Shown here: positions 1 through 28,861 of the stretch, piece by piece
How positions within the stretch are numbered: position 1 is the stretch's first letter
How the letters are laid out: each line of letters opens with the position of its first letter
Origin: a virus
Lineage: Duplodnaviria; Heunggongvirae; Uroviricota; Caudoviricetes
Strand: one strand, 5' to 3'
Length of the DNA: 28,861 nucleotides
IMG/VR virus record: IMGVR_UViG_2695420523_000005
Notes under the pieces: model-generated
Database searches by the model: none
What the model saw: only the letters and a program-made list of their open reading frames with translations
What the model was told of the DNA's origin: nothing
Position numbers and translations under genes: made by a program

Positions 1-575
<575 letters not shown>

Positions 576-588
576 CCTTGATCTCCTG

Positions 589-912
589 TTATTGCAGTCC
601 ATTTTTTACGCCATACGCGGCTAACCCCAAAAGCAGTGCGGTAATAATGAACGACGTTATTTTAGAAACAATGCCGCCAAAGAACCCACTTGAGATGGAA
701 TCTAACCGGTTAAGGAGTTTGTCCAGGTTGGAGTGTTGAATACTATGTTGCGCCGGGGTCATATCACCAAAGTAGGTTTTCAGCTGATCGTTGACCTCCT
801 GGCCAATTTCTTCACGTAGCTCTTTACCTAATTTGCCAACAACCTCCCGAGCAACGATCGCGGCAATACGCTCAACTTGCTCTGTTGTAACGCCCGCCAT
901 CTCGTTCGACAT
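589..912 (-). CDS. Small tail-anchored membrane protein (soluble charged N-terminal part, single C-terminal TM helix); candidate non-canonical holin / lysis-associated protein
   Basis: ORF-track ORF 589..924. ATG at 912 is preceded by GGAGG (plus 916..920 region); hydrophobic stretch ITSFIITALLLGLAAYGV near the C-terminus; sits immediately upstream of the 33..575 gene. Confidence 0.5.
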   Translation of the reverse strand: MSNEMAGVTTEQVERIAAIVAREVVGKLGKELREEIGQEVNDQLKTYFGDMTPAQHSIQHSNLDKLLNRLDSISSGFFGGIVSKITSFIITALLLGLAAYGVKNGLQ

Positions 913-993
913 GTTTTCCTCCATGAAAAGTCAAATCGGGATGGCGGATTTATATCACATTTCACCCTTTTGTTGTAGGTGTGTACTTACCTA

Positions 994-1227
994 TCATTCA
1001 GCATTGCAACGGACTGATGAGAAAGCACCTACTCCTACCCATCGCCAGTTATAGATGCTACCCGCTTTGTATAAGGTATAGTTGTTCACTTTTTTAACAG
1101 CATATATGGGTATGACTGTCTCCTGTCCACCAATGATAGCCTCACCGTAACATATAGGTGTCGGCAATTTCTGGCAGCCAGTAAGAGAGAGAACAACAGC
1201 TATTGTTAGAAATAATCTTTTCATCAT
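994..1227 (-). CDS. Small lipoprotein (signal peptide + lipobox LTGC); Cor/Llp-like receptor-blocking superinfection-exclusion candidate
   Basis: 77 aa, N-terminus MMKRLFLTIAVVLSLTGC is a textbook lipoprotein signal with cysteine at +1. Size and position distal to the tail fiber genes match Cor (phi80/N15/T1/HK022) and Llp (T5). Assignment is by architecture, not sequence identity. Confidence 0.6.
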   Translation of the reverse strand: MMKRLFLTIAVVLSLTGCQKLPTPICYGEAIIGGQETVIPIYAVKKVNNYTLYKAGSIYNWRWVGVGAFSSVRCNAE

Positions 1228-1234
1228 TTACTCA

Positions 1235-1843
1235 TCAGTTATACAGATTTCTATTTATTACCGGTACTCTGCCATTTACGCTAAAACTATGGCCGCCATT
1301 AAGTTGGTTTACGAATATCGAGCTAACAGTATTTCCATATGCCGCATATCCATAAACCATTGTCATGGCTCCGCCCGGTACTGGAACAGCGGACACATTC
1401 GCATATGTTGGGATTATCGCTGGAGGGTAATCAAAAACATGCCCTCCAGAGCTGTTCCACTCCGTATTATTAAGAAAGGTAAATGAAAGTGGGATATTTG
1501 CCGTATTATAGATTTCCTCCCCTTGTGCATTGAAAAAACTCATGCCCCAAGTTTCTTTTTTGGCTATACCTTTCGAAAATACGTATATCGTGGCACTAGA
1601 GTCGCTACCCCGACCTCCGAAACTGTAAATCACCTGGTTATTACGCACTATTCTGTTGGCTATTAATGAAACAGCTTTCGAATAGGCAACAAAAATCATC
1701 GGTGAACGATCTGGAGATATTTGGGTGTTAAACTCTGTCCCGCCAGACAAAGAAACAACCTGCTTTCTCTGAAAAACGATAGGAGACAAAGAAGGAGACA
1801 TCCAGACCTTCCCGTCAGATCGATATATCTTGCTTCCGTACAT
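1235..1843 (-). CDS. Hypothetical protein (Gly/Ser/Asn-rich, probably beta-rich); candidate adhesin, fiber accessory protein or moron
   Basis: 202-aa ORF; ATG at 1843..1841 overlaps the upstream stop (TAATG); no SD; region visibly AT-richer than the tail genes. Confidence 0.55.
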   Translation of the reverse strand: MYGSKIYRSDGKVWMSPSLSPIVFQRKQVVSLSGGTEFNTQISPDRSPMIFVAYSKAVSLIANRIVRNNQVIYSFGGRGSDSSATIYVFSKGIAKKETWGMSFFNAQGEEIYNTANIPLSFTFLNNTEWNSSGGHVFDYPPAIIPTYANVSAVPVPGGAMTMVYGYAAYGNTVSSIFVNQLNGGHSFSVNGRVPVINRNLYN

Positions 1844-2097
1844 TATTTTTGAAAAACCAATATGTTTAAATTGCCACTAGCTCCAGACCACGAAATGGTA
1901 TTTCCAGAAACCGTAAGACTTGTGTATTTTCCATTGGTTACGTCCATTATGTAATAGTCGATTCCCAATCCCGCCTCAACCTCATATGTTCTACTTCCTG
2001 AACCAGAGGGAGTAAAATAATCGAGGTAATAAACAGGGGCCAACGCATCGACCATCTCCTGTCTTGATGGCGACCAAACCTGTGCACCATAGCTCAT
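1843..2097 (-). CDS. Hypothetical protein; translationally coupled to, or frameshift-split from, the downstream 202-aa ORF
   Basis: 84-aa ORF; ATG at 2097 with AAGGA about 8 nt upstream; stop TAA at 1845..1843 overlaps the next start. Confidence 0.5.
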   Translation of the reverse strand: MSYGAQVWSPSRQEMVDALAPVYYLDYFTPSGSGSRTYEVEAGLGIDYYIMDVTNGKYTSLTVSGNTISWSGASGNLNILVFQK

Positions 2098-2117
2098 AAA
2101 TATATCCTTATAACTGC

Positions 2118-2150
2118 GGTTGTGAGGCCATATTTATCGACCTCACAACC
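2118..2150 (-). promoter_or_regulatory. Stem-loop between the tail fiber stop and the 84-aa ORF
   Basis: 10-bp perfect stem ggttgtgagg/cctcacaacc with a 13-nt loop; followed by SD AAGGA and ATG 2097. Confidence 0.45.
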
Positions 2151-2187
2151 ATCTTATAAATTATCCTTATTAGAAATAATGTCTAAA

Positions 2188-5100
2188 TCAGTTGCTTGTT
2201 GCCCCAACAGTACCGGCAAATTTCAGCCATTGACCTGACGGACTTCTATTACTACGGTAGTGATAAACGAGGATTGCGTTTGTCACTCCACCGTAGTCAG
2301 CTTTATGTGACGTTGTTAAACGAATTGTATAATCACCGTTAGGTAGATTAAAAACTTCGATTATAGATTCTGCTAATTCTACAGCACCAAATCCCGTTAT
2401 ATTGTTGATACTGCCAGCATTGAATCCCATAGCATCGCCAAAGCCAATCCAATAACTTTTGCTAAATGCCCCATTTGATTTAAGGTGGCTAATGAATGTG
2501 GACAAACTCATGCCCATATCCCCACCAGAAACAGAGGAAGTTCGCACAGTCATGCTTGGAAGAGAACTACTCTTCACATAGGAACTGAGAAGGTTTGTTA
2601 CCTCTGTTTTCGTATAAGCATTAAGGTTAGCCGCAGTCAAAGTTATATCGGCAGAGCCATCAAACGCCACACCTGCAATTTTCCTTGCTGTCTGCAATTT
2701 TGTGGCGGTTGCGGCATTACCAGTAGTGTTCTGATTACCAGTTGTATTCACACCAGGGATTGAATCCTTAGCGGTATATACCTGCGCCCACGCTGACCAT
2801 GCTGCACCTGTGTTATCTCTTCGTGAGCGAATGAAAACTGGCGCATGTGCACCGCTCGTACCACTCCAGCCAATAAGCAACTCGCCTTCACCAGCAGCAC
2901 TCGCACCTTTCATGTGCAATACGTTGCCATACGTGGTCGGGTAGCTATTGTTGTACGCCTCATACATTTGAATGCCAGCAGTGCCTTGAGTAGAGCCGCT
3001 TAACGCCGTAACTCGGCCACGAGATACCAATGTATTAATATTGATATCGCCTGAACCATCAAACTTAACACCATTGATGTTTCTCGCTGTTTGCAACTTC
3101 GTAGCTGTTGAAGCATTACCGTTCAAACTACCATTTACGCCACCAGTCACATTTAGTCCATTACCAATTGATACAGCACCGCTGGTATTATTAATTGTAA
3201 TAGGTCGCAAACCGTTCCATGAACCTAATGTGTCTCCTGATGCTGTTAGCAGGAAATATGTGTTCACCCCATCATTACGGATAAAGAACCCAAACTTACC
3301 GTAAGCAATGCGGAAACCATTTGCATATTTTGAAACGATCTCACCAGAAGACGTTAACCCTCCAGATAATGTGCCACCTGAAAGCGGTAATGCTCCTACA
3401 TCAGAAGCTGTTGGTTTGTTTTTAGTGTTATACGCTCTGCGCCATCCTGGTGAATAGGTCGTCCCGTTAAACACATAGACAAACTCCGCATTAGTGAGTG
3501 CGCCAGAGACACCTGTCGTTGTTGCCGTTGTTATACGAATCGTATAATTGTTCGAGCTACTGCCTTTATTAAATACCTCAATAACTGCGCCAGCCAGTGG
3601 AATAATGCCGCATCCTGTTTCGCTGTCTGGTATGGATGCACTATTTGCATACGCCCAGGCACAACGCGCTATCCATGTCTTTGCATTAAAAGCACCATTA
3701 TCTCGTAGCAGAGTCACTAATTGCTCTGTTGTTATTGAAGCTCCATTATCACCTGTTTCAAGCCAACCAGTAGGAGATGCCGGGCAACCTATATTTGCTG
3801 GCGACAAGGCAATATTTGCCGAGCCGTCAAACGACACCCCATTGATAGTACGCGCAGTCTGCAACTTCGTAGCAGTAGCCGCGTTGCCCGTTGTGTTCTG
3901 ATTACCAGTCGTATTAACACCTGGCAAATTAATATTCGCAGTACCATCAAAGCTCACGCCGCCGATAGTTCTTGCCGTCTGAAGTTTCGTAGCAGTTGCA
4001 GCATTACCAGTGGTGTTCTGATTACCCGTAGTGTTTACACCTGGAAGGTTAATATTTGCAGAACCGTCGAAAACAACTCCACCGATAGATCTTGCCGTCT
4101 GCAATTTCGTGGCTGTACTTGCATTACCATTCAATGAACCAGTTAATCCACCTGTAACAGACAACGGACCTGAAACTGTTCCTCCGGTTGTTGGCAGTGC
4201 TCCAATATCTAACGGCGTCGGTTTCTGATGTGTGCTATACATCGTATAAACAACACCATCGGTAACGCTGGAAGGCTTACTCGCTGAATATGTTGGCGAT
4301 GTATAAATAGAAACTGTCGCATTTGCAGTACAATCCCAATGGATATTTACACGAGTCGCATAATTGCCAATCTCAACGTAAATATCATATGTATCGCCGG
4401 ATGTGTTGATCCAGGCGAAATTCGTTAATCCGACAGCTGTACGCTTCCACAAAGCACCTGTAATCCCTTTGGGGTTTCCATTGCCTGCTCGTAGAACCAG
4501 TTCTGAAATGCCTGCCTGATGTGGGGAGCCGACGTTGTAACCAGCGCCACCAATCAATGCGATGTAAACGATGGAACTCGCTTGTGGCATGGTAACCGTA
4601 GCCAGTTTGAACCACCCTGCCCCGCCAGAGAAAGACATCGTTACTGAATTTAAAGTACCAATATCTTTCGGCGTTAATTTGATATCCGCAGTCAGTGCTT
4701 TACCGTTAACTTTTCGGTTAGATGGCACCCTGCTATTCGCATTGTCATTGGCTGCTTTAACTGCTTTTGGCGTTGCGGCCAGCGATTCACTGGTGCTGTC
4801 GACAGCACTGCTAAGTTTCACAACACCTTTAGTTGTAAGGCTTGCGTCTTCCATCGCAACTGCACCGGCAATCTCTTCAGCACGATCAGCAGCAGCTTCC
4901 GCACGGGTCGCAGCGGATTCAGCAGCAGTTTTGCTCTGAGATGCTGCCGTCGCACTGCCTGCCGCCTCTGTTGCTTTCGTGGATGCCGTCGTGGCGCTGC
5001 CCTTCGCTGCTGACGCCTGTCTGGTCGCCTCATCTTTTGAAGCAGACGCCGATGATGCCGATGACGCCGCCGAACTGGCGGACGATGCGGCTGCCGTTTT

Positions 5101-6216
5101 TGAGGATTCTGCACGGGTTTCCGACGCTTTCGCGTTCGTTTCGGATGTCTTCGCTGCGGAAGCAGACCTCGCTGCTGCGCTGGCCTGTTCAGTGGCTTGG
5201 CCAGCCTTCGTTGTGGCAGTTGAAGCAGACGATGCGGCACTTTCTGCCGATTTTCCGGCGGCGGTGGCACTGGCTGAGGCCTGCCCGGCACTTGTTGACG
5301 CGGCACTGGCAGACGACGCAGCCGCTGTTTTTGAGCCTGCCGCAGCCGAGGCGCTCTGTCCCGCTGCCGTTTCAGAAGACCTGGCGTTCGTCTCGGACGT
5401 TTTTGCCGCCTTCGCGGAATTTCCTGCCGCCGTTGCCGAGGAAGCGGCATTACTGGCGCTCGAGGCTGCGCTCGTTTCTGATGATTTCGCTGCCTCTTTT
5501 GAGGCCGCCGCATCCCGGGCTGAGGTGGCAGCTTCTGACGCCTTCGTGGTCGCGGTGGATGCAGAAGTGGCTGCAGATTTTTGTGACGCTGCAGCATTCG
5601 TTTCAGATTTTTTCGCAGCAGTTGCACTCGCACTTGCGGCACTTTGTGAGGATGCCGCAGCGGATGCACTTTGAGACGCTTGAGAGGCTTTTTCTCCAGC
5701 GGCATTGGCGCTTTTTGCTGCTGCGGCAGCACTGGCCGCCGCCTCACGAGCTTTGTCGCCAGCAGCATCAATCGCGTCAGTGTTATTTTTATACCACTCA
5801 ACGTTTTCGTTGTGCTCGTTGACGATCTGCATTAGCGGCTTAACGGTCACTTCTGTACCGTCTTCACGCTCGATTGTCACCTCATCCAGCGCAGTCAACC
5901 AACTGCGTATGGACTTGGAATCAGCCGACATACGCGACATTAGCGCAGTAAAGCGCGCGCTAAACTGTGTTAAGTCGCCTTCATAGGTCGTAATGATTCG
6001 GCACGGAACTTCAGACTGAGTTTCGCCGGTATAAGGTTCTGAGAGAACAATGTTCGTATCACTGGTTACGCGCTTGATCTCATACAGCTTATTGTCGGGG
6101 CCAATGACGATCATCCCCGGCAACACACCATTAGCTGTTACGTTCCAGGCTGTCCCTGCCCCAACCAGAGTATTGCTGCCCTGTGTAAATGTGATAGTAC
6201 CTTCCCTGTACCACAT
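2188..6216 (-). CDS. stf: Side tail fiber protein (lambda Stf-like) with Ala/Ser-rich segment, GNAATATKLQTAR-type repeats and duplicated C-terminal tip-like domain
   Basis: 1342-aa ORF; ATG at 6216 with AAGGAG upstream. Residues ~150-450 (KTSETNAAASQKSAATSASTATTKASEAATSARDAAASKEAAKSSET...) closely match the lambda Stf Ala-rich region as I recall it; at least 5 copies of the N(G/T)NA(A/S)TATKLQTAR motif. Confidence 0.9.
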   Translation of the reverse strand: MWYREGTITFTQGSNTLVGAGTAWNVTANGVLPGMIVIGPDNKLYEIKRVTSDTNIVLSEPYTGETQSEVPCRIITTYEGDLTQFSARFTALMSRMSADSKSIRSWLTALDEVTIEREDGTEVTVKPLMQIVNEHNENVEWYKNNTDAIDAAGDKAREAAASAAAAAKSANAAGEKASQASQSASAAASSQSAASASATAAKKSETNAAASQKSAATSASTATTKASEAATSARDAAASKEAAKSSETSAASSASNAASSATAAGNSAKAAKTSETNARSSETAAGQSASAAAGSKTAAASSASAASTSAGQASASATAAGKSAESAASSASTATTKAGQATEQASAAARSASAAKTSETNAKASETRAESSKTAAASSASSAASSASSASASKDEATRQASAAKGSATTASTKATEAAGSATAASQSKTAAESAATRAEAAADRAEEIAGAVAMEDASLTTKGVVKLSSAVDSTSESLAATPKAVKAANDNANSRVPSNRKVNGKALTADIKLTPKDIGTLNSVTMSFSGGAGWFKLATVTMPQASSIVYIALIGGAGYNVGSPHQAGISELVLRAGNGNPKGITGALWKRTAVGLTNFAWINTSGDTYDIYVEIGNYATRVNIHWDCTANATVSIYTSPTYSASKPSSVTDGVVYTMYSTHQKPTPLDIGALPTTGGTVSGPLSVTGGLTGSLNGNASTATKLQTARSIGGVVFDGSANINLPGVNTTGNQNTTGNAATATKLQTARTIGGVSFDGTANINLPGVNTTGNQNTTGNAATATKLQTARTINGVSFDGSANIALSPANIGCPASPTGWLETGDNGASITTEQLVTLLRDNGAFNAKTWIARCAWAYANSASIPDSETGCGIIPLAGAVIEVFNKGSSSNNYTIRITTATTTGVSGALTNAEFVYVFNGTTYSPGWRRAYNTKNKPTASDVGALPLSGGTLSGGLTSSGEIVSKYANGFRIAYGKFGFFIRNDGVNTYFLLTASGDTLGSWNGLRPITINNTSGAVSIGNGLNVTGGVNGSLNGNASTATKLQTARNINGVKFDGSGDININTLVSRGRVTALSGSTQGTAGIQMYEAYNNSYPTTYGNVLHMKGASAAGEGELLIGWSGTSGAHAPVFIRSRRDNTGAAWSAWAQVYTAKDSIPGVNTTGNQNTTGNAATATKLQTARKIAGVAFDGSADITLTAANLNAYTKTEVTNLLSSYVKSSSLPSMTVRTSSVSGGDMGMSLSTFISHLKSNGAFSKSYWIGFGDAMGFNAGSINNITGFGAVELAESIIEVFNLPNGDYTIRLTTSHKADYGGVTNAILVYHYRSNRSPSGQWLKFAGTVGATSN
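3821..4141 (-). repeat. Three tandem ~120-bp coding repeats in the tail fiber gene, with related copies at ~2668..2760 and ~3051..3133
   Basis: Repeated block ...accatcaaa..acgcc..gatag....gccgtctgcaa.ttcgtagc.gt.gc.gcattacc.gt.gtgttctgattacc.gt.gt.tt.acacctgg... read directly; encodes the GNAATATKLQTAR motif. Confidence 0.8.
4867..5769 (-). repeat. Low-complexity Ala/Ser/Thr-rich coding segment of the tail fiber
   Basis: Protein residues ~150-450 are almost exclusively A/S/T/K/E; this creates long spurious ORFs in other frames on both strands. Confidence 0.85.
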
Positions 6217-6237
6217 GTTGAATATGCTCCTTGATTT

Positions 6238-6258
6238 GGCGGGCTATCCTTGCCCGCC
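6238..6258 (-). promoter_or_regulatory. GC-rich stem-loop between J and the tail fiber with AAGGAUA loop
   Basis: Perfect 7-bp stem ggcgggc/gcccgcc, loop tatcctt; followed on the minus strand by the SD AAGGAG and the fiber ATG at 6216. Confidence 0.5.
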
Positions 6259-6260
6259 AT

Positions 6261-6279
6261 TAAGTAGATACTTACCTAT
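6261..6279. promoter_or_regulatory. Junction motif taagtagatacttacctat between J and the tail fiber
   Basis: Contains the palindrome taagta ga tactta and the TACTTACCTAT core shared with 985..997. Confidence 0.35.
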
Positions 6280-6309
6280 TTTTACCGATATAAAATTTTT
6301 TTTCCACCA

Positions 6310-9300
6310 TCACAGACGGCCAATTCTTACTCGTAAGACGTTGTTATCGTCATAAACGTCAATCCGCTGACCATTTATAACCAATCGCCCATTGCCGCCG
6401 CTATTACCGTTGATCTCAAGCGTTCCATTTTTGCCGAACCGCCATCCAGATCTACCGCTAACAAAATTGGTAGATTGCAGATCGCCTACTTTTGCATTGG
6501 TGATTGTGCCATCCTTGATATACGCTCCATTCATATAGGCGATACTGTTTTCGATAACAAATGGCGTTGTGATCTTCCCGTTAACAGAGTTGACCAAACC
6601 AAACCTGTCCGCCTGAACCAAAAACTGAGATAGCCCAGTGGTGTCAATACCAAGCGCAATACCGGCAACATACTTCTGCCCTCCGCTCGTTGAAGTCTCC
6701 ATTTTCAACGTCCACGCGGTTGACACTTTTTTGTTGGTATCAGCAATAGCTGTTGCCTGCTGTTGAATTGTCGCGGTATTTCCATTCACCTCTGCTTTCA
6801 GAGTATCGATTCGCCCACTCAGAGCATTATCTGCCTGCGTTCTCGCTTTCGTTTCAGTTGTGACCGCCGCGGAAATGTTGGCTGCCGTTTGAGACTCTAA
6901 GTTTGTGATTTGAGTCGCCAATGCAGCATCTTGCTCTGTACGCGTTTTCGTTTCGGTTGCTACAGCCGCTTTAATATCCTCTTTGTATTGAGAGGTCAGC
7001 TTGGTGATCTGAGACGACAACGCCGAGTCAGCATCAGTTCGAGCCTGCGTTTCAACTGCAACGGCCGCACTAATATCTTTCGCTGTCTGTGCTTTTAAAC
7101 TTGAAACCTCTTTTGTTAAAGCGGTATCACCATCTGCACGAGCCGTTGTTTCTCTGGCAAGAGACGCCTTGAGATCATTAGCTTTTGCTGTAAGAGACGT
7201 AATCTGGGTAGACAATGCACTATCGGCATCAGTCCTTGCTTTTGTCTCTACAGCAACCGCTGCGGCAATATCAGTTCCGGTTTGTGCTCGCAGGCTGTTA
7301 ATTTCTCGTGAGAGCGCCTGGTCAGCACTTGCTCTGGCCTCCTGCTCCTGAGTGATGGCAGCGGATATATCACCGTCAACCTTTGACTGAAGCTGGTTTA
7401 TTTGTTTGGCTAACGCAGAGTCCCCGCTTGCTCGGGCCTCCTGCTCACTGCGTATTGCAGCAGAAATATCATCATCAACCTTTGCCTGAAGTTGGGTGAT
7501 CTGGCTTGCCAGAGCCGAATCTTCCGTTGCTCGGGCTTCTTGCTCTTCCTTAATAGCTGCGACGATATCGTTGCTTACTTTCGACTCAAGCTGAGTGATT
7601 TGTGTCGTCAGAGCTTCATCGGCAGATGTACGAGCCTCCTGCTCTGTACTAATCGCCGCGCTGATATCTCCTTCAAACTTAGATTGCAGCTGAGTGACAC
7701 GCTTTGCCAACGCTTCATCGCCATCGGCACGAGCGGTGGACTCTTCCAGAATACTGGCCTTAATGTCTTCGCCAATTTCTACGCGAATTTCCTCAACCTT
7801 CGTGGCCATTGCAGACATATCATCAGCAAAGGTTTTCTGTGTTGTTGCGATCTTCGCGTTATTGACCATCTGCTTGTGCTGGTCTTCATCTTGACGAAGA
7901 GCCAGGTCAATATTTGTTTTGGCCAAAGCCTCAATGTTCGTAGTCAGTTCTGCACTGGCACGATCGACCTCTGCAACCGTCTTTTTCATTTCTTCAACGG
8001 CAGCGGAGCTTTCCTCTACCGTTGACTGTAACACTTCCAGTTGTTTAGCGTTTGCAGCATCACCTTCAACACGAGCCTCGCTTTCCTTAGCAATAAGAGC
8101 CGCCGCTTCATCTCTTGCAGCCTTTATTGCCTCGACTGTATTAGCGAGAGCTTTATCGTGTTCAGATACGGTGTTTTCGATTTCAACAATTGCAGCATCA
8201 GTAGCATCAATTTTTTCAAACGCTTCATTGACCTTGTTAATCGTTGCCGAAACCTCACCTTTAAGCTCGGTTTGTGCGTTCTCCAAAGCATCGCTACGCT
8301 CGTTGAATTTTATTTCAAAACCCGCGAGGTTATCGCTGAACTGCTTATCTAATTCAGCTATATCTTCCTTAACGTCGTTTACCGCCCCCTCTAAAGATTC
8401 GACGCTCTGGTTGATATGCTCATTTAACTCGTCAACTGCTTCTTGAGAGACTTTGCTGTTGATGTCCTCAAGCAGAGCCTGACCAAGCTCGGAAGATGTA
8501 ATTTTGCCAGTCAGGAACGACAGTACATCGCGAGTTGTCGCCTCTGTACCCAAGTTTGAGTTCGGAGGACTTAACATACCTCGCTTGTTCGATGCTCGAA
8601 CCCAGTAATACCACGTTTCGCTATCCCCAAGACCAGCATGTGTAAAGGTGGTGCTTGCAGACTCTGCGATCAGTTTCGCCGTATCCAGATTGTTGGTCTG
8701 GGATGCGTAAACATTAATGTGATCAAGGTCTACCGAATCTGGATTAACCCAATTCAGTATCACATTACGATAGTCTCCAACGGCCGTTAATGACGTTGGG
8801 GCATCAGGCGGTGTCATTGTGCCCAACACCTGATAAACGGTACTGATAATCTCTGTTTTTTTACCGTTGAATGAAACCGCATACAGCTGGAAGTCGTAGC
8901 GTCCATTCTCCGCGACATTAACGATTTCGTATTGCTCTTCGGTTACACGCGCCGATTGCCAGTTCGATACATTGTTTTCATCAGAACGTCGCCAACTGAT
9001 CCAATACTCTGGAGATTTCCCTTCCCATGTTGCAGTCAGTTTTACTGACAGGTTGCCCGGGCTTGAGAGATAAGTCCCTTCAGTGATTTGCAGATTAGAT
9101 GGCTTGGAGTAAGTTGGGTCCAATACCGTCGTATTCTGCGGGATCAGCGTTGCACCATTGTCGATTGCCTCATATTTAGACGGATTGTTCTCAACAGCGG
9201 TGATGTCAAAGCTACCCGACGTTTCCCCCTGTGCGATGTTAACGATGCGAACGCGCATAGGTTCGAGATCTGATTCTGTAATTGTCCAGACACCGTTCAA

Positions 9301-11040
9301 AACAGGCGTTTCCGCTGACGACAGGGCTTTTGAAAACGTAACCTTTGTTATGTTTTCGCCAGTTTCAAGAACATCGCGTTCAACGATTTTGCCTTCCTGA
9401 TTCAATATCCGAATAAAGCTGCCGCTTTTAGCTAACGACACAGGCGCATCGAGAGTGATGCTGTTTTTGGTAAACTCCACAATTCGACCGGAGTTACGTT
9501 TACCTGCACGATATTTGTTCTGAATCAGAACGGTTTCACCAGGCATCAGAAATGAGGCGTCTAAGCCGGCAGTAAATGTAATTACATCCGACTCCATTCT
9601 GGCGGTATACAACAGCCACAAACCAACTCGGTGAGCCTGGCCTCGGCTTGTACATCCAAATGCTACGACTTCTGTTTTACGCTCACCATAACGGCGCATT
9701 GCGTCCTGATCTTCAACGTACTCGATATTTTGCTTATAACCGTCCTCCTTGTTGTTGTAGGTTACGAGCGCAACGGATGGGCGATCTTTACGCGCAGAAC
9801 CTTTATAGGTAAACAGCCCATCTTTGACGTTGGAGTTGGTAAACATCATTACCGGATCTGATGGGCTATCCTGCATGATGTTAACCATGCCACCAGCCCA
9901 AAACACCATGCCGCGGAATGCACCGGCAATATCCTGAATTAATCGGTATGCGTCTTGTCGACTGGTGATCTGCGTATTGATTGCAAAGCGTTTCTCTTTA
10001 CCCCCAAAGCCATCATCGACCTCTTCGTCACAATATCGACCAATCTGGTAGAGCTGGCCGAGGTCAATCATGGATTCCGACACAAATTGCCCAAGACCAT
10101 ACCGAGTATTGGTAAGCAAATCGTAGAGAATCCACGCAGGGTTTGAAGAAGACAACAGCTTAAAAGTACCGTCCCATACGCCGACATAAGTATTGGTGTA
10201 TTCGTTGTAGTTTGACGGTACTCGGATTTTGATACCGCGCACCAAATACGAACGGGAAGGCATTGTGCTACCAAACTGCTCTGAATTGACCTTCAAGCCA
10301 ACAAGAGCAGAGTTAGGGTAGTTCATTGGCGTGTCGACAATCTCACCGATGGAATCAACCCATGTGTCGTTGTAGAGGTACTGGCTACTATTATCATCTG
10401 TAAGACGAATCACCCTAACCTTGTATGCACGACCAGGCTTAGGCAGTTTCAGCTCATAGCTACGGTAATACACGCCGGTTTTCTTTGCCGTTAGCGTGAT
10501 ATCAACGCTTTTCTCACCTTCTGCCACTACATCAGAAAATGTTGCGTCTGCGTTGGCGATCTGGAATTTGTACTTCACCGTAGTGCCATTTGTATCGCCA
10601 GAGCTTTTATCAACGCTACGTAAAGAGGGGAATTTCATGATGACACGAACGCGATCAGCTTCATCGTTATCGATTGAAACCGTAACGTCGTGTGTTTTTT
10701 TAAGCTGAATATTTACGGACTTAGGCGTTTCAACAAAATCAAAACCAGCCATTGGCGTCTGGTCTTGTGAGCCGTCACGAAAATCCCATGTAATACCGCT
10801 GAAGTTGGAAGAGCCATCTTCATTCAAGATCGGTAAATCGTCGATGAAGATCGACTTTGCGCCATTTACCAGGCCACCGATAACCCCCTCGCCAAGAAGG
10901 TCGAGGATGGCTGCCATAGCACGAGAATTGACAGTATCATCAGCTTCAACCGGGGTACGGCTGGAGCTTTTACTTTTCTTGCCACCAGCACCGGCAATAA
11001 GAAGCGGTAATTTTTTCTTCTTGAACTGTTCCATGTCCAA
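6310..11040 (-). CDS. J: Tail tip attachment / host specificity protein J homolog with ~450-aa tandem-repeat insert and short non-lambda C-terminus
   Basis: 1576-aa ORF. Recalled lambda J blocks are conserved (NSALVGLKVNSEQFGS, AFGCTSRGQAHRVGLWL, GQKYVAGIALG...SQFLVQADR). The track start at 11040 is TTG; first ATG is at 11034; AAGGA lies just upstream. Confidence 0.92.
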   Translation of the reverse strand: MDMEQFKKKKLPLLIAGAGGKKSKSSSRTPVEADDTVNSRAMAAILDLLGEGVIGGLVNGAKSIFIDDLPILNEDGSSNFSGITWDFRDGSQDQTPMAGFDFVETPKSVNIQLKKTHDVTVSIDNDEADRVRVIMKFPSLRSVDKSSGDTNGTTVKYKFQIANADATFSDVVAEGEKSVDITLTAKKTGVYYRSYELKLPKPGRAYKVRVIRLTDDNSSQYLYNDTWVDSIGEIVDTPMNYPNSALVGLKVNSEQFGSTMPSRSYLVRGIKIRVPSNYNEYTNTYVGVWDGTFKLLSSSNPAWILYDLLTNTRYGLGQFVSESMIDLGQLYQIGRYCDEEVDDGFGGKEKRFAINTQITSRQDAYRLIQDIAGAFRGMVFWAGGMVNIMQDSPSDPVMMFTNSNVKDGLFTYKGSARKDRPSVALVTYNNKEDGYKQNIEYVEDQDAMRRYGERKTEVVAFGCTSRGQAHRVGLWLLYTARMESDVITFTAGLDASFLMPGETVLIQNKYRAGKRNSGRIVEFTKNSITLDAPVSLAKSGSFIRILNQEGKIVERDVLETGENITKVTFSKALSSAETPVLNGVWTITESDLEPMRVRIVNIAQGETSGSFDITAVENNPSKYEAIDNGATLIPQNTTVLDPTYSKPSNLQITEGTYLSSPGNLSVKLTATWEGKSPEYWISWRRSDENNVSNWQSARVTEEQYEIVNVAENGRYDFQLYAVSFNGKKTEIISTVYQVLGTMTPPDAPTSLTAVGDYRNVILNWVNPDSVDLDHINVYASQTNNLDTAKLIAESASTTFTHAGLGDSETWYYWVRASNKRGMLSPPNSNLGTEATTRDVLSFLTGKITSSELGQALLEDINSKVSQEAVDELNEHINQSVESLEGAVNDVKEDIAELDKQFSDNLAGFEIKFNERSDALENAQTELKGEVSATINKVNEAFEKIDATDAAIVEIENTVSEHDKALANTVEAIKAARDEAAALIAKESEARVEGDAANAKQLEVLQSTVEESSAAVEEMKKTVAEVDRASAELTTNIEALAKTNIDLALRQDEDQHKQMVNNAKIATTQKTFADDMSAMATKVEEIRVEIGEDIKASILEESTARADGDEALAKRVTQLQSKFEGDISAAISTEQEARTSADEALTTQITQLESKVSNDIVAAIKEEQEARATEDSALASQITQLQAKVDDDISAAIRSEQEARASGDSALAKQINQLQSKVDGDISAAITQEQEARASADQALSREINSLRAQTGTDIAAAVAVETKARTDADSALSTQITSLTAKANDLKASLARETTARADGDTALTKEVSSLKAQTAKDISAAVAVETQARTDADSALSSQITKLTSQYKEDIKAAVATETKTRTEQDAALATQITNLESQTAANISAAVTTETKARTQADNALSGRIDTLKAEVNGNTATIQQQATAIADTNKKVSTAWTLKMETSTSGGQKYVAGIALGIDTTGLSQFLVQADRFGLVNSVNGKITTPFVIENSIAYMNGAYIKDGTITNAKVGDLQSTNFVSGRSGWRFGKNGTLEINGNSGGNGRLVINGQRIDVYDDNNVLRVRIGRL
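6790..7760 (-). repeat. About ten tandem 99-bp (33-aa) coding repeats inside the J-like gene
   Basis: Periodicity visible in DNA (gctcgggcctcctgctc-like blocks near 7340, 7440, 7540, 7640) and in protein (DISAAI..EQEARASADEAL..QITQLQSKV repeated). Boundaries approximate. Confidence 0.8.
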
Positions 11041-11051
11041 AAAATCCTTGA

Positions 11052-11642
11052 TTACATAAGCTGGTCGATGGTGATAGAAGAACTCACGACCTGTGAGCCA
11101 ACTAAAATTTCCTCGCCATAGATAAGCTGTACAGGGTTCCCCTGGTTTGTTGTGTTTTGAGGTCCATCAAAGTAATAAGAGTTCGAGTTATCCGCCTGCC
11201 TCACACTTTCGTTAGTGGCTTGCGGAGATATGATTTGCGCTATACCGCCCATCATCAGTGACAAACCGAGAGGCGCAAGAGCGGGCACCCATATCGAGGC
11301 AACCATTAATACTGCTCCAACAACCGTCTGAAACCATCCAAAAGCAGATCCACCGCTTCCTCGCGGAACAGGTGTAATGCGGATTTTTGCAATATTGTCA
11401 GACTGCCCCATCATCTGATATTCACTCTCGTCCACAGACCACTTGTGGCCCTGTTTATTGGTGATCTGGATGTGGTATCTGTCATAGGTTTTGATATTGC
11501 GCTTCATCCATGCTTTAAACCCAGGCTTGTTGGCCTCAATTAAATCCAGAGCCTGTTTTGTATTACGCACCTTTAGATGCCAGTGGCGGCCAAAATGTTT
11601 GGCCATAGGGCCGCCAAGCTGCACATGAACTAACTCAGACAC
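11052..11642 (-). CDS. I: Tail assembly protein I-like (C-terminal hydrophobic segment)
   Basis: 196-aa ORF, GTG start at 11642 with AGGGAG about 8 nt upstream; N-terminal region loosely aligns with recalled lambda gpI; position between K and J. Confidence 0.75.
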   Translation of the reverse strand: MSELVHVQLGGPMAKHFGRHWHLKVRNTKQALDLIEANKPGFKAWMKRNIKTYDRYHIQITNKQGHKWSVDESEYQMMGQSDNIAKIRITPVPRGSGGSAFGWFQTVVGAVLMVASIWVPALAPLGLSLMMGGIAQIISPQATNESVRQADNSNSYYFDGPQNTTNQGNPVQLIYGEEILVGSQVVSSSITIDQLM

Positions 11643-12427
11643 GTCTCATCTCCCTTGAGCAAGTCTCTGTGACGCAAGTGATGCGTCGTATGTTTCTGAT
11701 ACATTCCGCCGTAATAAGCACGACAACTTAGGCGGTCGATCTGGTGATGAAGAATCATTCCATCGCCGATATAAACCGCGCAGTGGTCAGGCATTTTCCC
11801 GTATTGGATAAAGAATACGTCCCCACGTTGAGGCTCTGTTCCGGGCGCAAGACGCACCAATCCCTCGTTACGGTAGTTCTGATCGAGAATGTCGTTATCG
11901 CCGGTGTACCACGATGGAATATGCAGGTGTGCGTTCGGGTTTAGTTCGACGTTAAACTCACGCTTCAAATAGTCCCGACACAACATCCAGCAATCGAATA
12001 CGCCAAATACATACGGTCTACCCAGGTATGGCATTTCGAAACCATCAGGTGTGATCACATTCATCTCGCTAAAATGGAAAGGGGCATCTCCCTCAACATT
12101 CTTGCGAATAGCCAGAATCATCCACGGAACTTCCGTCGCTTCACAGCCTGCACGATCGGCATCAGATGCTTCTGCTGATTCATCAGTATGTGAATGCCAG
12201 ATTGCGATAACATCACCCGCATCCTCTGCCGCCATAATGTCGTCAACGTGCATTACAAAAGTGTTCTGCGGGTTCTCCGAAACATTTCGCGCTTCCATAA
12301 AGCGATATTTGTCGCCATTAGTTCTCACCAGAAAGCCACACGCTTCATTAGGGTAGCGATTTATGGCGCAGAGATAGATTTGCTGCATAACATCAGAGCC
12401 AAGCTCAGGGATTGCTTTATTACCCAT
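11630..12427 (-). CDS. K: Tail assembly protein K (MPN/JAB metalloprotease-like domain + NlpC/P60 domain)
   Basis: JAMM-like HSH...D motif (IWHSHTDESAEASDAD) and a downstream Cys-containing NlpC/P60-like segment (FGVFDCWML). Track start 12454 is TTG; I prefer ATG at 12427 with GGAG upstream. Confidence 0.85.
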   Translation of the reverse strand: MGNKAIPELGSDVMQQIYLCAINRYPNEACGFLVRTNGDKYRFMEARNVSENPQNTFVMHVDDIMAAEDAGDVIAIWHSHTDESAEASDADRAGCEATEVPWMILAIRKNVEGDAPFHFSEMNVITPDGFEMPYLGRPYVFGVFDCWMLCRDYLKREFNVELNPNAHLHIPSWYTGDNDILDQNYRNEGLVRLAPGTEPQRGDVFFIQYGKMPDHCAVYIGDGMILHHQIDRLSCRAYYGGMYQKHTTHHLRHRDLLKGDETCLS

Positions 12428-13118
12428 ATCGCGTAGCTCCAATAAACCCGCCAAAATGGATCACTCCGTTGGCAAAATAATTCCGACGCGCATTACAGGC
12501 GTCATAACGTTTTGTGCAGTAATCAGCACCAGACATAGACGTCTGCTGGTTATTTTTGTCGAAATATGGACCGGTATAGCCGCATTCTGGCCCTCGGTAT
12601 TTCCACGGGCAGGTGTTTTTAATGATCTGACGATACGGCAGTTGCACCCCCATCAAATCGAACACACTGGACAACTCAAACTCGACAACCTGATGAGTTT
12701 CGAGCGTTTTCTGTTCGATAAACCACATTTCATCCGGGAAATGTTGGTTTGGATCTGCTGTTGGATTACCGTCTTTAAAATTAACGGCATCGAGGAAGCG
12801 AGCCAGCGTCATCTTGCGAATAATGCGGCAGCCAACAAGATCGTCGTTCGCCTGAACTTCCGCAGAGACGGTTCCGGCAAAGTTCGATACCTGAATTTTT
12901 GGACGTGGCAACGTTCCCTGGCCAGTTTTGTCAAAGCCTGATGCTTTGATTGGCCACGGCTCGTATGTCACTCCTTGCCAGACGACCGGTTGCATCAGTT
13001 CGTTTGTTCCGGCGTGGAAGAATAGCTTCCCCCCTGAAGTTGTGTTCGACATATCCAGTACGAACAACTCAATGAGTGCAGAGGGAGATAAGCTCTGAAT
13101 ATCAGCTTTAATTCCCAT
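12420..13118 (-). CDS. L: Minor tail protein L (Fe-S cluster-type cysteine motif)
   Basis: Conserved L-family blocks (ARFLDAVNF, NTCPWKYRGPECGYTGP) match recalled lambda gpL. Track start 13151 lies inside a stem-loop; I prefer ATG 13118 (MGIKADIQ...) with AAGGA 7 nt upstream. Confidence 0.9.
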   Translation of the reverse strand: MGIKADIQSLSPSALIELFVLDMSNTTSGGKLFFHAGTNELMQPVVWQGVTYEPWPIKASGFDKTGQGTLPRPKIQVSNFAGTVSAEVQANDDLVGCRIIRKMTLARFLDAVNFKDGNPTADPNQHFPDEMWFIEQKTLETHQVVEFELSSVFDLMGVQLPYRQIIKNTCPWKYRGPECGYTGPYFDKNNQQTSMSGADYCTKRYDACNARRNYFANGVIHFGGFIGATRYG

Positions 13119-13140
13119 TGTTTCATCCTTGAAATAAGTA

Positions 13141-13163
13141 GGCGCTAACATCCTGTCAGCGCC
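13141..13163 (-). promoter_or_regulatory. Stem-loop between M and L with AGGAU loop
   Basis: ggcgctaac/gtcagcgcc with one mismatch, loop atcct on the plus strand; about 25 nt upstream of the preferred L start. Confidence 0.5.
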
Positions 13164-13170
13164 ACAATGA

Positions 13171-13194
13171 TAGTAAATTAGTACTTACTTATCC
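13171..13194. promoter_or_regulatory. Junction motif tagtaaattagtacttacttatcc between M and L
   Basis: Shares the TACTTAC core and AT-rich palindromic flanks; lies immediately upstream (minus sense) of the 13141..13163 stem-loop. Confidence 0.35.
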
Positions 13195-13200
13195 AGATGC

Positions 13201-13536
13201 TTAAGCCTCAAATACTTGTCTGAATGTAGCAGTTAAGACACAGTACCCCTGATATCGCTTGACCGTATGACTGTCACATACAACTACAATCTGCTTGCCT
13301 CTTGGATTAACCCAATAGAACGATTCAACACCTGATCGCTCAGTCAGGAAATCATCGACTGCATTAATTTCGTTGTATGATCTGGTAAAGGTTAACGACC
13401 ATTCTTCTTTAATACGATTAAGACCTTGAGCCTGTCGCTGCTCGTAGTCATCACCAAAATTAAGTACCGTTACATTCGGTTTTACGCTCTTTTCAGATTC
13501 GTAATCTGGATACCAATTAAACGTTTGTCTTTCCAT
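13201..13536 (-). CDS. M: Minor tail protein M
   Basis: 111-aa ORF between the tape measure and L, the canonical lambda order; ATG at 13536 directly follows a hairpin whose loop carries AGGA. Confidence 0.8.
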   Translation of the reverse strand: MERQTFNWYPDYESEKSVKPNVTVLNFGDDYEQRQAQGLNRIKEEWSLTFTRSYNEINAVDDFLTERSGVESFYWVNPRGKQIVVVCDSHTVKRYQGYCVLTATFRQVFEA

Positions 13537-13573
13537 CTCACATCCTTGTGAGACTGCCCCGACCGGGGCAGTC
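13537..13573 (-). promoter_or_regulatory. Two adjacent stem-loops between tape measure and M; the proximal one carries the SD (AGGA) of M in its loop
   Basis: gactgcccc/ggggcagtc (13552..13573, loop gacc) and ctcaca/tgtgag (13537..13552, loop tcct); the M start codon begins at the base of the proximal stem. Confidence 0.6.
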
Positions 13574-13578
13574 GATAG

Positions 13579-16500
13579 TTAGTTACGTTGAGTGTTTGGG
13601 TTGAGTGATCCGCCAGGGCGTTTCTCTTGAGCGATAGTCTCAAGCGCGATTGCTTTCATCCGTTGAGCGGCATTGTTCCATATGCTTTCTGTATCGCCGG
13701 ATTCTGTCGTGCTACCGTCACTATGGACGTTGATCTCAATTGATACAGGAGAAAGAACATTTCCTCCTCCACTCATACCATCGGTACTTAGCGTTACAGG
13801 GATTGTTCGACCATCAGGCAATGGAACATACGCCTCATTCATATCGCCTTCCCCAAACAACGCCAATTGAGGTGAGTTGGCGATACCGCCTTTCTGGTAT
13901 GCCCGGAGCGGGATCACGCCGTCTTTTCCGAATATTCCTCCATTTGCAAACTTCGGGATTGCAGGAATGCCATTCGTGCCATCGGCAGCAGAACTGGTCA
14001 GATTGTTGAACCCGGAAGTTGAGCCAGAAGAACCGGACATCAATCCATCGAATCCACCACCAGCCCAAGCTGAAACAAGACCAGATGCAACCGTTGCTCC
14101 AAAACTCAACCACTTATTACCAGAGCCGGAAGCATTAGCTCCAAGCATTGCAAACGCGGCAGACAGCGCGCCGGTAACAGAGCTGAGGTTCTGCATCGAG
14201 AAGATGGAGTCCTTCACTGCTTTTGTCTCAGCATCTTTGGCTTCGGTGCTATCAAATAGCCCCGATACCCAGCTACCAATCGCATTTGTTGCTGTGCCAA
14301 TTGCGCTGGTGGTCTGCTGTGTTGTTTGCCCCAATCCAGTTACCGAACTGGACGTCTCCTTCGTGGCTTCTCCTACAGACTTGTCGCCGTTAACAGTGTT
14401 GCCCATTCGTACCCCTTGATTGGCAACGGCGGAAGCAACCCCGGTCAGCAAATTACCACTCTGTGAACTACCAGCAGCGGTGGTCCCCATCCCCAACATG
14501 TTCATTAGAGGCAGCGTGATCTGCGACTTCACGACCATATTGGTGATATCTTTCAAAATGGACTGAGATAGGCTGGAGAAGCTCATCTTCCCGTTAATAA
14601 CGAAATCAGTCAGGACATCAGTTAAGCCACTAAACAAATCAGTCCAGGTGCTTTCGATCTGCTCTGCCAGGTTTTCGTATTCCAGTGCCAACTTCTGCGT
14701 CGCAGTCCCCGTCTCTTTAATAAGCGCGGTATTGCCAGCAGCAATCAGTTGATTGATTTTCTTTGTATAAAGCGCCACAACTTTAGGATCAGACGCCTTA
14801 TCACGAAGTTCTATCAACGCTTTGAGATTGCGGTTGTAGGTGTCTTCGAAATCAGCAACTTTCTCTTCACGAGACGGCGTATAGCCAGCACTAATAATGG
14901 AATCCGCCTCCGGTGCCCAAGTGGAGATCATCTGCTCAACATTGCGGCGATTAAACATCTCGCGATATTCAGGTGTCGCATTTTTGAGGTCTTCAAGACG
15001 TTTTTTCGCCTTGTCGATCATCTCTTGAGTGATGAACTCGTTAGGTACCGCATTAGCCAAATCTGTCAGCGATTTCGTTGTATCGCGAAGAGACTGATCA
15101 AACGATACCGTAGCCTTAGAGCTTTCACCCATTTGCCCCATAAGCTGATCAGCTTTGTCCAGAGCCTTCTGGTATCCGGCTGCCAGTTTCTGTTGCGCTG
15201 CCTGTTCCTTCTTGGCCGCACGCTGCGAGGCGTTAGCTGATCGTTGGGCTGCTTTCTCGGCAGCTGCTGCATCCTGTTCACGAGCTTTAGTCAGTGCAGC
15301 AATGGCTGCAGCACGCTCTTCATCGCTCATTTTCTCCAGAGAGCTGGCGCTGGATGCTTTCTGCAAATTAAGCTGCGTCTTGAGTTGTTTAGGCCCAATA
15401 ATCGGCTTACCTTCGAAGTCCATCATCGGAGTGCCGTCAGGCAAAGTACGCTGATAAGTCGCAGAATCCATCTGGTTTCGCATATATTGCGCCAGCGCCT
15501 TCTGAGCAGCTTTATCAGTTGTACCTAACCCAAGAACAGTCCCCTGGTTTGACATTACGCCCTTACCAGTTTTGGCCGCGTTATCTCTCTCGAACTCTGC
15601 CTGAGTCAGCTCCTGAGCAACGGCTTCCAAATGCTCCTGATAACCACGAATACTGCCTTGCAGTTTCTGGATCTGCTCGGTATTTCCATCCTTTTTGGCT
15701 TTTTCAAGCTGATCATTAAGAGTCGCAATTTGCTTCTCGGTCGCATTCTTACGAGAAGAAAGTGAATCAACCAGTTTTTGCGCAGGCTCCAGATAGCTTT
15801 TGTTTACCGTTTCACGTAACGGTGCCAATAGCTTGTTCTTTTCGTCATCTGAAAGTGAACCGTCATCATTGATTTTCTGGATCTTATCCAGAGCCTCCTG
15901 CCGGGCTTTCACGAATGTTGCCGCGAAAATCTGGTTTTCCGCTCGAATTTTCTCAATCTGAGATTCGGCAGCCTCTTTAGCCAAACGCTTTGCTACAGCG
16001 CCGTCACCAAGAGCTATCGTGCCGGTTATCTTTTGATACTCTTCCTGATTTTTTTTCAGGCGTGCTTCGATGTCAGCCTTCGACTCTTTGTGAGTAATAA
16101 CACCGGCAGAGTTAGATACGTAATTAACACCCTCACCAGTTTTTAATGCTCGTTGATCAGCAAGAATCTGCTTTTCGAGCTTTTCTGCGCGGTCGGCCAT
16201 TTGTGCACGTTTGGCCGCTGTCATCGCTTCTGGTATTTTCCTAATCTCGTCAACGACCTTTGAAGTTTCGCTGCGGAGCATGGTCATGTACGTGATTAGG
16301 CCAGCAACAGCTACAGTGGCAACTGTAAATGCTGCCCCTATAGGGTTTGCTGCAATGAACGCCGTTAATCCAGCAAAAGCGCCTTTAAGCCCCGTAATCG
16401 CCCCACGGATGGCGAAAATAAGAGAGGGGATCGGAGCCAGCCCCATACGTGCCGCACGATTGAATCGAGTTACTGCTGTAGCGCCGAGGTTAAATGGAGT

Positions 16501-18168
16501 CTGTATGGCGGTCGCCATCGTGGCAAAGGTGCTAACCATCTGGCTCCCAGCGCCAACTACCCCCATGATCCCTGCTCGCATCAGTTTGAACGCAACCATC
16601 GCGGCCACGACCTTACCGAGATTAATTACCAGCTCTTGGTTCTTTGCTAACCATTGAGCAAGCTGACGCAACCCATCGATTGCCGTTGTTAACCCCGAAC
16701 CTAAAGAATTGGCAAACGAAATCCCTTCGGCGCTATTCATGATTGAAGCCAGTTCTTTCATCCCCTTCGATAGAGAATCCAGATATCCGGCCTGACCAAC
16801 CCGATCAGCAAATAACGTGAATGACGTCTGAAGTTGCGCCAGCGCACCTGTGTAGGTTTGCATCATGTCTTTCGCTGCGTTCTCATTCTCCGCACGCAGA
16901 CCAACAAACATCAGAGACAACGCCTGTTTTGCCTCAACCGTACCGCTGGCAACGGCTTTAGTCAGTTCCCCCATAGTGATGCCTGCGGCGTCTGCCATTG
17001 CCTGCATCGCGTTAGGAACGGCTTCACCTAATTGCTGACGTAGCTCTTCCATTGACACGACGCCCTTACCGGACATCTGCTGAACGGCCACAGCCGCACG
17101 TTTCAACAGCTCACTATCACCACCAAAACGAGCAACGGAGTCCACCAGCGCCTTCAGAGAGCCATCGGTTGGATCTAAGCCAGCAGAACGAAACTTCACG
17201 AAGGAATCTGTTAACGCCTGCATCGCGAACGGCGCATTTTGAGCCATGTCTACGATGTACTTCATGTCATCGGCGGCAGCCTGGCCAGGGTTAGACTTCT
17301 CCTTATTCAACCCACGAAGCATCACCCGCATACGTTCCATTTCGGCCGCAGCTTCAACAATAGGCTTCTGCCATCCAAACATGATGTCAGTAACCGTTCT
17401 GGCTGCATCTCCGATCTCGCCAAGCAGGAAAATGTTGCCACGAAGGCCAGAGAACATACCTCCTTCGTTACTTTTACCGCTATGGCCAGAGCCGCTACGC
17501 CGCCCGCTGCCACCATCGCCACTTCCAGATGTACGAACGCGTACCGGCTTGCTAATCAGTTGCTGACGTCCGATAACTTCGTCCATCTGCTCACGAACCT
17601 TTTTCAGTCCCTCGGCAGCCTGACTCGTTGTGACACCCCAATTACTGAGTCGCTTCGTCGTGGTATTAAGGCGCGTATTCATGCCACTCACGGACGCAGA
17701 GGCTTCTTTGACCTCCGTACCAAAGCGGCTTGCGCTTTTGCTTGCATAGGTCGCCCAATCAGAGAAATCATTTAGCTCTGATTGCACTTTACGTAATGAC
17801 GCGGTGAGTTTATCTACTGAAGAAGTTGTCGTATCGACGCGCTCAATCAGGGCTTTAAGACCAGAATTGAGGCTGGTGATGTTGCCACGCATTTTACGCG
17901 TAGCATCTGAAGCAAGCTCAAAACCGGCAGCTACATCCTGTAGTTTATCTGCCGTAGAATCGAGCTTGCTTTCCAGAACGCCAATGATACGGGCGACCGA
18001 ACCCAAAGAGCGTTCAAAGGTTTGGATTTTTTGAGCAGGCTTTGTTACCTGCTCACCAAATCGAGTAAGCAGTTTCCCCGCACGATCGATTGACGCTGTA
18101 AACTGTTTGTCTTCCAGCGACAGGATAAACTCTACGTTTTGTGACATTCCCTTGTCATCCTCTGCCAA
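13579..18168 (-). CDS. H: Tail tape measure protein
   Basis: 1529-aa ORF, largely helical/coiled-coil with Gly-rich C-terminal part and hydrophobic central segments; position after G/GT. Start is TTG at 18168 (MAEDDKG... resembles recalled lambda gpH N-terminus MAEPVGD); first ATG is at 18147. Confidence 0.9.
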   Translation of the reverse strand: MAEDDKGMSQNVEFILSLEDKQFTASIDRAGKLLTRFGEQVTKPAQKIQTFERSLGSVARIIGVLESKLDSTADKLQDVAAGFELASDATRKMRGNITSLNSGLKALIERVDTTTSSVDKLTASLRKVQSELNDFSDWATYASKSASRFGTEVKEASASVSGMNTRLNTTTKRLSNWGVTTSQAAEGLKKVREQMDEVIGRQQLISKPVRVRTSGSGDGGSGRRSGSGHSGKSNEGGMFSGLRGNIFLLGEIGDAARTVTDIMFGWQKPIVEAAAEMERMRVMLRGLNKEKSNPGQAAADDMKYIVDMAQNAPFAMQALTDSFVKFRSAGLDPTDGSLKALVDSVARFGGDSELLKRAAVAVQQMSGKGVVSMEELRQQLGEAVPNAMQAMADAAGITMGELTKAVASGTVEAKQALSLMFVGLRAENENAAKDMMQTYTGALAQLQTSFTLFADRVGQAGYLDSLSKGMKELASIMNSAEGISFANSLGSGLTTAIDGLRQLAQWLAKNQELVINLGKVVAAMVAFKLMRAGIMGVVGAGSQMVSTFATMATAIQTPFNLGATAVTRFNRAARMGLAPIPSLIFAIRGAITGLKGAFAGLTAFIAANPIGAAFTVATVAVAGLITYMTMLRSETSKVVDEIRKIPEAMTAAKRAQMADRAEKLEKQILADQRALKTGEGVNYVSNSAGVITHKESKADIEARLKKNQEEYQKITGTIALGDGAVAKRLAKEAAESQIEKIRAENQIFAATFVKARQEALDKIQKINDDGSLSDDEKNKLLAPLRETVNKSYLEPAQKLVDSLSSRKNATEKQIATLNDQLEKAKKDGNTEQIQKLQGSIRGYQEHLEAVAQELTQAEFERDNAAKTGKGVMSNQGTVLGLGTTDKAAQKALAQYMRNQMDSATYQRTLPDGTPMMDFEGKPIIGPKQLKTQLNLQKASSASSLEKMSDEERAAAIAALTKAREQDAAAAEKAAQRSANASQRAAKKEQAAQQKLAAGYQKALDKADQLMGQMGESSKATVSFDQSLRDTTKSLTDLANAVPNEFITQEMIDKAKKRLEDLKNATPEYREMFNRRNVEQMISTWAPEADSIISAGYTPSREEKVADFEDTYNRNLKALIELRDKASDPKVVALYTKKINQLIAAGNTALIKETGTATQKLALEYENLAEQIESTWTDLFSGLTDVLTDFVINGKMSFSSLSQSILKDITNMVVKSQITLPLMNMLGMGTTAAGSSQSGNLLTGVASAVANQGVRMGNTVNGDKSVGEATKETSSSVTGLGQTTQQTTSAIGTATNAIGSWVSGLFDSTEAKDAETKAVKDSIFSMQNLSSVTGALSAAFAMLGANASGSGNKWLSFGATVASGLVSAWAGGGFDGLMSGSSGSTSGFNNLTSSAADGTNGIPAIPKFANGGIFGKDGVIPLRAYQKGGIANSPQLALFGEGDMNEAYVPLPDGRTIPVTLSTDGMSGGGNVLSPVSIEINVHSDGSTTESGDTESIWNNAAQRMKAIALETIAQEKRPGGSLNPNTQRN

Positions 18169-18822
18169 ATATTTGCATCAGTTGCTCTTTGGCGTCAGGG
18201 TCTGCCTTATCCTGGCTTGGATCGTAGACTTTATCTGTTACGACTGGTCTTCCAATCCTGAGTTGCAAACCCTCCATGAACGCCTTCACAGCCTCGCCAT
18301 CCGCCTGGGACGCACGAGCGACTTGTAAGTTGCGGACATCCTCTTCCGCACGCAGACGGTCTATATTGCGACTGAGCATCCAGAACATCGTGAGAGGAAC
18401 GTTCAGTAGCTCTAATGGCGACACGGCGTAGTGAGCAACTACACGACTGAAATAGAATCCGAGATCTATTGAGACGGTCCTTGTCCCGGATTCATCGCGG
18501 GAAATTACTTTGCCCCTTCGCCAGCCGCTTTTTCGTTTTCTTCATCAATCACTTCCATAGCGAAGGTGAAGATCTGCTGGAGTTGCGGAACAGTCAGTTT
18601 TTCAAGAACTTCATCAGGCACTGAAGGGATAACCTTACGAACCAGATCTGCATAAGCTGTCACTTGCTCAACAGGAGACATGTTCATGAGATCTTTTCCT
18701 TCCATCTGCTTGATGGAAACGAACAGACCTACCGTCATTTCAACGATGGGATATTCCTGACCGCCAAATTTGATGCTTTTCTTCGGAGGCAGAATGGAAT
18801 CGAGATCGAGTAATTTGGTCAT
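18155..18822 (-). CDS. Tail assembly chaperone G-T fusion produced by programmed -1 ribosomal frameshift
   Basis: The downstream ORF (track 18155..18424) is in the -1 frame relative to G and that frame is open from 18541, giving a 36-nt overlap window (18508..18541) containing an AAAAAG run at 18528..18533. The slip site is not the canonical lambda GGGAAAG. Confidence 0.6.
18505..18822 (-). CDS. G: Tail assembly chaperone G
   Basis: 105-aa acidic ORF immediately upstream of the tape measure; ATG 18822 with AAGGA upstream; stop TAA at 18507..18505. Confidence 0.8.
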   Translation of the reverse strand: MTKLLDLDSILPPKKSIKFGGQEYPIVEMTVGLFVSIKQMEGKDLMNMSPVEQVTAYADLVRKVIPSVPDEVLEKLTVPQLQQIFTFAMEVIDEENEKAAGEGAK

Positions 18823-18833
18823 TGGTTAAAATC

Positions 18834-18864
18834 CTTTTAAAAGAGAGGCTCATCCTGAGCCTCT
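18834..18864 (-). terminator. Terminator/attenuator-like stem-loop downstream of the major tail gene
   Basis: 9-bp stem agaggctca/tgagcctct (18844..18864) with 3-nt loop; followed on the minus-strand RNA by CUUUUAAAAGGAU, then the ATG of G at 18822. Confidence 0.55.
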
Positions 18865-18877
18865 GCTTAATTACTGA

Positions 18878-19624
18878 TTAATCTGCGGAGTTAATCGTTA
18901 CTGACTTAGTAGCCTTCTTAGAACCGCTATTGCTGGTGAAGGAGATGTTTGCTGTACCCTGCGCCACACCGCGCACAAGACCCGTTTGATCTACCGTGGC
19001 CTTTTCCTGGTCTTCGGATTCCCAAACACCGGTTTTGTCTGCGGCATCAGCTGGAGTGATTTCGGCTGTCAGTTGCACAGTTTCTCCAGCTTTTACGGTT
19101 GGAGATTCCGGTGAGATCGACACAGTTTTTACCGGTTTAGGACCGCTCATTTTGCCCAGAACGCCTTCATCATCCGGGTATGCGCTGAACTGAACAGAGA
19201 ACACACGAACATCATCAGACTGGTAAGTCATAGTGAAGTTGCCCGCGGTTGCCGCTTTCGGGATGGTCAACACATAGTCGGTGGTGTCCTGCGGAGTCAG
19301 AACCAGCTCCTTCGCCACATCAATCAGGTTAACGCCCTGTGCAGATGTGATCGTGACAGAGTTGTCATCTTCGCTCAGAGTAGAACCAGGCATCAGGTCA
19401 ACCATGTTTTGGAGTACAGACTCAGCCAGAGGCGCGGTGATGGTAATGTTGCGCCCCTGAACTAATTCGGAAATTACGGTCTGCCCCAACTGATCGACGG
19501 TGACTTTCAGTGTTTCAGTGGCTACTTCAACCTGAACACCACCTTTGGTGTAACCCAAATCCACACCACCAAACGACACCTTACAGGCACCAAGTTTGAT
19601 GTTTTTTACATGGGTATTAGACAT
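18878..19624 (-). CDS. Major tail (tube) protein with C-terminal Ig-like (Big_2) domain
   Basis: Position immediately upstream of G; C-terminal ~80 aa (VSISPESPTVKAGETVQLTAEITPADAADKTGVWESED...) is an Ig-like repeat like those of the 22284..23204 protein. Track start 19660; I prefer ATG 19624 (MSNTHVKNIK...) with AAGGAG upstream. Confidence 0.8.
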   Translation of the reverse strand: MSNTHVKNIKLGACKVSFGGVDLGYTKGGVQVEVATETLKVTVDQLGQTVISELVQGRNITITAPLAESVLQNMVDLMPGSTLSEDDNSVTITSAQGVNLIDVAKELVLTPQDTTDYVLTIPKAATAGNFTMTYQSDDVRVFSVQFSAYPDDEGVLGKMSGPKPVKTVSISPESPTVKAGETVQLTAEITPADAADKTGVWESEDQEKATVDQTGLVRGVAQGTANISFTSNSGSKKATKSVTINSAD

Positions 19625-19672
19625 TGATGGAAAACTCCTTTTTCCGTTAATTCTACGCATTCATTGCGCTAA

Positions 19673-19692
19673 TAGTAAGTATATACTTACTA
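19673..19692. promoter_or_regulatory. Perfect 20-bp AT-rich palindrome tagtaagtatatacttacta upstream of the major tail gene (recurrent TACTTAC junction motif)
   Basis: The sequence equals its own reverse complement; lies between the upstream stop (19699) and the major tail start. Confidence 0.4.
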
Positions 19693-19698
19693 ATTGAG

Positions 19699-20055
19699 TT
19701 AATTCAATAAATAGCCAGCAAATTCAACAGGAATGCCTGCTTCTATTAATGCCCCATCATTTTTGGGATAAATGATTGGCATCGCCATCGGTCGAACAAG
19801 TCGAAAATAAACACCACCAGATTCCGTTTCCTCTACTGGAAACATCTCAATGATTTTATTGGCTTTCTCAACCGTCGTAGTAATTGACGAACCACGCACA
19901 ATTATTGTGAATGATTCGTGGTAAAAGCCCTGTAGCTCATGATCGATGCTGATACCGGTATTTGGGTTAATAAGCAGGACGCCAGATTTCACATTGGCAG
20001 GCAAGTAGTGACAGAAAATGTCAGTCCCGACCGTGCCAATCTTTGCCTTCTGCAT
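19699..20055 (-). CDS. Tail terminator-like protein (by position, gpU-equivalent)
   Basis: Track ORF 19699..20205 starts at TTG and overlaps the upstream gene by ~120 nt; ATG at 20055 (MQKAKIG...) removes the overlap. Function by synteny only. Confidence 0.45.
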   Translation of the reverse strand: MQKAKIGTVGTDIFCHYLPANVKSGVLLINPNTGISIDHELQGFYHESFTIIVRGSSITTTVEKANKIIEMFPVEETESGGVYFRLVRPMAMPIIYPKNDGALIEAGIPVEFAGYLLN

Positions 20056-20083
20056 CAAACTTGCAAACGCTTCAATAAACACA

Positions 20084-20557
20084 TTAACCTCTCGTAAAAC
20101 CGGCTTTTCTGGCAGCCTCAAGAATCGCTTCTGAGAACTGCTTCTCGCTAATTTCCACCGCTCTTTCCAGAAAGTGTGGCCCAACACGAGGTTTAACACC
20201 GGCAATTGGTGGGTTTGTCACGTTCTTCATTCGAGAAAGATAACCGAGTCGGTATTTACCCAGCTCCATGTACTTAGCATAGTCACCTACTTCTACGCCC
20301 GGATGCCCCTGACGTGGTTTTGCTCCAGACACAGAAAGCTCAATACGCAGCCCTGAATAACCTTCTTTAATCACCCTGGCAAAGATGGCTGTCTCCAGAG
20401 ATCCGGTTTCCAGCGGGGCCATTGCACGGCTGAGACGCTCAACCAAACGCGCCAGCTTTTCCATGTCCCGGATAAGATATCGCTTAAATGCTTTCTGGCT
20501 GTTGTTGAGTCGATTCCCCGCACGTTTGAACTGATGCGCATCGTATTTCAGACCCAT
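20084..20557 (-). CDS. Head-tail joining / tail completion protein candidate (by position)
   Basis: 157-aa ORF, ATG at 20557 overlapping the upstream stop by 10 nt; no recognisable motif. Confidence 0.45.
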   Translation of the reverse strand: MGLKYDAHQFKRAGNRLNNSQKAFKRYLIRDMEKLARLVERLSRAMAPLETGSLETAIFARVIKEGYSGLRIELSVSGAKPRQGHPGVEVGDYAKYMELGKYRLGYLSRMKNVTNPPIAGVKPRVGPHFLERAVEISEKQFSEAILEAARKAGFTRG

Positions 20558-20892
20558 ATATTCGCCCCTACTTCAAGATGCCCAGGTCTTCCTCGTAGCC
20601 CCCAGCGGCGATGAACACTGGACACCTTTAATTTTTGACCTTCAAGGATCAGTACATCATCAAGTTGTACAGCCGCTTCCAAAGGGACAACTAACACAGC
20701 ATCAAACAGCTCCAGACTCGCCTTACCACGACTACCAGAGCTATCAGCACGAACTGACGATTTCTCATTACTCTGTTCGAACTTAACCACGCCGACATTC
20801 GTCTTCCTGACGAATTGTAATTGCGCCTCACCGTAAACGTTCTTTGCGCCAAAGCGGTAGATCGCAATTTCTGTTTGCCATGAAATATTCAT
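20548..20892 (-). CDS. Head-tail joining protein candidate (by position)
   Basis: Track ORF starts at 20988; internal ATG at 20892 (MNISWQTEIAIY...) has GGGAGA about 5 nt upstream and avoids overlap with the preceding gene. Confidence 0.45.
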   Translation of the reverse strand: MNISWQTEIAIYRFGAKNVYGEAQLQFVRKTNVGVVKFEQSNEKSSVRADSSGSRGKASLELFDAVLVVPLEAAVQLDDVLILEGQKLKVSSVHRRWGLRGRPGHLEVGANIWV

Positions 20893-20971
20893 GCTCTCTC
20901 CCTGTTGTTGTCGGTCGCTCTCATTACTGGCCAAAAACCCTTTAGACCAAAAGTAAATAATGCGACTGGCG

Positions 20972-21805
20972 TTACGCACGGCGAACAATCATACGGTTGT
21001 TGATGTAACTGACCAGCAAGCGCCAGGTACTGCGAGCCACATGCACGTTTGCAGCTTTACCGGTACGGTACATGTTGGTTGTTTCACCGATGGACTCTGA
21101 CAAAATGCCATCCTCTCGTGCTGCGGCAACATCATTGCCATTTGCGATCTCACACGCTTCGTTGACAACGGCAAGCATCAACGCTTCTTTGAAGTAGTCA
21201 GGGAACTCTTCAAACTTCTCCTGCGTCATCTTTTCCCAATCGACTAAATCATGCCGGTACGCTCCATCTGCTCCCCACGGAATGTCATACACATTCAGCA
21301 TATTTTGAGGGCGATCGTATCGGTCAAAGTCGATACGTAGAATTTTGCGGATTGAGAACGGTAAAGTTTTAATTCGTCTGGTAGCCTCAATGAGACGCTT
21401 GCGCATTAAGCCTTCACCATCCGACAGCAAAGTGTCCCCATTCAGCATATCGATCGCCTGCATTTGAGCATCAGCGACAGTTGCAAACGACTGTTCTGGT
21501 ATCGACAGTTCAAAACTATTCAGCAGAACATACATTTGCCGCTCTTCATGCGTCAGACCCGATGCAACAGCCTTCACAATGACGTACCGCAGATCGCGTT
21601 CTTTCTCTGAGAGCTGGTTATATTCAGCCGACACGACAACCGGAATCGACATTTGCCCGCTGGTAATTTCTAGCGGCTCGCCATCAACGAGAATAGCCCC
21701 GGTGCTGTCCTTTACTGTGTAGGTGGCAGATTCGATATCCAGCACGTTGAAGGCAAATGAAAGAGAAACAGCTTCACCGCTACGATACGAGTCGATCTGC
21801 GCCAT
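20972..21805 (-). CDS. Hypothetical head-tail connector region protein (277 aa)
   Basis: ATG at 21805 overlaps the upstream stop (TAATG coupling); unusually large for an adaptor protein; no motif recognised. Confidence 0.5.
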   Translation of the reverse strand: MAQIDSYRSGEAVSLSFAFNVLDIESATYTVKDSTGAILVDGEPLEITSGQMSIPVVVSAEYNQLSEKERDLRYVIVKAVASGLTHEERQMYVLLNSFELSIPEQSFATVADAQMQAIDMLNGDTLLSDGEGLMRKRLIEATRRIKTLPFSIRKILRIDFDRYDRPQNMLNVYDIPWGADGAYRHDLVDWEKMTQEKFEEFPDYFKEALMLAVVNEACEIANGNDVAAAREDGILSESIGETTNMYRTGKAANVHVARSTWRLLVSYINNRMIVRRA

Positions 21806-22239
21806 TACTCACCGCCTTGTGCTTTCAGGATGCCTTCAATCATCTCGACAATTCCTTTCGCTTTAACACCAACCTGATTACCAATAACTCGTAGACCGGC
21901 AATACCTTCATTGTCTGCAATTGACTCCAACTCTTCTCGTGTGAAAGTCTGGAGCTGTTTGATCGGTTCATCTGGCGTCCCTCGTTTCATTGGCACAATG
22001 TCAGGCGCTACTGGCTCTGTAATCAGGTCTGCGGCCAATTCACCACGATCACTGTATGCGGCAGATGGGGAAACATTTTTTCCCTCTACTGTTGACGCTC
22101 GCATTGATGCACAAATTCTCTGCTGATCGATAAAAGGCAACTCTGCGACGGACACCCCATTCTCGAACTGAACGCCGCACAACATTCCCGAATAACCGGA
22201 AAATTGCGGTTCTAATAAAACAATTTTTGCTGGTTTCAT
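21805..22239 (-). CDS. Hypothetical head completion / adaptor candidate (144 aa)
   Basis: ATG at 22239, preceded by a GC-rich stem-loop with GAAA loop (22258..22275). Confidence 0.5.
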   Translation of the reverse strand: MKPAKIVLLEPQFSGYSGMLCGVQFENGVSVAELPFIDQQRICASMRASTVEGKNVSPSAAYSDRGELAADLITEPVAPDIVPMKRGTPDEPIKQLQTFTREELESIADNEGIAGLRVIGNQVGVKAKGIVEMIEGILKAQGGE

Positions 22240-22257
22240 AACGCTTTCTCTCTACAT

Positions 22258-22275
22258 GGGCGGCGAAAGCCGCCC
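22258..22275 (-). promoter_or_regulatory. GC-rich stem-loop (GAAA loop) between the Ig-like protein gene and the next gene
   Basis: gggcggc gaaa gccgccc, perfect 7-bp stem; no U-tract follows on the minus strand. Confidence 0.45.
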
Positions 22276-22283
22276 AATATCGG

Positions 22284-23204
22284 TTATTCCTGTGCGGCAG
22301 TAACTTCTACAGTCGCTGTCGCTTTGTGGCTACCATCTTGGGTAGTAACCTCGATTGTGGCAGTGCCAGCCGCAACACCAGTTACAACACCGGTTTCGCT
22401 GTCCACCGTTGCAAACTCGGTATTTTTGGATTCCCAAGTAACGGTTTTATTTGTTGCTCCTGCCGGCTCGACATTTGCGGTCAGCTGAACAGTTTTGTTT
22501 GCCTCAACGGTTGTGCTATTTGGGTCGATTTCGACACCAGTAACAGCCACAACAGGCGCAGTTACTTCCACCGTTGCAGTTGCCTTTTTGCTGCCATCTT
22601 GGGAAACGATCTCAATCGTCGCAGTGCCAACTTCTACACCAGTAACGTTCCCGCTCTGGTCTACCGTTGCCTTGTCTTCATTTTTGGAAGACCAGGTAAC
22701 TGCCTTATTCGTCGCATTTGACGGCTGAACATTCGCTTTCAGACTGACTGATTTCCCTTTCTCAACAGAAGTTGAGTCTGGCGTTACCGTTACGGATTGA
22801 ACGGCTACCGGATTTACGGTGACTTCCACTGACGCGGAAAGCTGGGTTTCCTGATCAGTTGCGGTAATTTTCACTTTGCCTGGTGCTACGCCAGTTACTA
22901 ATCCAGTGCCGTTGACGGTTGCAATTTGATCATTGGCTGACTTCCAGGTGAATGAACTGGCACTCTTACCCATAGTAATACCTGCACTAAGTTGAACAGT
23001 TTTCCCAACCAAAACTGACGGTGAAGCCGGGGTTATGTTTACGGATTGGGAGAAGGGAACCGCCTGCAAACAAGCAGATAGCTGACTTTGCTGTCGCTCG
23101 GTTAAAGGTTCATCGGAGATTGAATTGGTAAATCCGGCACGGCACATATGCCCCGTAAAATCCGAAAATGCCTCTTCCGTAATCTTCATCTTTTGTTCTG
23201 GCAT
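22284..23204 (-). CDS. Protein with three tandem Ig-like (Big_2) domains; capsid decoration protein candidate
   Basis: Three ~90-aa repeats of the pattern SV.VTP.S.SV..GKTVQL.A.V.P..ATNK.VTW.S.N...ATVD..G.VTGV..GTA.I; ATG 23204 with GGAG upstream; immediately downstream of the major capsid gene. Confidence 0.7.
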   Translation of the reverse strand: MPEQKMKITEEAFSDFTGHMCRAGFTNSISDEPLTERQQSQLSACLQAVPFSQSVNITPASPSVLVGKTVQLSAGITMGKSASSFTWKSANDQIATVNGTGLVTGVAPGKVKITATDQETQLSASVEVTVNPVAVQSVTVTPDSTSVEKGKSVSLKANVQPSNATNKAVTWSSKNEDKATVDQSGNVTGVEVGTATIEIVSQDGSKKATATVEVTAPVVAVTGVEIDPNSTTVEANKTVQLTANVEPAGATNKTVTWESKNTEFATVDSETGVVTGVAAGTATIEVTTQDGSHKATATVEVTAAQE

Positions 23205-23214
23205 TTCTCGCTCC

Positions 23215-23245
23215 TACAAAAAGGGTGGGCGTATAGCCCACCCTT
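23215..23245 (-). terminator. Intrinsic terminator-like stem-loop downstream of the major capsid gene
   Basis: Perfect 10-bp stem aagggtgggc/gcccaccctt with loop gtata (23221..23245); on the minus-strand RNA it is followed by UUUUUG, then GGAG and the next ATG at 23204. Confidence 0.7.
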
Positions 23246-23250
23246 TAACA

Positions 23251-23268
23251 TAGATAATTACTTATCTA
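23251..23268. promoter_or_regulatory. Junction motif tagataattacttatcta (imperfect palindrome), just after the major capsid stop
   Basis: 17 of 18 positions identical to the copy at 26674..26691; arms tagataa / ttatcta are reverse complements. Confidence 0.4.
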
Positions 23269-23277
23269 CTGCACTGA

Positions 23278-24153
23278 TTAAATTTTTACATTGGTCAGTG
23301 CAGCGATAGCCTTATCGTGCTTATTCGCCAGAGAGCAGTACCACTTCACACGGGTACGTACTGCGTCTTTGTTCTGTACAGTACCAATGTTTTCAACAAC
23401 GATACCTGCGTTGTCGCCGCCATACAGACCAGTAACGCCGTTCTCTTCTGACAGATGCAGGCAGTAGATGCTTGCTTTACCAGCATCGGTCGGGATGAAG
23501 TCGTTGATGATGAACGGAACGCCGTTATGACACAGCATCGGACGACCAAAGTTCTCCATCATGATTTCAGACGGACCTACGTTTACTGTACGCAGCAGCG
23601 CACGGTAAGCACGAAGGTGCTCTGAACGCATCATGATGCAGTCAGCACCAAGATCTTTCACCGCATCGACCAGTTCGTCGAACATAGAGAAAGTCATAGA
23701 TGCACCGGCGATATCGATCTTCTGATCTGCGTGCATCAGGCGTGGAATGCCGTCAAACGCTTTGTTGTTGGTGCTGGAGTCACCCAAAATCAGATTGCGA
23801 CGGAACGCACGAGCCAGACCTTTAACTTTCTGACGAACCTGAATAGCCAACTGGTTATTGGTGTCGGCCATAGTGGTTGCCAGGAATTTATCAACGTCTA
23901 CGTCACCAGCCAGAATACGCAGTTTCGCAACGCATTCTTCGAAGGTTGCTGCACCTTCAGTGATGGTGTCGTTAACGTCGATGAAGGTAGCTTCACTCAG
24001 CGTTTTTTCACGATTGTACAGATATGCCTTTGAATTAATTTTCATAAAAGGCAGGATGGCAAACAGGTCATCGCGATCAATGATAGTTTCGATCACACCC
24101 TGTTCGAGTTCGTTGTTAGACAGCTTTTCAGCTTCTTCACGCAGTAATGGCAT
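23278..24153 (-). CDS. Major capsid protein
   Basis: 291-aa ORF between scaffold and decoration candidate, followed by a strong intrinsic terminator; assignment by position and size, family not identified. Confidence 0.7.
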   Translation of the reverse strand: MPLLREEAEKLSNNELEQGVIETIIDRDDLFAILPFMKINSKAYLYNREKTLSEATFIDVNDTITEGAATFEECVAKLRILAGDVDVDKFLATTMADTNNQLAIQVRQKVKGLARAFRRNLILGDSSTNNKAFDGIPRLMHADQKIDIAGASMTFSMFDELVDAVKDLGADCIMMRSEHLRAYRALLRTVNVGPSEIMMENFGRPMLCHNGVPFIINDFIPTDAGKASIYCLHLSEENGVTGLYGGDNAGIVVENIGTVQNKDAVRTRVKWYCSLANKHDKAIAALTNVKI

Positions 24154-24178
24154 CTATCAATTCCCTTTGATTTAGATG

Positions 24179-25066
24179 TTACTTAAGTCCAATTTTCCCC
24201 AGACCGGAGGCCAACTTATCCATAGTCGACTTGTTCTTCGGTTGGGATATTGTGTAGGTCGATTTGGAATGTGAGCCTACACCCTGCTTGGCTTCGCTAC
24301 GCATCAATGCGTCAGCTTCCGGATCTGCCCGCACAATGCGTTCAATCGCGGATTCAAACGGCAACGGCTTACCTTCACCGTCAACCAGAACAGCTCGTTC
24401 TTTATGACCTGTCGGTTTGTCATAACCCACTACGCTACCGTCTTCACCCACTTCAAAATGAGAACCGTAGATCACGCGGGCTTTTGCCGGGGTCATCAGA
24501 ACTTTGTCACGTAGGAAGAGAGAGTTACTGAAGGAAGCGCCCACGGTCATCTCGACTAATTGAGATTTCAGTGATGCGTTTTCACTTTCCAGTGCTGTAT
24601 AACGTTCGTCACGCTGTGCCAGTTCTGCCTGGTGTGCTTCGATCATCTGTTTTTTAACAGCATCGAACTCACCACGACGCTCCAGTTCAGCTTGCTCCGC
24701 CTCACGACGTGCATTTTCTGCGGCCTGTTCAGCTTCTAAAAGCTGGCGAGCACGCGCCGGGTCGATATCACCGTACTGAGCAAGCTGATCGGCCAATGTG
24801 CGCTCTTTCTCTTTGCGCTTCATGTTCTCCTTCAGCAGTTCAGCACCAGCTTTCTTGGTTTTACGAAGTTCGGCCAGTAACTCTTCCTGAGTCATGCCAG
24901 CGTATTCGTCATCGCCCTTCGGCTGCTCTTTTTGTTCACCCTGTTTGTCAGGATCTTGTGTGCTCTGCTCATTATCAGCAGCTACACCGCCAGCGCCTCC
25001 ACGCTCATGCGCTTCAGCGACATCCATCAGACCACGACGGGCCAAAAGCATTTGCCACAGATTCAT
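24179..25066 (-). CDS. Capsid scaffolding protein
   Basis: Highly charged, Glu/Ala/Arg-rich helical protein (e.g. ARQLLEAEQAAENARREAEQAELERR) between portal and capsid genes; ATG 25066 with AGGA upstream. Confidence 0.65.
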   Translation of the reverse strand: MNLWQMLLARRGLMDVAEAHERGGAGGVAADNEQSTQDPDKQGEQKEQPKGDDEYAGMTQEELLAELRKTKKAGAELLKENMKRKEKERTLADQLAQYGDIDPARARQLLEAEQAAENARREAEQAELERRGEFDAVKKQMIEAHQAELAQRDERYTALESENASLKSQLVEMTVGASFSNSLFLRDKVLMTPAKARVIYGSHFEVGEDGSVVGYDKPTGHKERAVLVDGEGKPLPFESAIERIVRADPEADALMRSEAKQGVGSHSKSTYTISQPKNKSTMDKLASGLGKIGLK

Positions 25067-25087
25067 AAAAATTCCTTTTGTTACTTA

Positions 25088-26662
25088 TCACTCGTTCTCT
25101 TGAGTAGATGAGTCCCCATTCCCTCGGGGTTGATCTTGCCCGCTTTCTTGGGCTGCACCACGATCATAAGTAAGTACTGACTTATTTTCAAGGGTATTTA
25201 GATCATTTTTTGGAGGAAAATTCAAGAGATCTTTATCAAATTCCTTTTTCATCGCCTCAGTAATGTTCGGGAAAATCTTCTCAATAAGCATTTCCATCTG
25301 GTGACGACGTACAGAGTCCGGTGCCTGAAGTAATGACAGTTTCTCGGCAACAGAAAATTCATCAGTAAGGCCACGAATATCGAAACTTTCTGGATACGCA
25401 ATTAAAGAGTGGTCTTCGTCCAGATCTACCCCCATCCATTTCGCAACCAGTAGCATGATTTGGCGTTCAGCCCTTTCCAGACGCTCTGCTTTTGTGACAA
25501 GCAAGCTATTTACACGCTGGAAGTCATACATTTTTGCGGCACCAGATGAATTATCGATTCCCTGTGCGTTGTCCTGCTTCGTTCGCTCACCAGCTACACC
25601 AACTGAATGGTAGATTTCGTTAATCACCGTCTTAATCGTAGTGATGATCATCTGAGCTTGTTTCGGGTCTGGTGACAGATAAAACGGCTGGTTTCCACCT
25701 TCAGAATCGTAGGTGAAGACTCGCTTTGTGCCCATTTCAAGCACTTTAGTGTGGTTTTCATCACCAGGTAAAAGCGACTGTACCGGTATAGCCAACTGGC
25801 TAAATGTCTGATCCTGAATAATGGCATCAAGGTTTGACAGATAGTTTGCAACCGCACGATCAAGATAAGCGATATCATCGATCAACGATGGGCTGAAATA
25901 CGGTGATTCACTTTCTCCAATACAATCAACAGGAAACACAGGAACTACGCCGAGATTATGCTCACCGCTATCCTCTAAAATAACTTTTGCCTGACGGCGA
26001 CCTGCTCCACCAGCGCCCTTCTTCACTTCCTCACGGAACAGATACCACTCGTTTTGTGTCCACAGACGATAACGTTGGTATTCCTGACCTGTAGAAGTAA
26101 AAGGATCTGCGTCATCACGAGCGACTTCCACAATTAACGCCCACAACATATTCCCGTCGTCGTCCCACGCCACATCCAGCATTTGCTGAGGTGAAATCCA
26201 GTAGGCGTAGGCGCGAGCATCTTTCTTTTTCTCGTCAGCTACTGACTCAACATCACCACTCATCGTGCTATCGACAACAACCCATATGCGACCGTAAATA
26301 GACGACTGCAAATCAATAGCGGCCATAAATGAGTCAATAGAGGCATTCTGGCGAGTCGCACGTTTCCAGAAATTGCGGATCTGCTCTGGTGCCTCTTCGA
26401 TATTTCTATGAATGTCTTCTTTAAAGAGATATTTGTTGATGAGGTTTACCACCTCACGAGTGTGGTTGAAGCGATAAGCACGTTCAACTCGCTCCTTAAA
26501 CTCCTGATCTCCCTCTTTAAAGTAACGAAAGATATTGTCTGTAAACCAACCACGCCCGCCAGCGTAAGTGCTGGCGAGGAAGTCCCAATGTTCTTTTTTC
26601 TTTTCGTATTCCGGGTGGCGTCGCGCCACCAGATCCTTAATTTGTTTGTCGTTCAATTCCAT
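25088..26662 (-). CDS. Portal protein
   Basis: 524-aa ORF immediately downstream of the large terminase; size and position typical of a portal; no motif-level confirmation. Confidence 0.8.
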   Translation of the reverse strand: MELNDKQIKDLVARRHPEYEKKKEHWDFLASTYAGGRGWFTDNIFRYFKEGDQEFKERVERAYRFNHTREVVNLINKYLFKEDIHRNIEEAPEQIRNFWKRATRQNASIDSFMAAIDLQSSIYGRIWVVVDSTMSGDVESVADEKKKDARAYAYWISPQQMLDVAWDDDGNMLWALIVEVARDDADPFTSTGQEYQRYRLWTQNEWYLFREEVKKGAGGAGRRQAKVILEDSGEHNLGVVPVFPVDCIGESESPYFSPSLIDDIAYLDRAVANYLSNLDAIIQDQTFSQLAIPVQSLLPGDENHTKVLEMGTKRVFTYDSEGGNQPFYLSPDPKQAQMIITTIKTVINEIYHSVGVAGERTKQDNAQGIDNSSGAAKMYDFQRVNSLLVTKAERLERAERQIMLLVAKWMGVDLDEDHSLIAYPESFDIRGLTDEFSVAEKLSLLQAPDSVRRHQMEMLIEKIFPNITEAMKKEFDKDLLNFPPKNDLNTLENKSVLTYDRGAAQESGQDQPRGNGDSSTQENE

Positions 26663-26673
26663 TTGAATAACCT

Positions 26674-26694
26674 TAGATAATTACTTACCTATCG
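26674..26694. promoter_or_regulatory. Junction motif tagataattacttacctatcg overlapping the large terminase stop, upstream of the portal start
   Basis: Near-identical to 23251..23268; same TACTTAC core as 985..997, 6261..6279 and 13171..13194. Confidence 0.4.
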
Positions 26695-27945
26695 AGAACC
26701 ACCAAGAATAACACGGTTTTTGACTGGATACCTACGATGTACTGGATAGCCCAATGCGTCTGCACTATGCTCAATGCCACCTGTCTTATCCATATCTCGT
26801 GTTCCAGGCTTGTAGATGACTTTTTCCAGTGAATCAATCAAATGCTTGCACTTCGGATCGATATACAGCCGGATATCTCCAGATGCGGACATCAGCATTC
26901 GGTTAACAGCATTAACACGATCCGCAATTGGCGGGTGCTTTTTCGAATAATCGACACGTAAGAATCCCTTCTCTTTGAATATGTCTACGTCAGACTCCCC
27001 ACGAGCATGTTGGCGATAAGCACCTGCCGGATCTGGAAATACCGTTACCTGTGATTTCCAGCGCCAGAAGCGTCTCTCAAGCTCATCACAAACTTCTGCC
27101 GTGTTAGAGGAAAAGAGCACCAATTCATCAATTGCCCATAGCTCACCATTTGGCTGAGGTTGCAAAATTACTGAAGACATCGGGTCAATGTTGAAGTCCT
27201 GCCCTACCCATATAGGCAACCGAGGGTTGAACTGAAGCGGTTTTACATGCACGTTACGATCGAACGGGTAGTAAACGCGCCCGGACATGTTCTCAAAGCT
27301 GGCCAGGTACTCCTGAGCGAACGATTTGGGGTCCATATCGTTCTTAGCAGCTTCAATTTCCGCCGTAGGTACAAACGGAGAATCGGCAGTTACAAACTGC
27401 CAGCTCTTCCACTGTCCCTTTCTTTGCAGCTCTACGTTCTGGCCTATCGTCCACAGTTTGTGAAATTCCGAGAAGCCTTTTGGCGTACCAATGATCAGTG
27501 CACCGCCGCGTGTCGATGAAAGAGTAGGTCGTAACACCTTGTACCAGGTGTCAGCCTTCATATCCTGAAATTCATCAAGCACTACAAAATGCAACGCTAC
27601 GCCGCGCAGAGTGTCAGGCTTATCAGCACCTTTGAGGGCGATCTCCGAACCGTTCTTCAACACGATTGTCATCGTGGTGTCGTTCTTTTTCCTAACCCAC
27701 TTACGAGGCAGAACTTCCTGTAGATCGTCCCACAAAATCTGGCGAGCCATCTGGTAAGTAGGAGCGACATACCAGACCCTTTGCTTTTTTTCCTTTGCCG
27801 CCGCACGAATAATAGTGGAGATCGACAACCGAGATTTTCCCCAGCGTCGACCAGCACAAACAACTTTAAATCGATGCGGAGACTGGAAGACTTTCATCTG
27901 TCCAGAATGCAGTTGCACAAGACTGAGCGAGGACGGGATTGCCAT
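26689..27945 (-). CDS. Terminase large subunit
   Basis: N-terminal Walker A-like motif (CAGRRWGKS) followed by an acidic DE-type segment (FVVLDEFQDM); start ATG overlaps the terS stop (TAATG). Confidence 0.85.
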   Translation of the reverse strand: MAIPSSLSLVQLHSGQMKVFQSPHRFKVVCAGRRWGKSRLSISTIIRAAAKEKKQRVWYVAPTYQMARQILWDDLQEVLPRKWVRKKNDTTMTIVLKNGSEIALKGADKPDTLRGVALHFVVLDEFQDMKADTWYKVLRPTLSSTRGGALIIGTPKGFSEFHKLWTIGQNVELQRKGQWKSWQFVTADSPFVPTAEIEAAKNDMDPKSFAQEYLASFENMSGRVYYPFDRNVHVKPLQFNPRLPIWVGQDFNIDPMSSVILQPQPNGELWAIDELVLFSSNTAEVCDELERRFWRWKSQVTVFPDPAGAYRQHARGESDVDIFKEKGFLRVDYSKKHPPIADRVNAVNRMLMSASGDIRLYIDPKCKHLIDSLEKVIYKPGTRDMDKTGGIEHSADALGYPVHRRYPVKNRVILGGSR

Positions 27946-28577
27946 TATTCGTCCTCCCCTTCACTTCCATCATCTGTCGCATCAAATTCGCTTAGAGCTT
28001 CTTCTTCCAACGTCTCAAGCAATTCGTCATCGATGATTTCAGGCTCGTCGTCTTCCTGACGTAATTTCGCCACCTGGGAAGGCGTAAGCTCACCAAATAC
28101 CAGGTTCGGAATTTCTTCCTCGTCATTTTCCGCATGATCCATGCCCAATGCTTTGGACGAAACTTCAAAGCATTTTGCAAGGGTATTACTGGCTCTCTGT
28201 AAGCTCTTGAGAGAATCCTCAATCGCCCCTAAAGGCTTACCCTCACGTTTGGCCGTAGTGACTTCGACCATCACCATCTGCCCCAACGCATACGCCCAGC
28301 CGTCATAATGTGTACGACGTTCTTCTATCTTTTCCGCACGGGCTTTAGCGCGAAGCTCCGCGTCAGATTTAAGAGACTCACGAACCATCTTCCCAACAGA
28401 GTCCGCGCCTTTCTCTAATCCTCGCTTTTTGAAATGTCTGGAGAGTGTTTCACGACGAATGCCGTACTCTTCCTCCAGCTTTGAGAGTGTATATTCGCCT
28501 GACGTCCATTTGGCTTCAGCTTCGGCCCACTCCGCTGGTGTCAGGCGAGTTTTTACCTCGTCTTTTTCGACCGTCAT
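27945..28577 (-). CDS. Terminase small subunit (N-terminal HTH-like DNA-binding region, acidic C-terminus)
   Basis: 210-aa ORF directly upstream of and coupled to the large terminase; ATG 28577 with GAGGG upstream; C-terminus very acidic (DDGSEGEDE). Confidence 0.65.
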   Translation of the reverse strand: MTVEKDEVKTRLTPAEWAEAEAKWTSGEYTLSKLEEEYGIRRETLSRHFKKRGLEKGADSVGKMVRESLKSDAELRAKARAEKIEERRTHYDGWAYALGQMVMVEVTTAKREGKPLGAIEDSLKSLQRASNTLAKCFEVSSKALGMDHAENDEEEIPNLVFGELTPSQVAKLRQEDDEPEIIDDELLETLEEEALSEFDATDDGSEGEDE

Positions 28578-28582
28578 AGATC

Positions 28583-28656
28583 CCTCTAAAACACACAGAG
28601 CGCGTCCATGCGCTCTAAAACAACTTGTTTACTGCATCTGCTAACCAACTTGTTTT
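28583..28656. promoter_or_regulatory. Direct-repeat cluster and stem-loop immediately upstream of terS (candidate packaging or late-regulatory site)
   Basis: ctctaaaaca at 28584 and 28613 flanking hairpin agagcgc gtccat gcgctct (28598..28617); caacttgttt at 28621 and 28646. Confidence 0.4.
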
Positions 28657-28692
28657 CTGGGGTGTTTAATTAGGTCTGGCATGTCTTACGAA

Positions 28693-28746
28693 GCCTGCTT
28701 CCGTATATATTTAATAAGTTACTTATTATTTATATATACAGAAGCA
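28693..28746. promoter_or_regulatory. Long AT-rich imperfect palindrome upstream of terS, abutting the IS1 end
   Basis: cctgcttccgtatatatttaataag / cttattatttatatatacagaagcagg are near reverse complements around a ttac centre; the last two bases of the right arm belong to the IS1 terminus. Confidence 0.45.
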
Positions 28747-28861
28747 GGTAATGACTCCAACTTATTGATAGTGTTTTATGTTCAGATAATGCCCGATGAC
28801 TTTGTCATGCAGCTCCACCGATTTTGAGAACGACAGCGACTTCCGTCCCAGCCGTGCCAGG
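28747..28861 (-). mobile_element. IS1 terminal fragment (inverted-repeat end plus 3' end of insB), truncated by the window edge
   Basis: 28747.. reads GGTAATGACTCCAACTTATTGATAGTGTTTTATGTTCAGATAATGCCCGATGACTTTGTCATGCAGCTCCACCG..., which I recognise as the reverse complement of the IS1 right end. insB stop codon at 28763..28765 on the minus strand. Confidence 0.9.

Follow-up and report, generated by a model that had tools for sequence, protein, structure and literature searches.

The gene at positions 994 to 1227 of the 28,861-nucleotide stretch of DNA analysed here (the window) is, as judged by its sequence, an ordinary Cor-family exclusion lipoprotein gene that is already known and annotated in public records. 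The window comes from an SSU5-like phage-plasmid of Escherichia coli. Taking homology, predicted fold and gene context together, we consider it likely that this gene encodes the Cor-family superinfection-exclusion lipoprotein of the phage-plasmid, and that its product masks the phage's own receptor, most likely FhuA, in the manner of T5 Llp. The genes of the region are as follows:

33..602, minus strand: endolysin gene, truncated to about 161 of 230 codons, cut by IS100
589..924, minus strand: holin gene, 111 aa, immediately downstream of cor, with 99% nucleotide identity to the Cyrano holin gene
994..1227, minus strand: cor, phage exclusion lipoprotein precursor, an ATG-to-stop ORF of 77 aa from the first ATG
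1235..1843, minus strand: 202-aa cassette gene, PHROG 425 'membrane associated protein', homologue of phi80 gp23
1843..2097, minus strand: 84-aa cassette gene, PHROG 557 'outer membrane protein' (E=1.3e-24)
2188..6216, minus strand: long lateral tail-fibre gene, 1342 aa, upstream of the cassette; an ORF with Pfam Gp34_trimer
6310..11040, minus strand: tail-tip protein J (central fibre), 1576 aa, with Pfam FNIII-A_GpJ, Phage-tail_3 and Phage_Tail_Tip

Plasmids of about 110 kb match positions 90 to 6300 of the window at up to 99% identity, and the gene order (J, fibre, cassette, holin, endolysin) is the same in SSU5. Window J is 97% identical to J of the phage-plasmid Cyrano; it shares 31% identity with phi80 J overall and 39% over the last 210 aa, and it ends, at the C-terminus, in a tip domain of the phi80 type. 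In Cyrano and SSU5 the genes corresponding to 2188..6216 are annotated as tail fibre, and the window holin has 96% protein identity to that of SSU5. Searches against Pfam yielded nothing significant for the two cassette partner proteins, the holin or the endolysin, and those against NCBIfam nothing for the two partner proteins. An earlier note on this DNA had placed cor just beyond the tail fibre genes; the region was correct, but the genes at 1843..2097 and 1235..1843 intervene. In SSU5 and in the E. coli plasmid pLAU-OXA1, a phage-plasmid of the same type, cor likewise lies between the tail-fibre genes and the holin. Positions 1 to 92 of the window are the terminal end of IS100 (IS21 family), 100% identical to the sequence that immediately follows istB in NZ_CP066033; about 2,000 plasmids have this end too. 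Unlike in the SSU5 and pLAU-OXA1 relatives, IS100 breaks the endolysin gene, at about positions 90–92 of the window, and because the gene is interrupted after about 161 of its 230 codons, this copy of the phage-plasmid may be defective in lysis.

The full translation of cor from the first ATG is MMKRLFLTIAVVLSLTGCQKLPTPICYGEAIIGGQETVIPIYAVKKVNNYTLYKAGSIYNWRWVGVGAFSSVRCNAE (77 aa), in which three parts were distinguished:

1177..1227, minus strand: lipoprotein signal peptide, residues 1–17, ending in the lipobox L-T-G, read from the sequence
1174..1176, minus strand: codon of Cys18, the predicted lipidated residue 1 of mature Cor, invariant in the family alignments A2 and A3
997..1176, minus strand: mature Cor domain, 60 aa, a predicted small five-stranded beta-barrel with the invariant pair Cys26/Cys74

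The earlier note had described a 77-aa product with a classic lipoprotein signal, and both the ORF and the lipobox (LTG before Cys) are indeed present. At the N-terminus, a basic n-region (KR) and a hydrophobic core precede the lipobox L-T-G-C, with LFLTIAVVLSLTGCQ as the stretch of highest hydrophobicity in the protein. The signal reads MMKRLFLTIAVVLSLTG up to the lipobox Cys, and the +2 residue is Gln, not Asp. A residue other than Asp after the lipobox Cys directs a lipoprotein to the outer membrane, whereas Asp leads to retention in the inner membrane; since Gln follows Cys18, this +2 rule predicts outer-membrane sorting of Cor. The Pfam model LPAM_1 scored 17.3 bits, slightly below its cut-off of 20, and the annotation of phi80 Cor gives the corresponding Cys as the acylated residue. 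Residues Cys26 and Cys74 of the precursor correspond to Cys9 and Cys57 of the mature protein.

The true start of cor is probably the second ATG, at position 1224, which gives a product of 76 aa, because the first ATG is missing in three close relatives, all other Cor family members align from Met2, and the spacing of a GAG motif fits the second ATG better than the first. The ORF list contained no credible alternative ORF overlapping cor, and a search of positions 1 to 2600 against Rfam identified no RNA family. That cor is a genuine gene and not a chance ORF was confirmed by the full-length match to PHROG 1119, the match to NCBIfam NF047972 and a pN/pS of 0.19. Codon 49 (1081..1083) encodes Asn in the window, Asp in 16 of 17 close relatives and Gly in the remaining one, and the stop codon is changed to Trp in three relatives.

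The match to PHROG 1119 ('Cor superinfection exclusion protein') extended over the full length of window Cor (E=2.3e-30). The equivalog model NF047972 ('phage exclusion lipoprotein Cor') scored 82.1 bits (E=2.1e-23) against a curated cut-off of 31 bits, with residues 2–75 aligned to profile positions 1–77 of 78; on the same model phi80 Cor reached 140.9 bits and T1 Cor 55.8, placing window Cor above T1 Cor. A tblastn search with Cor gave 188 phage records, and most of the 60 matches listed carried a cor or exclusion-protein annotation. Window Cor is 59% identical to the Cor-like protein of Salmonella phage SSU5, 58% to Cor of Stx2 phage 86, 49% to HK022 Cor, 44% to ES18 gp32, 43% to phi80 Cor and 28% to T1 Cor. 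The Cor proteins of lambdoid phages and T1 (phi80, HK022, N15, mEp167, ES18, T1) have the same length (75–80 aa), lipobox Cys, Cys pair and motifs as window Cor, and the lambdoid ones, at 43–49% identity, are preceded by the same two partner families. The SSU5 orthologue, SSU5_025, is labelled 'Cor-like protein' in its GenBank record, and the cassette of plasmid pLAU-OXA1, 99.9% identical to that of the window at the DNA level, contains a gene named 'cor: phage exclusion lipoprotein Cor' by PGAP/RefSeq (WP_023908316.1). The earlier note had recognised no identity to Cor and had allowed for a new member of the functional class; both points are superseded by the identities to phi80 and HK022 Cor, by the NF047972 score and by the labels on the SSU5 and pLAU-OXA1 copies, which make the gene a plain Cor homologue.

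The Cor family is small, with only 48 clusters (50% identity) found at E<=0.001 among 1.84 billion representatives, and its named members come from Enterobacterales. A single-sequence homologue search with Cor, which relied on a word index, returned only four matches, and the family was reached only with an alignment query. Across 10 family sequences (alignment A2) and 36 (A3), the lipobox Cys18, Cys26, Ala55 and Gly56 are invariant; Cys74, Gly34, Val64 and Phe69 do not vary in A2 and are nearly invariant in A3, as Trp61, Trp63, Tyr42 and Tyr53 are in the family at large. A three-residue deletion after the lipobox is common to the Cor proteins of the window, SSU5 and Stx2 phage 86, which form a subgroup. 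None of the cassette proteins matched a PADLOC defence model.

A small lipoprotein gene beside a holin and an endolysin could also encode an Rz1-type outer-membrane spanin. Cor is encoded directly upstream of the holin gene, and a weak match to PHROG 456 ('Rz-like spanin', E=0.39) was obtained, but it was not significant and covered only residues 1–24, that is, the signal peptide. All strong matches were to Cor, and in SSU5 and Cyrano the endolysin is followed downstream by Rz/Rz1 genes of their own; for Cyrano, moreover, which has no cassette, induction and virion release have been reported (PMC9928086). A spanin is therefore extremely improbable, and we rejected this assignment on the missing significant spanin profile match and on the position of cor upstream of the holin.

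The predicted fold of Cor points in the same direction as its homology. The AlphaFold model (pLDDT 85.8) has a small Llp-like beta fold with N- and C-terminal cysteines, and when it was compared with 48,164 solved chains, the top two were T5 Llp. A Foldseek search gave no significant match, and the Cor profile run against PDB sequences matched Llp (8a60_B) at a non-significant E=0.66, mostly over the signal peptide. The similarity between Llp and Cor, as far as the model indicates, is structural only and modest. Published work puts the identity of Llp and Cor proteins at about 20% (PMC9586334), and the two have been judged one structural family (bioRxiv 10.64898/2026.03.26.714494). Of the alignments to Cor and Llp proposed in the earlier note, that to Cor succeeded, with 28–49% identity to the HK022, phi80 and T1 proteins, and that to Llp did not (E=0.66), but its central suggestion of a receptor-masking exclusion lipoprotein of the Cor/Llp type is supported by both the homology and the predicted fold.

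T5 Llp offers a mechanistic precedent in the solved structure of its complex with FhuA (PMC9586334). Cys11 and Cys58 of Llp (PDB 8A60, 7QJF) are positionally equivalent to mature Cys9 and Cys57 of window Cor (PMC9586334), and the Cys11–Cys58 disulfide is needed for FhuA binding (bioRxiv 10.64898/2026.03.26.714494; PMC9586334). The llp gene adjoins the receptor-binding gene pb5, unlike window cor, whose neighbours are PHROG 425 and 557 genes and not of the pb5 type; the action of Llp on FhuA is the one expected of window Cor. We infer the lipidation, localisation, disulfide, target identity and expression timing of window Cor as follows. The precursor would be exported, and, by its family and the example of Llp, it would be lipidated on Cys18 and its signal peptide removed. 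The 60-residue beta-barrel, probably stapled by a Cys26–Cys74 disulfide, would bind the periplasmic face of the phage's own TonB-dependent receptor as T5 Llp does on FhuA. The receptor would thereby be locked in a state in which its external loops no longer accept the receptor-binding protein of the phage, as described for FhuA–Llp (PMC9586334). With FhuA as the most likely receptor, progeny virions and FhuA-dependent competitors would be expected no longer to adsorb. The 202-aa protein would probably be the matching terminal receptor-binding protein, so that the cassette would pair a binder with a masker.

Two genes precede cor, which comes last in a conserved, portable three-gene cassette (84 aa, 202 aa, cor). 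PHROG 557 and PHROG 425 are also the families of phi80 gp22 and gp23 and of HK022 gp25 and gp26. The 84-aa protein is a homologue of phi80 gp22, HK022 gp25 and T1 gp32, and is 69% identical to SSU5_023; the 202-aa protein is a homologue of phi80 gp23, HK022 gp26 and T1 gp31 and aligns over its full length with that family. Compared with the phi80 versions, however, the 84-aa and 202-aa proteins are only 27% and 21% identical, and this range of 21–27%, which holds against the partners of FhuA phages, makes them far more diverged from the lambdoid proteins than Cor is. A trio of about 100 aa, about 215 aa and cor follows J in T1, ES18, LAU1, pAEv1818 and ECP1, and the PHROGs and order of the cassette are common to phi80, HK022, T1, ES18 and SSU5, so that window cor stands where a cor gene is expected. 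In the lambdoid phages and T1 the cassette comes directly after J, whereas in the window and SSU5 a long tail-fibre gene lies between them. The 'cor cassette' was described in 2026 from T1, HK022, N15, ES18 and phi80, all of them FhuA-dependent, and was found complete in ten BASEL phages, all FhuA users (PMC13164509).

The 84-aa and 202-aa proteins both lack a signal peptide and any hydrophobic segment. The predicted fold of the 202-aa protein (pLDDT 69.5, moderate) resembles a solved siphophage receptor-binding protein; its profile found no relevant match among PDB sequences. This model makes the 202-aa protein a probable terminal receptor-binding protein, and the 84-aa protein may be its adaptor or partner. 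A receptor-binding role in the virion fits the partner proteins better than the exclusion role suggested for them previously (PMC13164509); the solved receptor-binding structure was released in December 2025 and may have been missing from the search in that study. The cassette is most likely a module of receptor-binder plus receptor-masker, and the likeness of the 202-aa protein to a solved receptor-binding protein supports this reading of the 'cor cassette' over one of three exclusion proteins. An earlier proposal, from the BASEL study, was that a receptor-binding protein and its cognate exclusion protein are encoded together at loci downstream of gpJ (PMC8594841).

The same module logic is seen in Rtp and Oekolampad-type small siphophages (PDB 9RPT, 9RPS; PMC12685063; PMC8594841), in which a receptor-binding protein gene near J is followed by a small lipoprotein gene whose product blocks the same receptor. 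These phages target LptD, and Rtp45 blocks by steric displacement and not by plug-domain allostery (PMC12685063). Their receptor-binding proteins have no sequence similarity to the 202-aa protein of the window, and Rtp45 is, as far as tested, not a Cor-family protein. A cor gene with other neighbours occurs in the short-tailed Stx2-converting phage 86 (L005, 4986..5213), where the gene for the 58% identical Cor adjoins a long tail-fibre gene and a 181-aa ORF that is unrelated, the PHROG 425 and 557 partners being absent; orf22 of this phage was considered as a partner homologue and rejected, since no similarity was found. By eye, the 84-aa and 202-aa proteins of the window start with a similar motif (MSYGAQVWSPS... 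and MYGSKIYRSDGKVW...), and the starts of phi80 gp22 and gp23 are also alike (MAYGIQTWDASGK... and MAEFGAMILMDNGNPF...). From the residues alone, such similar starts may represent a shared docking strand or an ancient duplication.

By analogy, FhuA is the probable, though unproven, target of window Cor. It is the most likely one because in phages whose receptor is known the complete cassette always accompanies FhuA use, and because Cor is 43–49% identical to the Cor proteins of FhuA phages despite the 21–27% identity of the partners. To this extent the suggestion in the earlier note that the gene hints at the receptor is supported, the same cassette accompanying FhuA use elsewhere. It is unlikely, in our judgement, that the same family and mechanism act here on a receptor other than FhuA, in which case the divergent partners would select a different TonB-dependent transporter or outer-membrane protein. 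Such a switch would be consistent with the divergence of the partner proteins, but Cor itself remains close to the phi80 and HK022 proteins and outscores T1 Cor on NF047972. The three-residue deletion shared by window, SSU5 and Stx2-phage-86 Cor could mark a subgroup with another receptor; in T1 Cor, however, which targets FhuA, the spacer behind the lipobox is equally short. The copy in Stx2 phage 86 belongs to a podovirus without the two partner genes, Cor-like proteins are present in BtuB-using phages (PMC13164509), and lipoprotein exclusion has been argued to extend to other TonB-dependent transporters (PMC9586334), whereas the complete cassette is associated with FhuA in every phage of known receptor (PMC13164509). 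For SSU5 itself, use of the LPS core is reported in a review (PMC4138488) that cites Kim et al. (2014). Our literature search found no paper linking SSU5-like phages to FhuA, and the phage-plasmid surveys contained no discussion of cor.

If FhuA is the masked receptor, carriers would resist T1, T5, phi80, colicin M, albomycin and microcin J25 and take up ferrichrome poorly, a predicted resistance that matters for phage therapy and for siderophore-drug conjugates. SSU5-like phage-plasmids are common in clinical E. coli, and the assignment of cor as their exclusion gene fixes the annotation of the window. Beyond this assignment, the added value of the analysis lies in the fold of the 202-aa neighbour, which resembles a receptor-binding protein, and in the natural polymorphism of the cassette, which was delimited as one feature:

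996..2097, no strand assigned: three-gene cassette as a single insertion/deletion unit, from alignment A1 against Cyrano

Phage-plasmid Cyrano (pLF82) is without all three genes, about 45 bp standing in place of window positions ~996..2097 with clean junctions (L006, 9214..9470). In PLSDB the cassette was found in 72 plasmids and the empty-site junction in 67, and among 5,426 complete E. coli genomes 68 had the cassette, always on plasmids. At the cassette site of PhiR41_1 there are two unrelated small ORFs. The cassette proteins of the window share 59–73% identity with those of SSU5 or L030, with SSU5 Cor at only 59%, against 96% and 94% for the neighbouring holin and endolysin. Divergence changes abruptly at the cor stop codon (window 994..2097 versus 33..924, compared with L001 and L030). 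SSU5 and L030 also have an extra gp38-type adhesin gene before the cassette, unlike the window. As far as these comparisons of sequence go, the cassette behaves as an exchangeable, fast-evolving host-range module that is not strictly needed by the element: exchangeable and fast-evolving because of the diverged proteins beside a conserved holin and endolysin and because of its presence or absence, and dispensable because about as many E. coli phage-plasmids are without it as with it while J is 97% identical.

A more speculative extension, which we hold tentatively and think rather doubtful, is that the cassette is a self-contained, exchangeable unit through which a tail tip that is functional without it gains a terminal protein receptor and a masking lipoprotein. 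The 'membrane associated' and 'outer membrane' proteins of T1, phi80 and N15 would then be FhuA-binding proteins, and the versions of the SSU5 group might use another receptor. The FhuA-binding proteins of T1, phi80 and N15 have long been sought and, if this proposal is true, the cassette partners would be these proteins. The natural presence and absence of the cassette provides ready-made strains for the binder-plus-masker idea.

Over 18 natural copies (the window and 17 related viral contigs), the three genes had pN/pS values of 0.19 (cor), 0.10 (202-aa gene) and 0.05 (84-aa gene), and gap-free blastn alignments revealed no indel or frameshift in the three cassette genes of the 17 relatives. 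All three genes are under purifying selection. This selection, together with the intact cor ORF and the retention of the cassette in the 72 PLSDB plasmids and 68 complete genomes, argues against cor being a silent passenger that is not expressed in the plasmid-prophage state and is unused in this copy with its broken endolysin. We consider such a passenger improbable, even though the endolysin is truncated by IS100 at ~90–92, the cassette is absent from 67 related plasmids, and cor is packed tightly behind late genes with no promoter-like site directly upstream. Late expression would still guard progeny from debris, T1 Cor and T5 Llp being known to protect progeny from adsorbing to it (PMC11990801).

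A consensus scan detected no sigma-70-like promoter directly before cor, though one may lie inside the upstream gene, and the promoter and terminator scan gave fewer promoter-like sites than in shuffled sequence. The gap between cor and the upstream 202-aa gene is 7 nt, whereas phi80 cor follows a spacer of ~110 bp and has its own annotated promoter and terminator. In phi80 and HK022 the annotation makes cor a 'moron', a separate transcription unit that the prophage expresses. Because window cor differs from phi80 cor in spacing and promoter, its expression in the lysogen is uncertain; it may be expressed with the late genes, guarding progeny from debris, rather than constitutively in the lysogen.

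Two spacers of the region have features of their own. The spacer between cor and the holin (925..993, minus strand) contains a TGaTATAAA motif that, by eye, resembles an extended -10 element and was not reported by the consensus scan. This motif may be a lysis-gene promoter, because the spacer is conserved in Cyrano, which is without cor. The 90-bp spacer between the fibre and the 84-aa gene (2098..2187) has an imperfect hairpin at 2106..2127 and two weak promoter-like sites on the minus strand, and part of it is conserved in Cyrano.

What the first reader, a model, noticed from the sequence alone, without database searches (positions are those of the whole stretch)
2212..3774. Side tail fiber contains two copies of a ~110-aa tip-like domain (internal and C-terminal)
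Residues ~815-930 (NGAFNAKTWIARCAW...AVIEVFNKGSSSNNYTIRITT...TNAEFVYVF...SPGWRRAYN) and ~1225-1335 (NGAFSKSYWIGFG...ESIIEVFNLPNGDYTIRLTT...TNAILVYHY...SPSGQWLKF) are clearly related. Each follows GNAATATKLQTAR-type repeats. This looks like a duplicated or recombined receptor-binding module, so the fiber may carry a remnant of an earlier tip, or two binding specificities. No obvious C-terminal intramolecular chaperone/peptidase domain is visible.
Basis: seen in the sequence. Interest (0 to 1): 0.5.

Follow-up and report, generated by a model that had tools for sequence, protein, structure and literature searches.

The report
Tail fibre with two Mu-S′-type knobs
The side tail fibre of this E. 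coli phage-plasmid does carry two related ~100-residue globular domains, but they are two separately acquired modules of a widespread, structurally solved tail-fibre domain family (one mid-fibre type, one end-of-fibre type), which is ordinary mosaic tail-fibre architecture and not a leftover old tip.

Summary
In the 1342-aa fibre (window 2188-6216, minus strand), residues ~816-935 and ~1231-1342 are homologous: 35% identity, Smith-Waterman score 132 against 33±6 for shuffles (z≈17), with the shared flanking motif excluded.

The family is large, with at least 593 clusters at 50% identity, and has no Pfam model.

The internal copy is the common type found in Mu S′, P1 Sv′ and P7 Sv. It is always followed by a KPTxxDVGALP linker and further modules, and it was never a natural C-terminus in the proteins examined. 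So "remnant of an earlier tip" is not supported.

The C-terminal copy belongs to a small separate clade. Members are at least 68% identical to each other and at most 35% to everything else. This clade always ends the protein, on several unrelated fibre backbones, with no Tfa chaperone gene and no S74 chaperone domain.

The C-terminal copy occupies the exchangeable tip position. Sister phage-plasmids carry a Peptidase_S74-type end after the same junction (Y1213).

The two copies assort independently, and breakpoints fall on the repeated GNAATATKLQTAR-coding DNA.

Verdict: ordinary modular mosaicism, with a mildly new terminal subtype. Receptor binding is inferred, not shown.

The parts
2188..6216 (-). 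Side tail fibre gene, 1342 aa plus stop. P1 S / Mu S-like mosaic fibre of an SSU5-like phage-plasmid.
   Evidence: ORF list and translation. 91% amino-acid identity to Cyrano CYRAN_21, annotated 'tail fiber protein'. PHROG tail-fibre families.
3412..3771 (-). Internal copy of the Mu-S'-type globular domain (residues 816-935). This is the common, Cys-containing type.
3385..3420 (-). NKPTASDVGALP linker (residues 933-944) joining the internal copy to the next module.
   Evidence: Conserved after internal-type domains across the family. A second such linker at residues 660-675 aligns with 929-944.
3193..3492 (-). T4 gp34-like trimerisation module (residues 909-1008) directly after the internal copy.
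   Evidence: Pfam PF21446 Gp34_trimer, E 6.8e-29. phmmer to Mu S 5YVQ and T4 gp34 4UXE/5NXF.
2767..3036 (-). Swappable knob module (residues ~1061-1150). Cyrano carries a different sequence here.
   Evidence: Only 11 of 60 identical residues to Cyrano in the block 1081-1140, inside an otherwise 91% identical protein. DNA homology to Cyrano breaks at 2760 and 3044.
2645..2722 (-). Fifth GNAATATKLQTAR-x-I-x-GV-x-FDGS-x-(N/D)-I junction motif (protein residues 1166-1191). It is one of five such DNA repeats; the others are at 3044-3121, 3812-3889, 3932-4009 and 4052-4129.
   Evidence: the repeat finder family D1, 5 copies at 68-100% identity. Protein motif positions. Homology breakpoints with relatives fall at the repeat edges.
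2527..2631 (-). Predicted helical neck (residues 1196-1230, ANLNAYTKTEVTNLLSSYVKSS...). The tip-cassette junction is at Y1213 (window ~2577).
   Evidence: The AF2 model has a helix at model residues 13-23, with low pLDDT of 59-67. Sister plasmids share DNA only down to window 2577 and then diverge.
2191..2526 (-). C-terminal copy of the domain (residues 1231-1342). This is the terminal-only clade, which lacks the Cys residues and the linker. It is the inferred distal tip.
   Evidence: SW z~17 against the internal copy. tblastn to Mu S', 39% identity, E 3e-6. AF2 pLDDT 74-87 over the domain. Foldseek hits only 8JU3, E 1.4e-7. The clade is always terminal.

Best explanation
The fibre is a beads-on-a-string mosaic. 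Globular modules are joined by short conserved junction motifs (GN[AS][AS]TATKLQTAR-x-I-x-GV-x-FDGS-x-[ND]-I, and KPTxxD[VI]GALP).

Two of the beads share the fold of the first variable-region domain of the phage Mu G(-) fibre S'/gp52 (PDB 8JU3). They were not made by duplication inside this gene. They are two anciently diverged subtypes brought together by recombination at the junction motifs.

The internal copy (residues 816-935) is the common mid-fibre subtype. It is a knob on the shaft, always followed by a linker and more modules.

The C-terminal copy (residues 1231-1342, with its helical neck from 1196) is a rare subtype used only as the end of a fibre. It occupies the exchangeable tip cassette that begins after Y1213. 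I infer that it is the distal, host-contacting tip. I also infer that it folds without a Tfa-type chaperone or an S74 intramolecular chaperone.

Shown here: the homology, the fold, the clade structure, the positions in the proteins, the independent assortment, the breakpoints, and the absence of chaperone genes or domains next to the gene.

Inferred: trimeric arrangement, receptor (probably surface glycan) binding by the terminal copy, and any binding role of the internal copy.
For: Homology and fold.

Family size and architecture. A profile search of 1.84 billion representatives gives 593 clusters at E<=1e-3. In Mu the domain is followed by a knob and then the U'-dependent tip. In P1, P7, D108 and Yersinia Mu-like phages it lies inside the invertible variable segment.

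Clade structure. The C-terminal copy is 68-100% identical to 9 other instances and at most 35% identical to the remaining ~160. The internal copy is 30-96% identical to the bulk of the family.

Position in the protein. All members of the terminal clade end 6-9 residues after the domain. They sit on different backbones:
- SSU5-like fibres with and without the internal copy (L007-L017, P0059).
- A 591-aa protein (P0074) and a 406-aa protein (P0152).
- A P2-H-like 1174-aa fibre on a 237-kb contig, 64% identical (L018).
The only internal-type instances that end a protein are contig-end fragments or disrupted ORFs.

Tip cassette. The terminal-module DNA is present in full in 73 of 149 matching plasmids, which are ~107-114 kb and non-mobilizable. 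Others share only window 2577-2760 and then carry a different end. One example is L038, whose end is a Peptidase_S74 domain.

Breakpoints with Cyrano, L017 and the plasmids fall at 2577, 2758-2760 and 3044. These are the edges of the motif-coding repeats D1 and D2.

No Tfa gene. In Cyrano and L017 the holin gene follows the fibre directly. In the window the intervening ORFs are a moron cassette that includes Cor.

Cyrano (pLF82), which has the same two-copy fibre, produces virions (PMC9928086).

Against: - No binding data exist for either copy.
- I could not read the paper describing 8JU3, so the role of this domain in Mu is unknown to me.
- Only monomer models could be made, and the C-terminal model is of moderate quality (mean pLDDT 71).
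- Only the best 150 of the 593 family hits were inspected. A natural terminal use of the internal type, or an internal use of the terminal type, could exist among the rest.
- A chaperone or a separate adhesin encoded elsewhere in the genome cannot be excluded from a 29-kb window.
- In Mu, the only characterised member, the host-contacting tip is a different domain further downstream. So the fold itself is not evidence of receptor binding.
Confidence: 0.65

Rival explanations
1. The second copy arose by a duplication inside this fibre gene and has since diverged.
For: There are two copies of one domain in one protein, each after the same junction motif. True intragenic duplications do occur in this family. 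P0032 and P0033 have adjacent copies 87-93% identical, and P0077 has copies 100% identical.
Against: The copies are only 35% identical to each other. The C-terminal copy is 64-100% identical to terminal copies on backbones that lack the internal copy (L017, L018, P0059, P0074, P0152). Its distance to this gene's own internal copy is the same as its distance to any other family member. The copies are gained and lost independently.
Confidence: 0.05
2. The internal copy is the fossil of a former C-terminal tip, onto which later modules were appended.
For: The domain family can end a fibre, as the terminal clade shows. The internal copy lies after three junction motifs, where a tip could once have been.
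Against: Internal-type domains are never natural C-termini in the ~170 instances examined. The five apparent cases are contig-end fragments or disrupted ORFs. The type always carries the KPTxxDVGALP linker to a following module. In Mu S', P1 Sv', P7 Sv and Yersinia phages it is the first module of the variable part, not the last. The internal copy is well conserved, not decaying: 96% identity to P0050 and P0051, and an AF2 pLDDT of 87.6.
Confidence: 0.07
3. Both copies bind host surface structures, so the fibre has two specificities: a distal one and a lateral one.
Confidence: 0.15
4. The C-terminal domain is not an adhesin. It is a docking platform for a separately encoded distal protein, by analogy with T4 gp34-gp35-gp36 joints or gp38 adhesins.
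For: The fibre contains T4 gp34-like modules. In the window and in L038 two small ORFs (84 aa and 202/188 aa) follow the fibre. L018 has a lipoprotein and a 213-aa ORF downstream.
Against: Cyrano, L017 and most relatives have the same terminal domain with the holin gene directly downstream and no extra ORFs. ORF84 and ORF202 also accompany the S74-type tip allele in L038, so they are not tied to this domain. No second fibre gene lies in the 29-kb window.
Confidence: 0.08

Closest known systems
Phage Mu G(-) tail fibre S'/gp52, first domain of the variable region (PDB 8JU3, residues ~186-329; Mori et al. 2024, Virology 593:110017, paper not readable here)
   Different: Mu has one copy, followed by a knob and a U'(Tfa)-dependent tip. 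Here there are two copies. The second ends the protein, lacks the Cys residues and the linker, and has no Tfa gene next to it.
P1 Sv' / P7 Sv / D108 S' invertible tail-fibre segments
   Same: They contain the internal-type domain as the first variable module. P1 S also shares 82% identical DNA with window 3149-4041, which spans the internal copy (H18).
   Different: Those fibres switch tips by DNA inversion and use Tfa chaperones. The window has no inverted repeats and no invertase near the fibre. Tip variation here is between genomes, not within one.
Escherichia phage Cyrano (pLF82) tail fibre CYRAN_21 and ~70 E. coli SSU5-like phage-plasmid fibres
   Same: Essentially the same gene, with both copies in the same places. 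It is 91% identical at the protein level and 96.6% at the DNA level over 92% of the gene.
   Different: Cyrano has a different knob module at residues 1061-1150. It also lacks the ORF84-ORF202-cor cassette downstream.
R-type pyocin (R1/R2) fibres with Knob1, Knob2 and a lectin-like foot (PDB 6CL6, 6CU2)
   Different: There is no detectable sequence relationship. The pyocin knobs are adjacent and the tip is a different, lectin-like domain. Here the tip itself is one of the two related domains.
Fibres with C-terminal Peptidase_S74 intramolecular chaperone (K1F endosialidase / T5 pb1 type)
   Same: This is the alternative allele at the same tip position in sister phage-plasmids (L038: Peptidase_S74 at 866-922, after the same NAYTKTEV-NLLSSY neck).
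   Different: The window's fibre has no S74 domain.

Membership tests
Mu S'/gp52 variable-region domain family (8JU3 domain; no Pfam model) | Significant sequence similarity to the 8JU3 domain | tested here: met
   Internal copy: phmmer domain E 1.9e-26. C-terminal copy: tblastn to Mu S', 39% identity, E 3e-6. Both are matched by the family HMM.
Mu S'/gp52 variable-region domain family (8JU3 domain; no Pfam model) | Same three-dimensional fold | tested here: met
Mu S'/gp52 variable-region domain family, common (mid-fibre) subtype | Followed by a GWRRxYN..KPTxxD[VI]GALP linker and further modules; conserved Cys in the C-x-(G/C)-SW and TGCG motifs | tested here: met
   This row is the result for the internal copy, which meets both features. 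The C-terminal copy has its own row below.
Mu S'/gp52 variable-region domain family, common (mid-fibre) subtype | The same features, applied to the C-terminal copy | tested here: not met
   It ends ...GQWLKFAGTVGATSN* with no linker or later module. The Cys positions read G/F (IGFGD, TGFG). It groups with 9 terminal-only relatives, 68-100% identical to it and at most 35% to the rest.
Tfa (Caudo_TAP)-dependent fibre tips (lambda Stf, P2 H, Mu S/S') | Tail-fibre assembly gene immediately downstream, and a conserved ...RPIQ..ING.WY... type C-terminal tip | tested here: not met
   No Caudo_TAP hit in the downstream ORFs. Holin follows directly in Cyrano and L017. The C-terminal sequence is unlike the Mu S' tip.
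Peptidase_S74 intramolecular-chaperone fibres | C-terminal PF13884 domain | tested here: not met
   Absent in the window fibre, even at E<=1. Present in the alternative allele L038.
T4 gp34-like proximal fibre | Gp34_trimer (PF21446) module | tested here: met
   Residues 909-1008, E 6.8e-29. This is one shared module only, not evidence that the whole protein is a gp34 orthologue.
R-pyocin / staphylococcal phage RBP 'knob' domains | Knob fold | tested here: inconclusive
Invertible (Gin/Cin-type) tail-fibre switch | Inverted crossover sites flanking alternative tips, plus an invertase gene | tested here: not met
   No inverted repeats of at least 20 nt in window 1-6400. No invertase-like ORF near the fibre.

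The most novel reading that the evidence does not exclude
The terminal-only clade is a previously undescribed kind of fibre tip. It would be a Mu-S'-fold domain that has become a self-folding, chaperone-independent receptor-binding end, and that moves between unrelated fibre backbones (SSU5-like siphovirus fibres and a P2-H-like fibre on a 237-kb contig). Together with the internal copy, it would give the fibre two binding sites of one fold.
Probability: 0.2. Interest if true: 0.45.

Novelty: new member of a known kind. Interest (0 to 1): 0.22.

Why it matters
For annotation, the result gives both ~100-aa stretches a structural identity (the PDB 8JU3 fold). It also shows that a large tail-fibre domain family, with at least 593 clusters at 50% identity, has no Pfam model.

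For host-range work on E. coli SSU5-like phage-plasmids such as pLF82/Cyrano, it locates the exchangeable tip cassette (residues 1214-1342) and the junction motifs where modules are swapped. That is where one would engineer or predict specificity.

The chaperone-free terminal subtype would be a convenient portable tip if it binds a receptor. Beyond that, the finding is an ordinary example of tail-fibre mosaicism.

Tried and rejected
- Whole-protein self-blastp returned only the identity hit. I split the protein into pieces instead.
- The three homologous-protein searches returned almost only short fragments and close relatives. They could not show domain position in full-length fibres. The exhaustive HMM search and the locus fetches did.
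- The 241-aa "proteins" P0001 and P0003 looked like free-standing tip ORFs. They are the ends of fibres in deleted phage-plasmids, fused after ParB genes or a truncated tape measure, so I dropped them as evidence.
- The paper on 8JU3 is not held. Papers that cite it give no detail on this domain.
- I considered an invertible-segment or shufflon explanation, because the domain heads the Mu/P1 invertible segments. There are no inverted repeats and no invertase, so I rejected it.
- I considered ORF84 and ORF202 as tip-specific chaperones or adhesins. They are absent from Cyrano and present with a different tip allele in L038, so I rejected that.
- NCBIfam gives nothing for the fibre. Pfam gives nothing for either copy, even at E<=1.
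- dN/dS was not attempted. Relatives are either too close or saturated.

Full report
**Context.** The window is the late region of an SSU5-like E. coli phage-plasmid. All genes lie on the minus strand: head genes, a 1529-aa tape measure, a 1576-aa gpJ, the fibre, then lysis genes. The nearest annotated record is Escherichia phage Cyrano (pLF82 of E. coli LF82). Its tail fibre CYRAN_21 (1341 aa) is 91% identical to the window's fibre. Cyrano produces siphovirus virions (PMC9928086).

**Checking the observation.** The fibre ORF is window 2188..6216 (-), 1342 aa.

- blastp of residues 790-945 against 946-1342 aligns 791-916 with 1180-1320 at 34.7% identity, E 1.3e-15.
- That alignment includes the shared INGVSFDGS motif, so I repeated the test on 810-935 against 1200-1342. 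The Smith-Waterman score is 132, against 32.9±5.9 (maximum 65) for 2000 shuffles, giving z≈17.
- A domain HMM finds exactly two copies, at 828-931 and 1236-1336.
- Five GN[AS][AS]TATKLQTAR motifs lie at residues 697, 737, 777, 1033 and 1166. The copies follow the third and the fifth.
- Pfam finds only Gp34_trimer (909-1008), with no Peptidase_S74 domain.

**What the domain is.** phmmer against PDB sequences aligns residues 790-942 with residues 186-329 of 8JU3, the phage Mu G(−) tail fibre S′/gp52 (domain E 1.9e-26).

| | Internal copy | C-terminal copy plus neck |
|---|---|---|
| AF2 alignment used | 14 sequences | 17 sequences |
| Mean pLDDT | 87.6, pTM 0.82 | 71 overall, 74-87 within the domain |
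| Foldseek vs PDB | only 8JU3: E 2e-11, TMq 0.82, rmsd 2.0 | only 8JU3: E 1.4e-7 |

The order of secondary-structure elements is the same in both models.

**The family and where its members sit.** A profile of both copies plus a few relatives, searched against 1.84 billion representatives, gives 593 clusters at E≤1e-3. tblastn against phage records finds the domain in the variable, invertible C-terminal segments of several fibres: Mu S′, D108 S′, P1 Sv′, P7 Sv, P88, D6 and Yersinia Mu-like phages.

In Mu the variable part reads domain → knob → tip, and the tip depends on the chaperone U′. The domain starts about 45 residues after the G-segment boundary. In Yersinia phage vB_YpM_44 it lies at the start of a 366-aa variable ORF, next to the invertase and followed by a 175-aa ORF.

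**Two subtypes.** I extracted 170 domain instances from the 174 proteins in hand.

- The internal copy resembles the bulk of the family. It is 30-60% identical to most instances and up to 96% to close relatives.
- The C-terminal copy is 68-100% identical to only nine instances and at most 35% to all the others.
- Those nine, plus the viral-contig relatives, all end 6-9 residues after the domain. The endings read ...GQWLKFAGTVGATSN* or ...GQWLKFAG(T/A)(A/T)GATN(Q/E)GY*.
- They sit on different backbones:
  - SSU5-like fibres with the internal copy (L007-L016, P0031).
  - An SSU5-like fibre with a completely different middle and no internal copy (L017); P0059 (1237 aa) likewise carries only the terminal copy.
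  - Proteins of 591 aa and 406 aa (P0074, P0152).
  - A 1174-aa fibre with a P2-H-type N-terminus (PF12571) on a 237-kb contig, 64% identical in the module (L018).
- Five internal-type instances appear to end a protein. They are contig-end fragments (…YSP, …YAP) or disrupted ORFs (…YSPDGVVH).
- Internal-type domains carry a GWRRxYN..KPTxxD[VI]GALP linker and conserved Cys residues. The terminal clade has neither.

**Independent modules, joined by recombination.** All three non-empty combinations exist:

- Both copies: the window and Cyrano.
- Terminal copy only: L017, L018 and P0059.
- Internal copy only: L038, the fibre of plasmid pGMI17-003_2.

The terminal-module DNA (window 2191-2760) matches 149 plasmid records, nearly all ~107-114 kb non-mobilizable E. 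coli plasmids. Seventy-three carry it in full. Many others share only window 2577-2760. In L038 the protein is identical up to ...NAYTKTEVANLLSSY (Y1213 in the window). It then continues into a short segment and a Peptidase_S74 intramolecular chaperone. L039 carries yet another end, plus a 77-aa downstream ORF. So residues 1214-1342 are one allele of an exchangeable end cassette. This is the main reason to read the C-terminal copy as the distal tip.

Homology breakpoints with Cyrano, L017 and the plasmids fall at window 2577, 2758-2760 and 3044. These are the edges of the 78-153-nt direct repeats that encode the junction motif (families D1 and D2). That fits module exchange by recombination at those repeats. 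There are no inverted repeats and no invertase, so this is not a Mu/P1-type switch.

**Chaperones.** In Cyrano and L017 the holin gene follows the fibre directly. In the window, 996-2170 is an insertion relative to Cyrano. It carries three ORFs:

- ORF84, matching phrog_557.
- ORF202, matching phrog_425.
- A 77-aa Cor exclusion lipoprotein (NF047972, E 2e-23).

ORF84 and ORF202 also accompany the S74-type allele in L038, so they are not partners of the terminal domain. No Caudo_TAP hit was found. That the terminal domain folds without a dedicated chaperone is an inference from these absences.

**Interpretation.** The fibre is a string of globular modules joined by conserved junction motifs. 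Two of the modules share the Mu-S′ fold but come from anciently separated subtypes.

- The internal copy is a mid-fibre knob, not the remnant of a tip.
- The C-terminal copy is a terminal-only subtype in the tip cassette. It is most likely the host-contacting end.
- Whether the internal copy also binds something cannot be told. The R-pyocin precedent, where Knob2 and the foot are both suggested to bind (PMC11871291), and the domain's place inside host-range-switching segments keep that reading open at low probability.

Two-copy fibres occur elsewhere in the family. The copies are 43-50% identical in P0030 and P0065, 87-93% in P0032 and P0033 (adjacent copies), and 100% in P0077. Repetition of this domain is therefore not unusual.

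**Limits.**

- Only monomer models could be made.
- Only the best 150 of the 593 family hits were inspected.
- The 8JU3 paper could not be read.
- No binding data exist.

**Verdict.** This is an ordinary mosaic fibre and a new member of a known kind. The mildly new element is the chaperone-less, terminal-only subtype of the Mu-S′ domain.

Noticed in passing
window 994-2170 (ORFs 1843..2097, 1235..1843 and 994..1227, all minus strand): A ~1.2-kb three-gene cassette sits between the fibre and the holin. It is absent from Cyrano and most relatives. It holds an 84-aa ORF (phrog_557, 'outer membrane protein'), a 202-aa ORF (phrog_425, 'membrane associated protein', a moron) and a 77-aa Cor superinfection-exclusion lipoprotein (NF047972, E 2e-23). 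Cor usually blocks FhuA-dependent phages, which hints that this phage's gpJ may use FhuA (my inference). ORF84 and ORF202 are also present in plasmid pGMI17-003_2 (L038).
   Followed up: partly
window 1203-1232 and 2167-2196: A 30-nt direct repeat at 77% identity brackets ORF84+ORF202. One copy overlaps the fibre stop codon and the other lies just upstream of cor. It could mark the cassette insertion boundary, or it could be chance.
   Followed up: no
L038 (NZ_CP031136.1), fibre 2983..5919 (-); L039 (NZ_CP123030.1), fibre 2820..6920 (-): Sister phage-plasmids carry alternative fibre ends after the same NAYTKTEV-NLLSSY neck. One has a Peptidase_S74 intramolecular-chaperone end. The other has an unrelated ~170-aa end followed by a 77-aa ORF. 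This is a population-level tip polymorphism.
   Followed up: partly
L003 8001-8726 and L005 8001-8726: In these contigs only the last 241 codons of the fibre survive. They are fused directly after ParB-like genes (L003) or after a truncated 972-aa tape measure (L005). These are deletion derivatives of the phage-plasmid that have lost most tail genes.
   Followed up: partly
window 3412-3771 versus 2191-2526 (alignments A1 and A2): The Cys residues conserved in the common subtype (C-x-[G/C]-SW and TGCG) are all replaced in the terminal clade (IGFGD, TGFG). The joint loss could mean they contact each other or form a disulfide in the common subtype.
   Followed up: no
window ~4870-5770 (fibre residues ~150-450): A long Ala/Ser/Thr-rich low-complexity, probably coiled-coil, segment raises GC to 58% and reverses the AT skew. 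It produces long spurious ORFs in other frames and on the other strand (for example 4842..5822 +, 4818..5801 - and 4979..5674 +). Its length differs between relatives: the fibre's open frame is 1184-1438 codons in L007-L017.
   Followed up: no
window 6310-11040 (-): gpJ is 1576 aa, against 1132 aa for lambda J as I recall. It has FN3 and FNIII-A domains and a C-terminal Phage_Tail_Tip domain, so the central fibre is also enlarged in this phage group.
   Followed up: no
P0032, P0033, P0077 (representative proteins): Other fibres carry true recent duplications of this domain. P0032 and P0033 have adjacent copies 25 aa apart at 87-93% identity. The 2160-aa P0077 has two 100% identical copies 705 aa apart.
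   Followed up: partly

Follow-up and report, generated by a model that had tools for sequence, protein, structure and literature searches.

Repressors of the cI/Xre type, such as those of P22 and 434, bind as helix-turn-helix dimers to operators that overlap core promoter elements. Each operator is a 14-18 bp palindrome whose outer half-sites are conserved and whose centre, about 4 bp, is weakly specified; these repressors also regulate their own genes. A different arrangement is represented by the KorB operators of RK2 and the dispersed centromere sites of N15, where a palindrome spread over the plasmid in multiple copies near promoters is bound by ParB-family proteins and mediates global silencing. 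In P1, a single repressor, C1, acts on many operators spread over about 100 kb of a plasmid-prophage; these 17-bp asymmetric sites overlap the sigma-70 promoters of distinct operons, with examples at ssb and lpa annotated in the P1 record, and the late genes are controlled indirectly, via Lpa. The P1 late promoters, which consist of an Lpa box ('-22') and a -10 hexamer (AAGTGACTA-N4-TAAATT, AAGTGATTT-N4-TATCCT, AAGTTACTT-N4-TACCAT and ATGTGACTT-N4-TACCCT), carry AAGT/ACTT inverted half-sites upstream of TAnnnT and are found in multiple copies before morphogenesis and lysis units. Finally, the Cluster A mycobacteriophages (L5 gp71) possess more than 20 operators and stoperators genome-wide, at promoters and in short intergenic spaces; the L5 sites are 13 bp long and asymmetric, are functional in one orientation and are bound by a monomer with two DNA-binding domains (PMC9283540).

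The stretch of DNA analysed here (28,861 nucleotides; hereafter, the window) comes from an E. coli SSU5-like phage-plasmid and corresponds to its late module; it has 98.8% identity to phage Cyrano, and all genes in it are on the minus strand. The element, which is of the SSU5/pHCM2/pMT1 type, carries about 20-25 copies of an 18-bp AT-rich palindrome, denoted M1, across a genome of about 105 kb. On the coding strand, M1 reads TA(A/G)(G/A)TAA-N4-TTA(C/T)(C/T)TA (7-N4-7); we found no earlier description of it in the literature. An earlier note on this DNA had pointed to palindromes with a TACTTAC core (GTAAGTA/TAAGTA on the coding, minus strand) that recur at gene junctions, and this pattern is borne out. 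TACTTAC occurs 8 times in the window versus 1.7 expected, a count attained in 0 of 100 shuffles, and TAAGTA is found 9 times in 1,028 nt of intergenic versus 3 times in 27,718 nt of coding sequence (odds ratio 81, Fisher p = 2e-11). A 22-nt weight matrix trained on the other enterobacterial relatives yields 8 matches in the window at a threshold of at least 12 bits, which represent 7 sites (6 intergenic, 1 within the portal gene), compared with 0.075 matches in window shuffles and 0.008 in shuffles of intergenic composition. The enrichment extends to the complete genomes, with 25 of the 26 matrix matches in Cyrano and 26 of the 28 in SSU5 located in intergenic DNA, where the non-coding share is 10-13%. 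The top-ranked intergenic 8-mer, ATAAGTAA, occurs 13 times in intergenic and never in coding sequence. The N4 spacing is rigid: it holds at 4/4, 8/8, 3/3, 9/9, 11/11 and 7/8 sites in relatives whose half-site is not self-periodic. The flanks of M1 are likewise symmetric, the orientation bias is weak (32 vs 16), and no asymmetric flank was found that is fixed family-wide or lies at a fixed distance from M1.

Going through the window in the direction of transcription, the palindrome upstream of terS (28713..28727, AATAAGT-A-ACTTATT; listed in the earlier note as 28711-28730) is a weaker, M1-like variant with a different spacing (9.3 bits) at the centre of a 55-nt palindrome (28694-28748; -27.7 kcal/mol, z -9.8). 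The terminase/portal junction carries TAGGTAAGTAATTATCTA (26674..26691, minus strand; matrix match 26672-26693; 21.2 bits), whose first 3 bases double as the large terminase stop codon and which ends 11 nt short of the portal start codon; all 10 relatives compared have a palindrome here, those of Acinetobacter and Aeromonas being variants. A strong site overlooked in the earlier list, TAAGTCAGTACTTACTTA (25167..25184, minus strand; matrix match 25165-25186; 24.0 bits), is located in the 3'-terminal part of the portal coding sequence, 77 nt ahead of the stop codon and upstream of the scaffold and capsid genes, and fills the spacer of the promoter-like TTGAAA-17-TATGAT (25191..25163; 10 of 12 positions match). 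It is retained in 8 of 8 enterobacterial relatives despite a change of the encoded residues from NKSVLTY to SKLALTY, so that the palindrome appears to be under selection within a gene while the protein sequence shifts. At the portal/scaffold junction itself, there is only a half-site remnant without a partner arm, TGATAAGTAAC (25080..25090, minus strand; below 6 bits; 25078-25090 in the earlier list), kept in 6 enterobacterial relatives and missing in the two most divergent Klebsiella elements.

The site after the major capsid gene, TAGATAAGTAATTATCTA (23251..23268, minus strand; matrix match 23249-23270; 19.8 bits), is, as the earlier note had it, identical to the copy at 26674 in 17 of 18 positions. 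It is followed by a terminator-like hairpin (23218-23246; -20.5 kcal/mol, z -5.4) that begins 4 nt downstream by the fold, or 7 nt if the G+C core of the stem alone is counted, and this order, with the terminator 4-12 nt after the palindrome, recurs in enterobacterial relatives as well as in distant ones. Upstream of the major tail protein gene, the perfect 20-bp palindrome TAGTAAGTATATACTTACTA is exactly where it had been described (19673..19692; matrix match 19670-19695; 21.7 bits); it overlaps the -10 of the promoter-like TTGAAT-18-TATACT (19707..19678), and its core, GTAAGTATATACTTAC, is retained in 6 enterobacterial relatives. After the same gene, upstream of the terminator-like hairpin 18839-18864, lies a decayed site, TCAGTAATTAAG (18867..18883, minus strand; below 6 bits); the matching region in distant relatives contains full palindromes, each followed by a GC hairpin. 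The junction of tail genes M and L carries TAAGTAAGTACTAATTTA (13174..13191, minus strand; matrix match 13172-13193; 23.8 bits), which is kept in 6 relatives and lies within the spacer of the promoter-like TGGATA-17-TATCAT (13195..13167). Between the tail-tip J and tail-fibre genes, TAGGTAAGTATCTACTTA (6261..6278, minus strand; matrix match 6259-6280; 23.1 bits) is kept in Cyrano and SSU5 and precedes a GC hairpin (6238-6258). The last site, TAGGTAAGTACACACCTA (976..993, minus strand; matrix match 974-995; 18.6 bits), is at the junction of the cor-like and holin genes, where SSU5 has a perfect 28-bp palindrome. The exact TACTTAC is present in 5 of the 9 sites originally listed; those at 18867-18883 and 25078-25090 are only half-site remnants. 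The proposed order of stop codon, palindrome, GC hairpin, Shine-Dalgarno sequence and start codon is frequent but not obligatory: among the 9 listed junctions, 4 have a stable GC hairpin after the motif (6238-6258, 13141-13163, 18839-18864 and 23218-23246), and GC hairpins are also present at junctions without the motif (13553-13572, 22257-22276 and 2118-2150).

M1 is found at the same junctions in 10 relatives. When variants are included, equivalent junctions carry the element in about 35 relatives, whose hosts are gamma-, beta- and alphaproteobacteria. Most of a further 29 loci from these three host classes contain half-site variants (TAAGTCA, TAAATCA, TTAGTAA, TCAGTAA and others). These variants do not track the host phylogeny, which points to a factor encoded by the element, and no co-variation of the half-site variant with any candidate protein could be demonstrated. 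The A and C forms of half-site position 6 are mixed in Shinella, so that this difference is evidently tolerated.

The sites mark the boundaries of the lytic modules, namely packaging, portal, scaffold and capsid, neck, tail tube, tail tip, fibre and lysis, but also precede genes for replication, recombination and nucleotide metabolism, so that M1 is not late-specific. Sigma-70-like promoters called independently in a scan coincide with 3 of the 7 sites in the window, and 3 of the 10 promoter-like sites on its coding strand coincide with M1. In Cyrano, 10 of 21 sites overlap a promoter-like site, compared with 17% of random intergenic windows; M1 usually fills the spacer, and its centre lies between -13.5 and -22.5 at 7 sense-strand sites and at no antisense site. 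Family-wide, the preference for sense over antisense promoter context is borderline (30 vs 16, p = 0.054). Overall, a third to half of the sites are embedded in a sigma-70-type promoter, either occupying its spacer or lying over its -10 or start point, and about half of the sites have no recognisable sigma-70 promoter. The suggestion that these are late-promoter-like elements is therefore upheld with respect to the promoter overlap but not with respect to the symmetry of the palindrome and its presence ahead of genes that are not late. Several M1-linked promoters combine good -35 and -10 hexamers with a 17-bp spacer (e.g., the TTGAAA-17-TATGAT inside the portal gene) and accordingly would need repression rather than activation.

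The 7-N4-7 palindrome, its rigid spacing and its conservation across the family support the earlier proposal of sites for a dimeric DNA-binding regulator. We estimate the probability at roughly one half that M1 copies are dispersed operators of a dimeric helix-turn-helix repressor that is encoded by the phage-plasmid and silences lytic promoters; the binding of a protein to M1, the sign of the regulation and the identity of the protein are what we infer here from comparative sequence data. The gene for this regulator would lie on the phage-plasmid itself, outside the window. While the element persists as a plasmid-prophage, the bound regulator would keep the dispersed lytic promoters shut, and it may be a roadblock where no promoter is recognisable; upon induction, loss of the regulator would release all lytic units together. 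The best candidate for this role is a CYRAN_45 homologue, the Xre-family protein whose gene neighbours that of the integrase. A single promoter-like site, TTTACA-16-TAATAT, precedes this gene, and M1 abuts and follows the -10, covering the start point, an arrangement kept in E. coli, Yersinia pMT1 and Klebsiella; in Shinella, a related palindrome is found upstream of the Xre-type gene. This gene is expressed in the lysogen (PMC9928086) and is family-wide; it occurs in 995 plasmid records, and its distribution over hosts matches that of the structural genes. Several observations count against the operator interpretation: the M1 copy at the promoter of the candidate regulator scores only 9.6 bits, about half of the sites are without a recognisable sigma-70 promoter, the family-wide preference for sense promoter context is borderline, the half-site variants show no co-variation with a candidate protein, and several sites lie 4-12 nt upstream of terminator-like hairpins, an arrangement that a repressor does not require.

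The main rival, possible but clearly less probable than the operators, is that M1 is the box of a lytic-cycle activator and that each site is an activator-dependent promoter, as in P1. M1 shares the AAGT/ACTT half-sites with the P1 late promoters, and the variant ahead of terS has precisely AAGTAACTT as its core (in Yersinia and Enterobacter, AAGTGACTT), the 9-bp form AAGTnACTT of the '-22' box; at nearly all M1 sites, however, the AAGT-to-ACTT spacing is N8 rather than N1, and no asymmetric flanking element occurs at a fixed distance. The centre of M1 is at -19.5 or -22.5 from the predicted starts at 6 sites in Cyrano, and TAnnnT starts at M1 position 17 in 32% of 130 sites, but many M1-associated promoters already have good -35 hexamers. 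Several sites end just 7-14 nt before the start codon, which leaves no room for a start point and a Shine-Dalgarno sequence, several would fire straight into a terminator hairpin, and the site at the Xre gene is in a repressing position. The activator model is kept alive by a conserved 88-aa winged-helix gene located immediately upstream of terS, between the upstream operon and terS in 27 loci, that is, in the place of lpa in P1; its product would be the activator. This gene is outside the set of genes expressed in lysogeny (PMC9928086), and M1 marks lytic units and is missing from the promoter regions of the parA, MinD-like and FljA-like genes. A homologue of Lpa was not found (best phmmer E-value 0.024, no PF25716 match, probability of 0.05% in the profile comparison with Lpa).

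The other explanations appear far weaker. The RNA processing signals raised in the earlier note would make M1 an AU-rich hairpin with a 7-bp stem and a 4-nt loop, acting in processing or stability or as the target of a translational repressor beside the Shine-Dalgarno sequence. The 7-N4-7 form is indeed also that of a tetraloop hairpin, some sites abut the Shine-Dalgarno sequence, those at 23251 and 26674 each form a 7-bp stem capped by a GUAA loop (z -3.0 and -2.2), and one arm pair at the capsid junction is A-T, G.T or G-C in different relatives. Nevertheless, folding is better than in shuffles at only 3 of the 9 listed sites (energies of 0 to -7 kcal/mol), arm mismatches across 130-180 sites show no excess of the G:U type over the A:C type (26 vs 21, p = 0.56; A:A and T:T are the commonest), full palindromes in divergent promoter regions would be read on both strands, and Rfam gives no match. 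FljA binds fliC mRNA, and an FljA-like protein of PF03614 is encoded in this group, but in the enterobacterial members only, whereas M1 is family-wide; a function in RNA is hence improbable. We similarly consider it unlikely that M1 is a loading or centromere-like site of a dispersed parS/KorB-type silencing or organising system for the two ParB-family proteins encoded in an operon upstream of terS. Their genes are kept there in all relatives examined, M1 resembles the parS and KorB operators, which are palindromic, comparably long, repeated in several copies and in many cases close to promoters, and one ParB-like residue (position 34) changes from K/R to D/E between half-site classes. This association is no stronger than that of the top columns of unrelated control proteins and thus provides no evidence of a link to M1; a contiguous 16-bp palindrome is more typical of ParB sites than 7-N4-7 with a variable centre; and the promoter region of parA contains a second palindrome, M2, that is better suited as the candidate centromere or operator of the partition system. 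The ParB-like genes are also outside the lysogen-expressed set (PMC9928086). Least probable of all is the absence of any regulatory role, with M1 a by-product of AT-rich intergenic DNA and multi-frame stops (TAA-G-TAA) or a module-exchange boundary like the PeSL/lambdoid sequences. At many sites, the upstream gene does end in a TAA triplet of the motif, and M1 sites flank the variable fibre region, but stop codons do not explain the symmetry, the fixed spacing or the conservation from entero- to alphaproteobacterial elements, and neither the 6 intergenic sites, against 0.008 matches in the composition-matched shuffles, nor the retention of the portal-gene site while amino acids change fits this explanation.

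If M1 sites are operators, they may switch the lytic genes on or off together. Such a system would resemble that of P1 C1 in the combination of one repressor with many operators over a plasmid-prophage, although the C1 sites are asymmetric, the C1 protein is unrelated, and M1 is present also throughout the structural operon, whereas the late genes of P1 are controlled indirectly via Lpa. Compared with P22 and 434, where 6 operators are clustered at two promoters, the M1 sites are dispersed and some lie inside the late operon. In copy number, in location and in being largely excluded from coding sequence, M1 resembles the L5 stoperators, which differ in being short, asymmetric and orientation-bound. 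The similarity extends to lytic relatives: D29, which lacks the repressor, keeps the sites of the L5 group (PMC5712189), and the SSU5 record, without the integrase and Xre module, retains the M1 sites.

The long open reading frames of the window all lie on the minus strand and make up a siphovirus late module with genes for the small and large terminase, portal, a scaffold-like DUF6651 protein, major capsid protein, neck proteins, major tail protein, tape measure, tail tip, fibre and lysis functions. The DNA is 98.8% identical to that of the Escherichia phage-plasmid Cyrano and ~82% identical to that of Salmonella phage SSU5, and similar DNA is found in 969 plasmid records from Klebsiella, Escherichia, Acinetobacter, Enterobacter, Yersinia (pMT1), Salmonella and others. 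SSU5-like phage-plasmids, a family that includes Yersinia pestis pMT1 and the pHCM2-type Salmonella plasmids, are widespread among clinical isolates of Enterobacteriaceae and Acinetobacter, with some 1,000 records in the plasmid collection that was searched. Some members are reported to carry resistance genes (PMC9600943). No description of the lysis-lysogeny circuitry of these elements was found in the searchable literature.

The occurrence of palindromes with a TACTTAC core at gene junctions, claimed in an earlier note on this DNA, is borne out by the counts. There are 8 copies of the core in the window versus 1.7 expected and, in the coding-strand reading (GTAAGTA/TAAGTA), TAAGTA occurs nine times in 1,028 nt of intergenic sequence and three times in 27,718 nt of coding sequence (p = 2e-11). 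The 20-bp palindrome at 19673-19692 is exact, as is the 17/18 identity reported between the copies at 23251 and 26674. The genome scan with a weight matrix that the note had proposed was run with a 22-nt matrix, trained on other enterobacterial relatives only and applied at a cut-off of at least 12 bits. It identifies the 18-bp AT-rich palindrome, hereafter M1, at seven places in the window (974-995, 6259-6280, 13172-13193, 19670-19695, 23249-23270, 25165-25186 and 26672-26693), versus 0.075 in shuffles of the window and 0.008 in shuffled intergenic sequence. Two of the originally listed sites, at 18867 and 25078, turn out to be half-site remnants; the one at 28711 is an M1-like variant but has a different spacing and lies inside a 55-nt palindrome, and the list omitted an M1 site located within the portal gene. 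The GC hairpin said to follow the motif is present and strong at four junctions, but GC hairpins also occur without the motif.

In the complete annotated genome of Cyrano, ATAAGTAA is the most enriched intergenic 8-mer (13 intergenic occurrences, none in coding sequence), and the matrix yields 26 hits that correspond to 21 distinct sites, with 25 of the hits being intergenic; SSU5, scanned over its first 82 kb, gives 28 hits at about 23 sites, and 26 of these hits are intergenic. The sites precede the structural and lysis modules but also replication, recombination and nucleotide-metabolism genes and thus are not specific for late genes. Anchoring to stop codons, as expected of a gene-end signal, was considered as well. 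The median distance from stop codon to site is 9 nt, yet this reading is rejected because in several long spacers M1 adjoins the start codon.

The aligned sites conform to the palindrome TA(A/G)(G/A)TAA-N4-TTA(C/T)(C/T)TA, with AT-rich, symmetric flanks, and the consensus duplex is GATAAGTAAGTACTTACTTATC. The two half-sites are located one helical turn apart (7-N4-7). The enterobacterial half-site includes a 4-nt periodic (TAAG)n, so that two registers are possible at some sites; in the non-periodic variants, the N4 is invariant, and this arm spacing is found in essentially every site of the relatives with AGTCA or AATCA half-sites. All seven arm pairs are intact in 54 of the 182 sites of the family. 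Comparison of orthologous junctions in ten relatives shows that the sequence has drifted but remained palindromic, at terminase/portal, capsid/next gene, neck/tail tube, M/L and J/fibre, before the holin gene and 5' of the small terminase gene (terS). All eight enterobacterial relatives have kept the M1 site inside the portal gene, including those in which the peptide that it encodes reads SKLALTY instead of NKSVLTY. A conserved TTT located 11-13 nt 5' of the sites is probably part of the shared C-terminal coding sequence of the orthologous genes.

A search with a portal-protein profile added 29 loci from Xenorhabdus, Morganella, Photobacterium, Halomonas, Chitinibacter, Paraburkholderia, Massilia, Magnetospirillum, Methylocystis, Phyllobacterium, Chelativorans and others, most of which have their own intergenic 7-N4-7 palindrome with the half-site TAAGTAA, TAAGTCA, TAAATCA, ATAGTCA, TTAGTAA or TCAGTAA. 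On the portal tree, these variants are intermingled without regard to host taxonomy, which speaks for an element-encoded and not a host-encoded factor. The host regulators TyrR, FNR, IHF, LexA and sigma-28 were rejected, given that their sites do not fit M1 and that the motif variant does not track host phylogeny.

The earlier suggestion that the palindromes are RNA processing signals is not supported. Folded as RNA, they are weak (0 to -7 kcal/mol), with three of the nine listed sites beating shuffled sequences and z-scores above -2 at the other six; the neighbouring GC hairpins fold strongly. Among the arm mismatches in the family, A:A and T:T dominate, G:U-type pairs (26) show no excess over the A:C type (21), and an Rfam search with M1 gave no match. 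In many members, full palindromes also occupy the short stretch that separates the divergently oriented helicase gene and ParB operon. Taken together, the weak folding, the lack of G:U excess, the sites in the divergent region and the empty Rfam search argue for an element of double-stranded DNA, and we conclude that M1 probably acts in this form, bound by a dimer. The palindromic layout with a fixed N4 likewise agrees with the dimeric regulator that the earlier note had envisaged. An intrinsic terminator is not a suitable interpretation of M1 either, the stems being AT-rich and lacking a U tract.

The GC hairpins at 23218-23246 and 18839-18864, by contrast with M1, do fit the definition of a terminator, with a GC-rich stem and a U tract. 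The palindrome lies 4-12 nt 5' of a terminator-like hairpin after the capsid gene and, in many relatives, after the tail-tube gene, a regularity that is not explained by a repressor model. The loops of three GC hairpins (6238-6258, 13141-13163 and 18839-18864) contain AAGGAUA or CAGGAUG, that is, a Shine-Dalgarno-like or GGA motif, and the loop of the hairpin at 13141-13163 contains the start codon of tail gene L; these motifs may serve in translational control or as CsrA-type sites.

Sigma-70-like promoter matches, which here are matches to the consensus and not mapped promoters, are two- to three-fold depleted in the window compared with shuffles (8 vs 19.9 and 5 vs 14.7). M1 coincides with a coding-strand match at three of its seven sites, which accounts for three of the ten such matches: in TTGAAA-17-TATGAT (25191..25163), M1 fills the spacer; in TGGATA-17-TATCAT (13195..13167), it lies within the spacer; and in TTGAAT-18-TATACT (19707..19678), it covers the -10 element. 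In Cyrano, 10 of the 21 M1 sites overlap promoter-like sequences, versus 17% of random intergenic windows, and in 7 of these 10 cases, the M1 centre is at -13.5 to -22.5 on the sense strand, with no antisense case. Such composites recur across the family, e.g., TTGATA-G-TAAATCAATATTGATT-TACTAT and TTGACA-...-TATATT, and the family-wide promoter context is sense in 30 cases versus antisense in 16 (p = 0.054). A recognisable promoter is missing at about half of the M1 sites, and some sites end just 7-14 nt 5' of a start codon. No asymmetric element is fixed across all sites, the palindrome and its immediate flanks being symmetric. A fixed -10 element 3' of the palindrome is not favoured, since TAnnnT starting at M1 position 17 (32% of sites) is about as common on the mirror side (28%). 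The late-promoter-like reading offered in the earlier note is partly supported, by the overlap with promoter-like matches. A T4-type late promoter, recognised by a phage sigma factor or RNA polymerase, was considered in view of the T4-like recombination genes and of the resemblance of gATAAgTA to TATAAATA, and was rejected because the element and its flanks are symmetric and no polymerase-sized gene of unassigned function is annotated.

The best candidate for the cognate regulator is an Xre-type protein of 128 aa (CYRAN_45 in Cyrano) encoded next to the integrase gene. The only promoter-like site 5' of this gene is TTTACA-16-TAATAT, and directly after its -10 hexamer there is an M1 site of 9.6 bits, TCGGTAAGCACTTACCAG, that covers the predicted start point. 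The same arrangement is kept in E. coli, Yersinia pMT1 and Klebsiella, and in Shinella, TAAGTAG-GCGT-TGACTTA is found 5' of the Xre-type homologue. Its homologues, present in 995 plasmid records, are distributed over hosts in the same way as the structural genes. In the lysogen of Cyrano, a phage that ciprofloxacin induces 39-fold, this gene is among the few that are expressed (PMC9928086). The site at its own promoter, the expression in the lysogen and the shared plasmid distribution make this gene a candidate for the regulator acting at M1. The SSU5 record (NC_018843) contains no homologue of the integrase-adjacent regulator, and its M1 sites are nonetheless kept; SSU5 may be a deletion derivative unable to maintain lysogeny. 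The second candidate is an 88-aa winged-helix protein (CYRAN_123 in Cyrano) with weak MarR-like similarity (E = 0.0016), the gene for which is immediately 5' of terS in 27 loci, the same position as that of lpa, the late-promoter activator gene, in P1. Co-variation with the half-site, assessed for the winged-helix protein, two ParB-like proteins and TerS, gave a signal no better than that of control proteins; in Shinella, A- and C-type half-sites are found side by side, so this half-site classification has little power. Cyrano additionally encodes, outside the window (L004, 18780-19301), a 173-aa 'transcriptional regulator' of the FljA family (PF03614, E = 1e-80) with weak Sm/Hfq-like similarity, which is confined to the enterobacterial members.

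We favour the interpretation of M1 as an operator at which a repressor would shut many dispersed sigma-70-type lytic promoters and elsewhere possibly block read-through. This reading is preferred because a number of the promoters at M1 seem so strong that repression would be required, because M1 occupies repressing positions (spacer, -10 or start point) and its placement relative to start codons is otherwise unconstrained, and because M1 also covers the predicted start point of the Xre-type gene expressed in lysogeny. The chief alternative is an activator box of the kind found in the late promoters of P1, which, in the sequences taken from the annotated P1 record, share AAGT/ACTT half-sites with M1. 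The P1 element, however, is a 9-bp AAGTnACTT at about -22, a form seen among the M1 sites only at 28713-28727; elsewhere, the spacing from TAAGT to ACTTA is N4 or N8. P1 late promoters have a -10 hexamer 4 bp 3' of the repeat and no -35 hexamer; at M1, TAnnnT has the frequencies given above, and several sites have good -35 hexamers. Lpa itself was not detected: the best E-value in the Cyrano proteome and genome (phmmer, tblastn) is 0.024, PF25716 (Lpa) has no match in the scanned candidate proteins, PHROGs gave no homologue, and the winged-helix family matches Lpa with a probability of 0.05% when their profiles are compared. The difference in spacing and the lack of an Lpa homologue led us to reject the P1 system as a model for M1.

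Dispersed repressor sites have precedents. L5-type mycobacteriophages have operators and stoperators distributed through the genome (PMC9283540). The stoperators of Cluster A phages resemble M1 in number and location, with more than 20 copies at promoters and in short intergenic spaces (Cyrano has 21 and the 82 kb of SSU5 about 23, of which only one or two are not intergenic), but they are asymmetric 13-bp sites in strict orientation, whereas M1 is an 18-bp palindrome, with the left half-site the better one in 32 cases and the right in 16 across the family. The Cluster A repressor is a monomer with a helix-turn-helix and a stoperator domain that stops elongating RNA polymerase; the candidate for M1 is the 128-aa Xre-type protein. 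The operators of the P1 repressor C1 are dispersed like M1 but are asymmetric, and the repressors of both L5-type phages and P1 are unrelated to the candidate here. With the operators of cI/Xre-type repressors, M1 shares the palindrome with half-sites one helical turn apart, the overlap with predicted core promoter elements and the site at the predicted promoter of the Xre-type gene itself; this architecture resembles that of P22/434-type operators.

In its broadest form, to which we assign a probability of only about 0.3, the repressor model holds that one small Xre-type protein silences the ~105-kb phage-plasmid via 20-25 identical palindromic operators. Each operator would lie in the spacer or at the start of a dispersed sigma-70 promoter or be placed as a roadblock, and the programme from replication to lysis would constitute one regulon without a separate late activator, kept from Enterobacteria (Y. 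pestis pMT1, S. Typhi pHCM2) to Alphaproteobacteria. At the capsid and tail-tube genes, which are highly expressed, the combined promoter and operator would be fused to the terminator of the preceding gene. Were a TAnnnT overlapping the end of the palindrome to serve as the -10, transcription would start inside the 5' arm of the terminator hairpin, and new transcripts would therefore escape the termination that stops upstream transcripts at the hairpin.

The literature searched, which concerned promoters, repressors and transcript maps of SSU5, pHCM2 and phage-plasmids, yielded no mention of M1. A conserved cis-element at nearly every lytic unit would provide a direct computational map of the regulon and the operon boundaries, along with a testable candidate for the master regulator; the half-site variant would offer a way to predict immunity groups, and M1 itself a handle for inducing or locking SSU5-like elements. 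If the repressor reading is true, the logic of many dispersed operators known from P1 and L5-type phages would extend to a third, unrelated group, here with a palindromic and not an asymmetric site.

Several other features of the window and its relatives deserve mention. The right end (28747-28861) is the end of an IS1 element that abuts the outer edge of a large palindrome 5' of terS and is located where relatives carry the small winged-helix gene. The insertion cuts terS off from the operon 5' of it, and late expression or the induction of this plasmid in particular could be altered as a result. The palindrome (28694-28748) is 55 nt long and near-perfect, with 17-bp arms CCTGCTTCTGTATATAT/ATATATACGGAAGCAGG (-27.7 kcal/mol, z -9.8), and encloses the M1-like variant. 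Cyrano has three copies: one 5' of terS, one at 31158, 5' of the replication operon, and one at 78087. All three lead into similar sequence, ACACCC..AGAA.ACAAGT. The records of both SSU5 and Cyrano begin inside this palindrome, whose role may be that of master operator, terminator, origin or packaging site.

Another palindrome, M2 (AGAAAACAA-N-TTGTTTT), is present in two intergenic copies 5' of terS (28617-28632 and 28643-28658). Cyrano contains about 17 such sites, mostly 22-76 nt 5' of the starts of small early-type genes and also in the parA promoter region, with none elsewhere in the late operon. M2 is probably recognised by another regulator than M1. The word CTACAGTGGATA/AGTGGATA occurs eight times in intergenic and never in coding sequence of Cyrano (L003, about 28500-30400, outside the window); these copies are probably iterons because at least two of them flank repA.

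The window shares with SSU5 three extra genes between the tail-fibre and holin genes (2188-6216 and 994-2097), including a cor-like gene, that are missing in Cyrano (compared region L002, 22511-26739); this variable block is bounded by the M1 sites at 6261 and 976. Finally, the 80-nt spacer at 18425-18504, between two small genes 5' of the tape measure gene, is near-invariant in the enterobacterial relatives and partly kept in Aeromonas; this is the expected place of the programmed frameshifting of tail chaperones.

Follow-up and report, generated by a model that had tools for sequence, protein, structure and literature searches.

The window analysed here, a stretch of 28,861 nucleotides (IMG/VR record IMGVR_UViG_2695420523_000005), covers the structural and lysis module of an SSU5-like phage-plasmid, with its genes on the minus strand. 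Escherichia phage CMS-2020a shares 98% identity with it, Cyrano 97% and SSU5 81%. The SSU5-like phage-plasmids, which include pHCM2, pMT1 and Cyrano, occur widely among clinical Escherichia, Salmonella, Klebsiella and Yersinia. The viral operon that will occupy us is late, polycistronic and roughly 28 kb long, and five of its 5' leaders hold a hairpin with a GGA in the loop. Following the minus strand, one lies in the terS leader, H4 between the major tail protein gene and the G-position gene, H3 at the start of the minor tail gene M (Pfam PF05939), H2 between M and L (Pfam PF05100), and H1 between J and the tail-fiber gene.

The first-pass annotation had placed four hairpins on the mRNA strand with AGGA or AGGAU in their loops; all four are real and carry AGGAU, with folding energies of -9 to -16 kcal/mol, and a fifth, which it had missed, is found upstream of terS. 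H1 (6237-6259, minus strand) folds as UGGCGGGC-AAGGAUA-GCCCGCCA at -16.2 kcal/mol, with its GGA at 6247-6249. H2 (13141-13163, minus strand) reads GGCGCUGAC-AGGAU-GUUAGCGCC (-15.3 kcal/mol; apex ACAGGAUGU; GGA at 13151-13153), and H4 (18844-18864, minus strand) reads AGAGGCUC-AGGAU-GAGCCUCU (-13.5 kcal/mol; apex CAGGAUG; GGA at 18853-18855). The minimum free energy structures of these two also pair the flanking C-A with U-G, and only a GGA triloop stays open, exactly as is predicted for the units of CsrB. H3 (13537-13552, minus strand) is the Shine-Dalgarno (SD) hairpin of M, CUCAC-AAGGAU-GUGAG, and its folding energy is -8.9 kcal/mol when it is extended to 13535-13554. M has only this one site, and, as had been proposed, the loop GGA is itself the SD, exposed in a hexaloop with the AUG (13534-13536) at the foot of the stem. 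The terS-leader hairpin (28596-28617, minus strand), UAGAGCGC-AUGGAC-GCGCUCUG, presents its GGA (28605-28607) in an ANGGAN hexaloop. The GGA sits in the apical loop in five out of five cases, as it does in CsrA/RsmA sites. The stems of H1, H2 and H4 are G+C-rich, 8-10 bp long and worth -13 to -16 kcal/mol, while H3 has 5 bp and the terS hairpin 7-8 bp.

The folding of whole junctions retains H1 to H4, with z-scores of -2.7 to -5.5 relative to dinucleotide shuffles (H1 -2.9, H2 -3.6, H3 -5.5, H4 -2.7). In the window, hairpins of -8 kcal/mol or lower with a GGA in the loop number five on the sense strand and one on the antisense strand; dinucleotide shuffles contain 1.47 of them on average, and at least five in 2 of 200. 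The motif is restricted to a subset of hairpins, as had been noticed, for it is present in 5 of the 9 strong intergenic sense-strand hairpins of the window. Among the others, the hairpin upstream of gp7 (22257-22276, minus strand) and a second one (23220-23246, minus strand) do lack GGA, but the loops quoted for them, GAAA and GUAUA, were those of the plus strand, and the mRNA reads UUUC and UAUAC. Strong hairpins without GGA follow the major capsid gene as well as the Ig-like gene. The post-tape-measure hairpin (13552-13573, minus strand; GACUGCCCC-GGUC-GGGGCAGUC; -18.0 kcal/mol) abuts H3; it carries no GGA in the window, and its counterpart in the L080/L081 clade has gained an apex of CAGGAAG, which lies 20 nt upstream of the SD hairpin of M. 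In the whole 108 kb of Cyrano, where 78 intergenic sense-strand hairpins were scanned, stable intergenic hairpins with a loop GGA are found essentially only at the late-operon junctions.

Apart from M, each of these genes has a second GGA, closer to the start codon and overlapping the SD. That of terS (28581-28583, minus strand; GAGGGAUCU-AUG, start at 28577) lies 24 nt downstream of the loop GGA. The G-position gene has AAAGGAU (GGA at 18832-18834, minus strand; AAAAGGAUUUUAACCA-AUG at 18822), 21 nt downstream of the GGA of H4. In front of L, the SD region (13121-13135, minus strand; UUUCAAGGAUGAAA-CA-AUG, start at 13118) holds AAGGAUG, with the GGA at 13126-13128, 25 nt downstream of the loop GGA of H2; part of it, UCAAGGAUGA, is a 10-mer also present in E. 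coli CsrB. The tail-fiber gene has AAGGAG (GGA at 6228-6230, minus strand; CAAGGAGCAUAUUCAAC-AUG at 6216), 19 nt downstream of the GGA of H1. The second SD that had been described for the fiber, L and G is therefore present; it had also been called unstructured, and here the SDs of L and G are able to fold into weak A/U hairpins, for which no covariation was seen. The start of L has to be corrected as well: the AUG of the longest open reading frame (13151) falls inside the loop of H2, the N-terminal extension it would give is not conserved, and the true start is the AUG at 13118. The ordinary SDs of this phage are mostly AAGGA(U/A), and the hairpin loops also resemble copies of them.

The comparison with about 80 related phage-plasmids, whose M proteins are 71-99% identical, was made on 19-31 distinct variants per hairpin, with pairing in a slid register as the control. 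All five stems keep their pairing through compensatory changes, with 89-99% of the cells paired against 16-69% in the slid register, so that the covariation asked for when the hairpins were first described is indeed observed. H4 is 99% paired, with four pairs changed on both sides and the loop GGA kept in 23 of 25 variants; H2 is 96.7% paired; H1 is 90.6% paired, again with four pairs changed on both sides; and H3 is 89% paired, with two such pairs. The terS hairpin is kept at 75 of 76 terS loci (98.5% of cells paired, one G-C to A-U compensatory pair). The loop GGA is nearly invariant while the stems change. In the Klebsiella-type clade, an unrelated M/L stem, UCAACGUCAC/GUGACGUUGA, surrounds the same CAGGAUG, and CAGGANG is invariant at this junction despite the stem replacement; in L033 the fiber-leader stem is wholly different (CAGC-AGGAA-GCUG), yet it bears AGGAA as its loop. 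By comparison, the hairpin upstream of gp7, used as a control, has at least 11 different loops among the relatives, none with GGA.

The conserved loop pattern is A(N)GGAN, with U, A or C, and rarely G, 3' of the GGA. Among the relatives, the loops are AUGGAC, AAGGAA or AAGGAU at terS and AAGGAU, AUGGAU, AGGGAC, AAGGAC or GAGGAU for H1. Variants with AUGGA or AGGGA, whose complementarity to the anti-SD is only 3 nt, are common (AUGGAC at 31 terS loci, AUGGAU at 18 V/G loci, and AUGGAU, AGGGAC and AUGGAAC at J/fiber), and such loops (AUGGAC, AUGGAU, AGGGAC) arose independently at three junctions. The distance between the two GGAs is also kept, at 17-27 nt in every one of the 103 variants of the four junctions (terS, 24-26 nt in 21 variants; G, 20-26 in 23; L, 23-26 in 30; fiber, 17-27 in 29). 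The loop GGA is absent from some lineages (AUGAU in L012, AGGCA in L043 and L046, AUUCAU in L052, AGAAU in L070, a repeat insertion in L030), which means that the element is dispensable in some backgrounds. The relatives taken together show that an apical loop with GGA, set about 20 nt ahead of a ribosome-binding site, is under selection, and this holds even if the ligand is not CsrA.

The host protein CsrA is the candidate that this pattern brings to mind. Its known determinants are a GGA in a hairpin loop, the CsrB repeats CAGGA(U/A/C)G, and the SELEX consensus RUACARGGAUGU with a hexaloop closed by AC/GU, to which the complexes of RsmE add the ANGGAN hexaloop (PMC7652899). In Salmonella in vivo, the top CsrA motif is AUGGA in apical loops (PMC5207318). 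The phage sites match them closely: H2 and H4 are exact CAGGAUG motifs with self-complementary arms, like the CsrB units ACAUCAGGAUGAUGA, CUUCAGGAUGAAG and GUUCAGGAUGAAC; H3 contains ACAAGGAUGU, which corresponds to the SELEX core ACARGGAUGU in the majority SELEX structure, a hexaloop closed by AC/GU; and the hairpin of the terS leader has C-AUGGAC-G. H1, C-AAGGAUA-G, is one nucleotide beyond ANGGAN, a pattern to which its relatives conform with AAGGAU, AUGGAU and AGGGAC. The likeness to CsrB and CsrC (RsmY/Z) extends to the base after GGA, which is U, A or C also in the variants of the phage relatives, and the E. coli CsrB sequence is a series of xxxCA-GGA-UGxxx hairpins of the same type as those of the phage. 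CsrB, however, is a sponge with 22 GGA motifs in 369 nt, whereas the phage has about 9 GGA sites over 22 kb of coding mRNA, each beside a start codon, which suggests targets rather than a sponge.

The closest parallel among mRNAs is the glgC leader of E. coli. CsrA can bridge two sites that are 10-63 nt apart, with an optimum of about 18 nt or more, a single site being allowed, and glgC is the model of a hairpin site coupled to an SD site (PMC7652899). There, an apical-loop GGA hairpin is followed by an SD GGA within this distance (PMC7652899); its sequence, CACAC-GGAUU-GUGUG, stands 31 nt upstream of the SD AAGGAG. The leaders of terS, G, L and the fiber gene are arranged likewise, with spacings that fall inside the bridging range. 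It differs in being the 5' leader of a chromosomal metabolic gene with a 5-bp stem and four CsrA sites, whereas the putative phage sites are intercistronic, with stems of 8-10 bp that are richer in G+C. H3 rather recalls the control of pslA by RsmA, in which the SD region lies in a hairpin that the bound protein could stabilise; but the SD of pslA pairs with an anti-SD, whereas that of H3 is in the loop with the spacer in the stem, and the binding to H3 is a prediction.

Some features fit CsrA less well. SELEX ligands mostly have four or fewer contiguous pairs, a tendency rather than a strict rule, and very stable stems are suggested to be unfavourable (PMC7652899); H1, H2 and H4 are well above this, with H3 and the terS hairpin coming closer. 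Extra loop nucleotides reduce the affinity of RsmE (PMC7652899), and the 7-nt loop of H1 counts against the CsrA reading. A weight matrix built from the 22 GGA contexts of CsrB, which holds little information outside the GGA itself, ranks the SD of L first and H4 eighth among the 432 sense-strand GGAs, with H1 37th, H3 133rd, the terS hairpin 143rd and H2 172nd, so that it does not single out the hairpins. The assignment to CsrA would rest on a short motif of low information, which overlaps the SD consensus.

This overlap raises the question of whether the ribosome itself could be the ligand, the loop GGA being either a standby site or auxiliary SD that recruits the 30S subunit and raises or buffers translation, or a decoy that lowers it. 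The four loops first described are AGGA or AAGGA, with 4-5 nt of anti-SD complementarity, and resemble phage SDs; the real ribosome-binding sites follow 10-25 nt downstream of the hairpins, so that, as with known standby sites, a 30S-accessible element would precede them; and in the case of M there is no question that the loop motif serves as the SD. We nonetheless hold this explanation to be unlikely. Standby sites are not defined by a conserved apical-loop GGA, and what is conserved here is A(N)GGAN rather than an extended anti-SD complementarity. Loops with AUGGA are frequent, and their poor pairing with 16S rRNA speaks against a standby site: at terS, V/G and J/fiber, the AUGGA and AGGGA loops leave three complementary bases, and those with AUGGA are poor 30S ligands. 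A G after the GGA would extend the pairing with 16S rRNA, yet it is rare, and SD cores without GGA, such as GAGG, never replace the loop motif. Furthermore, apart from H3 none of the loops is followed by a start codon at the distance of an SD, and only H3 joins a conserved complementarity to 16S rRNA of at least 4 nt with a start 5-10 nt downstream. The first-pass annotation had left the choice between standby site, decoy and a recognition element for an RNA-binding protein; the loop pattern, its AUGGA and AGGGA variants and the 17-27 nt spacing would be better accounted for by CsrA than by a standby site, and the comparative data favour a binding protein, with host CsrA as the candidate.

The hairpins could also be purely structural, without any loop ligand, and set the relative abundance of operon segments by acting as intrinsic terminators of partial strength, by blocking 3' exonucleases or by stabilising the 5' ends of transcripts that start at internal promoters. 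They stand downstream of the V, tape-measure, M and J stop codons; the equivalent spots after the major capsid and Ig-like genes hold the strong hairpins without GGA mentioned above; H2 passes a terminator-like scan (tail UACUUAUUUC) and H4 is followed by CUUUUAAAA; and H1 and H2 each have just to their 5' side a palindrome that resembles a promoter or operator, so that these two could be 5'-terminal stem-loops. This is a distinctly improbable account, which leaves unexplained the near-invariance of the loop GGA over drifting stems, the unrelated replacement stems that again bear AGGA, and the free change of the loop in the gp7-upstream control. As terminators the hairpins are poor, since only H2 passes the scan, which H1 (AAAUCAAG), H3 (AUGGAAAG) and the terS hairpin (UGUGUGUU), all devoid of a U tract, fail; the tail of H4 has four U, and this U tract is lost in the Klebsiella-type clade (GUAUGAGUUU). 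Very improbable, finally, is a phage-encoded RNA-binding protein, a late translational repressor or activator that would read the GGA loops in the manner of the RNA-phage coat operators or of T4 RegA. The elements are limited to the late operon in this phage family, which has many proteins without known function and one annotated as an ASCH RNA-binding-domain protein, and, as in the coat protein-replicase operators of MS2 and Qβ, a small hairpin placed where a cistron of a polycistronic phage RNA begins would tune downstream translation. Those operators, however, bind a phage protein through another type of loop (AUUA with a bulged A, for example), nothing points positively to such a protein here, and the motif coincides in detail with the specificity of CsrA. 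Cyrano has no CsrA homolog of its own by tblastn or phmmer --max with E. coli CsrA (best E-value about 0.8).

Our best explanation is host CsrA, and we consider it evenly balanced whether the five hairpins are CsrA translational operators acting in cis on the late polycistronic mRNA. Every host of the SSU5-like family is known to have CsrA, and none of the papers found in our literature search connects CsrA with SSU5-like phages or with the tail genes of phages. From the matches described above we infer CsrA as the putative ligand, and with it in which direction and to what end the regulation may work. In the leaders of terS, the G-position gene, L and the fiber gene, one face of the CsrA dimer would bind the hairpin loop as the high-affinity site, and the second face would span the 17-27 nt to the SD GGA and occlude the ribosome-binding site, as in the glgC leader. 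For M, CsrA bound to the loop SD would clamp H3 and block the 30S subunit. The net effect would be a CsrA-dependent damping or gating of the translation of packaging and tail genes, which may serve to adjust the stoichiometry of the products, to silence leaky late transcripts while the phage persists as a plasmid-prophage, or to tie virion output to the Csr status of the host.

It is a tentative proposal, a little short of an even chance, that host CsrA is built into the late-gene programme, with five operators that gate terS and four tail genes. If so, virion production would depend on the Csr/BarA-UvrY state of the host or, alternatively, lytic growth would bring so much late mRNA that CsrA is titrated and the metabolism of the host rewired. 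Phage structural mRNAs would then join the CsrA regulon, and this would apparently be, within the literature that we searched, the first known global bacterial translational regulator used as a checkpoint for phage structural genes. Conserved operators of the CsrA type would add an easily testable post-transcriptional layer to these phages, tied to a central regulator of carbon metabolism and stationary phase. Even without CsrA, the GGA-loop design rule helps the annotation of start codons, as in the mis-called start of L, and the engineering of these phages.

The window spans the module of structural and lysis genes in an SSU5-like phage-plasmid; its identity is 98% with Escherichia phage CMS-2020a, 97% with Cyrano and 81% with Salmonella phage SSU5. 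Every gene is encoded on the minus strand: terS opens the late operon and is followed by terL, portal, capsid genes, major tail protein, a 105-aa gene at the G position, tape measure, M, L, K, I, J, the tail fiber and the lysis genes; Pfam confirms M (PF05939) and L (PF05100). Along this operon, five hairpins present a GGA in their loop. Four of them had been described in the first-pass annotation and are found exactly where it placed them, on the minus (mRNA) strand: H1 before the fiber gene (6237-6259; UGGCGGGC-AAGGAUA-GCCCGCCA, -16.2 kcal/mol), H2 before L (13141-13163; GGCGCUGAC-AGGAU-GUUAGCGCC, -15.3 kcal/mol), H3 with the M start codon directly 3' (13537-13552; CUCAC-AAGGAU-GUGAG, -8.9 kcal/mol for the extended stem) and H4 before the G-position gene (18844-18864; AGAGGCUC-AGGAU-GAGCCUCU, -13.5 kcal/mol). 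Folds of the whole junctions retain all four, and their z values relative to dinucleotide shuffles lie between -2.7 and -5.5. The fifth, missing from that first list, lies upstream of terS (28596-28617, minus; UAGAGCGC-AUGGAC-GCGCUCUG) and was found by a systematic hairpin search. This search returned five stable GGA-loop hairpins on the sense strand, every one of them in a 5' leader, and a single one on the antisense strand; 200 shuffles averaged 1.47, and two of them reached five.

The motif belongs to a subset of the hairpins, being absent from four of the nine strong intergenic ones on the sense (minus) strand: 23220-23246 (loop UAUAC), 22257-22276 (UUUC), 13552-13573 (GGUC) and 2117-2151 (AUAAAUA). 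The first two had already been cited as lacking GGA, which holds, although their loops had been quoted in plus-strand orientation. An Rfam scan of the whole window (E <= 1) gave no match at the hairpins. Two sub-threshold isrG-like matches fall at 5277-5650 on the plus strand, antisense within the repetitive part of the tail-fiber gene; they score 21 and 18 bits, where the gathering score is 100, and are most likely due to chance.

In the case of M, the loop GGA is itself the Shine-Dalgarno (SD) sequence, as initially proposed, and the 3' arm of the stem forms the spacer. For the fiber, L and G, a second SD closer to the start had been claimed, and a GGA-bearing SD indeed lies downstream of each loop. 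The distance from loop GGA to SD GGA is 24 nt for terS, 21 for G, 25 for L and 19 for the fiber, and it stays within 17-27 nt across 103 variants of these four leaders. The start-proximal SDs of G (UUAAAA-GGA-UUUUAA) and L (UUUCA-AGGA-UGAAA) can be drawn as mini-hairpins that are paired in most variants, but these were set aside, having no both-side changes and many unpaired cells. Another SD, that of the major tail protein gene, likewise occupies a weak hairpin's loop (GGAAAA-AGGAG-UUUUCC; 19627-19660 in the window, 9060-9090 in Cyrano), and the longest ORF of this gene begins, like that of L, upstream of the annotated, conserved start. As for the terS leader (28584-28620, minus), it has a slightly more stable alternative fold, UUUUAGAGCGCAUGGA-CGCGC-UCUGUGUGUUUUAGAG (-14.4 kcal/mol alone), which is part of the leader's -18.5 kcal/mol MFE, uses a direct repeat of UUUUAGAG and buries the AUGGAC-loop GGA in base pairs. 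This fold might be a switch, or it may have arisen by accident in the window's clade, as it is the GGA-loop hairpin that the relatives favour.

We compared the junctions in 80 related loci that include all four junctions of H1-H4, retrieved via the M protein, in 76 loci retrieved via terS, and in four further loci, including Yersinia pestis pMT1 and Kluyvera, which were the only usable ones gained from a scan of genome contigs for more distant relatives. Removal of duplicates left 19-34 distinct variants per junction. As the automatic classifier of the strongest hairpin at times chose an adjacent AAGUA/UACUU palindrome over H1 or H2, the M/L and J/fiber counts were taken from alignments. The phage collection offers no intermediate junctions to compare, because its M homologs drop from at least 80% identity straight to below 40%, and those below 40% belong to lambda-like phages, in which the tape-measure gene H overlaps M. 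Among the relatives, compensatory change maintains all five stems: the paired cells amount to 99% at V/G (H4), 96.7% at M/L (H2), 89% at the M SD hairpin (H3), 90.6% at J/fiber (H1) and 98.5% at terS, with 4, 2, 2, 4 and 1 pairs changed on both sides, respectively. At each of the five junctions, pairing is far above that of slid-register controls.

The loops follow the pattern A(N)GGAN, in which the neighbours vary and the GGA is almost invariant. They read AGGAU, AGGAA, AUGGAU or AGGA at V/G; AGGAU, AGGAA, AGGAC or AGGAG at M/L; AAGGAU, AAGGAA or AAGGAC at M; AAGGAUA, AAGGAU, AUGGAU, AUGGAAC, AGGGAC, AGGGAU or GAGGAU at J/fiber; and AUGGAC, AAGGAA or AAGGAU at terS. In a Klebsiella-type clade, the M/L stem is unrelated (UCAACGUCAC/GUGACGUUGA) and the apex CAGGAUG is the same; locus L033 has a wholly different pre-fiber hairpin, CAGC-AGGAA-GCUG; and in the most distant clade (L080/L081) a CAGGAAG apex has been acquired on the post-tape-measure hairpin, 20 nt upstream of the M SD hairpin. 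If the loop motif itself were not under selection, these three cases would be difficult to account for. The control hairpin, upstream of gp7, retains its stem, but at least 11 different loops occur on it and GGA is never among them. The motif is gone from some lineages (AUGAU, AGGCA, AUUCAU, AGAAU, a (GGTGAT)n insertion), so the element is not indispensable. At the M/L junction of locus L030 (~10334-10420), a (GGTGAT)n microsatellite replaces H2 and its loop GGA, and the L SD region is retained. In the complete Cyrano genome, stable intergenic hairpins on the sense strand number 78 and are mostly tetraloop terminators, and the GGA is truly in the loop at the late-operon junctions and in three weak, unrelated hairpins; the feature is thus specific to packaging and tail genes.

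In the stretch 13116-13151 (minus), the longest L ORF opens at an AUG (13151) within the H2 loop, a start also annotated in Cyrano (CYRAN_17). The 11-codon N-terminal extension that results is unconserved, and in the Klebsiella-type clade a UGA directly follows the loop AUG. This places the true start at AUG 13118 (MGIKADIQ...), with the SD AAGGAUG, and the L protein as annotated probably has 11 residues too many.

Directly 5' of H1 and H2 lies an A/T-rich palindrome, (G)AUARGUAAGUA-N-UACUUAUC (e.g., TAGATAAGTAAGTACTTATCTA in relatives), which is intergenic and precedes many operons, early and late. It occurs on the minus strand of the window at 28712-28727, 26674-26691, 23251-23264, 19676-19689, 13172-13192, 6261-6278 and ~920-941, and in Cyrano (L001/L082/L083) at 31297, 35608, 38253, 52660, 72600, 96691 and 105108. 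Its arms are conserved in sequence and do not covary, which points to an operator or promoter element recognised in the DNA by a dimeric regulator. The M/L copy overlaps a sigma-70-like match (TGGATA-17-TATCAT), from which transcription would start at the 5' end of H2. The hairpin that follows the major capsid gene (23220-23246, minus; AAAGGGUGGGC-UAUAC-GCCCACCCUUU(UU)) has a stem and loop almost invariant in every clade, with UAUAC as the loop of 22 among 26 variants, and its flanking proteins diverge; such conservation is unusual for a plain terminator.

The anatomy of the five leaders matches that of CsrA/RsmA targets, in which a GGA is displayed in a hairpin loop (PMC7652899). H2 and H4 read CAGGAUG, like the CsrB repeats CAGGA(U/A/C)G; H3 reads ACAAGGAUGU, like the SELEX consensus RUACARGGAUGU, which for the most part forms a hexaloop with an AC/GU closure; and the terS hairpin reads C-AUGGAC-G, like the ANGGAN hexaloop of RsmE-RNA structures (PMC7652899). 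In Salmonella, the top in vivo CLIP motif is AUGGA in apical loops (PMC5207318). The units of the E. coli csrB gene are xxxCA-GGA-UGxxx hairpins of the same type, and one of them shares the 10-mer UCAAGGAUGA with the L SD. A CsrA dimer bridges two sites at distances of 10-63 nt (optimum ~18 or more), and the paradigm is glgC, with a high-affinity hairpin site and a lower-affinity site over the SD (PMC7652899); its leader carries CACAC-GGAUU-GUGUG 31 nt upstream of the SD GGA. It is on this match that we propose host CsrA as the putative ligand of the five leaders, a reading whose chances we hold to be even. Against it, the motif has a low information content, H1, H2 and H4 have stems far more stable than those of typical SELEX ligands, the H1 loop has 7 nt, and a linear weight matrix built from CsrB GGA sites does not discriminate the hairpins.

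Since the SD overlaps the CsrA motif, and the ordinary SDs of this phage are themselves AAGGA(U/A), the natural rival is that the loop GGA acts as a ribosome standby site or decoy. We consider this unlikely: loops with AUGGA or AGGGA, in which anti-SD complementarity is down to 3 nt, are frequent and have independent origins at three junctions, the GGA is followed by U, A or C and rarely by G, though G would lengthen the pairing to 16S, and GGA-less SD cores never substitute. A purely structural role, as terminator or stabiliser, accounts for the stems but not for the loops, and is less probable still; as terminators, the hairpins were rejected, only H2 passing a terminator scan. A protein-bound palindrome at the DNA level was likewise rejected for the GGA hairpins, because their arms covary instead of being conserved. 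The ligand could also be encoded by the phage, which seems the least probable of these readings: the loop specificity fits CsrA, and a search of the complete, 97% identical Cyrano genome for a CsrA homolog (tblastn and phmmer --max, with the verified E. coli sequence as query) found none, the best E being ~0.8. To our knowledge, CsrA is present in every host.

The literature searched contained no account of an action of CsrA on SSU5-like phages or on late, tail or structural genes of phages, nor anything relevant on SSU5 regulation, and the paper describing Cyrano mentions neither CsrA nor post-transcriptional control. If host CsrA is the ligand, it would bind the five leaders and occlude their ribosome-binding sites, bridging the loop GGA and the SD GGA at terS, G, L and the fiber, and clamping the SD hairpin at M. 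The GGA hairpins are best regarded as new, predicted cases of a known type of cis-element, whose setting is unusual in that they are intercistronic and spread along a viral operon.

What the first reader, a model, noticed from the sequence alone, without database searches (positions are those of the whole stretch)
6310..11040. J-like tip protein with a ~10-copy 33-aa tandem repeat insert and without the lambda-type receptor-binding C-terminus
The N-terminal two-thirds match conserved lambda J blocks, but between the conserved core and the C-terminal GQKYVAGIALG...SQFLVQADR block there is a ~970-bp array of 99-bp repeats (6790..7760) encoding an amphipathic repeat DISAAI..EQEARASADEAL..QITQLQSKV, which as I recall lambda J lacks. 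After the conserved C-terminal block the protein ends within ~100 aa, whereas lambda J continues into a ~240-aa LamB-binding domain. Receptor recognition is therefore probably delegated elsewhere (the side fiber or the distal ORFs), and the repeat array may form an extended fibrous spacer whose length could vary by repeat slippage.
Basis: partly seen in the sequence, partly recalled or inferred. Interest (0 to 1): 0.55.

Follow-up and report, generated by a model that had tools for sequence, protein, structure and literature searches.

The report
Phage tail-tip fibre with repeat shaft
This gene encodes the central tail-tip fibre of an E. coli phage-plasmid: a relative of lambda J built like phage T1's fibre, with a stalk lengthened by ten 33-residue repeats and with receptor binding left to small separate proteins encoded nearby, so it is a known design rather than a new one.

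Summary
ORF 6310..11040 (-) encodes a 1576-aa J/TipJ homologue. It has a lambda-like hub (aa 1-835), a proline-free helical shaft (aa 836-1423) that ends in ten 33-aa repeats (aa 1092-1420, window 6781..7767), the PF09327 beta-prism domain (aa 1424-1558) and a short cap. Lambda J has only a ~50-aa helical shaft at this position, and carries about 160-200 more C-terminal residues that include its LamB-binding domain.

The design is not new. Phage T1 gp33 and the F-type pyocin central fibre share the shaft, 33-aa repeats (T1) and the short cap. The window comes from an SSU5-like phage-plasmid found in 228 of 5426 complete E. coli genomes.

Repeat number varies among relatives: 1, 4, 5, 6, 8, 9, 10 and 11 copies. 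The 9- and 11-copy alleles are reciprocal unequal-crossover products. The 10-copy allele predominates (50 of 54 sampled).

Each repeat carries the motif reported for the coiled-coil-to-beta-prism fold switch of F7 pyocin. Whether this shaft switches is inference only.

Interest is moderate to low.

The parts
6310..11040 (-). Central tail fibre / tip attachment protein (gpJ/TipJ family, T1 gp33 type), 1576 codons; probable real start is the ATG at 11034
8536..11040 (-). aa 1-835: conserved hub domains plus FNIII domains; aligns to lambda J 3-835 at 32% identity
6772..8535 (-). aa 836-1423: alpha-helical shaft, an ~11-fold expansion of the lambda J shaft (809-861); aa 840-1420, the part scored, has no Pro, Trp or Cys and is 18% Ala
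   Evidence: for aa 1257-1406, predicted helical with block-mean pLDDT mostly >90
8014..8100 (-). aa 981-1009: degenerate copy of the repeat (ALIAKESEARVEGDAANAKQLEVLQSTVE), conserved in all relatives including the 1-copy alleles
6781..7767 (-). aa 1092-1420: array of ten 33-aa repeats (copy 7 has 32 aa), consensus DISAAIATETEARADADSALAKQITQLQSKVDG
6367..6771 (-). aa 1424-1558: Phage_Tail_Tip (PF09327) beta-prism 'central straight fibre' domain; aligns to lambda J 841-971
6313..6498 (-). aa 1515-1576: short C-terminal cap (...RVRIGRL), overlapping the PF09327 domain above; it occupies the place of the lambda receptor-binding domain and is shared with T1 gp33 and, short of its last ~28 residues, with the F2-pyocin fibre
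2188..6216 (-). Lateral tail fibre, 1342 aa (P1 S / Mu S / T4 gp34-like segments); the N-terminal ~170-250 aa is conserved among relatives while the rest is swapped
1843..2097 (-). orf84: small partner protein of the receptor-binding cassette (phrog_557; same PHROG-style product name as T1 gp32; homologue of SECphi27 gp73 and SSU5_023)
1235..1843 (-). orf202: stand-alone receptor-binding protein candidate (phrog_425; homologue of T1 gp31, SECphi27 gp72 and SSU5_024)
994..1227 (-). Cor superinfection-exclusion lipoprotein, 77 aa, lipobox LTGC

Best explanation
This is the trimeric central tail fibre (gpJ family) of an SSU5-like siphovirus phage-plasmid of E. coli. It is built on the T1 gp33 / F-type-pyocin plan, not the lambda plan.

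The parts, in order:
- The first ~835 residues form the conserved conical tail-tip hub.
- Residues 836-1423 form a very long, probably three-stranded, alpha-helical shaft. Fully helical it would be about 85 nm long (inference from 1.5 A per residue).
- The distal 329 residues of the shaft are ten 33-residue units.
- Residues 1424-1558 form the beta-prism 'central straight fibre'.
- The chain then ends in a short cap, where lambda J has its Ig-like LamB-binding domain.

How receptor binding most likely works:
- The terminal outer-membrane receptor is recognised by a separate protein, orf202, probably together with orf84. This protein is inferred to sit non-covalently on the cap, as proposed for T1-like phages and F-pyocins.
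- Its gene lies in a cassette with a Cor lipoprotein, which would block the same receptor in lysogens. FhuA is the likely receptor by analogy with T1 and N15 (my own knowledge of Cor).
- The 1342-aa lateral fibre presumably mediates first, reversible contact.

How repeat number changes: rarely, by unequal crossing-over between neighbouring units, and always in frame. This sets shaft length in ~5-nm steps.

Inferred, not shown: on receptor binding the units nearest the prism refold from coiled coil into further beta-prism layers, as in F7 pyocin. That would pull the tip to the membrane and open it.
For: Family and domains.

Shaft:
- About 560 aa are extra relative to lambda J.
- AF2 gives one continuous helix for aa 1258-1406, with block-mean pLDDT mostly above 90.
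- The shaft has no proline.

Same plan in T1 gp33 and the F2-pyocin fibre: the alignment runs through the repeats, the PF09327 domain and the cap to the last residues (E 2e-31 and 7e-24). T1 gp33 has its own 33-aa repeats. Foldseek places the C-terminal model on lambda gpJ fibre and SU10 tip fibre structures.

Copy number:
- 50 of 54 sampled E. coli alleles have the same length. One is +99 nt and one is -99 nt.
- The 11-copy allele holds a copy-5N/copy-4C hybrid. The 9-copy allele holds the reciprocal copy-4N/copy-5C hybrid. Two other 9-copy alleles have different junctions.
- Copies 4 and 5 share the longest in-register exact tract, 12 nt.
- Relatives carry 1, 4, 5, 6, 8 or 9 copies.

Delegated receptor binding:
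- Cor is phrog_1119, E 2e-30.
- T1 has J -> gp32 -> gp31 -> cor.
- The orf202-family profile hits T1 gp31 at 53 bits. The window Cor hits T1 Cor at E 4e-9. orf84 hits SECphi27 gp73 at E 1e-8.
- The gene pair lies immediately next to the J 3' end in L012, L013 and SECphi27.
- Relatives instead carry C-terminal extensions of J. Citrobacter P0075 aligns to lambda J 827-1131. This matches the either/or rule in PMC8594841.

Fold-switch motif:
- SxSxxMxxLxS, in either direction, occurs 45 times in aa 840-1423, against 16.2 +/- 3.8 in shuffles. There are two clean instances per unit.
- Each unit has an E9-R13-D17 ladder.
- The motif and the switch are described in PMC12874032. A small-scale helix-to-sheet change in the lambda shaft is described in PMC11101478.
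Against: - Nothing here is experimental for SSU5-like phages.
- Attachment of orf202/orf84 to the J cap rests on synteny and literature, not on a tested interaction.
- In this window the cassette lies 4.2 kb from J, behind the lateral fibre gene.
- Phage Cyrano has a 95%-identical J and fibre but lacks the whole cassette. So the cap works without it, or Cyrano uses another route.
- The fold switch is shown only for F7 pyocin, in a preprint.
- The AF2 run was a monomer with a shallow alignment. It gave helix only.
- The helical (3.67-residue) hydrophobic period of the unit is not significant on its own (permutation p 0.21). Only the 2.06-residue period is (p 0.012).
- The motif count is inflated because the copies share ancestry.
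- The part of the alignment to F2 pyocin that covers the coil has high compositional bias.
Confidence: 0.75

Rival explanations
1. The repeat shaft is only a static, rigid spacer. It sets how far the cap and its receptor-binding protein reach beyond the tail tip, for example through O-antigen or capsule. It does not change conformation, and tip opening is triggered as in lambda without large-scale refolding.
For: AF2 predicts a confident continuous helix and nothing else. Shaft length differs widely among relatives, from one copy to a 3662-aa allele. That is easier to tolerate for a passive spacer than for a tuned spring. The 3.67-residue period is not significant on its own.
Against: The units carry the motif tied to switching in F7 pyocin, and a significant beta-like 2-residue alternation. 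The region aligns with the F2-pyocin coil that is contiguous with the prism. Even lambda's short shaft partly converts to sheet on LamB binding (PMC11101478).
Confidence: 0.35
2. The J cap itself is the terminal receptor binder, for example for LPS core. The orf84/orf202/cor cassette is an accessory or moron module that is not attached to J. It might belong to the lateral fibre or act only in the lysogen.
For: Cyrano keeps a near-identical J and fibre without the cassette. The cassette is not adjacent to J in this window. L014 and L015 show the gene pair with no J within the few kb available. SSU5 is reported to use LPS core (my recollection of Kim et al. 2012/2014; not checked here).
Against: The cap sequence is nearly invariant from E. 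coli to Pseudomonas (...NNVLRVR[IL]G..L). That fits an adaptor surface, not a specificity determinant. orf202 has the fold of a solved stand-alone receptor-binding protein and is homologous to T1 gp31, next to T1 J. A Cor gene travels with it.
Confidence: 0.15
3. The repeats are docking sites for the lateral fibres. Each unit, or each Gly-containing unit (copies 1, 4 and 7), binds a fibre trimer, so copy number sets the number or position of side fibres.
For: F-pyocin side fibres dock on an acidic, Gly-kinked stretch of the central coil (PMC13455828 and PMC12874032). HMMER aligns G1304 of copy 7 (ARADGDTAL) with G955 of the F2-pyocin fibre. The fibre's N-terminal ~170-250 aa is conserved among relatives.
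Against: Alleles with one copy and with no Gly-containing unit (SSU5, the 1229-aa alleles) still sit next to fibre genes with the same N-terminus. The fibre N-terminus shows no sequence match to the pyocin side fibre. The alignment in that stretch has low confidence.
Confidence: 0.12
4. The array is an assembly or annotation artefact.
For: Many database entries for this protein are partial and break inside the shaft.
Against: The same 4731-nt gene is found at 99% identity or more in 16 complete E. coli plasmids and across 164 at >=80% coverage. The frame is open with no stops. Every copy keeps the same nine invariant residues although synonymous sites are saturated.
Confidence: 0.01

Closest known systems
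Phage T1 central fibre protein gp33 (PDB 9L9P chain S), with its gp32-gp31-cor locus
   Same: J-type hub; a helical shaft built of 33-aa units (T1: IREVIATETEALSREIDQLKAQIGDDIQASLTD); the PF09327 prism; the same short cap aligned to the last residues. Small protein + ~200-230-aa protein + Cor cassette homologous to orf84/orf202/cor.
   Different: T1 gp33 has 1172 aa with about 3-4 units, against 1576 aa with 10 here. In T1 the cassette directly follows J, whereas here a 1342-aa lateral fibre gene lies between them. T1 is a small lytic phage (Drexlerviridae), whereas this is a ~110-kb phage-plasmid.
F-type pyocin central fibre (PA0641 / F2 fibre PDB 25VF; F7 central fibre protein, PMC12874032)
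   Same: Hub + coiled-coil shaft + beta-prism, with no built-in receptor-binding domain. The last ~4.5 units and the prism align at E 7e-24. Each unit carries the SxSxxMxxLxS motif. Small proteins are proposed to cap the C-terminus.
   Different: The pyocin coil is ~163-178 aa and is not described as a 33-aa array. Here the shaft is ~590 aa. The pyocin tip proteins (PyoF11/12, PA0642) could not be linked to orf84/orf202 by sequence; only both sets show Pam1-like fold hits (PMC12874032). The fold switch is demonstrated there and is untested here.
Lambda gpJ (PDB 8IYK, 8XCJ)
   Same: Hub and FNIII domains (32% identity over 840 aa). A shaft followed by the central straight fibre domain, in the same order.
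   Different: The lambda shaft is ~50 aa and has no repeat units. Lambda has ~160-200 further residues with the Ig-like LamB-binding domain. The protein scores 529 bits against a cut-off of 1950 for NCBIfam lambda_TipJ.
Salmonella phage SSU5 gp20 and the pHCM2 / pMT1 J proteins
   Same: Same phage-plasmid lineage and the same gene order. The shaft and PF09327 domain are homologous throughout.
   Different: SSU5 has 5 units (1385 aa). pHCM2 has 4 and Y. pestis has 6. The last two replace the short cap with a ~170-aa extension ending ...LVFKA.

Membership tests
gpJ / TipJ tail-tip protein family (Pfam architecture) | FNIII-A_GpJ, Phage-tail_3 and fn3 domains in the N-terminal hub, in lambda J order | tested here: met
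   (E 1e-29, 2e-35, 2e-5); one search aligns aa 22-861 to lambda J 3-836
gpJ / TipJ tail-tip protein family (Pfam architecture) | Gene position after the M, L, K and I homologues and the tape measure gene | tested here: met
   Phage_min_tail, Phage_tail_L, JAB+NlpC/P60, tail assembly protein I and tape measure lie upstream on the same strand
Lambda J proper (NCBIfam NF049904 lambda_TipJ) | Whole-protein score above the curated cut-off (1950 bits) | tested here: not met
   529.5 bits
Lambda J proper (NCBIfam NF049904 lambda_TipJ) | C-terminal Ig-like receptor-binding domain after the central straight fibre | tested here: not met
   the protein ends 18 aa after PF09327, and there is no alignment to lambda J beyond residue 971. 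A Citrobacter relative (P0075) does have this domain.
T1 gp33 / F-pyocin type central fibre (shaft + prism + short cap, separate receptor-binding protein) | Long alpha-helical shaft between FNIII-2 and the PF09327 prism | tested here: met
   helix over model residues 2-150, block-mean pLDDT mostly >90; no Pro; aligns with the F2-pyocin coil 927-1084. Prediction only.
T1 gp33 / F-pyocin type central fibre (shaft + prism + short cap, separate receptor-binding protein) | Short conserved C-terminal cap ending ...RV.IG.L | tested here: met
   aligned to T1 gp33 up to residue 1168 of 1172; the same ending in Pseudomonas, Cronobacter and E. coli relatives.
T1 gp33 / F-pyocin type central fibre (shaft + prism + short cap, separate receptor-binding protein) | Separate receptor-binding protein locus with a cognate superinfection-exclusion lipoprotein | tested here: met
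   The cassette is present but displaced behind the lateral fibre gene.
T1 gp33 / F-pyocin type central fibre (shaft + prism + short cap, separate receptor-binding protein) | Physical attachment of the receptor-binding protein to the cap; trimeric state of the shaft | not testable with these tools
   Needs a complex prediction for trimers, or an experiment.
Fold-switching central fibres (F7 pyocin, PMC12874032) | SxSxxMxxLxS pattern per ~11-residue strand, with Arg four residues from an acidic M position | tested here: met
   45 matches against 16.2 +/- 3.8 in shuffles; A4..I6..E9..A12.[AT]14 reversed and A19.[AST]21..I24..L27.[SA]29 forward; R13 four residues from E9 and D17
Fold-switching central fibres (F7 pyocin, PMC12874032) | Both coiled-coil and beta-prism conformations obtained (structure, or deep versus shallow alignment predictions of the trimer) | tested here: inconclusive
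   monomer AF2 with 18 sequences gave helix only. Trimer and alternative-conformation runs are not available.
Stand-alone receptor-binding proteins of small siphophages (Oekolampad / Rtp44 type; T1 gp31 family), for orf202 | Fold similarity to a solved receptor-binding protein and sequence homology to the T1 locus | tested here: met

The most novel reading that the evidence does not exclude
The 33-residue unit is a self-contained module of a fold-switching 'spring'. In this reading each unit is nine helical turns (~5 nm) in the loaded coiled coil and one beta-hairpin layer (~1 nm) in the discharged prism. Evolution would then tune reach and stored energy by adding or removing whole units. The natural series of alleles with 1, 5, 9, 10 and 11 units in otherwise near-identical phage-plasmids would be a ready-made test of how the length of the switching region affects tail-tip opening in non-contractile phages.
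Probability: 0.3. Interest if true: 0.6.

Novelty: new member of a known kind. Interest (0 to 1): 0.35.

Why it matters
It shows that SSU5-like phage-plasmids, which are common in E. coli and sometimes carry resistance genes, use a T1-type host-recognition system: a J protein with a short cap, a separate receptor-binding protein and Cor. Their terminal receptor could therefore be predicted from the small cassette at 994..2097 rather than from J. That is useful for host-range prediction and engineering.

The repeat array also matters for a current question. If the coiled-coil-to-prism switch reported for F7 pyocin is general, the naturally occurring 1-to-11-unit alleles give a direct way to ask whether the length of the switching region matters.

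Otherwise the gene is an ordinary, already annotated tail tip fibre.

Tried and rejected
- DNA-level repeat finders see only 2-4 copies, because the array is conserved at protein level only. I used a profile of the units instead.
- The large protein database returned no relative longer than ~1275 aa, so full-length close relatives were missing and the top hits were fragments. I measured copy number on complete E. coli plasmids and phage records instead.
- A direct link between orf84/orf202 and the pyocin tip proteins: a Pseudomonas phage with the same J cap (L011) has a ~105-aa and a 229-aa gene right after J, with similar N-terminal YG motifs. The orf202-family profile scores it only 7 bits (E 0.002 among 8 sequences). 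Homology to PyoF12 is therefore not shown.
- PDB sequence searches with orf84 and orf202 found nothing. Only fold comparison worked.
- The lateral fibre N-terminus shows no sequence match to the F-pyocin side fibre, so docking on the shaft remains speculation.
- The database names 'outer membrane protein' and 'membrane associated protein' for orf84 and orf202 were rejected. Neither has a signal peptide or a hydrophobic segment, and orf202 has a receptor-binding-protein fold.
- The hendecad (3.67-residue) periodicity of the unit is not significant by column permutation, so I do not claim it.
- Assembly artefact was rejected.
Full report
**What is there**

The minus-strand ORF 6310..11040 is intact and encodes 1576 codons from a TTG. 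An ATG two codons in (11034), 10 nt after an AAGGA, is the likelier start and matches the SSU5 annotation. Pfam finds FNIII-A_GpJ (aa 103-237), Phage-tail_3 (359-522), fn3 (746-825) and Phage_Tail_Tip PF09327 (1424-1558). PHROGs give 'central tail fiber J'. The genes upstream on the same strand are the I, K, L and M homologues and a 1529-aa tape measure. This is therefore the J gene of a lambda-like tail module.

**The repeat**

Printed in rows of 33, aa 1092-1420 form ten head-to-tail units, one of 32 aa.
- A profile built from the units finds each one at E 1e-16 to 1e-21, plus one degenerate unit at aa 981-1009.
- Nine columns are invariant: D1, I2, A4, E9, R13, D17, A19, L20 and L27.
- Mean pairwise identity is 48% for protein and 52% for DNA. 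Third codon positions are only 32% identical. This is why TRF reports just 2.2 copies.
- The units are therefore old duplicates, each held by purifying selection, not a recent expansion.
- The scored part of the shaft, aa 840-1420, has no Pro, Trp or Cys and is 18% Ala.
- AF2 on aa 1257-1576 with an 18-sequence alignment gives one continuous helix for the last five units, with block-mean pLDDT mostly above 90. Beta strands follow for the PF09327 part and the cap.
- Foldseek places that model on the lambda gpJ central fibre (8XCJ, 8XCI) and the SU10 tip fibre.

**Comparison with lambda J**

- Query 22-860 aligns to lambda J 3-835 at 32% identity.
- Query 1421-1509 (BLAST) or 1421-1548 (HMM) aligns to lambda J 841-931 or 841-971.
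- About 560 residues are extra here, and the repeat profile finds nothing in lambda J.
- Lambda J runs on to residue 1132. This protein ends 97 aa after SQFLVQADR, against 231 aa in lambda.
Lambda J already has a short alpha-helical shaft (809-861) between FNIII-2 and the beta-prism 'central straight fibre', followed by the Ig-like receptor-binding domain (PMC11101478). The 'insert' is thus an ~11-fold expansion of an existing domain.

**Where it comes from and how common it is**

The gene is 95% identical to that of Escherichia phage Cyrano. It matches 228 of 5426 complete E. coli genomes, always on plasmids of ~100-120 kb, where it is annotated 'phage tail tip fiber protein' or 'TipJ family'. 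The window is an SSU5-like phage-plasmid.

**It is a known design**

The PDB sequence search shows three solved tail tips with the same plan.
- T1 gp33 (9L9P_S) aligns through repeat units, PF09327 and the cap to residue 1168 of 1172 (E 2e-31).
- The F2-pyocin fibre (25VF) aligns from its coiled coil (927) to 1193 of 1204 (E 7e-24).
- So does a 'J-like tail tip protein gp24'.
- T1 gp33 has its own 33-aa units. Its unresolved C-terminal 350 aa were predicted to protrude ~370 A (PMC11945409).

Three 2026 papers describe the F-pyocin central fibre as hub + trimeric coiled coil + beta-prism, with side fibres docked on a kinked acidic stretch of the coil and small proteins capping the end (PMC12874032, PMC13455828, 10.64898/2026.02.24.707460).

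**Copy number**

- Among 54 sampled E. coli alleles covering the whole shaft, 50 have exactly the query's length. One is +99 nt, one is -99 nt, one carries an IS and one differs by 1 nt.
- The 11-unit allele (CUPF06) contains a hybrid of unit 5 (N-terminal part) and unit 4 (C-terminal part). The 9-unit allele (AH02) contains the reciprocal hybrid.
- Two further 9-unit alleles (P0001, P0008) have other junctions.
- Units 4 and 5 share the longest in-register exact tract, 12 nt.
- More distant relatives: PhiR41_1 has 8 units, an O104:H4 plasmid 9, SSU5 5, Cronobacter 5-6, Y. pestis 6, pHCM2 4, and a large group of E. coli plasmids 1 (1228-1229 aa).
- A 3662-aa allele on an O9:H10 plasmid has none of these units, but ~2650 other residues at the same position.
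- Shaft length is thus highly evolvable, changes by whole units, and is nevertheless stable within the main E. coli lineage.

**The C-terminus is a swappable module**

All relatives share the sequence up to ...AYIKDGTITNAKIG.
- The window, SSU5, T1, Pseudomonas phages and pyocins continue with the ~60-aa cap ending ...RVR[IL]G..L.
- pHCM2 and Y. pestis continue with ~170 aa ending ...LVFKA.
- A Citrobacter allele with five units continues with a lambda-type end that aligns to lambda J 827-1131 at 38% identity.

This is the either/or rule described for small siphophages. Either dedicated receptor-binding proteins, encoded downstream of gpJ with a superinfection-exclusion gene, sit on the J-like protein, or GpJ carries a C-terminal extension (PMC8594841).

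**The delegated receptor binder**

Downstream of J lie the 1342-aa lateral fibre (2188..6216), orf84 (1843..2097), orf202 (1235..1843) and a 77-aa lipoprotein (994..1227).
- The lipoprotein is Cor (phrog_1119, E 2e-30).
- The three small genes form a cassette that SSU5 shares. Cyrano lacks exactly this cassette, although its J and fibre are ~95% identical.
- T1 has J -> gp32 (101 aa) -> gp31 (229 aa) -> cor.
- A profile of the orf202 family hits T1 gp31 at 53 bits. The window Cor hits T1 Cor at E 4e-9. orf84 hits SECphi27 gp73 at E 1e-8.
- The gene pair lies at the 3' end of J in L012, L013 and SECphi27, with a Cor-like lipoprotein in the last two.

Shown: orf202 belongs to the T1 gp31 family and has the fold of a stand-alone receptor-binding protein. 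Inferred: it sits on the J cap, and the receptor is the one Cor blocks. FhuA in T1, N15 and phi80 is my own knowledge and was not tested here.

**Possible fold switch**

PMC12874032 reports that 163 residues of the F7 coiled coil refold into a beta-prism on receptor binding. It gives a per-strand pattern SxSxxMxxLxS, with Arg four residues from acidic M positions.
- Each unit here carries the pattern twice: reversed at positions 4-14 and forward at positions 19-29. Each unit also has an E9-R13-D17 ladder.
- The pattern occurs 45 times in the shaft, against 16.2 +/- 3.8 in composition-matched shuffles. The copies are not independent, however.
- The unit's hydrophobicity has a significant 2.06-residue alternation (p 0.012). 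Its 3.67-residue period is not significant (p 0.21).

This is compatible with a sequence that can be either helix or strand, but it is not proof. The AF2 monomer gave helix only.

**Verdict**

The object is a T1/F-pyocin-type central fibre in a common, already annotated phage-plasmid, so it is a new member of a known kind. The points of some interest are the size of the array, its documented whole-unit polymorphism, and its fit to the newly described fold-switch motif.

Noticed in passing
window 994..2097 (-): Three-gene cassette orf84 / orf202 / Cor lipoprotein, homologous to T1 gp32-gp31-cor. It is present in SSU5 and exactly absent from phage Cyrano, although the flanking J, fibre and holin genes are 91-98% identical. 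This is a presence/absence polymorphism of a receptor-binding module.
   Followed up: yes
L010 (NZ_CP062852.1 35480-46468), E. coli O9:H10 plasmid: A 3662-aa allele of the same J gene. It has the same hub and the same PF09327 end, but ~2650 residues between them, with helical-type Pfam hits and an ILEI domain at aa 2813-2890, and none of the 33-aa units.
   Followed up: partly
P0032, P0037, P0075, P0038 (relatives from Y. pestis, S. Typhi pHCM2, Citrobacter): After the shared ...AYIKDGTITNAKIG the C-terminus is exchanged. It is either a ~170-aa extension ending LVFKA or a lambda-type end ending ...VVKKSTSGIVIS. Repeat shafts therefore also occur with a built-in receptor-binding domain.
   Followed up: partly
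Stx-converting phages (e.g. VT2-Sakai, 933W-like) and ~51-kb Drexlerviridae: orf202 homologues (24-31% identity over the full length) occur in 280 phage records. These include about 100 short-tailed Stx-converting phages, where they are annotated 'membrane associated protein'.
   Followed up: no
window 3857..4129: A 120-nt tandem repeat (2.3 copies, 77% matches) inside the lateral fibre gene. It is also visible as off-diagonal matches to Cyrano, SSU5 and the O104:H4 plasmid.
   Followed up: no
window ~6232..6252 (-), in the J-fibre spacer: A perfect 7-bp inverted repeat GGCGGGC-aaggata-GCCCGCC just upstream of the fibre's ribosome-binding site, with no T-run. It could be a stabilising or attenuating hairpin.
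   Followed up: no
H27 (NZ_CP035843.1) and H57 (NZ_CP029421.1): In two E. coli plasmids the J gene is interrupted by insertion sequences: an IS100-family element and ISEc52.
   Followed up: no
window 1..89 and ORF 33..602 (-): All alignments to Cyrano, SSU5, PhiR41_1 and the O104:H4 plasmid start at window position 90. The endolysin-like ORF here is 189 aa, against 230 aa annotated in Cyrano, with an unrelated-looking C-terminal tail. This suggests a breakpoint near the window's left end.
   Followed up: no
(P0080-P0118): Dozens of database entries for this protein are partial and end inside the upstream shaft (aa ~950-1090). No relative longer than ~1275 aa was returned, so public protein sets under-represent full-length alleles.
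   Followed up: no
window aa 1043-1062 (TNIDLALRQDEDQHKQ) and aa 986-997 (EARVEGDAANAK): Two non-repeat shaft segments are conserved in every relative, including the 1-unit alleles. They are acidic and one contains Gly, which recalls the acidic kink where F-pyocin side fibres dock. This is pure speculation.
   Followed up: no

Follow-up and report, generated by a model that had tools for sequence, protein, structure and literature searches.

How is the second of two overlapping phage tail genes translated when it lies in the -1 frame of the first? The question is raised by a 28,861-nucleotide stretch of viral DNA (IMG/VR record IMGVR_UViG_2695420523_000005; the whole of this stretch is referred to below as the window), which carries a short gene, here called G, and downstream of it an open frame, here called T. 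In long-tailed dsDNA phages a -1 frameshift of the tail assembly chaperone genes is conserved (Levin, 1993; Xu, Hendrix and Duda, 2004; both as cited in PMC5009743), and an earlier reading of this locus had expected such a shift, while leaving the position of the slip unclear.

We propose, with a probability of roughly 0.85, that G and T are a tail assembly chaperone pair of the lambda G/GT type that would be expressed by a programmed -1 ribosomal frameshift, and that the shift would take place at the tetramer A_AAG on the terminal codon of G (18511-18508). We infer a ribosomal slip, and this codon as its position, from a combination of: 1) the -1 relation between the two frames; 2) a linker between them that has no start codon; 3) evolutionary constraint on this linker in the T frame; 4) exclusion of an upstream run of A as the slip site of the family; and, 5) NNA_AAG sites that are frozen at the end of G.

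The locus and the phage

The window belongs to the SSU5-like phage-plasmids, sharing 99.3-99.4% identity with the Escherichia phages Cyrano and CMS-2020a and 90% with Salmonella phage SSU5, and an 801-nt region matched 785 PLSDB plasmid records from Klebsiella, Escherichia, Enterobacter, Yersinia, Salmonella and others. A scan of genome contigs gave only 4 close loci. All of the relevant genes are read on the minus strand, in the order major tail (Big_2), G, T and tape measure, with tail-terminator-like and neck/tail completion genes lying farther upstream than the major tail gene. The genes concerned are:

19660..18878, minus strand: gene of the major tail protein, whose C-terminal domain is Ig-like (Big_2), the upstream neighbour of G.
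18822..18505, minus strand: gene for a putative G-like tail assembly chaperone, of 105 codons and a TAA stop, with a match to phrog_893.
18508..18155, minus strand: T segment of the predicted GT fusion, 117 codons from GTA (18508-18506), then TGA 18157-18155.
18147..13579, minus strand: tape measure protein gene, the downstream neighbour of T.

The upstream tail protein (260 aa; Pfam Big_2, E 4.6e-26; phrog_1280) is labelled 'Tail protein' in Cyrano, a 99% identical phage. The tape measure protein is of about 1520 aa, its start having been set at ATG 18147, 8 nt past the T stop, following the annotation in relatives, and in close relatives the tape measure has Pfam matches to TMP_3 and Tape_meas_lam_C. 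Cyrano has its G and T open reading frames annotated as two separate hypothetical proteins, and the same is true of the chaperone pair in every public annotation that we inspected, with no frameshift annotated in any of them. The start given to T in GenBank/RefSeq records differs between them, being either a GTG that gives 270 nt or an ATG that gives 234, 228 or 225 nt. A search of the literature for a frameshift in the SSU5 group found nothing relevant.

The two frames and their overlap

G stops at TAA 18507-18505 (minus strand) and encodes a protein of 105 aa that ends in ...AAGEGAK. T is read in the -1 frame of G and, going upstream, is closed by a stop codon:

18544-18542, minus strand: TGA closing the T frame, the 5' limit of a productive shift in the window.

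From 18541 the T frame is open for 128 codons, to TGA 18157-18155, and it overlaps G by 37 nt, that is, by 12 G codons and the stop, which in the G frame read GAA GAA AAC GAA AAA GCG GCT GGC GAA GGG GCA AAG TAA. The original prediction, which had T in the -1 frame of G and open only from 18541, and which had placed the shift within the last 12 codons of G, agrees with this reading of the frames, both in the point from which T is open and in the extent of the overlap. It had also stated that the lambda heptamer GGGAAAG is absent, and going through the overlap codon by codon confirms this, as neither GGGAAAG nor any X_XXY_YYZ heptamer is present in the G frame from 18541 to 18505. When read in the -1 frame, the bases of the G stop are split between GUA (18508-18506) and AUU (18505-18503).

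Other ways in which a ribosome might pass from G to T were considered and rejected: the +1 frame ends after 5 codons, which disposes of +1 shifting; stop-codon readthrough would stay in the wrong frame; and for hopping the T frame is without a nearby AAR landing codon.

Translation of T upstream of its first start codon

The segment that separates the G stop from the first place at which T could begin independently is the following:

18504..18425, minus strand: linker from the G stop to the first possible T-frame start (GTG 18424), 80 nt, encoding the motif SIDLGFYFSR.

No ATG, GTG or TTG is found in the T frame within the linker 18504..18425, and the first T-frame start after the G stop is GTG 18424, 27 codons downstream, so that only ribosomes which have entered the T frame beforehand would translate the linker. 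In a set of 61 unique SSU5-like sequences, the variable sites of the linker fall on T-frame codon positions 1, 2 and 3 in the proportion 7/2/20, which is the pattern also given by two controls from the same sequences, the body of G (43/24/83) and the body of T (30/19/63). This distribution indicates purifying selection on the 80-nt linker as T-frame codons. Moreover, seven distant GT proteins all share residues D120 and F123, within a motif (S/A)ID..F.FSR that in the window lies upstream of every possible start codon. The frame relation, the constraint on the linker and the invariance of D120/F123 strongly support the earlier expectation of a lambda-like G/GT frameshift in the -1 direction with a non-canonical slip site.

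An alternative account has no frameshift, with T an independent protein made from GTG 18424 (89 aa) or from a downstream ATG and the open frame upstream of it incidental. We regard this as improbable. Although all of the public annotations examined list two separate hypothetical proteins, the starts annotated for T are inconsistent between records, and direct reading found no Shine-Dalgarno-like sequence before GTG 18424 or before the next ATG. The profile phrog_1131, which covers only the last 84 residues of the T segment, does start at the GTG position; however, the coding-type substitution pattern (7/2/20) is found in the 80 nt upstream of that GTG, and the most conserved motif of the family, D120 and F123 included, is likewise encoded upstream of it. 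Some relatives do have possible starts for T, ANB28 through a TAATG in which stop and start overlap and Cronobacter-type loci through an in-frame ATG 8 codons past the G stop, yet in each of the more than 100 loci the T frame runs open into G, and the junction codon is ATT, ATA, GTT or ATC, with no conserved initiator. Reinitiation at the junction codon was rejected on this last ground. There may be an internal T start in addition to the frameshift, including at the ATG of the Cronobacter-type lineage.

Position of the slip site

Two sites within the overlap have to be weighed:

18534..18526, minus strand: GAA AAA GCG, containing the tetramer A_AAA, the candidate of the original prediction, rejected as slip site of the family.
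18513..18508, minus strand: GCA_AAG, the proposed slip site, consisting of Lys codon 105 (AAG 18510-18508) preceded by A 18511.

The first of these had been put forward as the only homopolymeric candidate, in the form AAAAAG at 18533..18528. The run is indeed there, read as GAA AAA GCG, but it is not the only candidate, as A_AAG at 18511..18508 had been overlooked; and when the slip window is compared in homologs it is not AAAAAG that turns out to be the conserved site, the universally conserved element being A_AAG together with the stop (18511..18505).

In the window A_AAG 18511..18508 is at the last sense codon of G, with the stop directly 3' of it, and the sequence G[C/U]A AAG UA[A/G] ends G in 92 of 92 SSU5-like loci and in 57 of 57 distinct G genes. 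At codon 105 all of these 57 genes have AAG, whereas both AAA and AAG occur in each of the other four invariant Lys columns of G. Codon 104 has A as its third base in all 57 even though the amino acid alternates between Ala and Val; as a control, the third base is variable in all 12 invariant four-fold codons of G. Judged by this codon usage, the conserved entity is the nucleotides A_AAG and not the amino acids. The string AAAGTAA occurs 7 times in the window, against 3.9 expected, and is thus not rare by chance, so that the significance of the site rests on its context and conservation rather than on its occurrence.

At the A-run the picture is different. Codon 101 is GGT in 27 of the 57 distinct G genes, and GGT GAA creates a T-frame TGA downstream of the run; this TGA is seen in SSU5, in Yersinia, Kluyvera, Enterobacter-type and Cronobacter loci and in several metagenomic lineages. 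In the lineages with GGT the overlap amounts to only 13 nt, A GGG GCA AAG TAA or A GAA GCA AAG TAA, and the terminal A_AAG is the only site left. The A-run is altogether absent from six diverged lineages (L006, L094, L131-L135), in which GAA GCC or GAA GCA replaces GAA AAA.

A slip at the A-run would take tRNA-Lys from AAA (18531-18529) to AAA (18532-18530), with the junction ...ENEK-SGWRRGKVISRDE..., and we consider it highly improbable. In the lineage of the window itself the T frame is open at the run, within the 37-nt overlap, and GAA AAA GC[G/T] is kept in 51 of 57 distinct G genes, but in the lineages with GGT the shift would be non-productive, ending after about 5 codons at the T-frame TGA, and the run is missing from L006, L094 and L131-L135. 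A_AAA is one of six tetramers with measurable activity in E. coli, although it is the weakest of the six (PMC4066793). Variable sites in the overlap are distributed 1/3/9, a G-frame pattern and not a dual-coding one, and the candidate hairpin described below begins about 30 nt away. The comparison of loci excludes the A-run as the site of the family, and leaves it at most a negligible secondary site in the lineage of the window.

It is scarcely credible that the fusion arises by transcriptional slippage on an A-run, or that the pair is a single gene in decay (pseudogenised), given that of the short A-runs present (AAAAA 18533-18529 and AAA 18511-18509) the longest has 5 bases against the nine or so A/T, or more, that productive RNA polymerase slippage needs, that the one metagenome assembly encoding a fused reading, P0003, changes frame twice and resembles an assembly error, and that the -1 arrangement is conserved across the 785 plasmid records and in distant phage genera, which excludes a recent mutation.

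Slippery sequences in distant relatives

With the full T frame as query, tblastn alignments begin at residue 1-5 in phages of Pseudomonas (Nickievirus), Rhizobium and Stenotrophomonas, at about 28-37% identity, and they run across both of the open reading frames annotated there. T is in the -1 frame of G in all ten of the relatives first analysed, down to about 25% protein identity, and in nearly all of 27 further IMG/VR relatives; three loci (L112-L114), which a longest-ORF heuristic called +1, were set aside from the -1 tally. The 92 SSU5-like loci have the -1 arrangement as well, and the Pseudomonas, Rhizobium and Stenotrophomonas phages that have it are about 25-30% identical in protein sequence. 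Outside the SSU5 group the relatives have known slippery heptamers, mostly 0-15 nt from the G stop and just before the ID..F.FSR motif:

ZY21 and nickie-like phages: C_CCA_AAG.
Rhizobium phage group: G_GGA_AAG, G_GGA_AAC and G_GGA_AAA.
Several IMG/VR contigs: A_AAA_AAG.
ANB28: A_AAA_AAA, about 30 nt upstream of the G stop.
L100-L103: G_GGG_GAR plus stop.

The G_GCA_AAG of the window differs from the lambda sequence G_GGA_AAG by one base. Its P-site partner, GCA or in other loci GUA, cannot re-pair in the -1 frame, where it would meet GGC or CGU, and the signal is thus most simply read as a tetramer or hexanucleotide, NNA_AAG, with slippage of a single tRNA, and not as an X_XXY_YYZ heptamer. 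Set beside the sites of these relatives, the SSU5-type G_GCA_AAG looks to be derived from G_GGA_AAG by degeneration of one base, with only the Lys slip kept.

Is G a tail assembly chaperone?

Probably, in that position and frameshift architecture point to a tail assembly chaperone; sequence profiles do not. G matches phrog_893 (E 4.5e-49), a family of 'unknown function', and PHROGs returned only families of that description for G and T. Neither G nor the T frame matched a Pfam family, tail chaperone families included, and comparison of the G profile with PDB sequences gave nothing significant. The AlphaFold model of G (pLDDT 72) has a beta-hairpin followed by four helices, and when this model was compared with BFVD the best matches were enriched in annotated tail assembly chaperones, at rank 1 (E 1e-3, TM 0.62) and also, among others, at ranks 8, 10, 11, 13 and 23. 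These matches between predicted structures are supportive but weak.

Proposed mechanism and candidate stimulators

According to the frameshift reading, the majority of ribosomes would make G (105 aa) and terminate at UAA 18507-18505, and a minority would slip by -1 at the last sense codon. A single tRNA-Lys (anticodon UUU) would leave AAG 18510-18508 and re-pair with AAA 18511-18509. The next codon would then be GUA (18508-18506), and translation would continue in the T frame as GUA AUU UCC... for 117 codons, to UGA 18157-18155. The predicted GT fusion has 222 aa, namely G residues 1-105 followed by VISRDESGTRTVSIDLGFYFSR..., with the junction ...AGEGAK105/VISRDESG.... A hairpin downstream, the adjacent stop, or both, would raise the frequency of the slip, and the targets of G and GT would be, as in lambda, the tape measure protein and the major tail protein.

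The hairpin is the following:

18499..18442, minus strand: candidate stimulatory hairpin, from an RNAalifold consensus of 18 distinct sequences.

In its 8-bp core GAAUCCGG (18493-18486) pairs with UCGGAUUC (18462-18455), basal pairs are formed between 18499-18494 and 18447-18442, and its first paired base is 5 nt past the stop and 8 nt past AAG. Across the 18 distinct sequences the core is 100% paired, with four pair-preserving single changes, and L094 has one compensatory change in the core, from U-A to G-C; controls in which the register of the core is shifted collapse. Counted over 26 distinct sequences, the core is paired 8/8 in 25 and 6/8 in the remaining one (L131). The two arms both encode conserved residues (E-S-G and L/F-G-F), and the sequences compared are related to one another. 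Folds downstream of the stop were no more stable than shuffles (single sequence, z -0.45; range about 0 to -0.6). We would put the chance that hairpin 18499-18442 acts as a stimulator at slightly short of even, which makes it a plausible candidate.

Other elements were given less weight. A small local hairpin, CCCG.CG....CG.CGGG, was dropped as a stimulator, being absent in L006, and a scan of 18300-18700 against Rfam with E up to 1 gave no match. An upstream stimulator resembling a Shine-Dalgarno sequence was also rejected, the sequence being GAAGGGG in the window but GAAGAAG in Cronobacter-type loci, and in a direct reading of the SSU5-like loci GGUGA or GGAGA was not consistently present upstream of the slip site.

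The stop codon itself is the other candidate. The slippery codon abuts the zero-frame stop, as AAG UAA in the window and as AAG UA[A/G] in all 92 loci, and the context of this stop is UAA-U or UAG-U, never UGA, in the SSU5-like loci listed; the base after the stop is also constrained by the Ile/Val codon of the T frame. It is conceivable, though we hold the idea only tentatively and think it rather unlikely, that tandem-tRNA slippage has been lost in SSU5-like phage-plasmids in favour of a 'shifty stop', in which peptidyl-tRNA-Lys on the terminal AAG would slip while the stop waits in the A site, and in which the ratio of G to GT would depend on how release factor and slippage compete, with the hairpin tuning the outcome. 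UAA-U and UAG-U are efficient termination signals, which argues against a slow 'shifty' stop. Slippage timed to the A site and slippage timed to the P site, with the stop waiting, would yield the same protein and are computationally inseparable.

Comparison with known systems

As in lambda G/GT, two overlapping open reading frames lie between the major tail and tape measure genes, the downstream one is in the -1 frame without a start of its own, the shift would occur in the last codons of G, and the pair of slip codons is only one base off (G_GCA_AAG as against G_GGA_AAG), with distant members of the family using G_GGA_AAG, C_CCA_AAG or A_AAA_AAG. Unlike in lambda, the P-site codon GCA/GUA cannot re-pair here, so that only tRNA-Lys would slip, the slip codon is the last sense codon and abuts the stop, and no homology of the pair in the window to lambda G or T can be detected in the sequence.

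With NNA_AAG systems the site would share slippage of a single tRNA-Lys from AAG to AAA and a 5' codon that ends in A and does not re-pair, as in IS1222, cdd and the IS3 construct. In E. coli the tRNAs that read GCA and GUA carry cmo5U34 and have extended wobble. This fits the rule that the efficiency of NNA_AAG depends on the wobble propensity of the tRNA on the 5' codon, wobble-prone tRNAs favouring the shift (PMC5009743). Known hexanucleotides of this kind are G_CGA_AAG, which is used in IS1222, and A_CGA_AAG, which occurs in B. subtilis cdd (PMC5009743). Of the tetramers in E. coli, A_AAG shifts far more readily than any other, reaching up to 5.6% with the IS3 pseudoknot, and tetramer motifs without a stimulator are barely above background there, at about 0.15% (PMC4066793). 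A low intrinsic efficiency and dependence on a stimulator would be shared with these systems. The present site differs from them in belonging to a phage tail chaperone and not to a transposase or host gene, in having GCA or GUA in place of CGA as the 5' codon, and in the zero-frame stop directly after the motif; and, unlike the IS3-type pseudoknot, what lies downstream is at most a modest hairpin.

Non-canonical motifs in tail chaperones have been catalogued by PRFect, among them 'twoonefour' and 'fivetwo' (PMC10885494). GGCAAAG has the two-one-then-run shape of the first, GGGGGAR in relatives L100-L103 is of the second type, and, as with the catalogued motifs, the slip site here is very near the zero-frame stop. 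The PRFect classes differ from the SSU5-like site in being pattern-based hypotheses drawn from actinophage annotations, and among the records examined there was no joined-gene annotation of the SSU5-like enterobacterial site.

Significance

The kind of event proposed is already known, both as frameshifting in tail chaperones and as slippage on A_AAG tetramers and hexanucleotides, and the general picture is unchanged by it. What is new is the combination of A_AAG with strict conservation of the nucleotides and an abutting stop, which the public annotations inspected do not record. If the 'shifty stop' were true, it would be a -1 counterpart of the +1 logic of prfB in a structural phage gene, and it would couple the stoichiometry of tail assembly to the termination capacity of the host.

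The site would provide a naturally occurring minimal A_AAG, under strong conservation, at the end of a gene's sense codons, and a compact test case for whether an adjacent stop or a weak hairpin suffices to make a tetramer motif usefully efficient. Clinical Enterobacteriaceae very commonly carry SSU5-like phage-plasmids, among them the pHCM2-type elements found in Salmonella Typhi, portions of plasmids in Yersinia pestis and a large number of plasmids in E. coli and Klebsiella. Across these elements, the annotation of a conserved gene for virion assembly would be put right once the frameshift is recognised.

Stop codon of G

At the end of G, the gene for a protein resembling tail assembly chaperones (window 18505-18507), and at the homologous positions across the 92 SSU5-like G/T loci compared, the stop is either TAA or TAG and in no case TGA, with a T as the following base in every locus where that base is listed. 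The TAG variants alter the T-frame codon from ATT to GTT, replacing isoleucine with valine, and therefore the G stop codon is dual-coded.

A fused reading in a metagenome protein

18822..~18450: match of P0003, an ENA-derived metagenome protein of 139 aa

The sequence of P0003 reads ...ENEK-SGWRRGKVISRDESGTRTVSIDL-SDSISVV, in which ENEK-SGWRRGKVISRDESGTRTVSIDL is the product expected from a slip at AAAAAG (18528..18533), the A-run named in the original prediction, and a second frame change follows. This fused reading appears to stem from an indel that assembly or sequencing introduced within the A-run, and not to be biological evidence.

Slip motifs in relatives

L100-L103, last codons of the G homologue: IMG/VR Nickievirus-like contigs
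L010, 1520-1560: Stenotrophomonas phage ANB28, slip site and stop/start overlap

Any heptamer and A_AAG are both absent from the last G-homologue codons of the four Nickievirus-like contigs, which end instead in G_GGG_GAA GCG TAA or G_GGG_GAG TAG, so that a GGGGGAA-type motif again adjoins or lies near the stop. It is the 'fivetwo' GGGGGAA type that the PRFect list includes for actinophage chaperones (PMC10885494). ANB28 has a canonical A_AAA_AAA approximately 30 nt upstream of the G stop, together with a T reading frame that has its own ATG through a TAATG stop/start overlap; T might therefore arise in this phage in two ways, fused to G and through translational coupling.

Neighbouring genes

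18168, minus: tape measure gene start (TTG) in the mechanical ORF list, overlapping the end of T
18147, minus: tape measure gene start (ATG) in annotated relatives, 8 nt past the T stop
22284-23204, minus: Ig-like repeat protein, 306 aa, with the head-tail connector genes downstream of it

In the mechanical ORF list the reading frame at 19699..20205 is likewise too long: the annotations of Cyrano and SSU5 give this gene 384 nt. Repeats of an Ig-like segment of the Big_2 type make up nearly all of the 306-aa protein, and the major tail protein (18878-19660) carries a C-terminal Big_2 domain; Ig-like decoration is found on head-side and tail proteins alike.

The G/T region in pathogen plasmids

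H28, H30-H32, H35: matching Yersinia pestis plasmids, 99-137 kb

The G/T region is found at 91% identity in Yersinia pestis plasmids and in 106.7-kb (pHCM2-sized) Salmonella enterica plasmids, all of which have the 13-nt overlap type (GGT at codon 101 of G, T-frame TGA downstream of the A-run). The tail module is common to well-known pathogen plasmids of Yersinia pestis and Salmonella enterica.

Follow-up and report, generated by a model that had tools for sequence, protein, structure and literature searches.

Two stem-loops lie within the late operon of the phage-related DNA studied here, one directly after the major capsid gene (hairpin 1) and one after the tail-tube gene (hairpin 2). The most probable account, with a likelihood of about 0.7, is that hairpin 1 is a terminator, that hairpin 2 is a leaky terminator and/or a stabilising element, and that a probable local start or processing signal lies upstream of each of the two genes. 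The first-pass annotation had proposed partial termination at both hairpins as a way to over-produce capsid and tail-tube protein. Its gene assignments and overall concept stand. The two sites cannot be treated alike, however, and termination accounts for only part of the picture. Hairpins placed in this way have precedents in other phages; those described here are real and of a familiar type.

Genomic setting

The window, i.e. the entire 28,861-nucleotide stretch analysed (IMG/VR record IMGVR_UViG_2695420523_000005), is the late structural (morphogenesis) operon of an SSU5-type phage-plasmid. It shows 98% identity to Escherichia phage Cyrano. All genes of the region, as well as the features described below, are on the minus strand, and transcription is from right to left. 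The major capsid protein gene (23278..24153, 291 amino acids) matches the phrog_212 major head protein (E 5.7e-106) and is annotated as MCP in RefSeq and in Cyrano (CYRAN_5), which confirms the earlier placement of a hairpin directly after the capsid gene. Past hairpin 1, the next gene encodes an Ig-like structural protein with three Big_2 domains (22284..23204; Pfam Big_2, E 2e-69) and is absent from some relatives.

The tail-tube, or major tail, protein gene (18878..19660) encodes a tail protein with a C-terminal Big_2 domain and occupies the tail-tube position, with a tail-completion gene on one side and chaperone and tape-measure genes on the other; the assignment agrees with the first-pass view that hairpin 2 follows the major tail gene. 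The Cyrano annotation of this gene begins at an ATG equivalent to position 19624. Three-frame translation of the adjacent region (18155..18822) reveals a tail assembly chaperone pair of the G/GT frameshift type. The G open reading frame spans 18822..18505, and the −1 frame is open across the G stop codon into an open reading frame at 18424..18155.

Anatomy of the hairpins

Hairpin 1 (23220..23246) has the sequence AAAGGGTGGGC-TATAC-GCCCACCCTTT followed by TTG, with a left arm at 23246..23236, a loop at 23235..23231 and a right arm at 23230..23220. Its G+C core consists of 8 bp, GGGTGGGC/GCCCACCC (23243..23236/23230..23223), after which comes the U-run UUUUUG (23217..23222). The first three U residues can also pair with the upstream AAA, and with these flanking A3/U3 pairs the stem has 11 bp and is followed by UUG. 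The earlier description of a 10-bp stem plus UUUUUG had the coordinates right and the stem slightly off. The fold has a free energy of −20.5 kcal/mol (z = −4.2), and none of 200 shuffled sequences folded equally well. The hairpin starts 31 nt beyond the capsid stop codon, and 4 nt separate its end from AGGAG, the ribosome-binding site that serves the Ig-like gene. By its anatomy, hairpin 1 is a canonical, textbook intrinsic terminator.

Hairpin 2 (18844..18864), AGAGGCTCA-GGA-TGAGCCTCT followed by CTTTTAAAA, starts 13 nt after the stop of the tail-tube open reading frame. Its features, a 9-bp stem and then CUUUU, are exactly as first described. The fold is −15.2 kcal/mol with z = −2.3, and equally good folds were found in six of 200 shuffles. 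The U-run has only four U residues, and the tail CUUUUAAAA (18835..18843) merges into the following gene's ribosome-binding site, AAAAGGA.

Phylogenetic conservation

The stem and T-run columns of hairpin 1 have near-zero entropy in 51 distinct relatives, but loop and spacer or flanking positions vary. The core pairs form in 50–51 of the 51, and a run of at least five T follows the stem in every one. Only two changes in the stem were found among these 51 sequences, both one-sided (U-A to U.G and G-C to G.U). Close relatives display no double compensatory change in this stem; thus, its conservation alone cannot separate structural from sequence constraint. At the level of sequence comparison, evidence for structure is supplied by distant lineages, not by close relatives. 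With a threshold of −15 kcal/mol or stronger within 130 nt of the capsid stop, a hairpin is present at the same place in 29 of 32 lineages of the capsid-gene family, at capsid identities down to 31%, compared with 3.9% of 947 control windows. A hairpin together with a T-run follows the capsid gene in 66% of lineages versus 0.7% of controls. These distant hairpins are unrelated to hairpin 1 in sequence, so that position is kept despite complete sequence turnover. The terminator follows the capsid gene even in relatives that have a different downstream gene or have lost it.

In hairpin 2, Klebsiella relatives have the stem GAGGCCCAT/ATGGGCCTC, which represents a compensatory change from U-A to C-G, and Cyrano displays the U.G intermediate. 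About 15 of 20 lineages have a G+C hairpin behind their tail-tube gene. The tail after the stem varies among relatives (TCTTTT, TTTTTT, GCTTCT and TCTTCA, with TGTATGAG in Klebsiella). The Klebsiella lineage has GUAUGAG in place of the U-run, and the U-run is also absent in many distant relatives. Its loss in these lineages argues against classical termination as the conserved role of hairpin 2.

The coding strand was also scanned for hairpins of −12 kcal/mol or stronger with at least four T in the next six nucleotides. Three sites were found in the 28.9 kb: hairpin 1, hairpin 2 and a third strong hairpin with a T-run (28594..28619), which lies between an A+T-rich inverted repeat and the start of the small-terminase gene. 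All three are intergenic, and intergenic DNA makes up ∼3% of the window. Forty dinucleotide shuffles gave a mean of 0.85 sites anywhere. Across the complete Cyrano genome, 52 sites of this type were counted, of which 28 fall in intergenic DNA (13% of the sequence), and hairpin 1 ranks second in strength; in the 28-kb late region, hairpins 1 and 2 are the only intergenic matches between genes. A looser consensus terminator scan did not separate real from shuffled sequence (22 versus 17.7 sites), and it overlooked hairpin 2 because the tail has only four T.

It is extremely improbable that the hairpins arose by chance as inverted repeats and lack a function. The looser scan, which yields as many terminator-like sites in shuffled as in real sequence, is in line with such an origin, but the fold z-scores, the exclusively intergenic location of the strong sites, the invariance among 51 relatives and the family-wide conservation of hairpin position contradict it. 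The conservation data already refute it.

RNA levels in Cyrano

Per-gene RNA-seq values from Cyrano are 57, 187 and 19 FPKM for the scaffold, capsid and Ig-like genes, and 54, 340, 190, 29 and 34 FPKM for Tc1, tail, chaperone G (CYRAN_13), chaperone T (CYRAN_14) and tape measure, respectively (PMC9928086, S1 Table, MB6 columns). The sample was strain LF82 within macrophages, a setting that yielded no detectable Cyrano virions (PMC9928086); the data are not a true late lytic transcriptome, and transcripts may differ from late lytic ones. Depth is low (10–340 FPKM) and resolution is per gene.

There is a ∼10-fold per-gene drop across hairpin 1, from capsid to the next gene (187 versus 19 FPKM), but at most a 1.8-fold per-gene drop across hairpin 2. 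This 1.8-fold step could be an artefact if short genes were under-counted, as featureCounts on fragments may do for short genes beside others, depending on the handling of gene-spanning fragments. The larger fall near the tail gene is in the chaperone pair, one gene beyond hairpin 2, and is 6.6-fold after chaperone G (190 versus 29 FPKM). In addition, capsid RNA is 3.3-fold and tail RNA 6.3-fold above that of the respective upstream genes. Termination cannot produce such an excess, and local promoters or selective stabilisation of a segment are needed.

Termination and message stability

Anatomy, invariance among 51 relatives, positional conservation and the RNA step in Cyrano support hairpin 1 as a terminator. 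For hairpin 2, the conserved stem points weakly to termination, but the U-run is only 4 nt and the RNA drop is small; the most fitting reading of hairpin 2 is a leaky terminator and/or 3′-stabilising stem-loop.

Hairpin 1 would thus function as a Rho-independent terminator at the 3′ end of the major capsid gene. A polymerase leaving this gene would make the 8–11 bp G+C stem and five U residues, and most polymerases would release there. Judging from the available RNA data, roughly one in ten would read past into the Ig-like, connector and tail genes. Remaining at the 3′ end, hairpin 1 should shield the capsid message from 3′ exonucleases, and the net effect would be a large excess of capsid mRNA over that of downstream low-copy genes. 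Hairpin 2 may perform the same job after the tail-tube gene with much less efficiency. The main fall in RNA takes place one gene further on, where sequence past the chaperone stop codon goes untranslated by most ribosomes.

Perhaps the hairpins, above all hairpin 2, are mainly RNA-stability elements. Once termination or endonucleolytic cleavage has occurred elsewhere, intercistronic stem-loops would halt 3′-to-5′ exonucleases, the capsid or tail segment would outlive the rest of the polycistronic RNA, and control of read-through would be secondary. This is possible, though somewhat unlikely as the main role. Stabilisation explains capsid and tail RNA levels above both upstream and downstream neighbours, which termination does not. 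Further conserved G+C hairpins that have no T-run follow the Ig-like, tape-measure, J-like and fibre genes, and hairpin 2 keeps its stem where the U-run is lost in Klebsiella and many distant lineages. However, the run of at least five T after hairpin 1 in 51/51 relatives and the T-runs of distant lineages (66% versus 0.7% of controls) are a signature of termination rather than of a simple exonuclease barrier, and the T-less hairpin after the Ig-like gene has no RNA step (19 versus 16.5 FPKM).

Another proposal is that the terminators insulate the plasmid state and do not set lytic stoichiometry: stray transcription from internal or upstream promoters would be stopped in the plasmid state, and an antiterminated polymerase would override the hairpins in lytic growth. 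Were late transcription antiterminated in the manner of lambda, polymerase would pass internal terminators in lytic growth, and the terminator-like hairpin at 28619..28594, directly upstream of the small-terminase gene, is compatible with this scheme. A strong hairpin with a T-run between the A+T-rich repeat and the first late gene resembles lambda pR′-tR′. The RNA data come from non-productive conditions only, yet they show discrete capsid and tail transcripts, and a sigma-70-like promoter match is found directly upstream of the tail-tube gene. Insulation is nevertheless unlikely to be the purpose of the hairpins. No antiterminator has been identified, and family-wide placement after the two highest-copy virion proteins is predicted by stoichiometric control, not obviously by insulation.

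Dyad sequences near the two genes

An intergenic dyad shared across the family reads TAAGTA…TACTTA, or AAGTCA-N4-TGACTT among distant relatives. It is found upstream of both the capsid and tail genes and just before both hairpins. Between the capsid stop codon and hairpin 1 it has the A+T-rich form TAGATAA-GTAA-TTATCTA, with the TAAGTA word (23251..23268). Compensatory changes maintain its pairing, one pair being G-C in 25, A-T in 12 and G-T in 14 sequences, and AAGTCA-N4-TGACTT is its counterpart at this position in distant relatives. A TAAGTA word (24180..24185) lies 32 nt ahead of the capsid start, overlapping the scaffold-like gene's stop codon. Upstream of the tail-tube gene is a perfect palindrome, TAGTAAGTATATACTTACTA (19673..19692), which overlaps the sigma-70-like match TTGAAT-18-TATACT (19707..19678).

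Since RNA of the capsid and tail genes exceeds that of their upstream neighbours, a local start signal or a processing site probably precedes each of them, and the conserved TAAGTA dyad is the candidate for it. If the dyad is such a signal, each gene would be a semi-autonomous unit within the operon, like the promoter-gene 10-Tφ unit of T7.

Dyad and hairpin could also form one composite regulatory module. The dyad and a TAnnnT hexamer would then constitute a candidate factor-dependent promoter whose start site lies at the hairpin's left arm or within it. The hairpin would serve two transcripts, terminating the upstream one and acting on the downstream one as a 5′ stem-loop or attenuator. The dyad is directly before the post-capsid G+C hairpin in enterobacterial and distant relatives, and before the post-tail-tube hairpin in distant relatives; the window carries a degenerate version of it there. 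The dyad is similar to the −22 box of P1 late promoters, AAGTGACTT, which precedes a −10 hexamer. RNA goes up by 0.3 to 2.5 log2 units at the six late-operon junctions where TAAGTA is present and no hairpin comes after it, but these statistics need a post hoc exclusion (p 0.03 filtered, 0.31 unfiltered). The gene behind the capsid dyad and hairpin has low RNA (19 FPKM), the arm spacing and box-to-hexamer spacing are unlike those of P1, and a search for an Lpa homologue detected none. A composite module is quite unlikely.

Comparison with known systems

Phage T7 has the Tφ terminator after gene 10, which encodes the major capsid protein, and the φ10 promoter upstream. Pseudomonas phage LUZ100 has a strong terminator immediately after the capsid gene and a local promoter (PMC10134795). 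As in these phages, hairpin 1 is a strong stem-loop with a U-run that directly follows the major capsid gene, and the structural operon around it is long and co-directional. Also shared are incomplete read-through, so that essential downstream genes are still expressed, and capsid RNA above both neighbours, which implies a local start signal, the promoter being a candidate here. T7 and LUZ100 differ in using a phage single-subunit RNA polymerase with its own promoters. No phage RNA polymerase is annotated in Cyrano; thus, the host enzyme likely transcribes the window operon. The window element also differs in being a temperate siphovirus phage-plasmid.

Leaky terminators balance phage gene expression, and in LUZ7 leaky intrinsic terminators and stepwise transcription units in the structural operon were mapped by ONT-cappable-seq (PMC9163698). 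Hairpin 2 fits this class of weak terminators, which let much transcription read through and tune the relative expression of co-transcribed genes, although 3′ ends and efficiencies were measured in LUZ7-type phages, whereas those given here are deduced from a relative's per-gene counts.

The Lpa-dependent late promoters of P1 (−22 box AAGTNACTT, 4 nt, −10 hexamer) compare with the neighbouring dyad, not with the hairpins. Shared properties are palindromy with AAGT/ACTT arms, the TGACTT word in distant relatives, a TAnnnT hexamer that follows, and copies scattered before late genes, including one just upstream of the small-terminase gene. Unlike P1, the dyad arms are 4–8 nt apart (1 in P1), the hexamer abuts the dyad (4 nt away in P1), and copies also precede replication and recombination genes.

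Intercistronic stem-loops that stabilise messages include the REP sequence in malE-malF and the puf operon hairpins. A stable hairpin after a highly expressed cistron raises the steady-state level of the upstream segment, and a U-run is unnecessary. The window hairpins do not belong to the REP family; each is single-copy with a lineage-specific sequence. It is hairpin 2 of the Klebsiella relatives and the T-less hairpins of the operon that resemble these stem-loops.

Gene context

All long open reading frames of the window are on the minus strand. Over a 5.8 kb stretch that includes both stem-loops considered here (18400-24200), identity is 98% with Escherichia phage Cyrano, which is the SSU5-like phage-plasmid pLF82 of E. 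coli LF82. With Salmonella phage SSU5 the figure is 81%, and with Klebsiella phage-plasmids ~77%. The capsid region matches 940 PLSDB plasmid records, and SSU5-type phage-plasmids are common in clinical Enterobacteriaceae. Nothing relevant on transcription or motifs of SSU5 and pHCM2 was found in the literature searched except for the LF82/Cyrano paper, nor was an account of late gene control.

In minus-strand order, the genes from the start are those of the small terminase, the large terminase, the portal and a scaffold-like protein, then the major capsid gene (24153..23278; phrog_212, E 6e-106). The next gene (23204..22284) encodes an Ig-like protein that carries three Big_2 domains. Connector and neck genes separate this gene from the tail-tube gene (19660..18878), which encodes a C-terminal Big_2 domain and whose start codon is ambiguous (19660 or 19624). 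Two chaperone open reading frames, the tape-measure gene, and the tail-tip, fibre and lysis genes follow. The phrog_212 match and the gene order confirm the major capsid and major tail assignments of the first-pass annotation.

The -1 frame is open across the stop codon of chaperone G (18822..18505), and the 80-nt 'gap' between the chaperone reading frames is coding. A G/GT-type programmed frameshift, with GAAAAAG as candidate slippery run, is found at 18424-18540 (minus). This is the usual arrangement for tail chaperone genes; public annotations give the pair as two separate open reading frames.

The stem-loop downstream of the capsid gene

The stem-loop after the capsid gene, termed hairpin 1 (23246..23220, minus), is AAAGGGTGGGC-TATAC-GCCCACCCTTT, then TTG. 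The stem consists of an 8-bp G+C core followed by UUUUUG, or of 11 bp if the flanking A3/U3 residues pair, and the loop is 5 nt. A hairpin had been noted here as a 10-bp stem followed by UUUUUG; its existence is upheld, but the description is replaced by either the 8-bp core with UUUUUG or 11 bp with TTG. The fold has a free energy of -20.5 kcal/mol (z = -4.2), and none of 200 shuffled sequences is as stable. Hairpin 1 begins 31 nt past the capsid stop codon, on the same strand as the genes and beyond the reach of a terminating ribosome. It displays the features of an intrinsic terminator, i.e., a G+C stem with a short loop, an adjoining U-tract and the sense orientation.

Among 51 distinct versions of the capsid-downstream spacer, drawn from contigs in IMG/VR and from plasmids, the stem GGGTGGGC/GCCC(A/G)CC(C/T) with at least five T residues is invariant but for two one-sided changes, both of which preserve pairing (U-A to U.G in 9 sequences and G-C to G.U in 12). 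Loop sequences differ (TATAC, TATGC, TAAGC, TTTGC, AAGTC, AGTC, TTTC, TTGC), and the spacer upstream of the hairpin is highly variable. Where relatives do not have the Ig-like gene and another gene is found downstream, the terminator still adjoins the capsid gene. The 51 close relatives show no double compensatory changes in the stem, and therefore they cannot by themselves tell structural from sequence constraint.

A profile search, with one genome taken per species, recovered capsid homologues with as little as 31% identity from alpha-, beta- and gamma-proteobacteria, Firmicutes and heliobacteria. Of 32 non-redundant lineages, 29 have a hairpin of -15 kcal/mol or lower, of unrelated sequence, no more than 130 nt from the capsid stop codon, compared with 3.9% of 947 control windows from the same loci. 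When a T-run at the stem end is included, the proportions are 66% of lineages and 0.7% of controls. The distant lineages settle the matter of structural versus sequence constraint at the capsid site, and the post-capsid terminator is an example of a regulatory structure that has outlived its own sequence. With its position kept across Proteobacteria and Firmicutes, it is also a useful landmark for annotation.

The stem-loop downstream of the tail-tube gene

The 9-bp stem previously noticed after the tail gene is indeed present. This second stem-loop, hairpin 2 (18864..18844, minus), is AGAGGCTCA-GGA-TGAGCCTCT, then CTTTTAAAA; the stem is G+C-rich, the loop is 3 nt and the fold has a free energy of -15.2 kcal/mol (z = -2.3). 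The U-tract in the window, CUUUUAAAA, has four U residues. In 29 distinct versions the stem GAGGCTC/GAGCCTC is kept, with one U.G pair in the Cyrano type and, in the Klebsiella lineage, a compensatory U-A to C-G change (GAGGCCCAT/ATGGGCCTC). The tail is unconserved and occurs as TCTTTT, TTTTTT, GCTTCT, TCTTCA and TCTTTA; in Klebsiella it is TGTATGAG (RNA UGUAUGAG), the nearest T-run being 8 nt away. Distant lineages have a G+C hairpin after the tail-tube gene in ~15 of 20 cases, often without a T-run.

Specificity and other hairpins

The coding strand was scanned for hairpins of -12 kcal/mol or lower with at least four T residues in the next 6 nt. Three sites were found in the window: hairpin 1, hairpin 2 and a hairpin at 28619..28594, upstream of the small terminase. 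All three are intergenic, and intergenic DNA makes up ~3% of the window; 40 dinucleotide shuffles gave a mean of 0.85 sites, located anywhere. At a threshold of -8 kcal/mol, the Cyrano genome has 28 of its 52 sites within the 13% of its DNA that is intergenic, and hairpin 1 ranks second in strength. In the 28-kb late region of Cyrano, hairpins 1 and 2 are the only intergenic hits between genes; the third is upstream of the first late gene. The energy-based scan with shuffles was used because a loose consensus scan for terminators and promoters was uninformative: its counts were no higher than in shuffles, hairpin 1 was partly caught and hairpin 2 was missed. Rfam covariance models at the gathering score gave no match on either strand of the whole window.

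The third hairpin, TAGAGCGC-ATGGAC-GCGCTCTG followed by the T-run TGTGTTTT (28594-28619, minus), lies 17 nt before the start codon of the small-terminase gene. Either it terminates an upstream operon, or it is a lambda tR'-like barrier where the late operon begins. Its position, with an A+T-rich repeat on one side and the first late gene on the other, speaks for the possibility that antitermination may override the hairpins during lytic growth.

G+C-rich intercistronic hairpins that have no T-run are also found on the minus strand, at 22240-22283, 13537-13578, 6217-6309 and 2098-2187. The one after the Ig-like gene, TGGGCGGC-TTTC-GCCGCCCA, is conserved in position and changed in sequence in relatives, and the Cyrano data have no RNA step there. 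Others are GACTGCCCC-GGTC-GGGGCAGTC after the tape-measure gene, GGCGGGC..GCCCGCC after the J-like gene and a 14-bp stem after the fibre gene. In addition, both the AGG ribosome-binding site and the ATG of the tail-tip L-like gene (13151..12420) lie within a 10-bp hairpin, GGCGCTGACAGGATGTTAGCGCC (13141-13163, minus). The hairpin directly follows a copy of the TAAGTA dyad, an A+T-rich inverted repeat, and Cyrano RNA is 5-fold lower here than in the preceding gene. This hairpin may be a translational or transcriptional attenuator.

RNA levels in phage Cyrano

Strand-resolved paired-end RNA-seq data (GSE154648) have been re-analysed on Cyrano and published as per-gene log2(5+FPKM) values (PMC9928086). 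In the Cyrano record (OV696614), positions 5491-5497 correspond to window 23222-23217 at hairpin 1 and 9868-9873 to window 18844-18839 at hairpin 2, and the chaperone stop codon is at 10205-10207. The values used here, converted to FPKM, are from bacteria taken from macrophages 6 h post infection, for which two replicates agree. Cyrano virions were undetected in macrophages by the authors (PMC9928086), and thus the data do not represent a late lytic transcriptome. They are of low depth and consist of per-gene counts. Fragment counting may also under-count short adjoining genes, depending on how fragments across two genes are handled.

Around the capsid gene, FPKM values are 57 for the scaffold-like gene, 187 for the major capsid gene, 19 for the Ig-like gene and 11-17 for the genes that follow. 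Thus RNA falls ~10-fold, from 187 to 19 FPKM on a per-gene basis in this non-lytic sample, across the 88-nt spacer that has hairpin 1. The genes downstream run in the same direction, no strong promoter match lies between them, and their RNA is at ~10% of the capsid level. Since it has all the sequence features, is conserved as such and coincides with a sharp RNA step, hairpin 1 is taken as a terminator; it would be an efficient but incomplete Rho-independent one, which would also leave a protective 3' hairpin on the capsid message. Alternatively, the hairpins may act chiefly via RNA stability.

At the tail site, values are 54 for the tail completion gene, 340 for the tail tube, 190 for chaperone G, 29 for the chaperone T part and 34 for the tape measure. 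The fall across hairpin 2, from 340 to 190, is 1.8-fold, a step possibly affected by short-gene read counting. A larger fall (6.6-fold) is found one gene later, past the chaperone G stop codon. As most ribosomes leave the RNA at this codon, we infer that Rho-dependent polarity or faster decay is a plausible cause. With a conserved stem, a marginal and evolutionarily dispensable U-run and a small step at most, hairpin 2 is taken as a probable leaky terminator and/or stability element.

Capsid RNA is 3.3-fold and tail RNA 6.3-fold above that of the respective upstream genes, and these excesses are not attributable to any terminator. The proposal that partial termination over-produces both proteins is therefore well supported at the capsid site by anatomy, conservation and the ~10-fold RNA step, and weakly at the tail site, with its four U residues, unconserved tail and 1.8-fold step; termination as the whole cause of the RNA excess does not hold, since both RNAs also exceed their upstream neighbours.

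No sigma-70 match was found immediately before the capsid gene. A sigma-70-like sequence, TTGAAT-18-TATACT (19678-19707, minus), overlaps a palindrome upstream of the tail-tube gene and is consistent with tail-gene RNA rising independently in Cyrano, both after 1 h and after 6 h in macrophages. Two small late-region genes, CYRAN_11 (Cyrano 8630-9013; window ~19699-20082) and CYRAN_16 (Cyrano 15185-15520; window ~13201-13536), have log2 values of 5.7 and 6.6 in the B6 condition of the published table, compared with ~3-4.7 for their neighbours, which suggests internal promoters active outside the lytic cycle. The TAAGTA word is found ~190-250 nt upstream of each, inside the preceding gene.

The TAAGTA dyad

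Of all hexamers in Cyrano intergenic DNA, TAAGTA is the most strongly over-represented (27 observed, 6.3 expected; z = 8.2). The coding strand of the window has 12 copies, of which 9 are intergenic and one more overlaps a stop codon; 5' coordinates on the minus strand are 28725, 26687, 25087, 24185, 23264, 19689, 13191/13187, 6274 and 989. The word is usually the left arm of an A+T-rich dyad, such as TAGATAA-GTAA-TTATCTA (23268..23251, minus) and TAGTAAGTATATACTTACTA (19692..19673, minus), and pairing is preserved via compensatory changes. Copies are located upstream of the portal, scaffold, capsid, tail-tube, tail-tip L, fibre and holin genes; one is between the capsid stop codon and hairpin 1, and a degenerate copy precedes hairpin 2. 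Elsewhere in Cyrano, copies are found before many replication and recombination genes. At the same positions distant relatives have (A/G)TAAGTCA-N4-TGACTT(A), with 3-7 copies per 12-kb locus in five loci (~0.02 expected), and a TAnnnT hexamer usually abuts this dyad.

The late operon is preceded by a long A+T-centred inverted repeat, CCTGCTTCTGTATATA..TAAGTA..TATATACGGAAGCAGG (28694-28748, minus), and a similar second copy, followed by TTTT, is present after CYRAN_30 (Cyrano 31160-31215). The right edge of the window (28746-28861) is an IS1 end, a 100% match to IS1 copies in E. coli genomes. The insertion lies ~170 nt before the start of the small-terminase gene, within the left arm of a long inverted repeat, and may interfere with the region that controls the late operon in this particular element.

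Several functions for the dyad were considered. TAAGTA was rejected as a sigma-70 -10 or -35 element, as its distance from plausible partner hexamers differs from copy to copy; a decent promoter match is overlapped only by the copy that precedes the tail-tube gene. It was likewise rejected as a late-only signal, because copies are also found before the helicase, primase, uvsY, ssb, thyX and parB genes. RNase III sites of the T7 R-site type are irregular duplexes of about two helical turns (~20 bp or more). The stems of hairpins 1 and 2 are 9-11 bp and the A+T dyads 7-14 bp, and TAAGTA hairpins were rejected as RNase III sites since their stems are too short. Phage P1 late promoters, as annotated, have a -22 box (AAGTGACTT, AAGTTACTT or AAATGACTA), 4 nt and a -10 hexamer; a P1-type Lpa-dependent promoter is defined by the 9-bp box AAGTNACTT, the 4-nt spacer, the -10 hexamer and a phage-encoded Lpa-family activator. 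The dyad shares arm words with the P1 box but differs in how its arms and the hexamer are spaced, and searches of Cyrano by tblastn (best E 0.29), PHROG and Pfam (no shared family) gave no Lpa homologue. Thus the dyad falls outside the P1 type. An association of TAAGTA with RNA increase has p = 0.31 unfiltered and p = 0.03 after post-hoc exclusion of the two hairpin junctions; an RNA rise after dyads that have no following hairpin is only suggestive, a hint. The dyad is a candidate promoter box, operator or RNA element. The first candidate for a factor that would bind it is CYRAN_123 (phrog_900), an 88-aa winged-helix-like protein encoded next to the small-terminase gene, on its upstream side.

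The hairpins may also work jointly with the neighbouring dyad. A broader and rather doubtful proposal is that they are halves of a conserved composite of dyad plus hairpin, the dyad being, with a logic like that of P1 Lpa, a candidate binding site or promoter box of a transcription factor that would be common to the whole SSU5 supercommunity (TAAGTA..TACTTA in enterobacterial members; AAGTCA-N4-TGACTT in alpha-, beta- and gamma-proteobacterial ones). If this were so, the late region would be a chain of separately promoted, terminator-insulated units and not one operon. The capsid and tail-tube genes would be the strongest units, and start sites would be at the foot of terminators.

Comparison with other phages

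The preferred reading, in which the capsid gene is followed by an efficient terminator and the tail-tube gene by a leaky stem-loop, with a candidate regulatory dyad before both genes, provides a testable map. A highly expressed capsid gene with a terminator directly after it and a local start signal before it has been described for T7 and LUZ100 (PMC10134795), and leaky terminators balance phage gene expression in LUZ7 and T7 (PMC9163698). The capsid terminator described here is well conserved, and the underlying principle is already known from T7-like and other phages, in which attenuation follows high-copy structural genes. The arrangement resembles the phi10/gene 10/T-phi unit of T7, with a terminator directly after the capsid gene and partial read-through into essential downstream genes. 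Where T7 has a dedicated promoter before the capsid gene, there is here a 3.3-fold RNA rise and a TAAGTA word 32 nt upstream.

Follow-up and report, generated by a model that had tools for sequence, protein, structure and literature searches.

The 169 bp between the probable small terminase gene, terS, and an IS1 element may well be a transcription punctuation and control region that heads the late (packaging, head, tail and lysis) operon of an SSU5-type phage-plasmid, a reading to which we give about an even chance. Along the minus strand of the 28,861-nt stretch analysed (the window), this region would comprise, in this order, a long hairpin, a non-canonical promoter-operator, a leader hairpin and the ribosome-binding site, with IS1 added at the base of the palindrome that forms the long hairpin (Table 1). 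The long hairpin (55 bp, or ca. 100 nt with its outer stem) would most likely be a terminator or insulator acting in the sense RNA, and possibly a processing site, and would block run-on transcription into the late genes from the upstream operon for ParB-like, ABC and 88-aa proteins. The promoter unit would consist of a TAATTAAACACC box followed by one or two copies of AAACAAnTTGTTT, by means of which a dimeric regulator of the phage-plasmid probably controls terS together with a regulon of ca. 15 early, replication and partition genes; such a shared regulator is probable because the same box-operator unit precedes ca. 15 other genes. Finally, a GC-rich hairpin and U-run 20 nt before the start codon would act as a leaky intrinsic terminator, that is, as a second checkpoint of the antitermination type.

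E. coli, Salmonella, Klebsiella and Yersinia pestis commonly harbour phage-plasmids of the SSU5/pHCM2/pMT1 type, which carry resistance genes. In the literature searched we found no published description of late-gene control, operators or the packaging site in SSU5-type elements, nor any account of the SSU5 termini, a cos site or the motif sequences described here. The elements of the interval are ordinary in kind, and what is new is the map of a widespread and poorly characterised phage-plasmid family. The map offers testable handles (the 13-bp operator regulon, the three-copy boundary hairpin and the putative leader attenuator before terS), which bear on how these plasmids silence, and then switch on, 28 kb of virion genes, and it shows the first place to look when the packaging site is mapped.

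Table 1. Position of the features described in the text, numbered from the first base of the window.
Feature	Positions	Strand	Remarks
terL	26689–27945	−	Best Pfam match, Terminase_6N
Probable terS (210 aa)	27945–28577	−	Start codon at 28575–28577; stop overlaps the terL start; heads the late operon
Shine-Dalgarno AGAGGG	28582–28587	−	5 nt ahead of the terS ATG; read from the sequence
Leader stem-loop and UGUGUGUUUU	28588–28617	−	GC-rich stem of 7–8 bp at 28596–28617, 6-nt loop; UGUGUGUUUU at 28588–28597
Proximal operator-like palindrome AAACAAGTTGTTT	28618–28630	−	Exact match to AAACAAnTTGTTT
Distal operator-like copy AAACAAGTTGGTT	28643–28655	−	One mismatch; 25 bp from the proximal copy
−10-like box TAATTAAA, then ACACC	28665–28672	−	Context common to other operator sites
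Outer-stem half CCAGACC, promoter side	28673–28679	−	Partner GGTCTGG lies beyond IS1 in this window
Palindrome copy c1 (55 bp)	28694–28748		17-bp conserved arms CCTGCTTC(C/T)GTATATAT; AT-rich spacer of ca. 21 bp; centre at ca. 28720/28721
IS1 right end	28747–28861	−	115/115 nt identical to IS1A/IS1B ends; window stops inside IS1

The source element, the IS1 junction and terS

Judged by sequence identity, the window belongs to a phage-plasmid of the SSU5 type, and a private IS1 sits in it at the palindrome's edge. Over the 460 bases that end at position 28749, the sequence shows 100% identity to many E. coli plasmids of ca. 110 kb, 83% to Salmonella phage SSU5 and 76% to SSU5-like phage-plasmids from Klebsiella. 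The IS1 end sequence shows 100% identity to IS1A/IS1B ends in at least 5000 plasmids, and its first bases are common with the last 2–3 bases of the palindrome (ggt). The element sits at the base of the palindrome, parting it from the partner of its outer stem and from the upstream gene for the 88-aa protein. The junction was absent from complete E. coli genomes, with no record covering at least 80% of the query, and the insertion is therefore considered private to the source of this window.

In relatives free of IS1, the sequence beyond the palindrome is tctttaaataagctcccagacc, and where the region is intact the stop codon of the 88-aa gene lies 24 nt past the palindrome. This gene is, in intact relatives, the last of an operon that also codes for two ParB_N proteins and two ABC-type ATPases. 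The ParB_N domain is the sole one in the ParB-like proteins, in which a DNA-binding HTH could not be recognised, and domain and fold searches with the 88-aa protein gave just weak winged-helix hints. Genome-wide motif counts were carried out on a near-identical phage-plasmid, Cyrano, which is plasmid pLF82 re-annotated.

The gene order on the minus strand is terS, terL, portal and then the remaining virion genes. The terS product matches PHROG 867 ("DNA binding domain"), and its AF2 model (pLDDT 74) contains an N-terminal HTH (residues 14–52) followed by long helices (residues 58–143); it had no sequence match in Pfam, NCBIfam or the PDB, and no significant fold match to solved TerS structures. 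Because there is no significant PDB match, the assignment rests on position and architecture, and the gene upstream of terL probably codes for the small terminase. Its ribosome-binding site was unchanged across the aligned relatives from E. coli, Salmonella, Yersinia, Citrobacter and Klebsiella.

The leader hairpin and the 13-bp operator-like palindrome

An earlier note, made from the sequence alone, had described two copies each of ctctaaaaca and caacttgttt in this interval, a hairpin between the first pair and a palindrome, and had proposed a pac site or a late control region. The small features are there: ctctaaaaca occurs as exact copies at 28584–28593 and 28613–28622, and caacttgttt, at 28621 and 28646, lies inside 17-nt repeats (28618–28634 and 28643–28659) that are 88% identical. 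The hairpin, placed by the note at 28598–28617, is real to within 1–2 nt, and is formed on the minus strand by AGAGCGC, a 6-nt loop and GCGCTCT (28596–28617). As the note had stated, no open reading frame of plausible size is present: there are just two spurious frames, one of 48 aa that runs on to IS1 and one of 71 aa that lies antisense to terS. In 169 bp, two independent exact pairs of direct repeats, each of at least 10 nt, did not appear in any of 300 dinucleotide shuffles, and any single pair of this kind appeared in 1% of them.

The leader hairpin is the sole terminator-like site in the 800 bp scanned, and it has the layout of an intrinsic terminator on the transcribed strand, with a GC-rich stem-loop and a U-tract immediately after it. 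In the relatives from E. coli, Salmonella, Yersinia, Citrobacter and Klebsiella the stem is kept and the loop varies. Stem pairing is retained in 95.8% of alignment cells; there is one GC-to-AU compensatory pair, in one lineage, and three stem changes are G.U wobbles, which are paired on the sense strand only. The statistics of this covariation are weak, since 52 of 500 shuffles were equally good. From its sequence, the hairpin is a candidate terminator-like attenuator. The first copy of ctctaaaaca reads TTTAGGAG or TTTAAGAG in other lineages, so that the direct repeat is not conserved; by this comparison, the repeat is a lineage-specific by-product of two junctions, that of the operator TTGTTT with the stem and that of the U-run with the ribosome-binding site.

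The arrangement resembles the lambdoid late leader (pR′-qut-tR′ before Nu1) in having a promoter, a terminator-like hairpin within tens of nucleotides, the small terminase gene and a very long late operon. It differs in that neither a Q-like antiterminator nor a qut site was identified here, the promoter is non-canonical and the U-run is short and interrupted by G; additionally, in lambda the late operon's end and Nu1 are separated by cos, a site for which no counterpart was identified here.

The caacttgttt repeats are part of a 13-bp palindrome, AAACAAnTTGTTT, which reads AAACAAGTTGTTT and AAACAAGTTGGTT on the coding strand. With at most one mismatch, AAACAANTTGTTT has two matches in the window versus 0.15 expected, and the 28.8-kb late region holds just two sites of the AAACAAnTTGTTT type, both ahead of terS. 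In Cyrano, AAACAAnTTGTTT is the most over-represented 6-N-6 palindrome, with nine exact copies, and with 27 sites versus 6.7 expected when up to two mismatches are allowed. It is found 12–40 nt upstream of ca. 15 other genes, among them those for ParA, RNR-beta and the replicative helicase along with a dozen small ones; almost every intergenic site lies at such a distance. Nearly all the intergenic sites also have a common upstream context, with the consensus GATAAT(T/A)AACACCAnCAAGA-AAACAAnTTGTTT, and the context of the terS operator, TAATTAAACACCCCAGA, matches that of the other sites. We have, therefore, a short palindrome in a common context at many promoter-proximal positions, as occurs with the operators of a regulon. 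On this distribution, the caacttgttt repeats have the character of an operator or promoter element that serves a regulon, and not of an array specific for TerS.

The −10-like box upstream of the operator could, from its sequence, be the promoter; a scan of this region for a canonical sigma-70 promoter with both −35 and −10 elements detected none. We infer both a transcription start ca. 7 nt downstream of TAATTA (ca. 28656–28660) and the binding of a regulator here, candidates for the latter being CYRAN_45 (annotated as a repressor), the regulators CYRAN_37 and CYRAN_114, and the 88-aa winged-helix protein. Relatives from Klebsiella have one operator copy in this place, the distal one being missing because of a 26-bp indel. 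The intergenic DNA of Moellerella contains no AAACAAnTTGTTT operator, and the operator part is therefore lineage-specific; within the family, the motif occurs only on the E. coli/Salmonella/Klebsiella branch.

This set of sites is similar to the 13-bp OB palindromes of RK2 KorB (TTTAGCSGCTAAA) and to the P1 C1 operators, in being a 13-bp palindrome with a free central base at more than 12 promoter-proximal sites, which here include those of the partition operon (ParA) and of phage functions. It is unlike them in its sequence, in its limitation to a lineage and in that the ParB-like proteins of this element have the ParB_N domain only.

The same data bear on the pac site that the earlier note had envisaged as short direct repeats bound by TerS, a proposal that finds no support in the way it was argued. 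The repeats are not specific to the terS locus, and as an array they are poorly conserved: the second operator copy is missing in Klebsiella, ctctaaaaca is not kept as a repeat, and the relatives from Moellerella and Xenorhabdus are without both small repeats though terS and terL are conserved. The features listed in that note do not indicate a pac or cos function, though packaging recognition may take place near terS. Its alternative, a late control region, is backed by the genome-wide promoter-proximal operator, the terminator-like hairpin and a three-copy family of palindromes at operon boundaries, described below.

A three-copy palindrome family at operon boundaries

The palindrome next to IS1, given in the earlier note as ca. 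54 bp long, exists, but the span of 28693–28746 assigned to it was inexact (see Table 1 for the measured one). The outer arms of this copy, c1 (28694–28710 and 28732–28748), are 17 nt long and 94% complementary, and there are inner arms at 28704–28719 and 28721–28736. An outer inverted repeat, GGTCTGG/CCAGACC, lengthens the hairpin to ca. 100 nt, and other lineages maintain pairing of this outer stem with sequences of their own (AACTGGAGT/ACTCAGTT in L017 and TCTGGGG/CCCCAGA in L037). When the intact intergenic region is folded as RNA, its z is −8.1, and the arm motif is expected by chance 0.08 times.

Cyrano contains three copies of the palindrome: c1, ahead of terS; c2, between the ParA cassette and the g31, helicase and primase genes; and c3, after the adenine methyltransferase gene. 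A scan of IMG/VR for exact arms placed 93 of 94 matches in these three contexts (41, 23 and 29). The arms are alike among the copies of one genome and different between lineages, whereas the spacers vary both in sequence and in length (19–65 bp). The Moellerella element pW1-b has its own arms, CCTAGCTCCCATAGTATTTATA, at the three homologous contexts, and the family is therefore regarded as old and evolving in concert. The left flank of c2 varies between genomes, with mosaic breakpoints situated exactly at the left arm, and there are short CCAGAC/TCTGG repeats beside the copies. An Rfam search of the region returned sub-threshold matches to miRNA hairpins only, and no family.

We consider the palindrome first as a terminator or insulator hairpin, which is our leading reading, and not a secure one. 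Expression across c2 fell steeply in LF82 RNA-seq data (PMC9928086 supplement): in five broth and macrophage conditions, log2 values went from 8.6–10.4 for CYRAN_30 to 2.6–4.2 for CYRAN_31, and in plain LB from 5.7–5.8 to 2.3–2.9, the drop being given as more than 100-fold, in a lysogen. From CYRAN_123 to terS, across c1, there was a fall of 2.5–3.5-fold at near-background levels (PMC9928086 supplement). The transcript evidence concerns c2 in a lysogen, and not c1 in lytic growth, and c1 itself is a putative terminator. The tail that follows c1 is CTTCGTAAG, with no U-tract directly after the hairpin, a layout other than that of an intrinsic terminator, and because of this c1 may not terminate by an intrinsic mechanism; U-tracts are present after c2 (GCAGGTCTTTTAAA) and c3 (GCAGGCTGTTTT).

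The folding of the palindromes favours an action at the RNA level, as does the pairing of the outer stem, kept in other lineages although its sequence has changed. The sense strand folded better, by at least 0.8 kcal/mol, in 9 of 12 palindrome elements, and about equally (within 0.1) in the other three, the advantage for c1 being 5–8 kcal/mol in E. coli, Cyrano, SSU5 and Moellerella, that is, in two independent lineages. Position 9 of the arm is pairable on the sense strand in 90 of 93 cases (T.G in 54, C-G in 29 and T-A in 7, versus C.A in 3). The sense-strand bias could have been inherited from direct duplications, and the covariation term of RNAalifold for the palindrome is ca. 0. Besides, the conservation of the arms while the spacers differ suggests, from the alignments, a better fit to recognition by a sequence-specific protein than to a plain terminator.

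The palindromes might instead be processing sites of the RNase III type that divide long transcripts of the co-directional genes into operon-sized mRNAs with a protective hairpin at the 3′ end and a defined 5′ end for terS, which we regard as highly improbable. A nearly perfect duplex of 17–25 bp with an internal loop and an outer stem, folding best on the sense strand, would suit this reading, as would the lack of a U-tract at c1, and the presence of several similar copies per genome is reminiscent of T7, whose early RNA carries related RNase III sites. However, processing by itself would leave the drop of more than 100-fold downstream of c2 unexplained, and both c2 and c3 do have U-runs.

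The palindromes could also work as duplex DNA, being sites for a co-evolving protein of the phage-plasmid and serving as origins of lytic replication, with inverted binding sites on either side of an AT-rich spacer for unwinding, as dispersed centromere-like sites or as sites of recombination or module exchange; this appears to us unlikely. The uniformity of the arms within a genome, their divergence between lineages and the variable spacers would agree with it, as would the position of c2, between the ParA cassette and, directly downstream, the g31-helicase-primase block, and that of c1, at the end of the operon for two ParB_N proteins and the 88-aa winged-helix protein. The coincidence of mosaic breakpoints with the left arm of c2, and the CCAGAC/TCTGG repeats that flank the copies, would fit as well. 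On the other hand, neither a folding advantage of the sense strand nor substitutions of the G.U type are expected of a site in duplex DNA, and termination explains the steep transcript drop at c2 more simply. The GC and AT skews rise monotonically, driven by the co-directional genes, and give no signal of an origin, and the ParB-like proteins are without a recognisable DNA-binding HTH. In a version of this idea that extends to packaging, the palindromes would be undescribed, lineage-specific, multi-copy cis elements read by a co-evolving protein, with c1 as the start or end site of packaging, which would agree with the ends of the SSU5 record, and the others as origins, centromere-like sites or sites of module exchange, a combination that we find quite unlikely.

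As a small, near-identical family at intergenic or operon-end positions of one replicon, evolving in concert, the palindromes are comparable to REP/BIME elements and to the dispersed centromere repeats of N15. They differ from these in having three to five copies with 17-bp arms and a long AT-rich spacer at positions conserved across genera, and here there is neither a RAYT transposase nor any sign of binding by a partition protein. Membership of the elements of this interval in the lambdoid, RK2/P1 or REP/N15 families is not established, and their sequences appear undescribed.

Several known classes of site were considered and discarded. A telomere site of the N15 type disagrees with the circular form of these plasmids and with the annotation of Cyrano, which lists no protelomerase gene. 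In a LexA box, CTGT and ACAG would be 8 bp apart, not ca. 45 as here; an IHF site would have two mismatches to the consensus, and the motif is palindromic. There are no target-site duplications, as a MITE would have, and for a tyrosine-recombinase site int is not adjacent, and three copies would cause deletions.

Packaging and the break in the SSU5 record

The terminator or insulator reading of c1 has also to be weighed against packaging. According to this alternative, c1, perhaps with adjacent sequence, would be the cos or pac site for TerS and TerL, and the ends of the SSU5 record would be real virion ends; we deem it very unlikely. The position immediately upstream of terS is the classic one for cos or pac, as in lambda cos and SPP1 pac, and the interval covers 1–170 nt upstream of the terS start codon. 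The linear SSU5 record, from virion DNA, begins at AATATATACGGAAGCAGG and ends in the left arm plus the whole spacer, the equivalent position in the window being 28711. The break thus lies exactly where the spacer joins the right arm, 133 nt ahead of terS, and such a point is no obvious one to pick arbitrarily. Moreover, c1 and c2 of SSU5 share only blocks of ca. 20 nt, and because of this a break caused by repeats is not obviously expected in a long-read 454 assembly.

Nevertheless, the arms recur at two other loci in each genome, whereas a cos site is present in a single copy, and the palindrome alone therefore cannot specify a unique cut. The terminase is also against a cos site, on phylogenetic grounds that fall short of proof: with Terminase_6N as its best match, TerL has distant relatives (ca. 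25% identity) in Jersey-like phages, T5-like phages and mycobacteriophages such as Cuke, Papyrus and Gumball. Phages of these types package by headful or with terminal repeats, and are not known as members of cos families. The Cyrano record has a matching start, which does not count as separate evidence of a physical end, because Cyrano is a re-annotated plasmid. Ciprofloxacin induces Cyrano in LF82 39-fold, but in LF82 virome reads (ERR8973296) its coverage did not exceed the estimated contamination by plasmid DNA. Furthermore, a contig of a bacterial draft assembly starts inside c2, at the boundary between arm and spacer, and assemblies would hence break at these palindromes for technical reasons. 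Only the point at which the SSU5 record starts hints at a physical end here, and this hint is ambiguous.

Compared with SPP1 pac and lambda cos, the interval is similarly situated beside terS and similarly contains dyad symmetry and short repeats; it is unlike them in that its repeats are not unique to the locus, its palindrome occurs three times per genome and its TerL is not of the cos type.

More distant relatives were examined for the palindrome ahead of terS. The pattern GTTCCCAT...ATGGGAAC was too unspecific in a scan of the collection. A scan for the hairpin of a Klebsiella relative with a 53% identical TerS retrieved unrelated terminators only, and the intergenic region of this relative had no match in PLSDB. 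In four relatives whose TerS is 50–58% identical the gene order is kept, and each of them has its own distinct long hairpin ahead of terS; the retention of a hairpin or palindrome at the position of c1 in four of the four divergent relatives examined would also suit a site used in packaging.

Palindrome copies, contig ends and module boundaries

The palindrome, a 55-bp hairpin-forming element with 17-bp arms around an AT-rich spacer, is present in many genomes as identical 55-mers before terS (copy c1) and before the g31/helicase/primase genes (copy c2), which implies copying between the two sites. This identity is also a practical cause of contig breaks: contig L259 starts inside c2 (positions 1–40), at the arm/spacer boundary, and contig L058, from the same IMG genome, terminates about 60 nt past its own palindrome (8397–8451). 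Comparison of five c2 loci (L069, L060, L085, L088 and L103) showed that the right flank, on the g31/helicase side, is conserved, while the left flank is wholly different between genomes, with the breakpoint falling exactly at the arm. Because of this abrupt divergence next to a conserved flank, the palindrome is a marker of a module-exchange boundary.

The GenBank record of SSU5 (JQ965645; L004/L005) is linearised within the palindrome, at the junction of spacer and right arm (equivalent to 28711/28712 of the window), and the record of the near-identical phage-plasmid Cyrano, a re-annotated plasmid, copies the start of the SSU5 record to within 1 nt. The SSU5 break point may be either a genuine end or an artefact of assembly. 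Blast comparisons also identified three matching places in the record of Cronobacter plasmid pCsaCS931a (L007, 51.6 kb). The palindrome occurs there in a context like that of c3, the copy following the adenine methyltransferase gene, in the order methyltransferase, palindrome, small gene and RNase H; this plasmid may be a reduced SSU5-type element.

The region upstream of terS

The insertion of IS1 (see table) severs the palindrome from the partner of its outer stem, the inverted repeat that extends the c1 hairpin, and from the upstream gene for an 88-aa protein. A search of complete E. coli genomes, 5,426 in all, showed this IS1 junction in none of them. It is conceivable that the late operon receives read-out from IS1, since its transposase genes are oriented towards terS.

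Past IS1, the operon containing the 88-aa gene is conserved directly upstream of terS family-wide, E. coli, Moellerella and Xenorhabdus included. The 88-aa product showed a weak match to the LexA DNA-binding domain (E = 0.07), and a LexA-like half-site, CTGTATAT, is present in the palindrome arms, which we take as a lead only. The number of operators, 13-bp palindromes upstream of terS, varies with lineage: there are two in E. coli, Salmonella, Yersinia and Citrobacter, whereas Klebsiella has one, the two groups being set apart by a 26-bp indel in the alignment of terS-upstream regions (A1, columns 138–163; about 28631–28656 of the window).

Features at and around the late genes.
Feature	Location	Strand	Description
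IS1	window 28747–28861		inserted exactly at the palindrome base
Operon upstream of terS	L001 4374–7547		past IS1 relative to the window; two ParB_N-only proteins, two ABC-type ATPases, 88-aa winged-helix protein
TACTTA motif	window 984, 6269, 13182, 19684, 23259, 24180, 25082, 26682	+	coding strand reads GATA(A/G)GTAAGTA...
Canonical intrinsic terminator, AAAGGGTGGGCTATACGCCCACCCTTTTTG	window about 23205–23260	-	just 3′ of the major capsid protein gene (23278–24153)

Intergenic signals among the late genes

A canonical intrinsic terminator follows the capsid gene, and TACTTA is a second recurrent intergenic motif between the late genes of the window. Its sites frequently build mini-palindromes of the form TAAGTA-NN-TACTTA, such as AGTAAGTATATACTTACT at about 19676–19693 of the window; with five exact copies, this form ranks second among the over-represented 6-N-6 palindromes in Cyrano. 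The motif frequently overlaps stop codons, and TAGGTAAGTAA provides a stop in all three frames.
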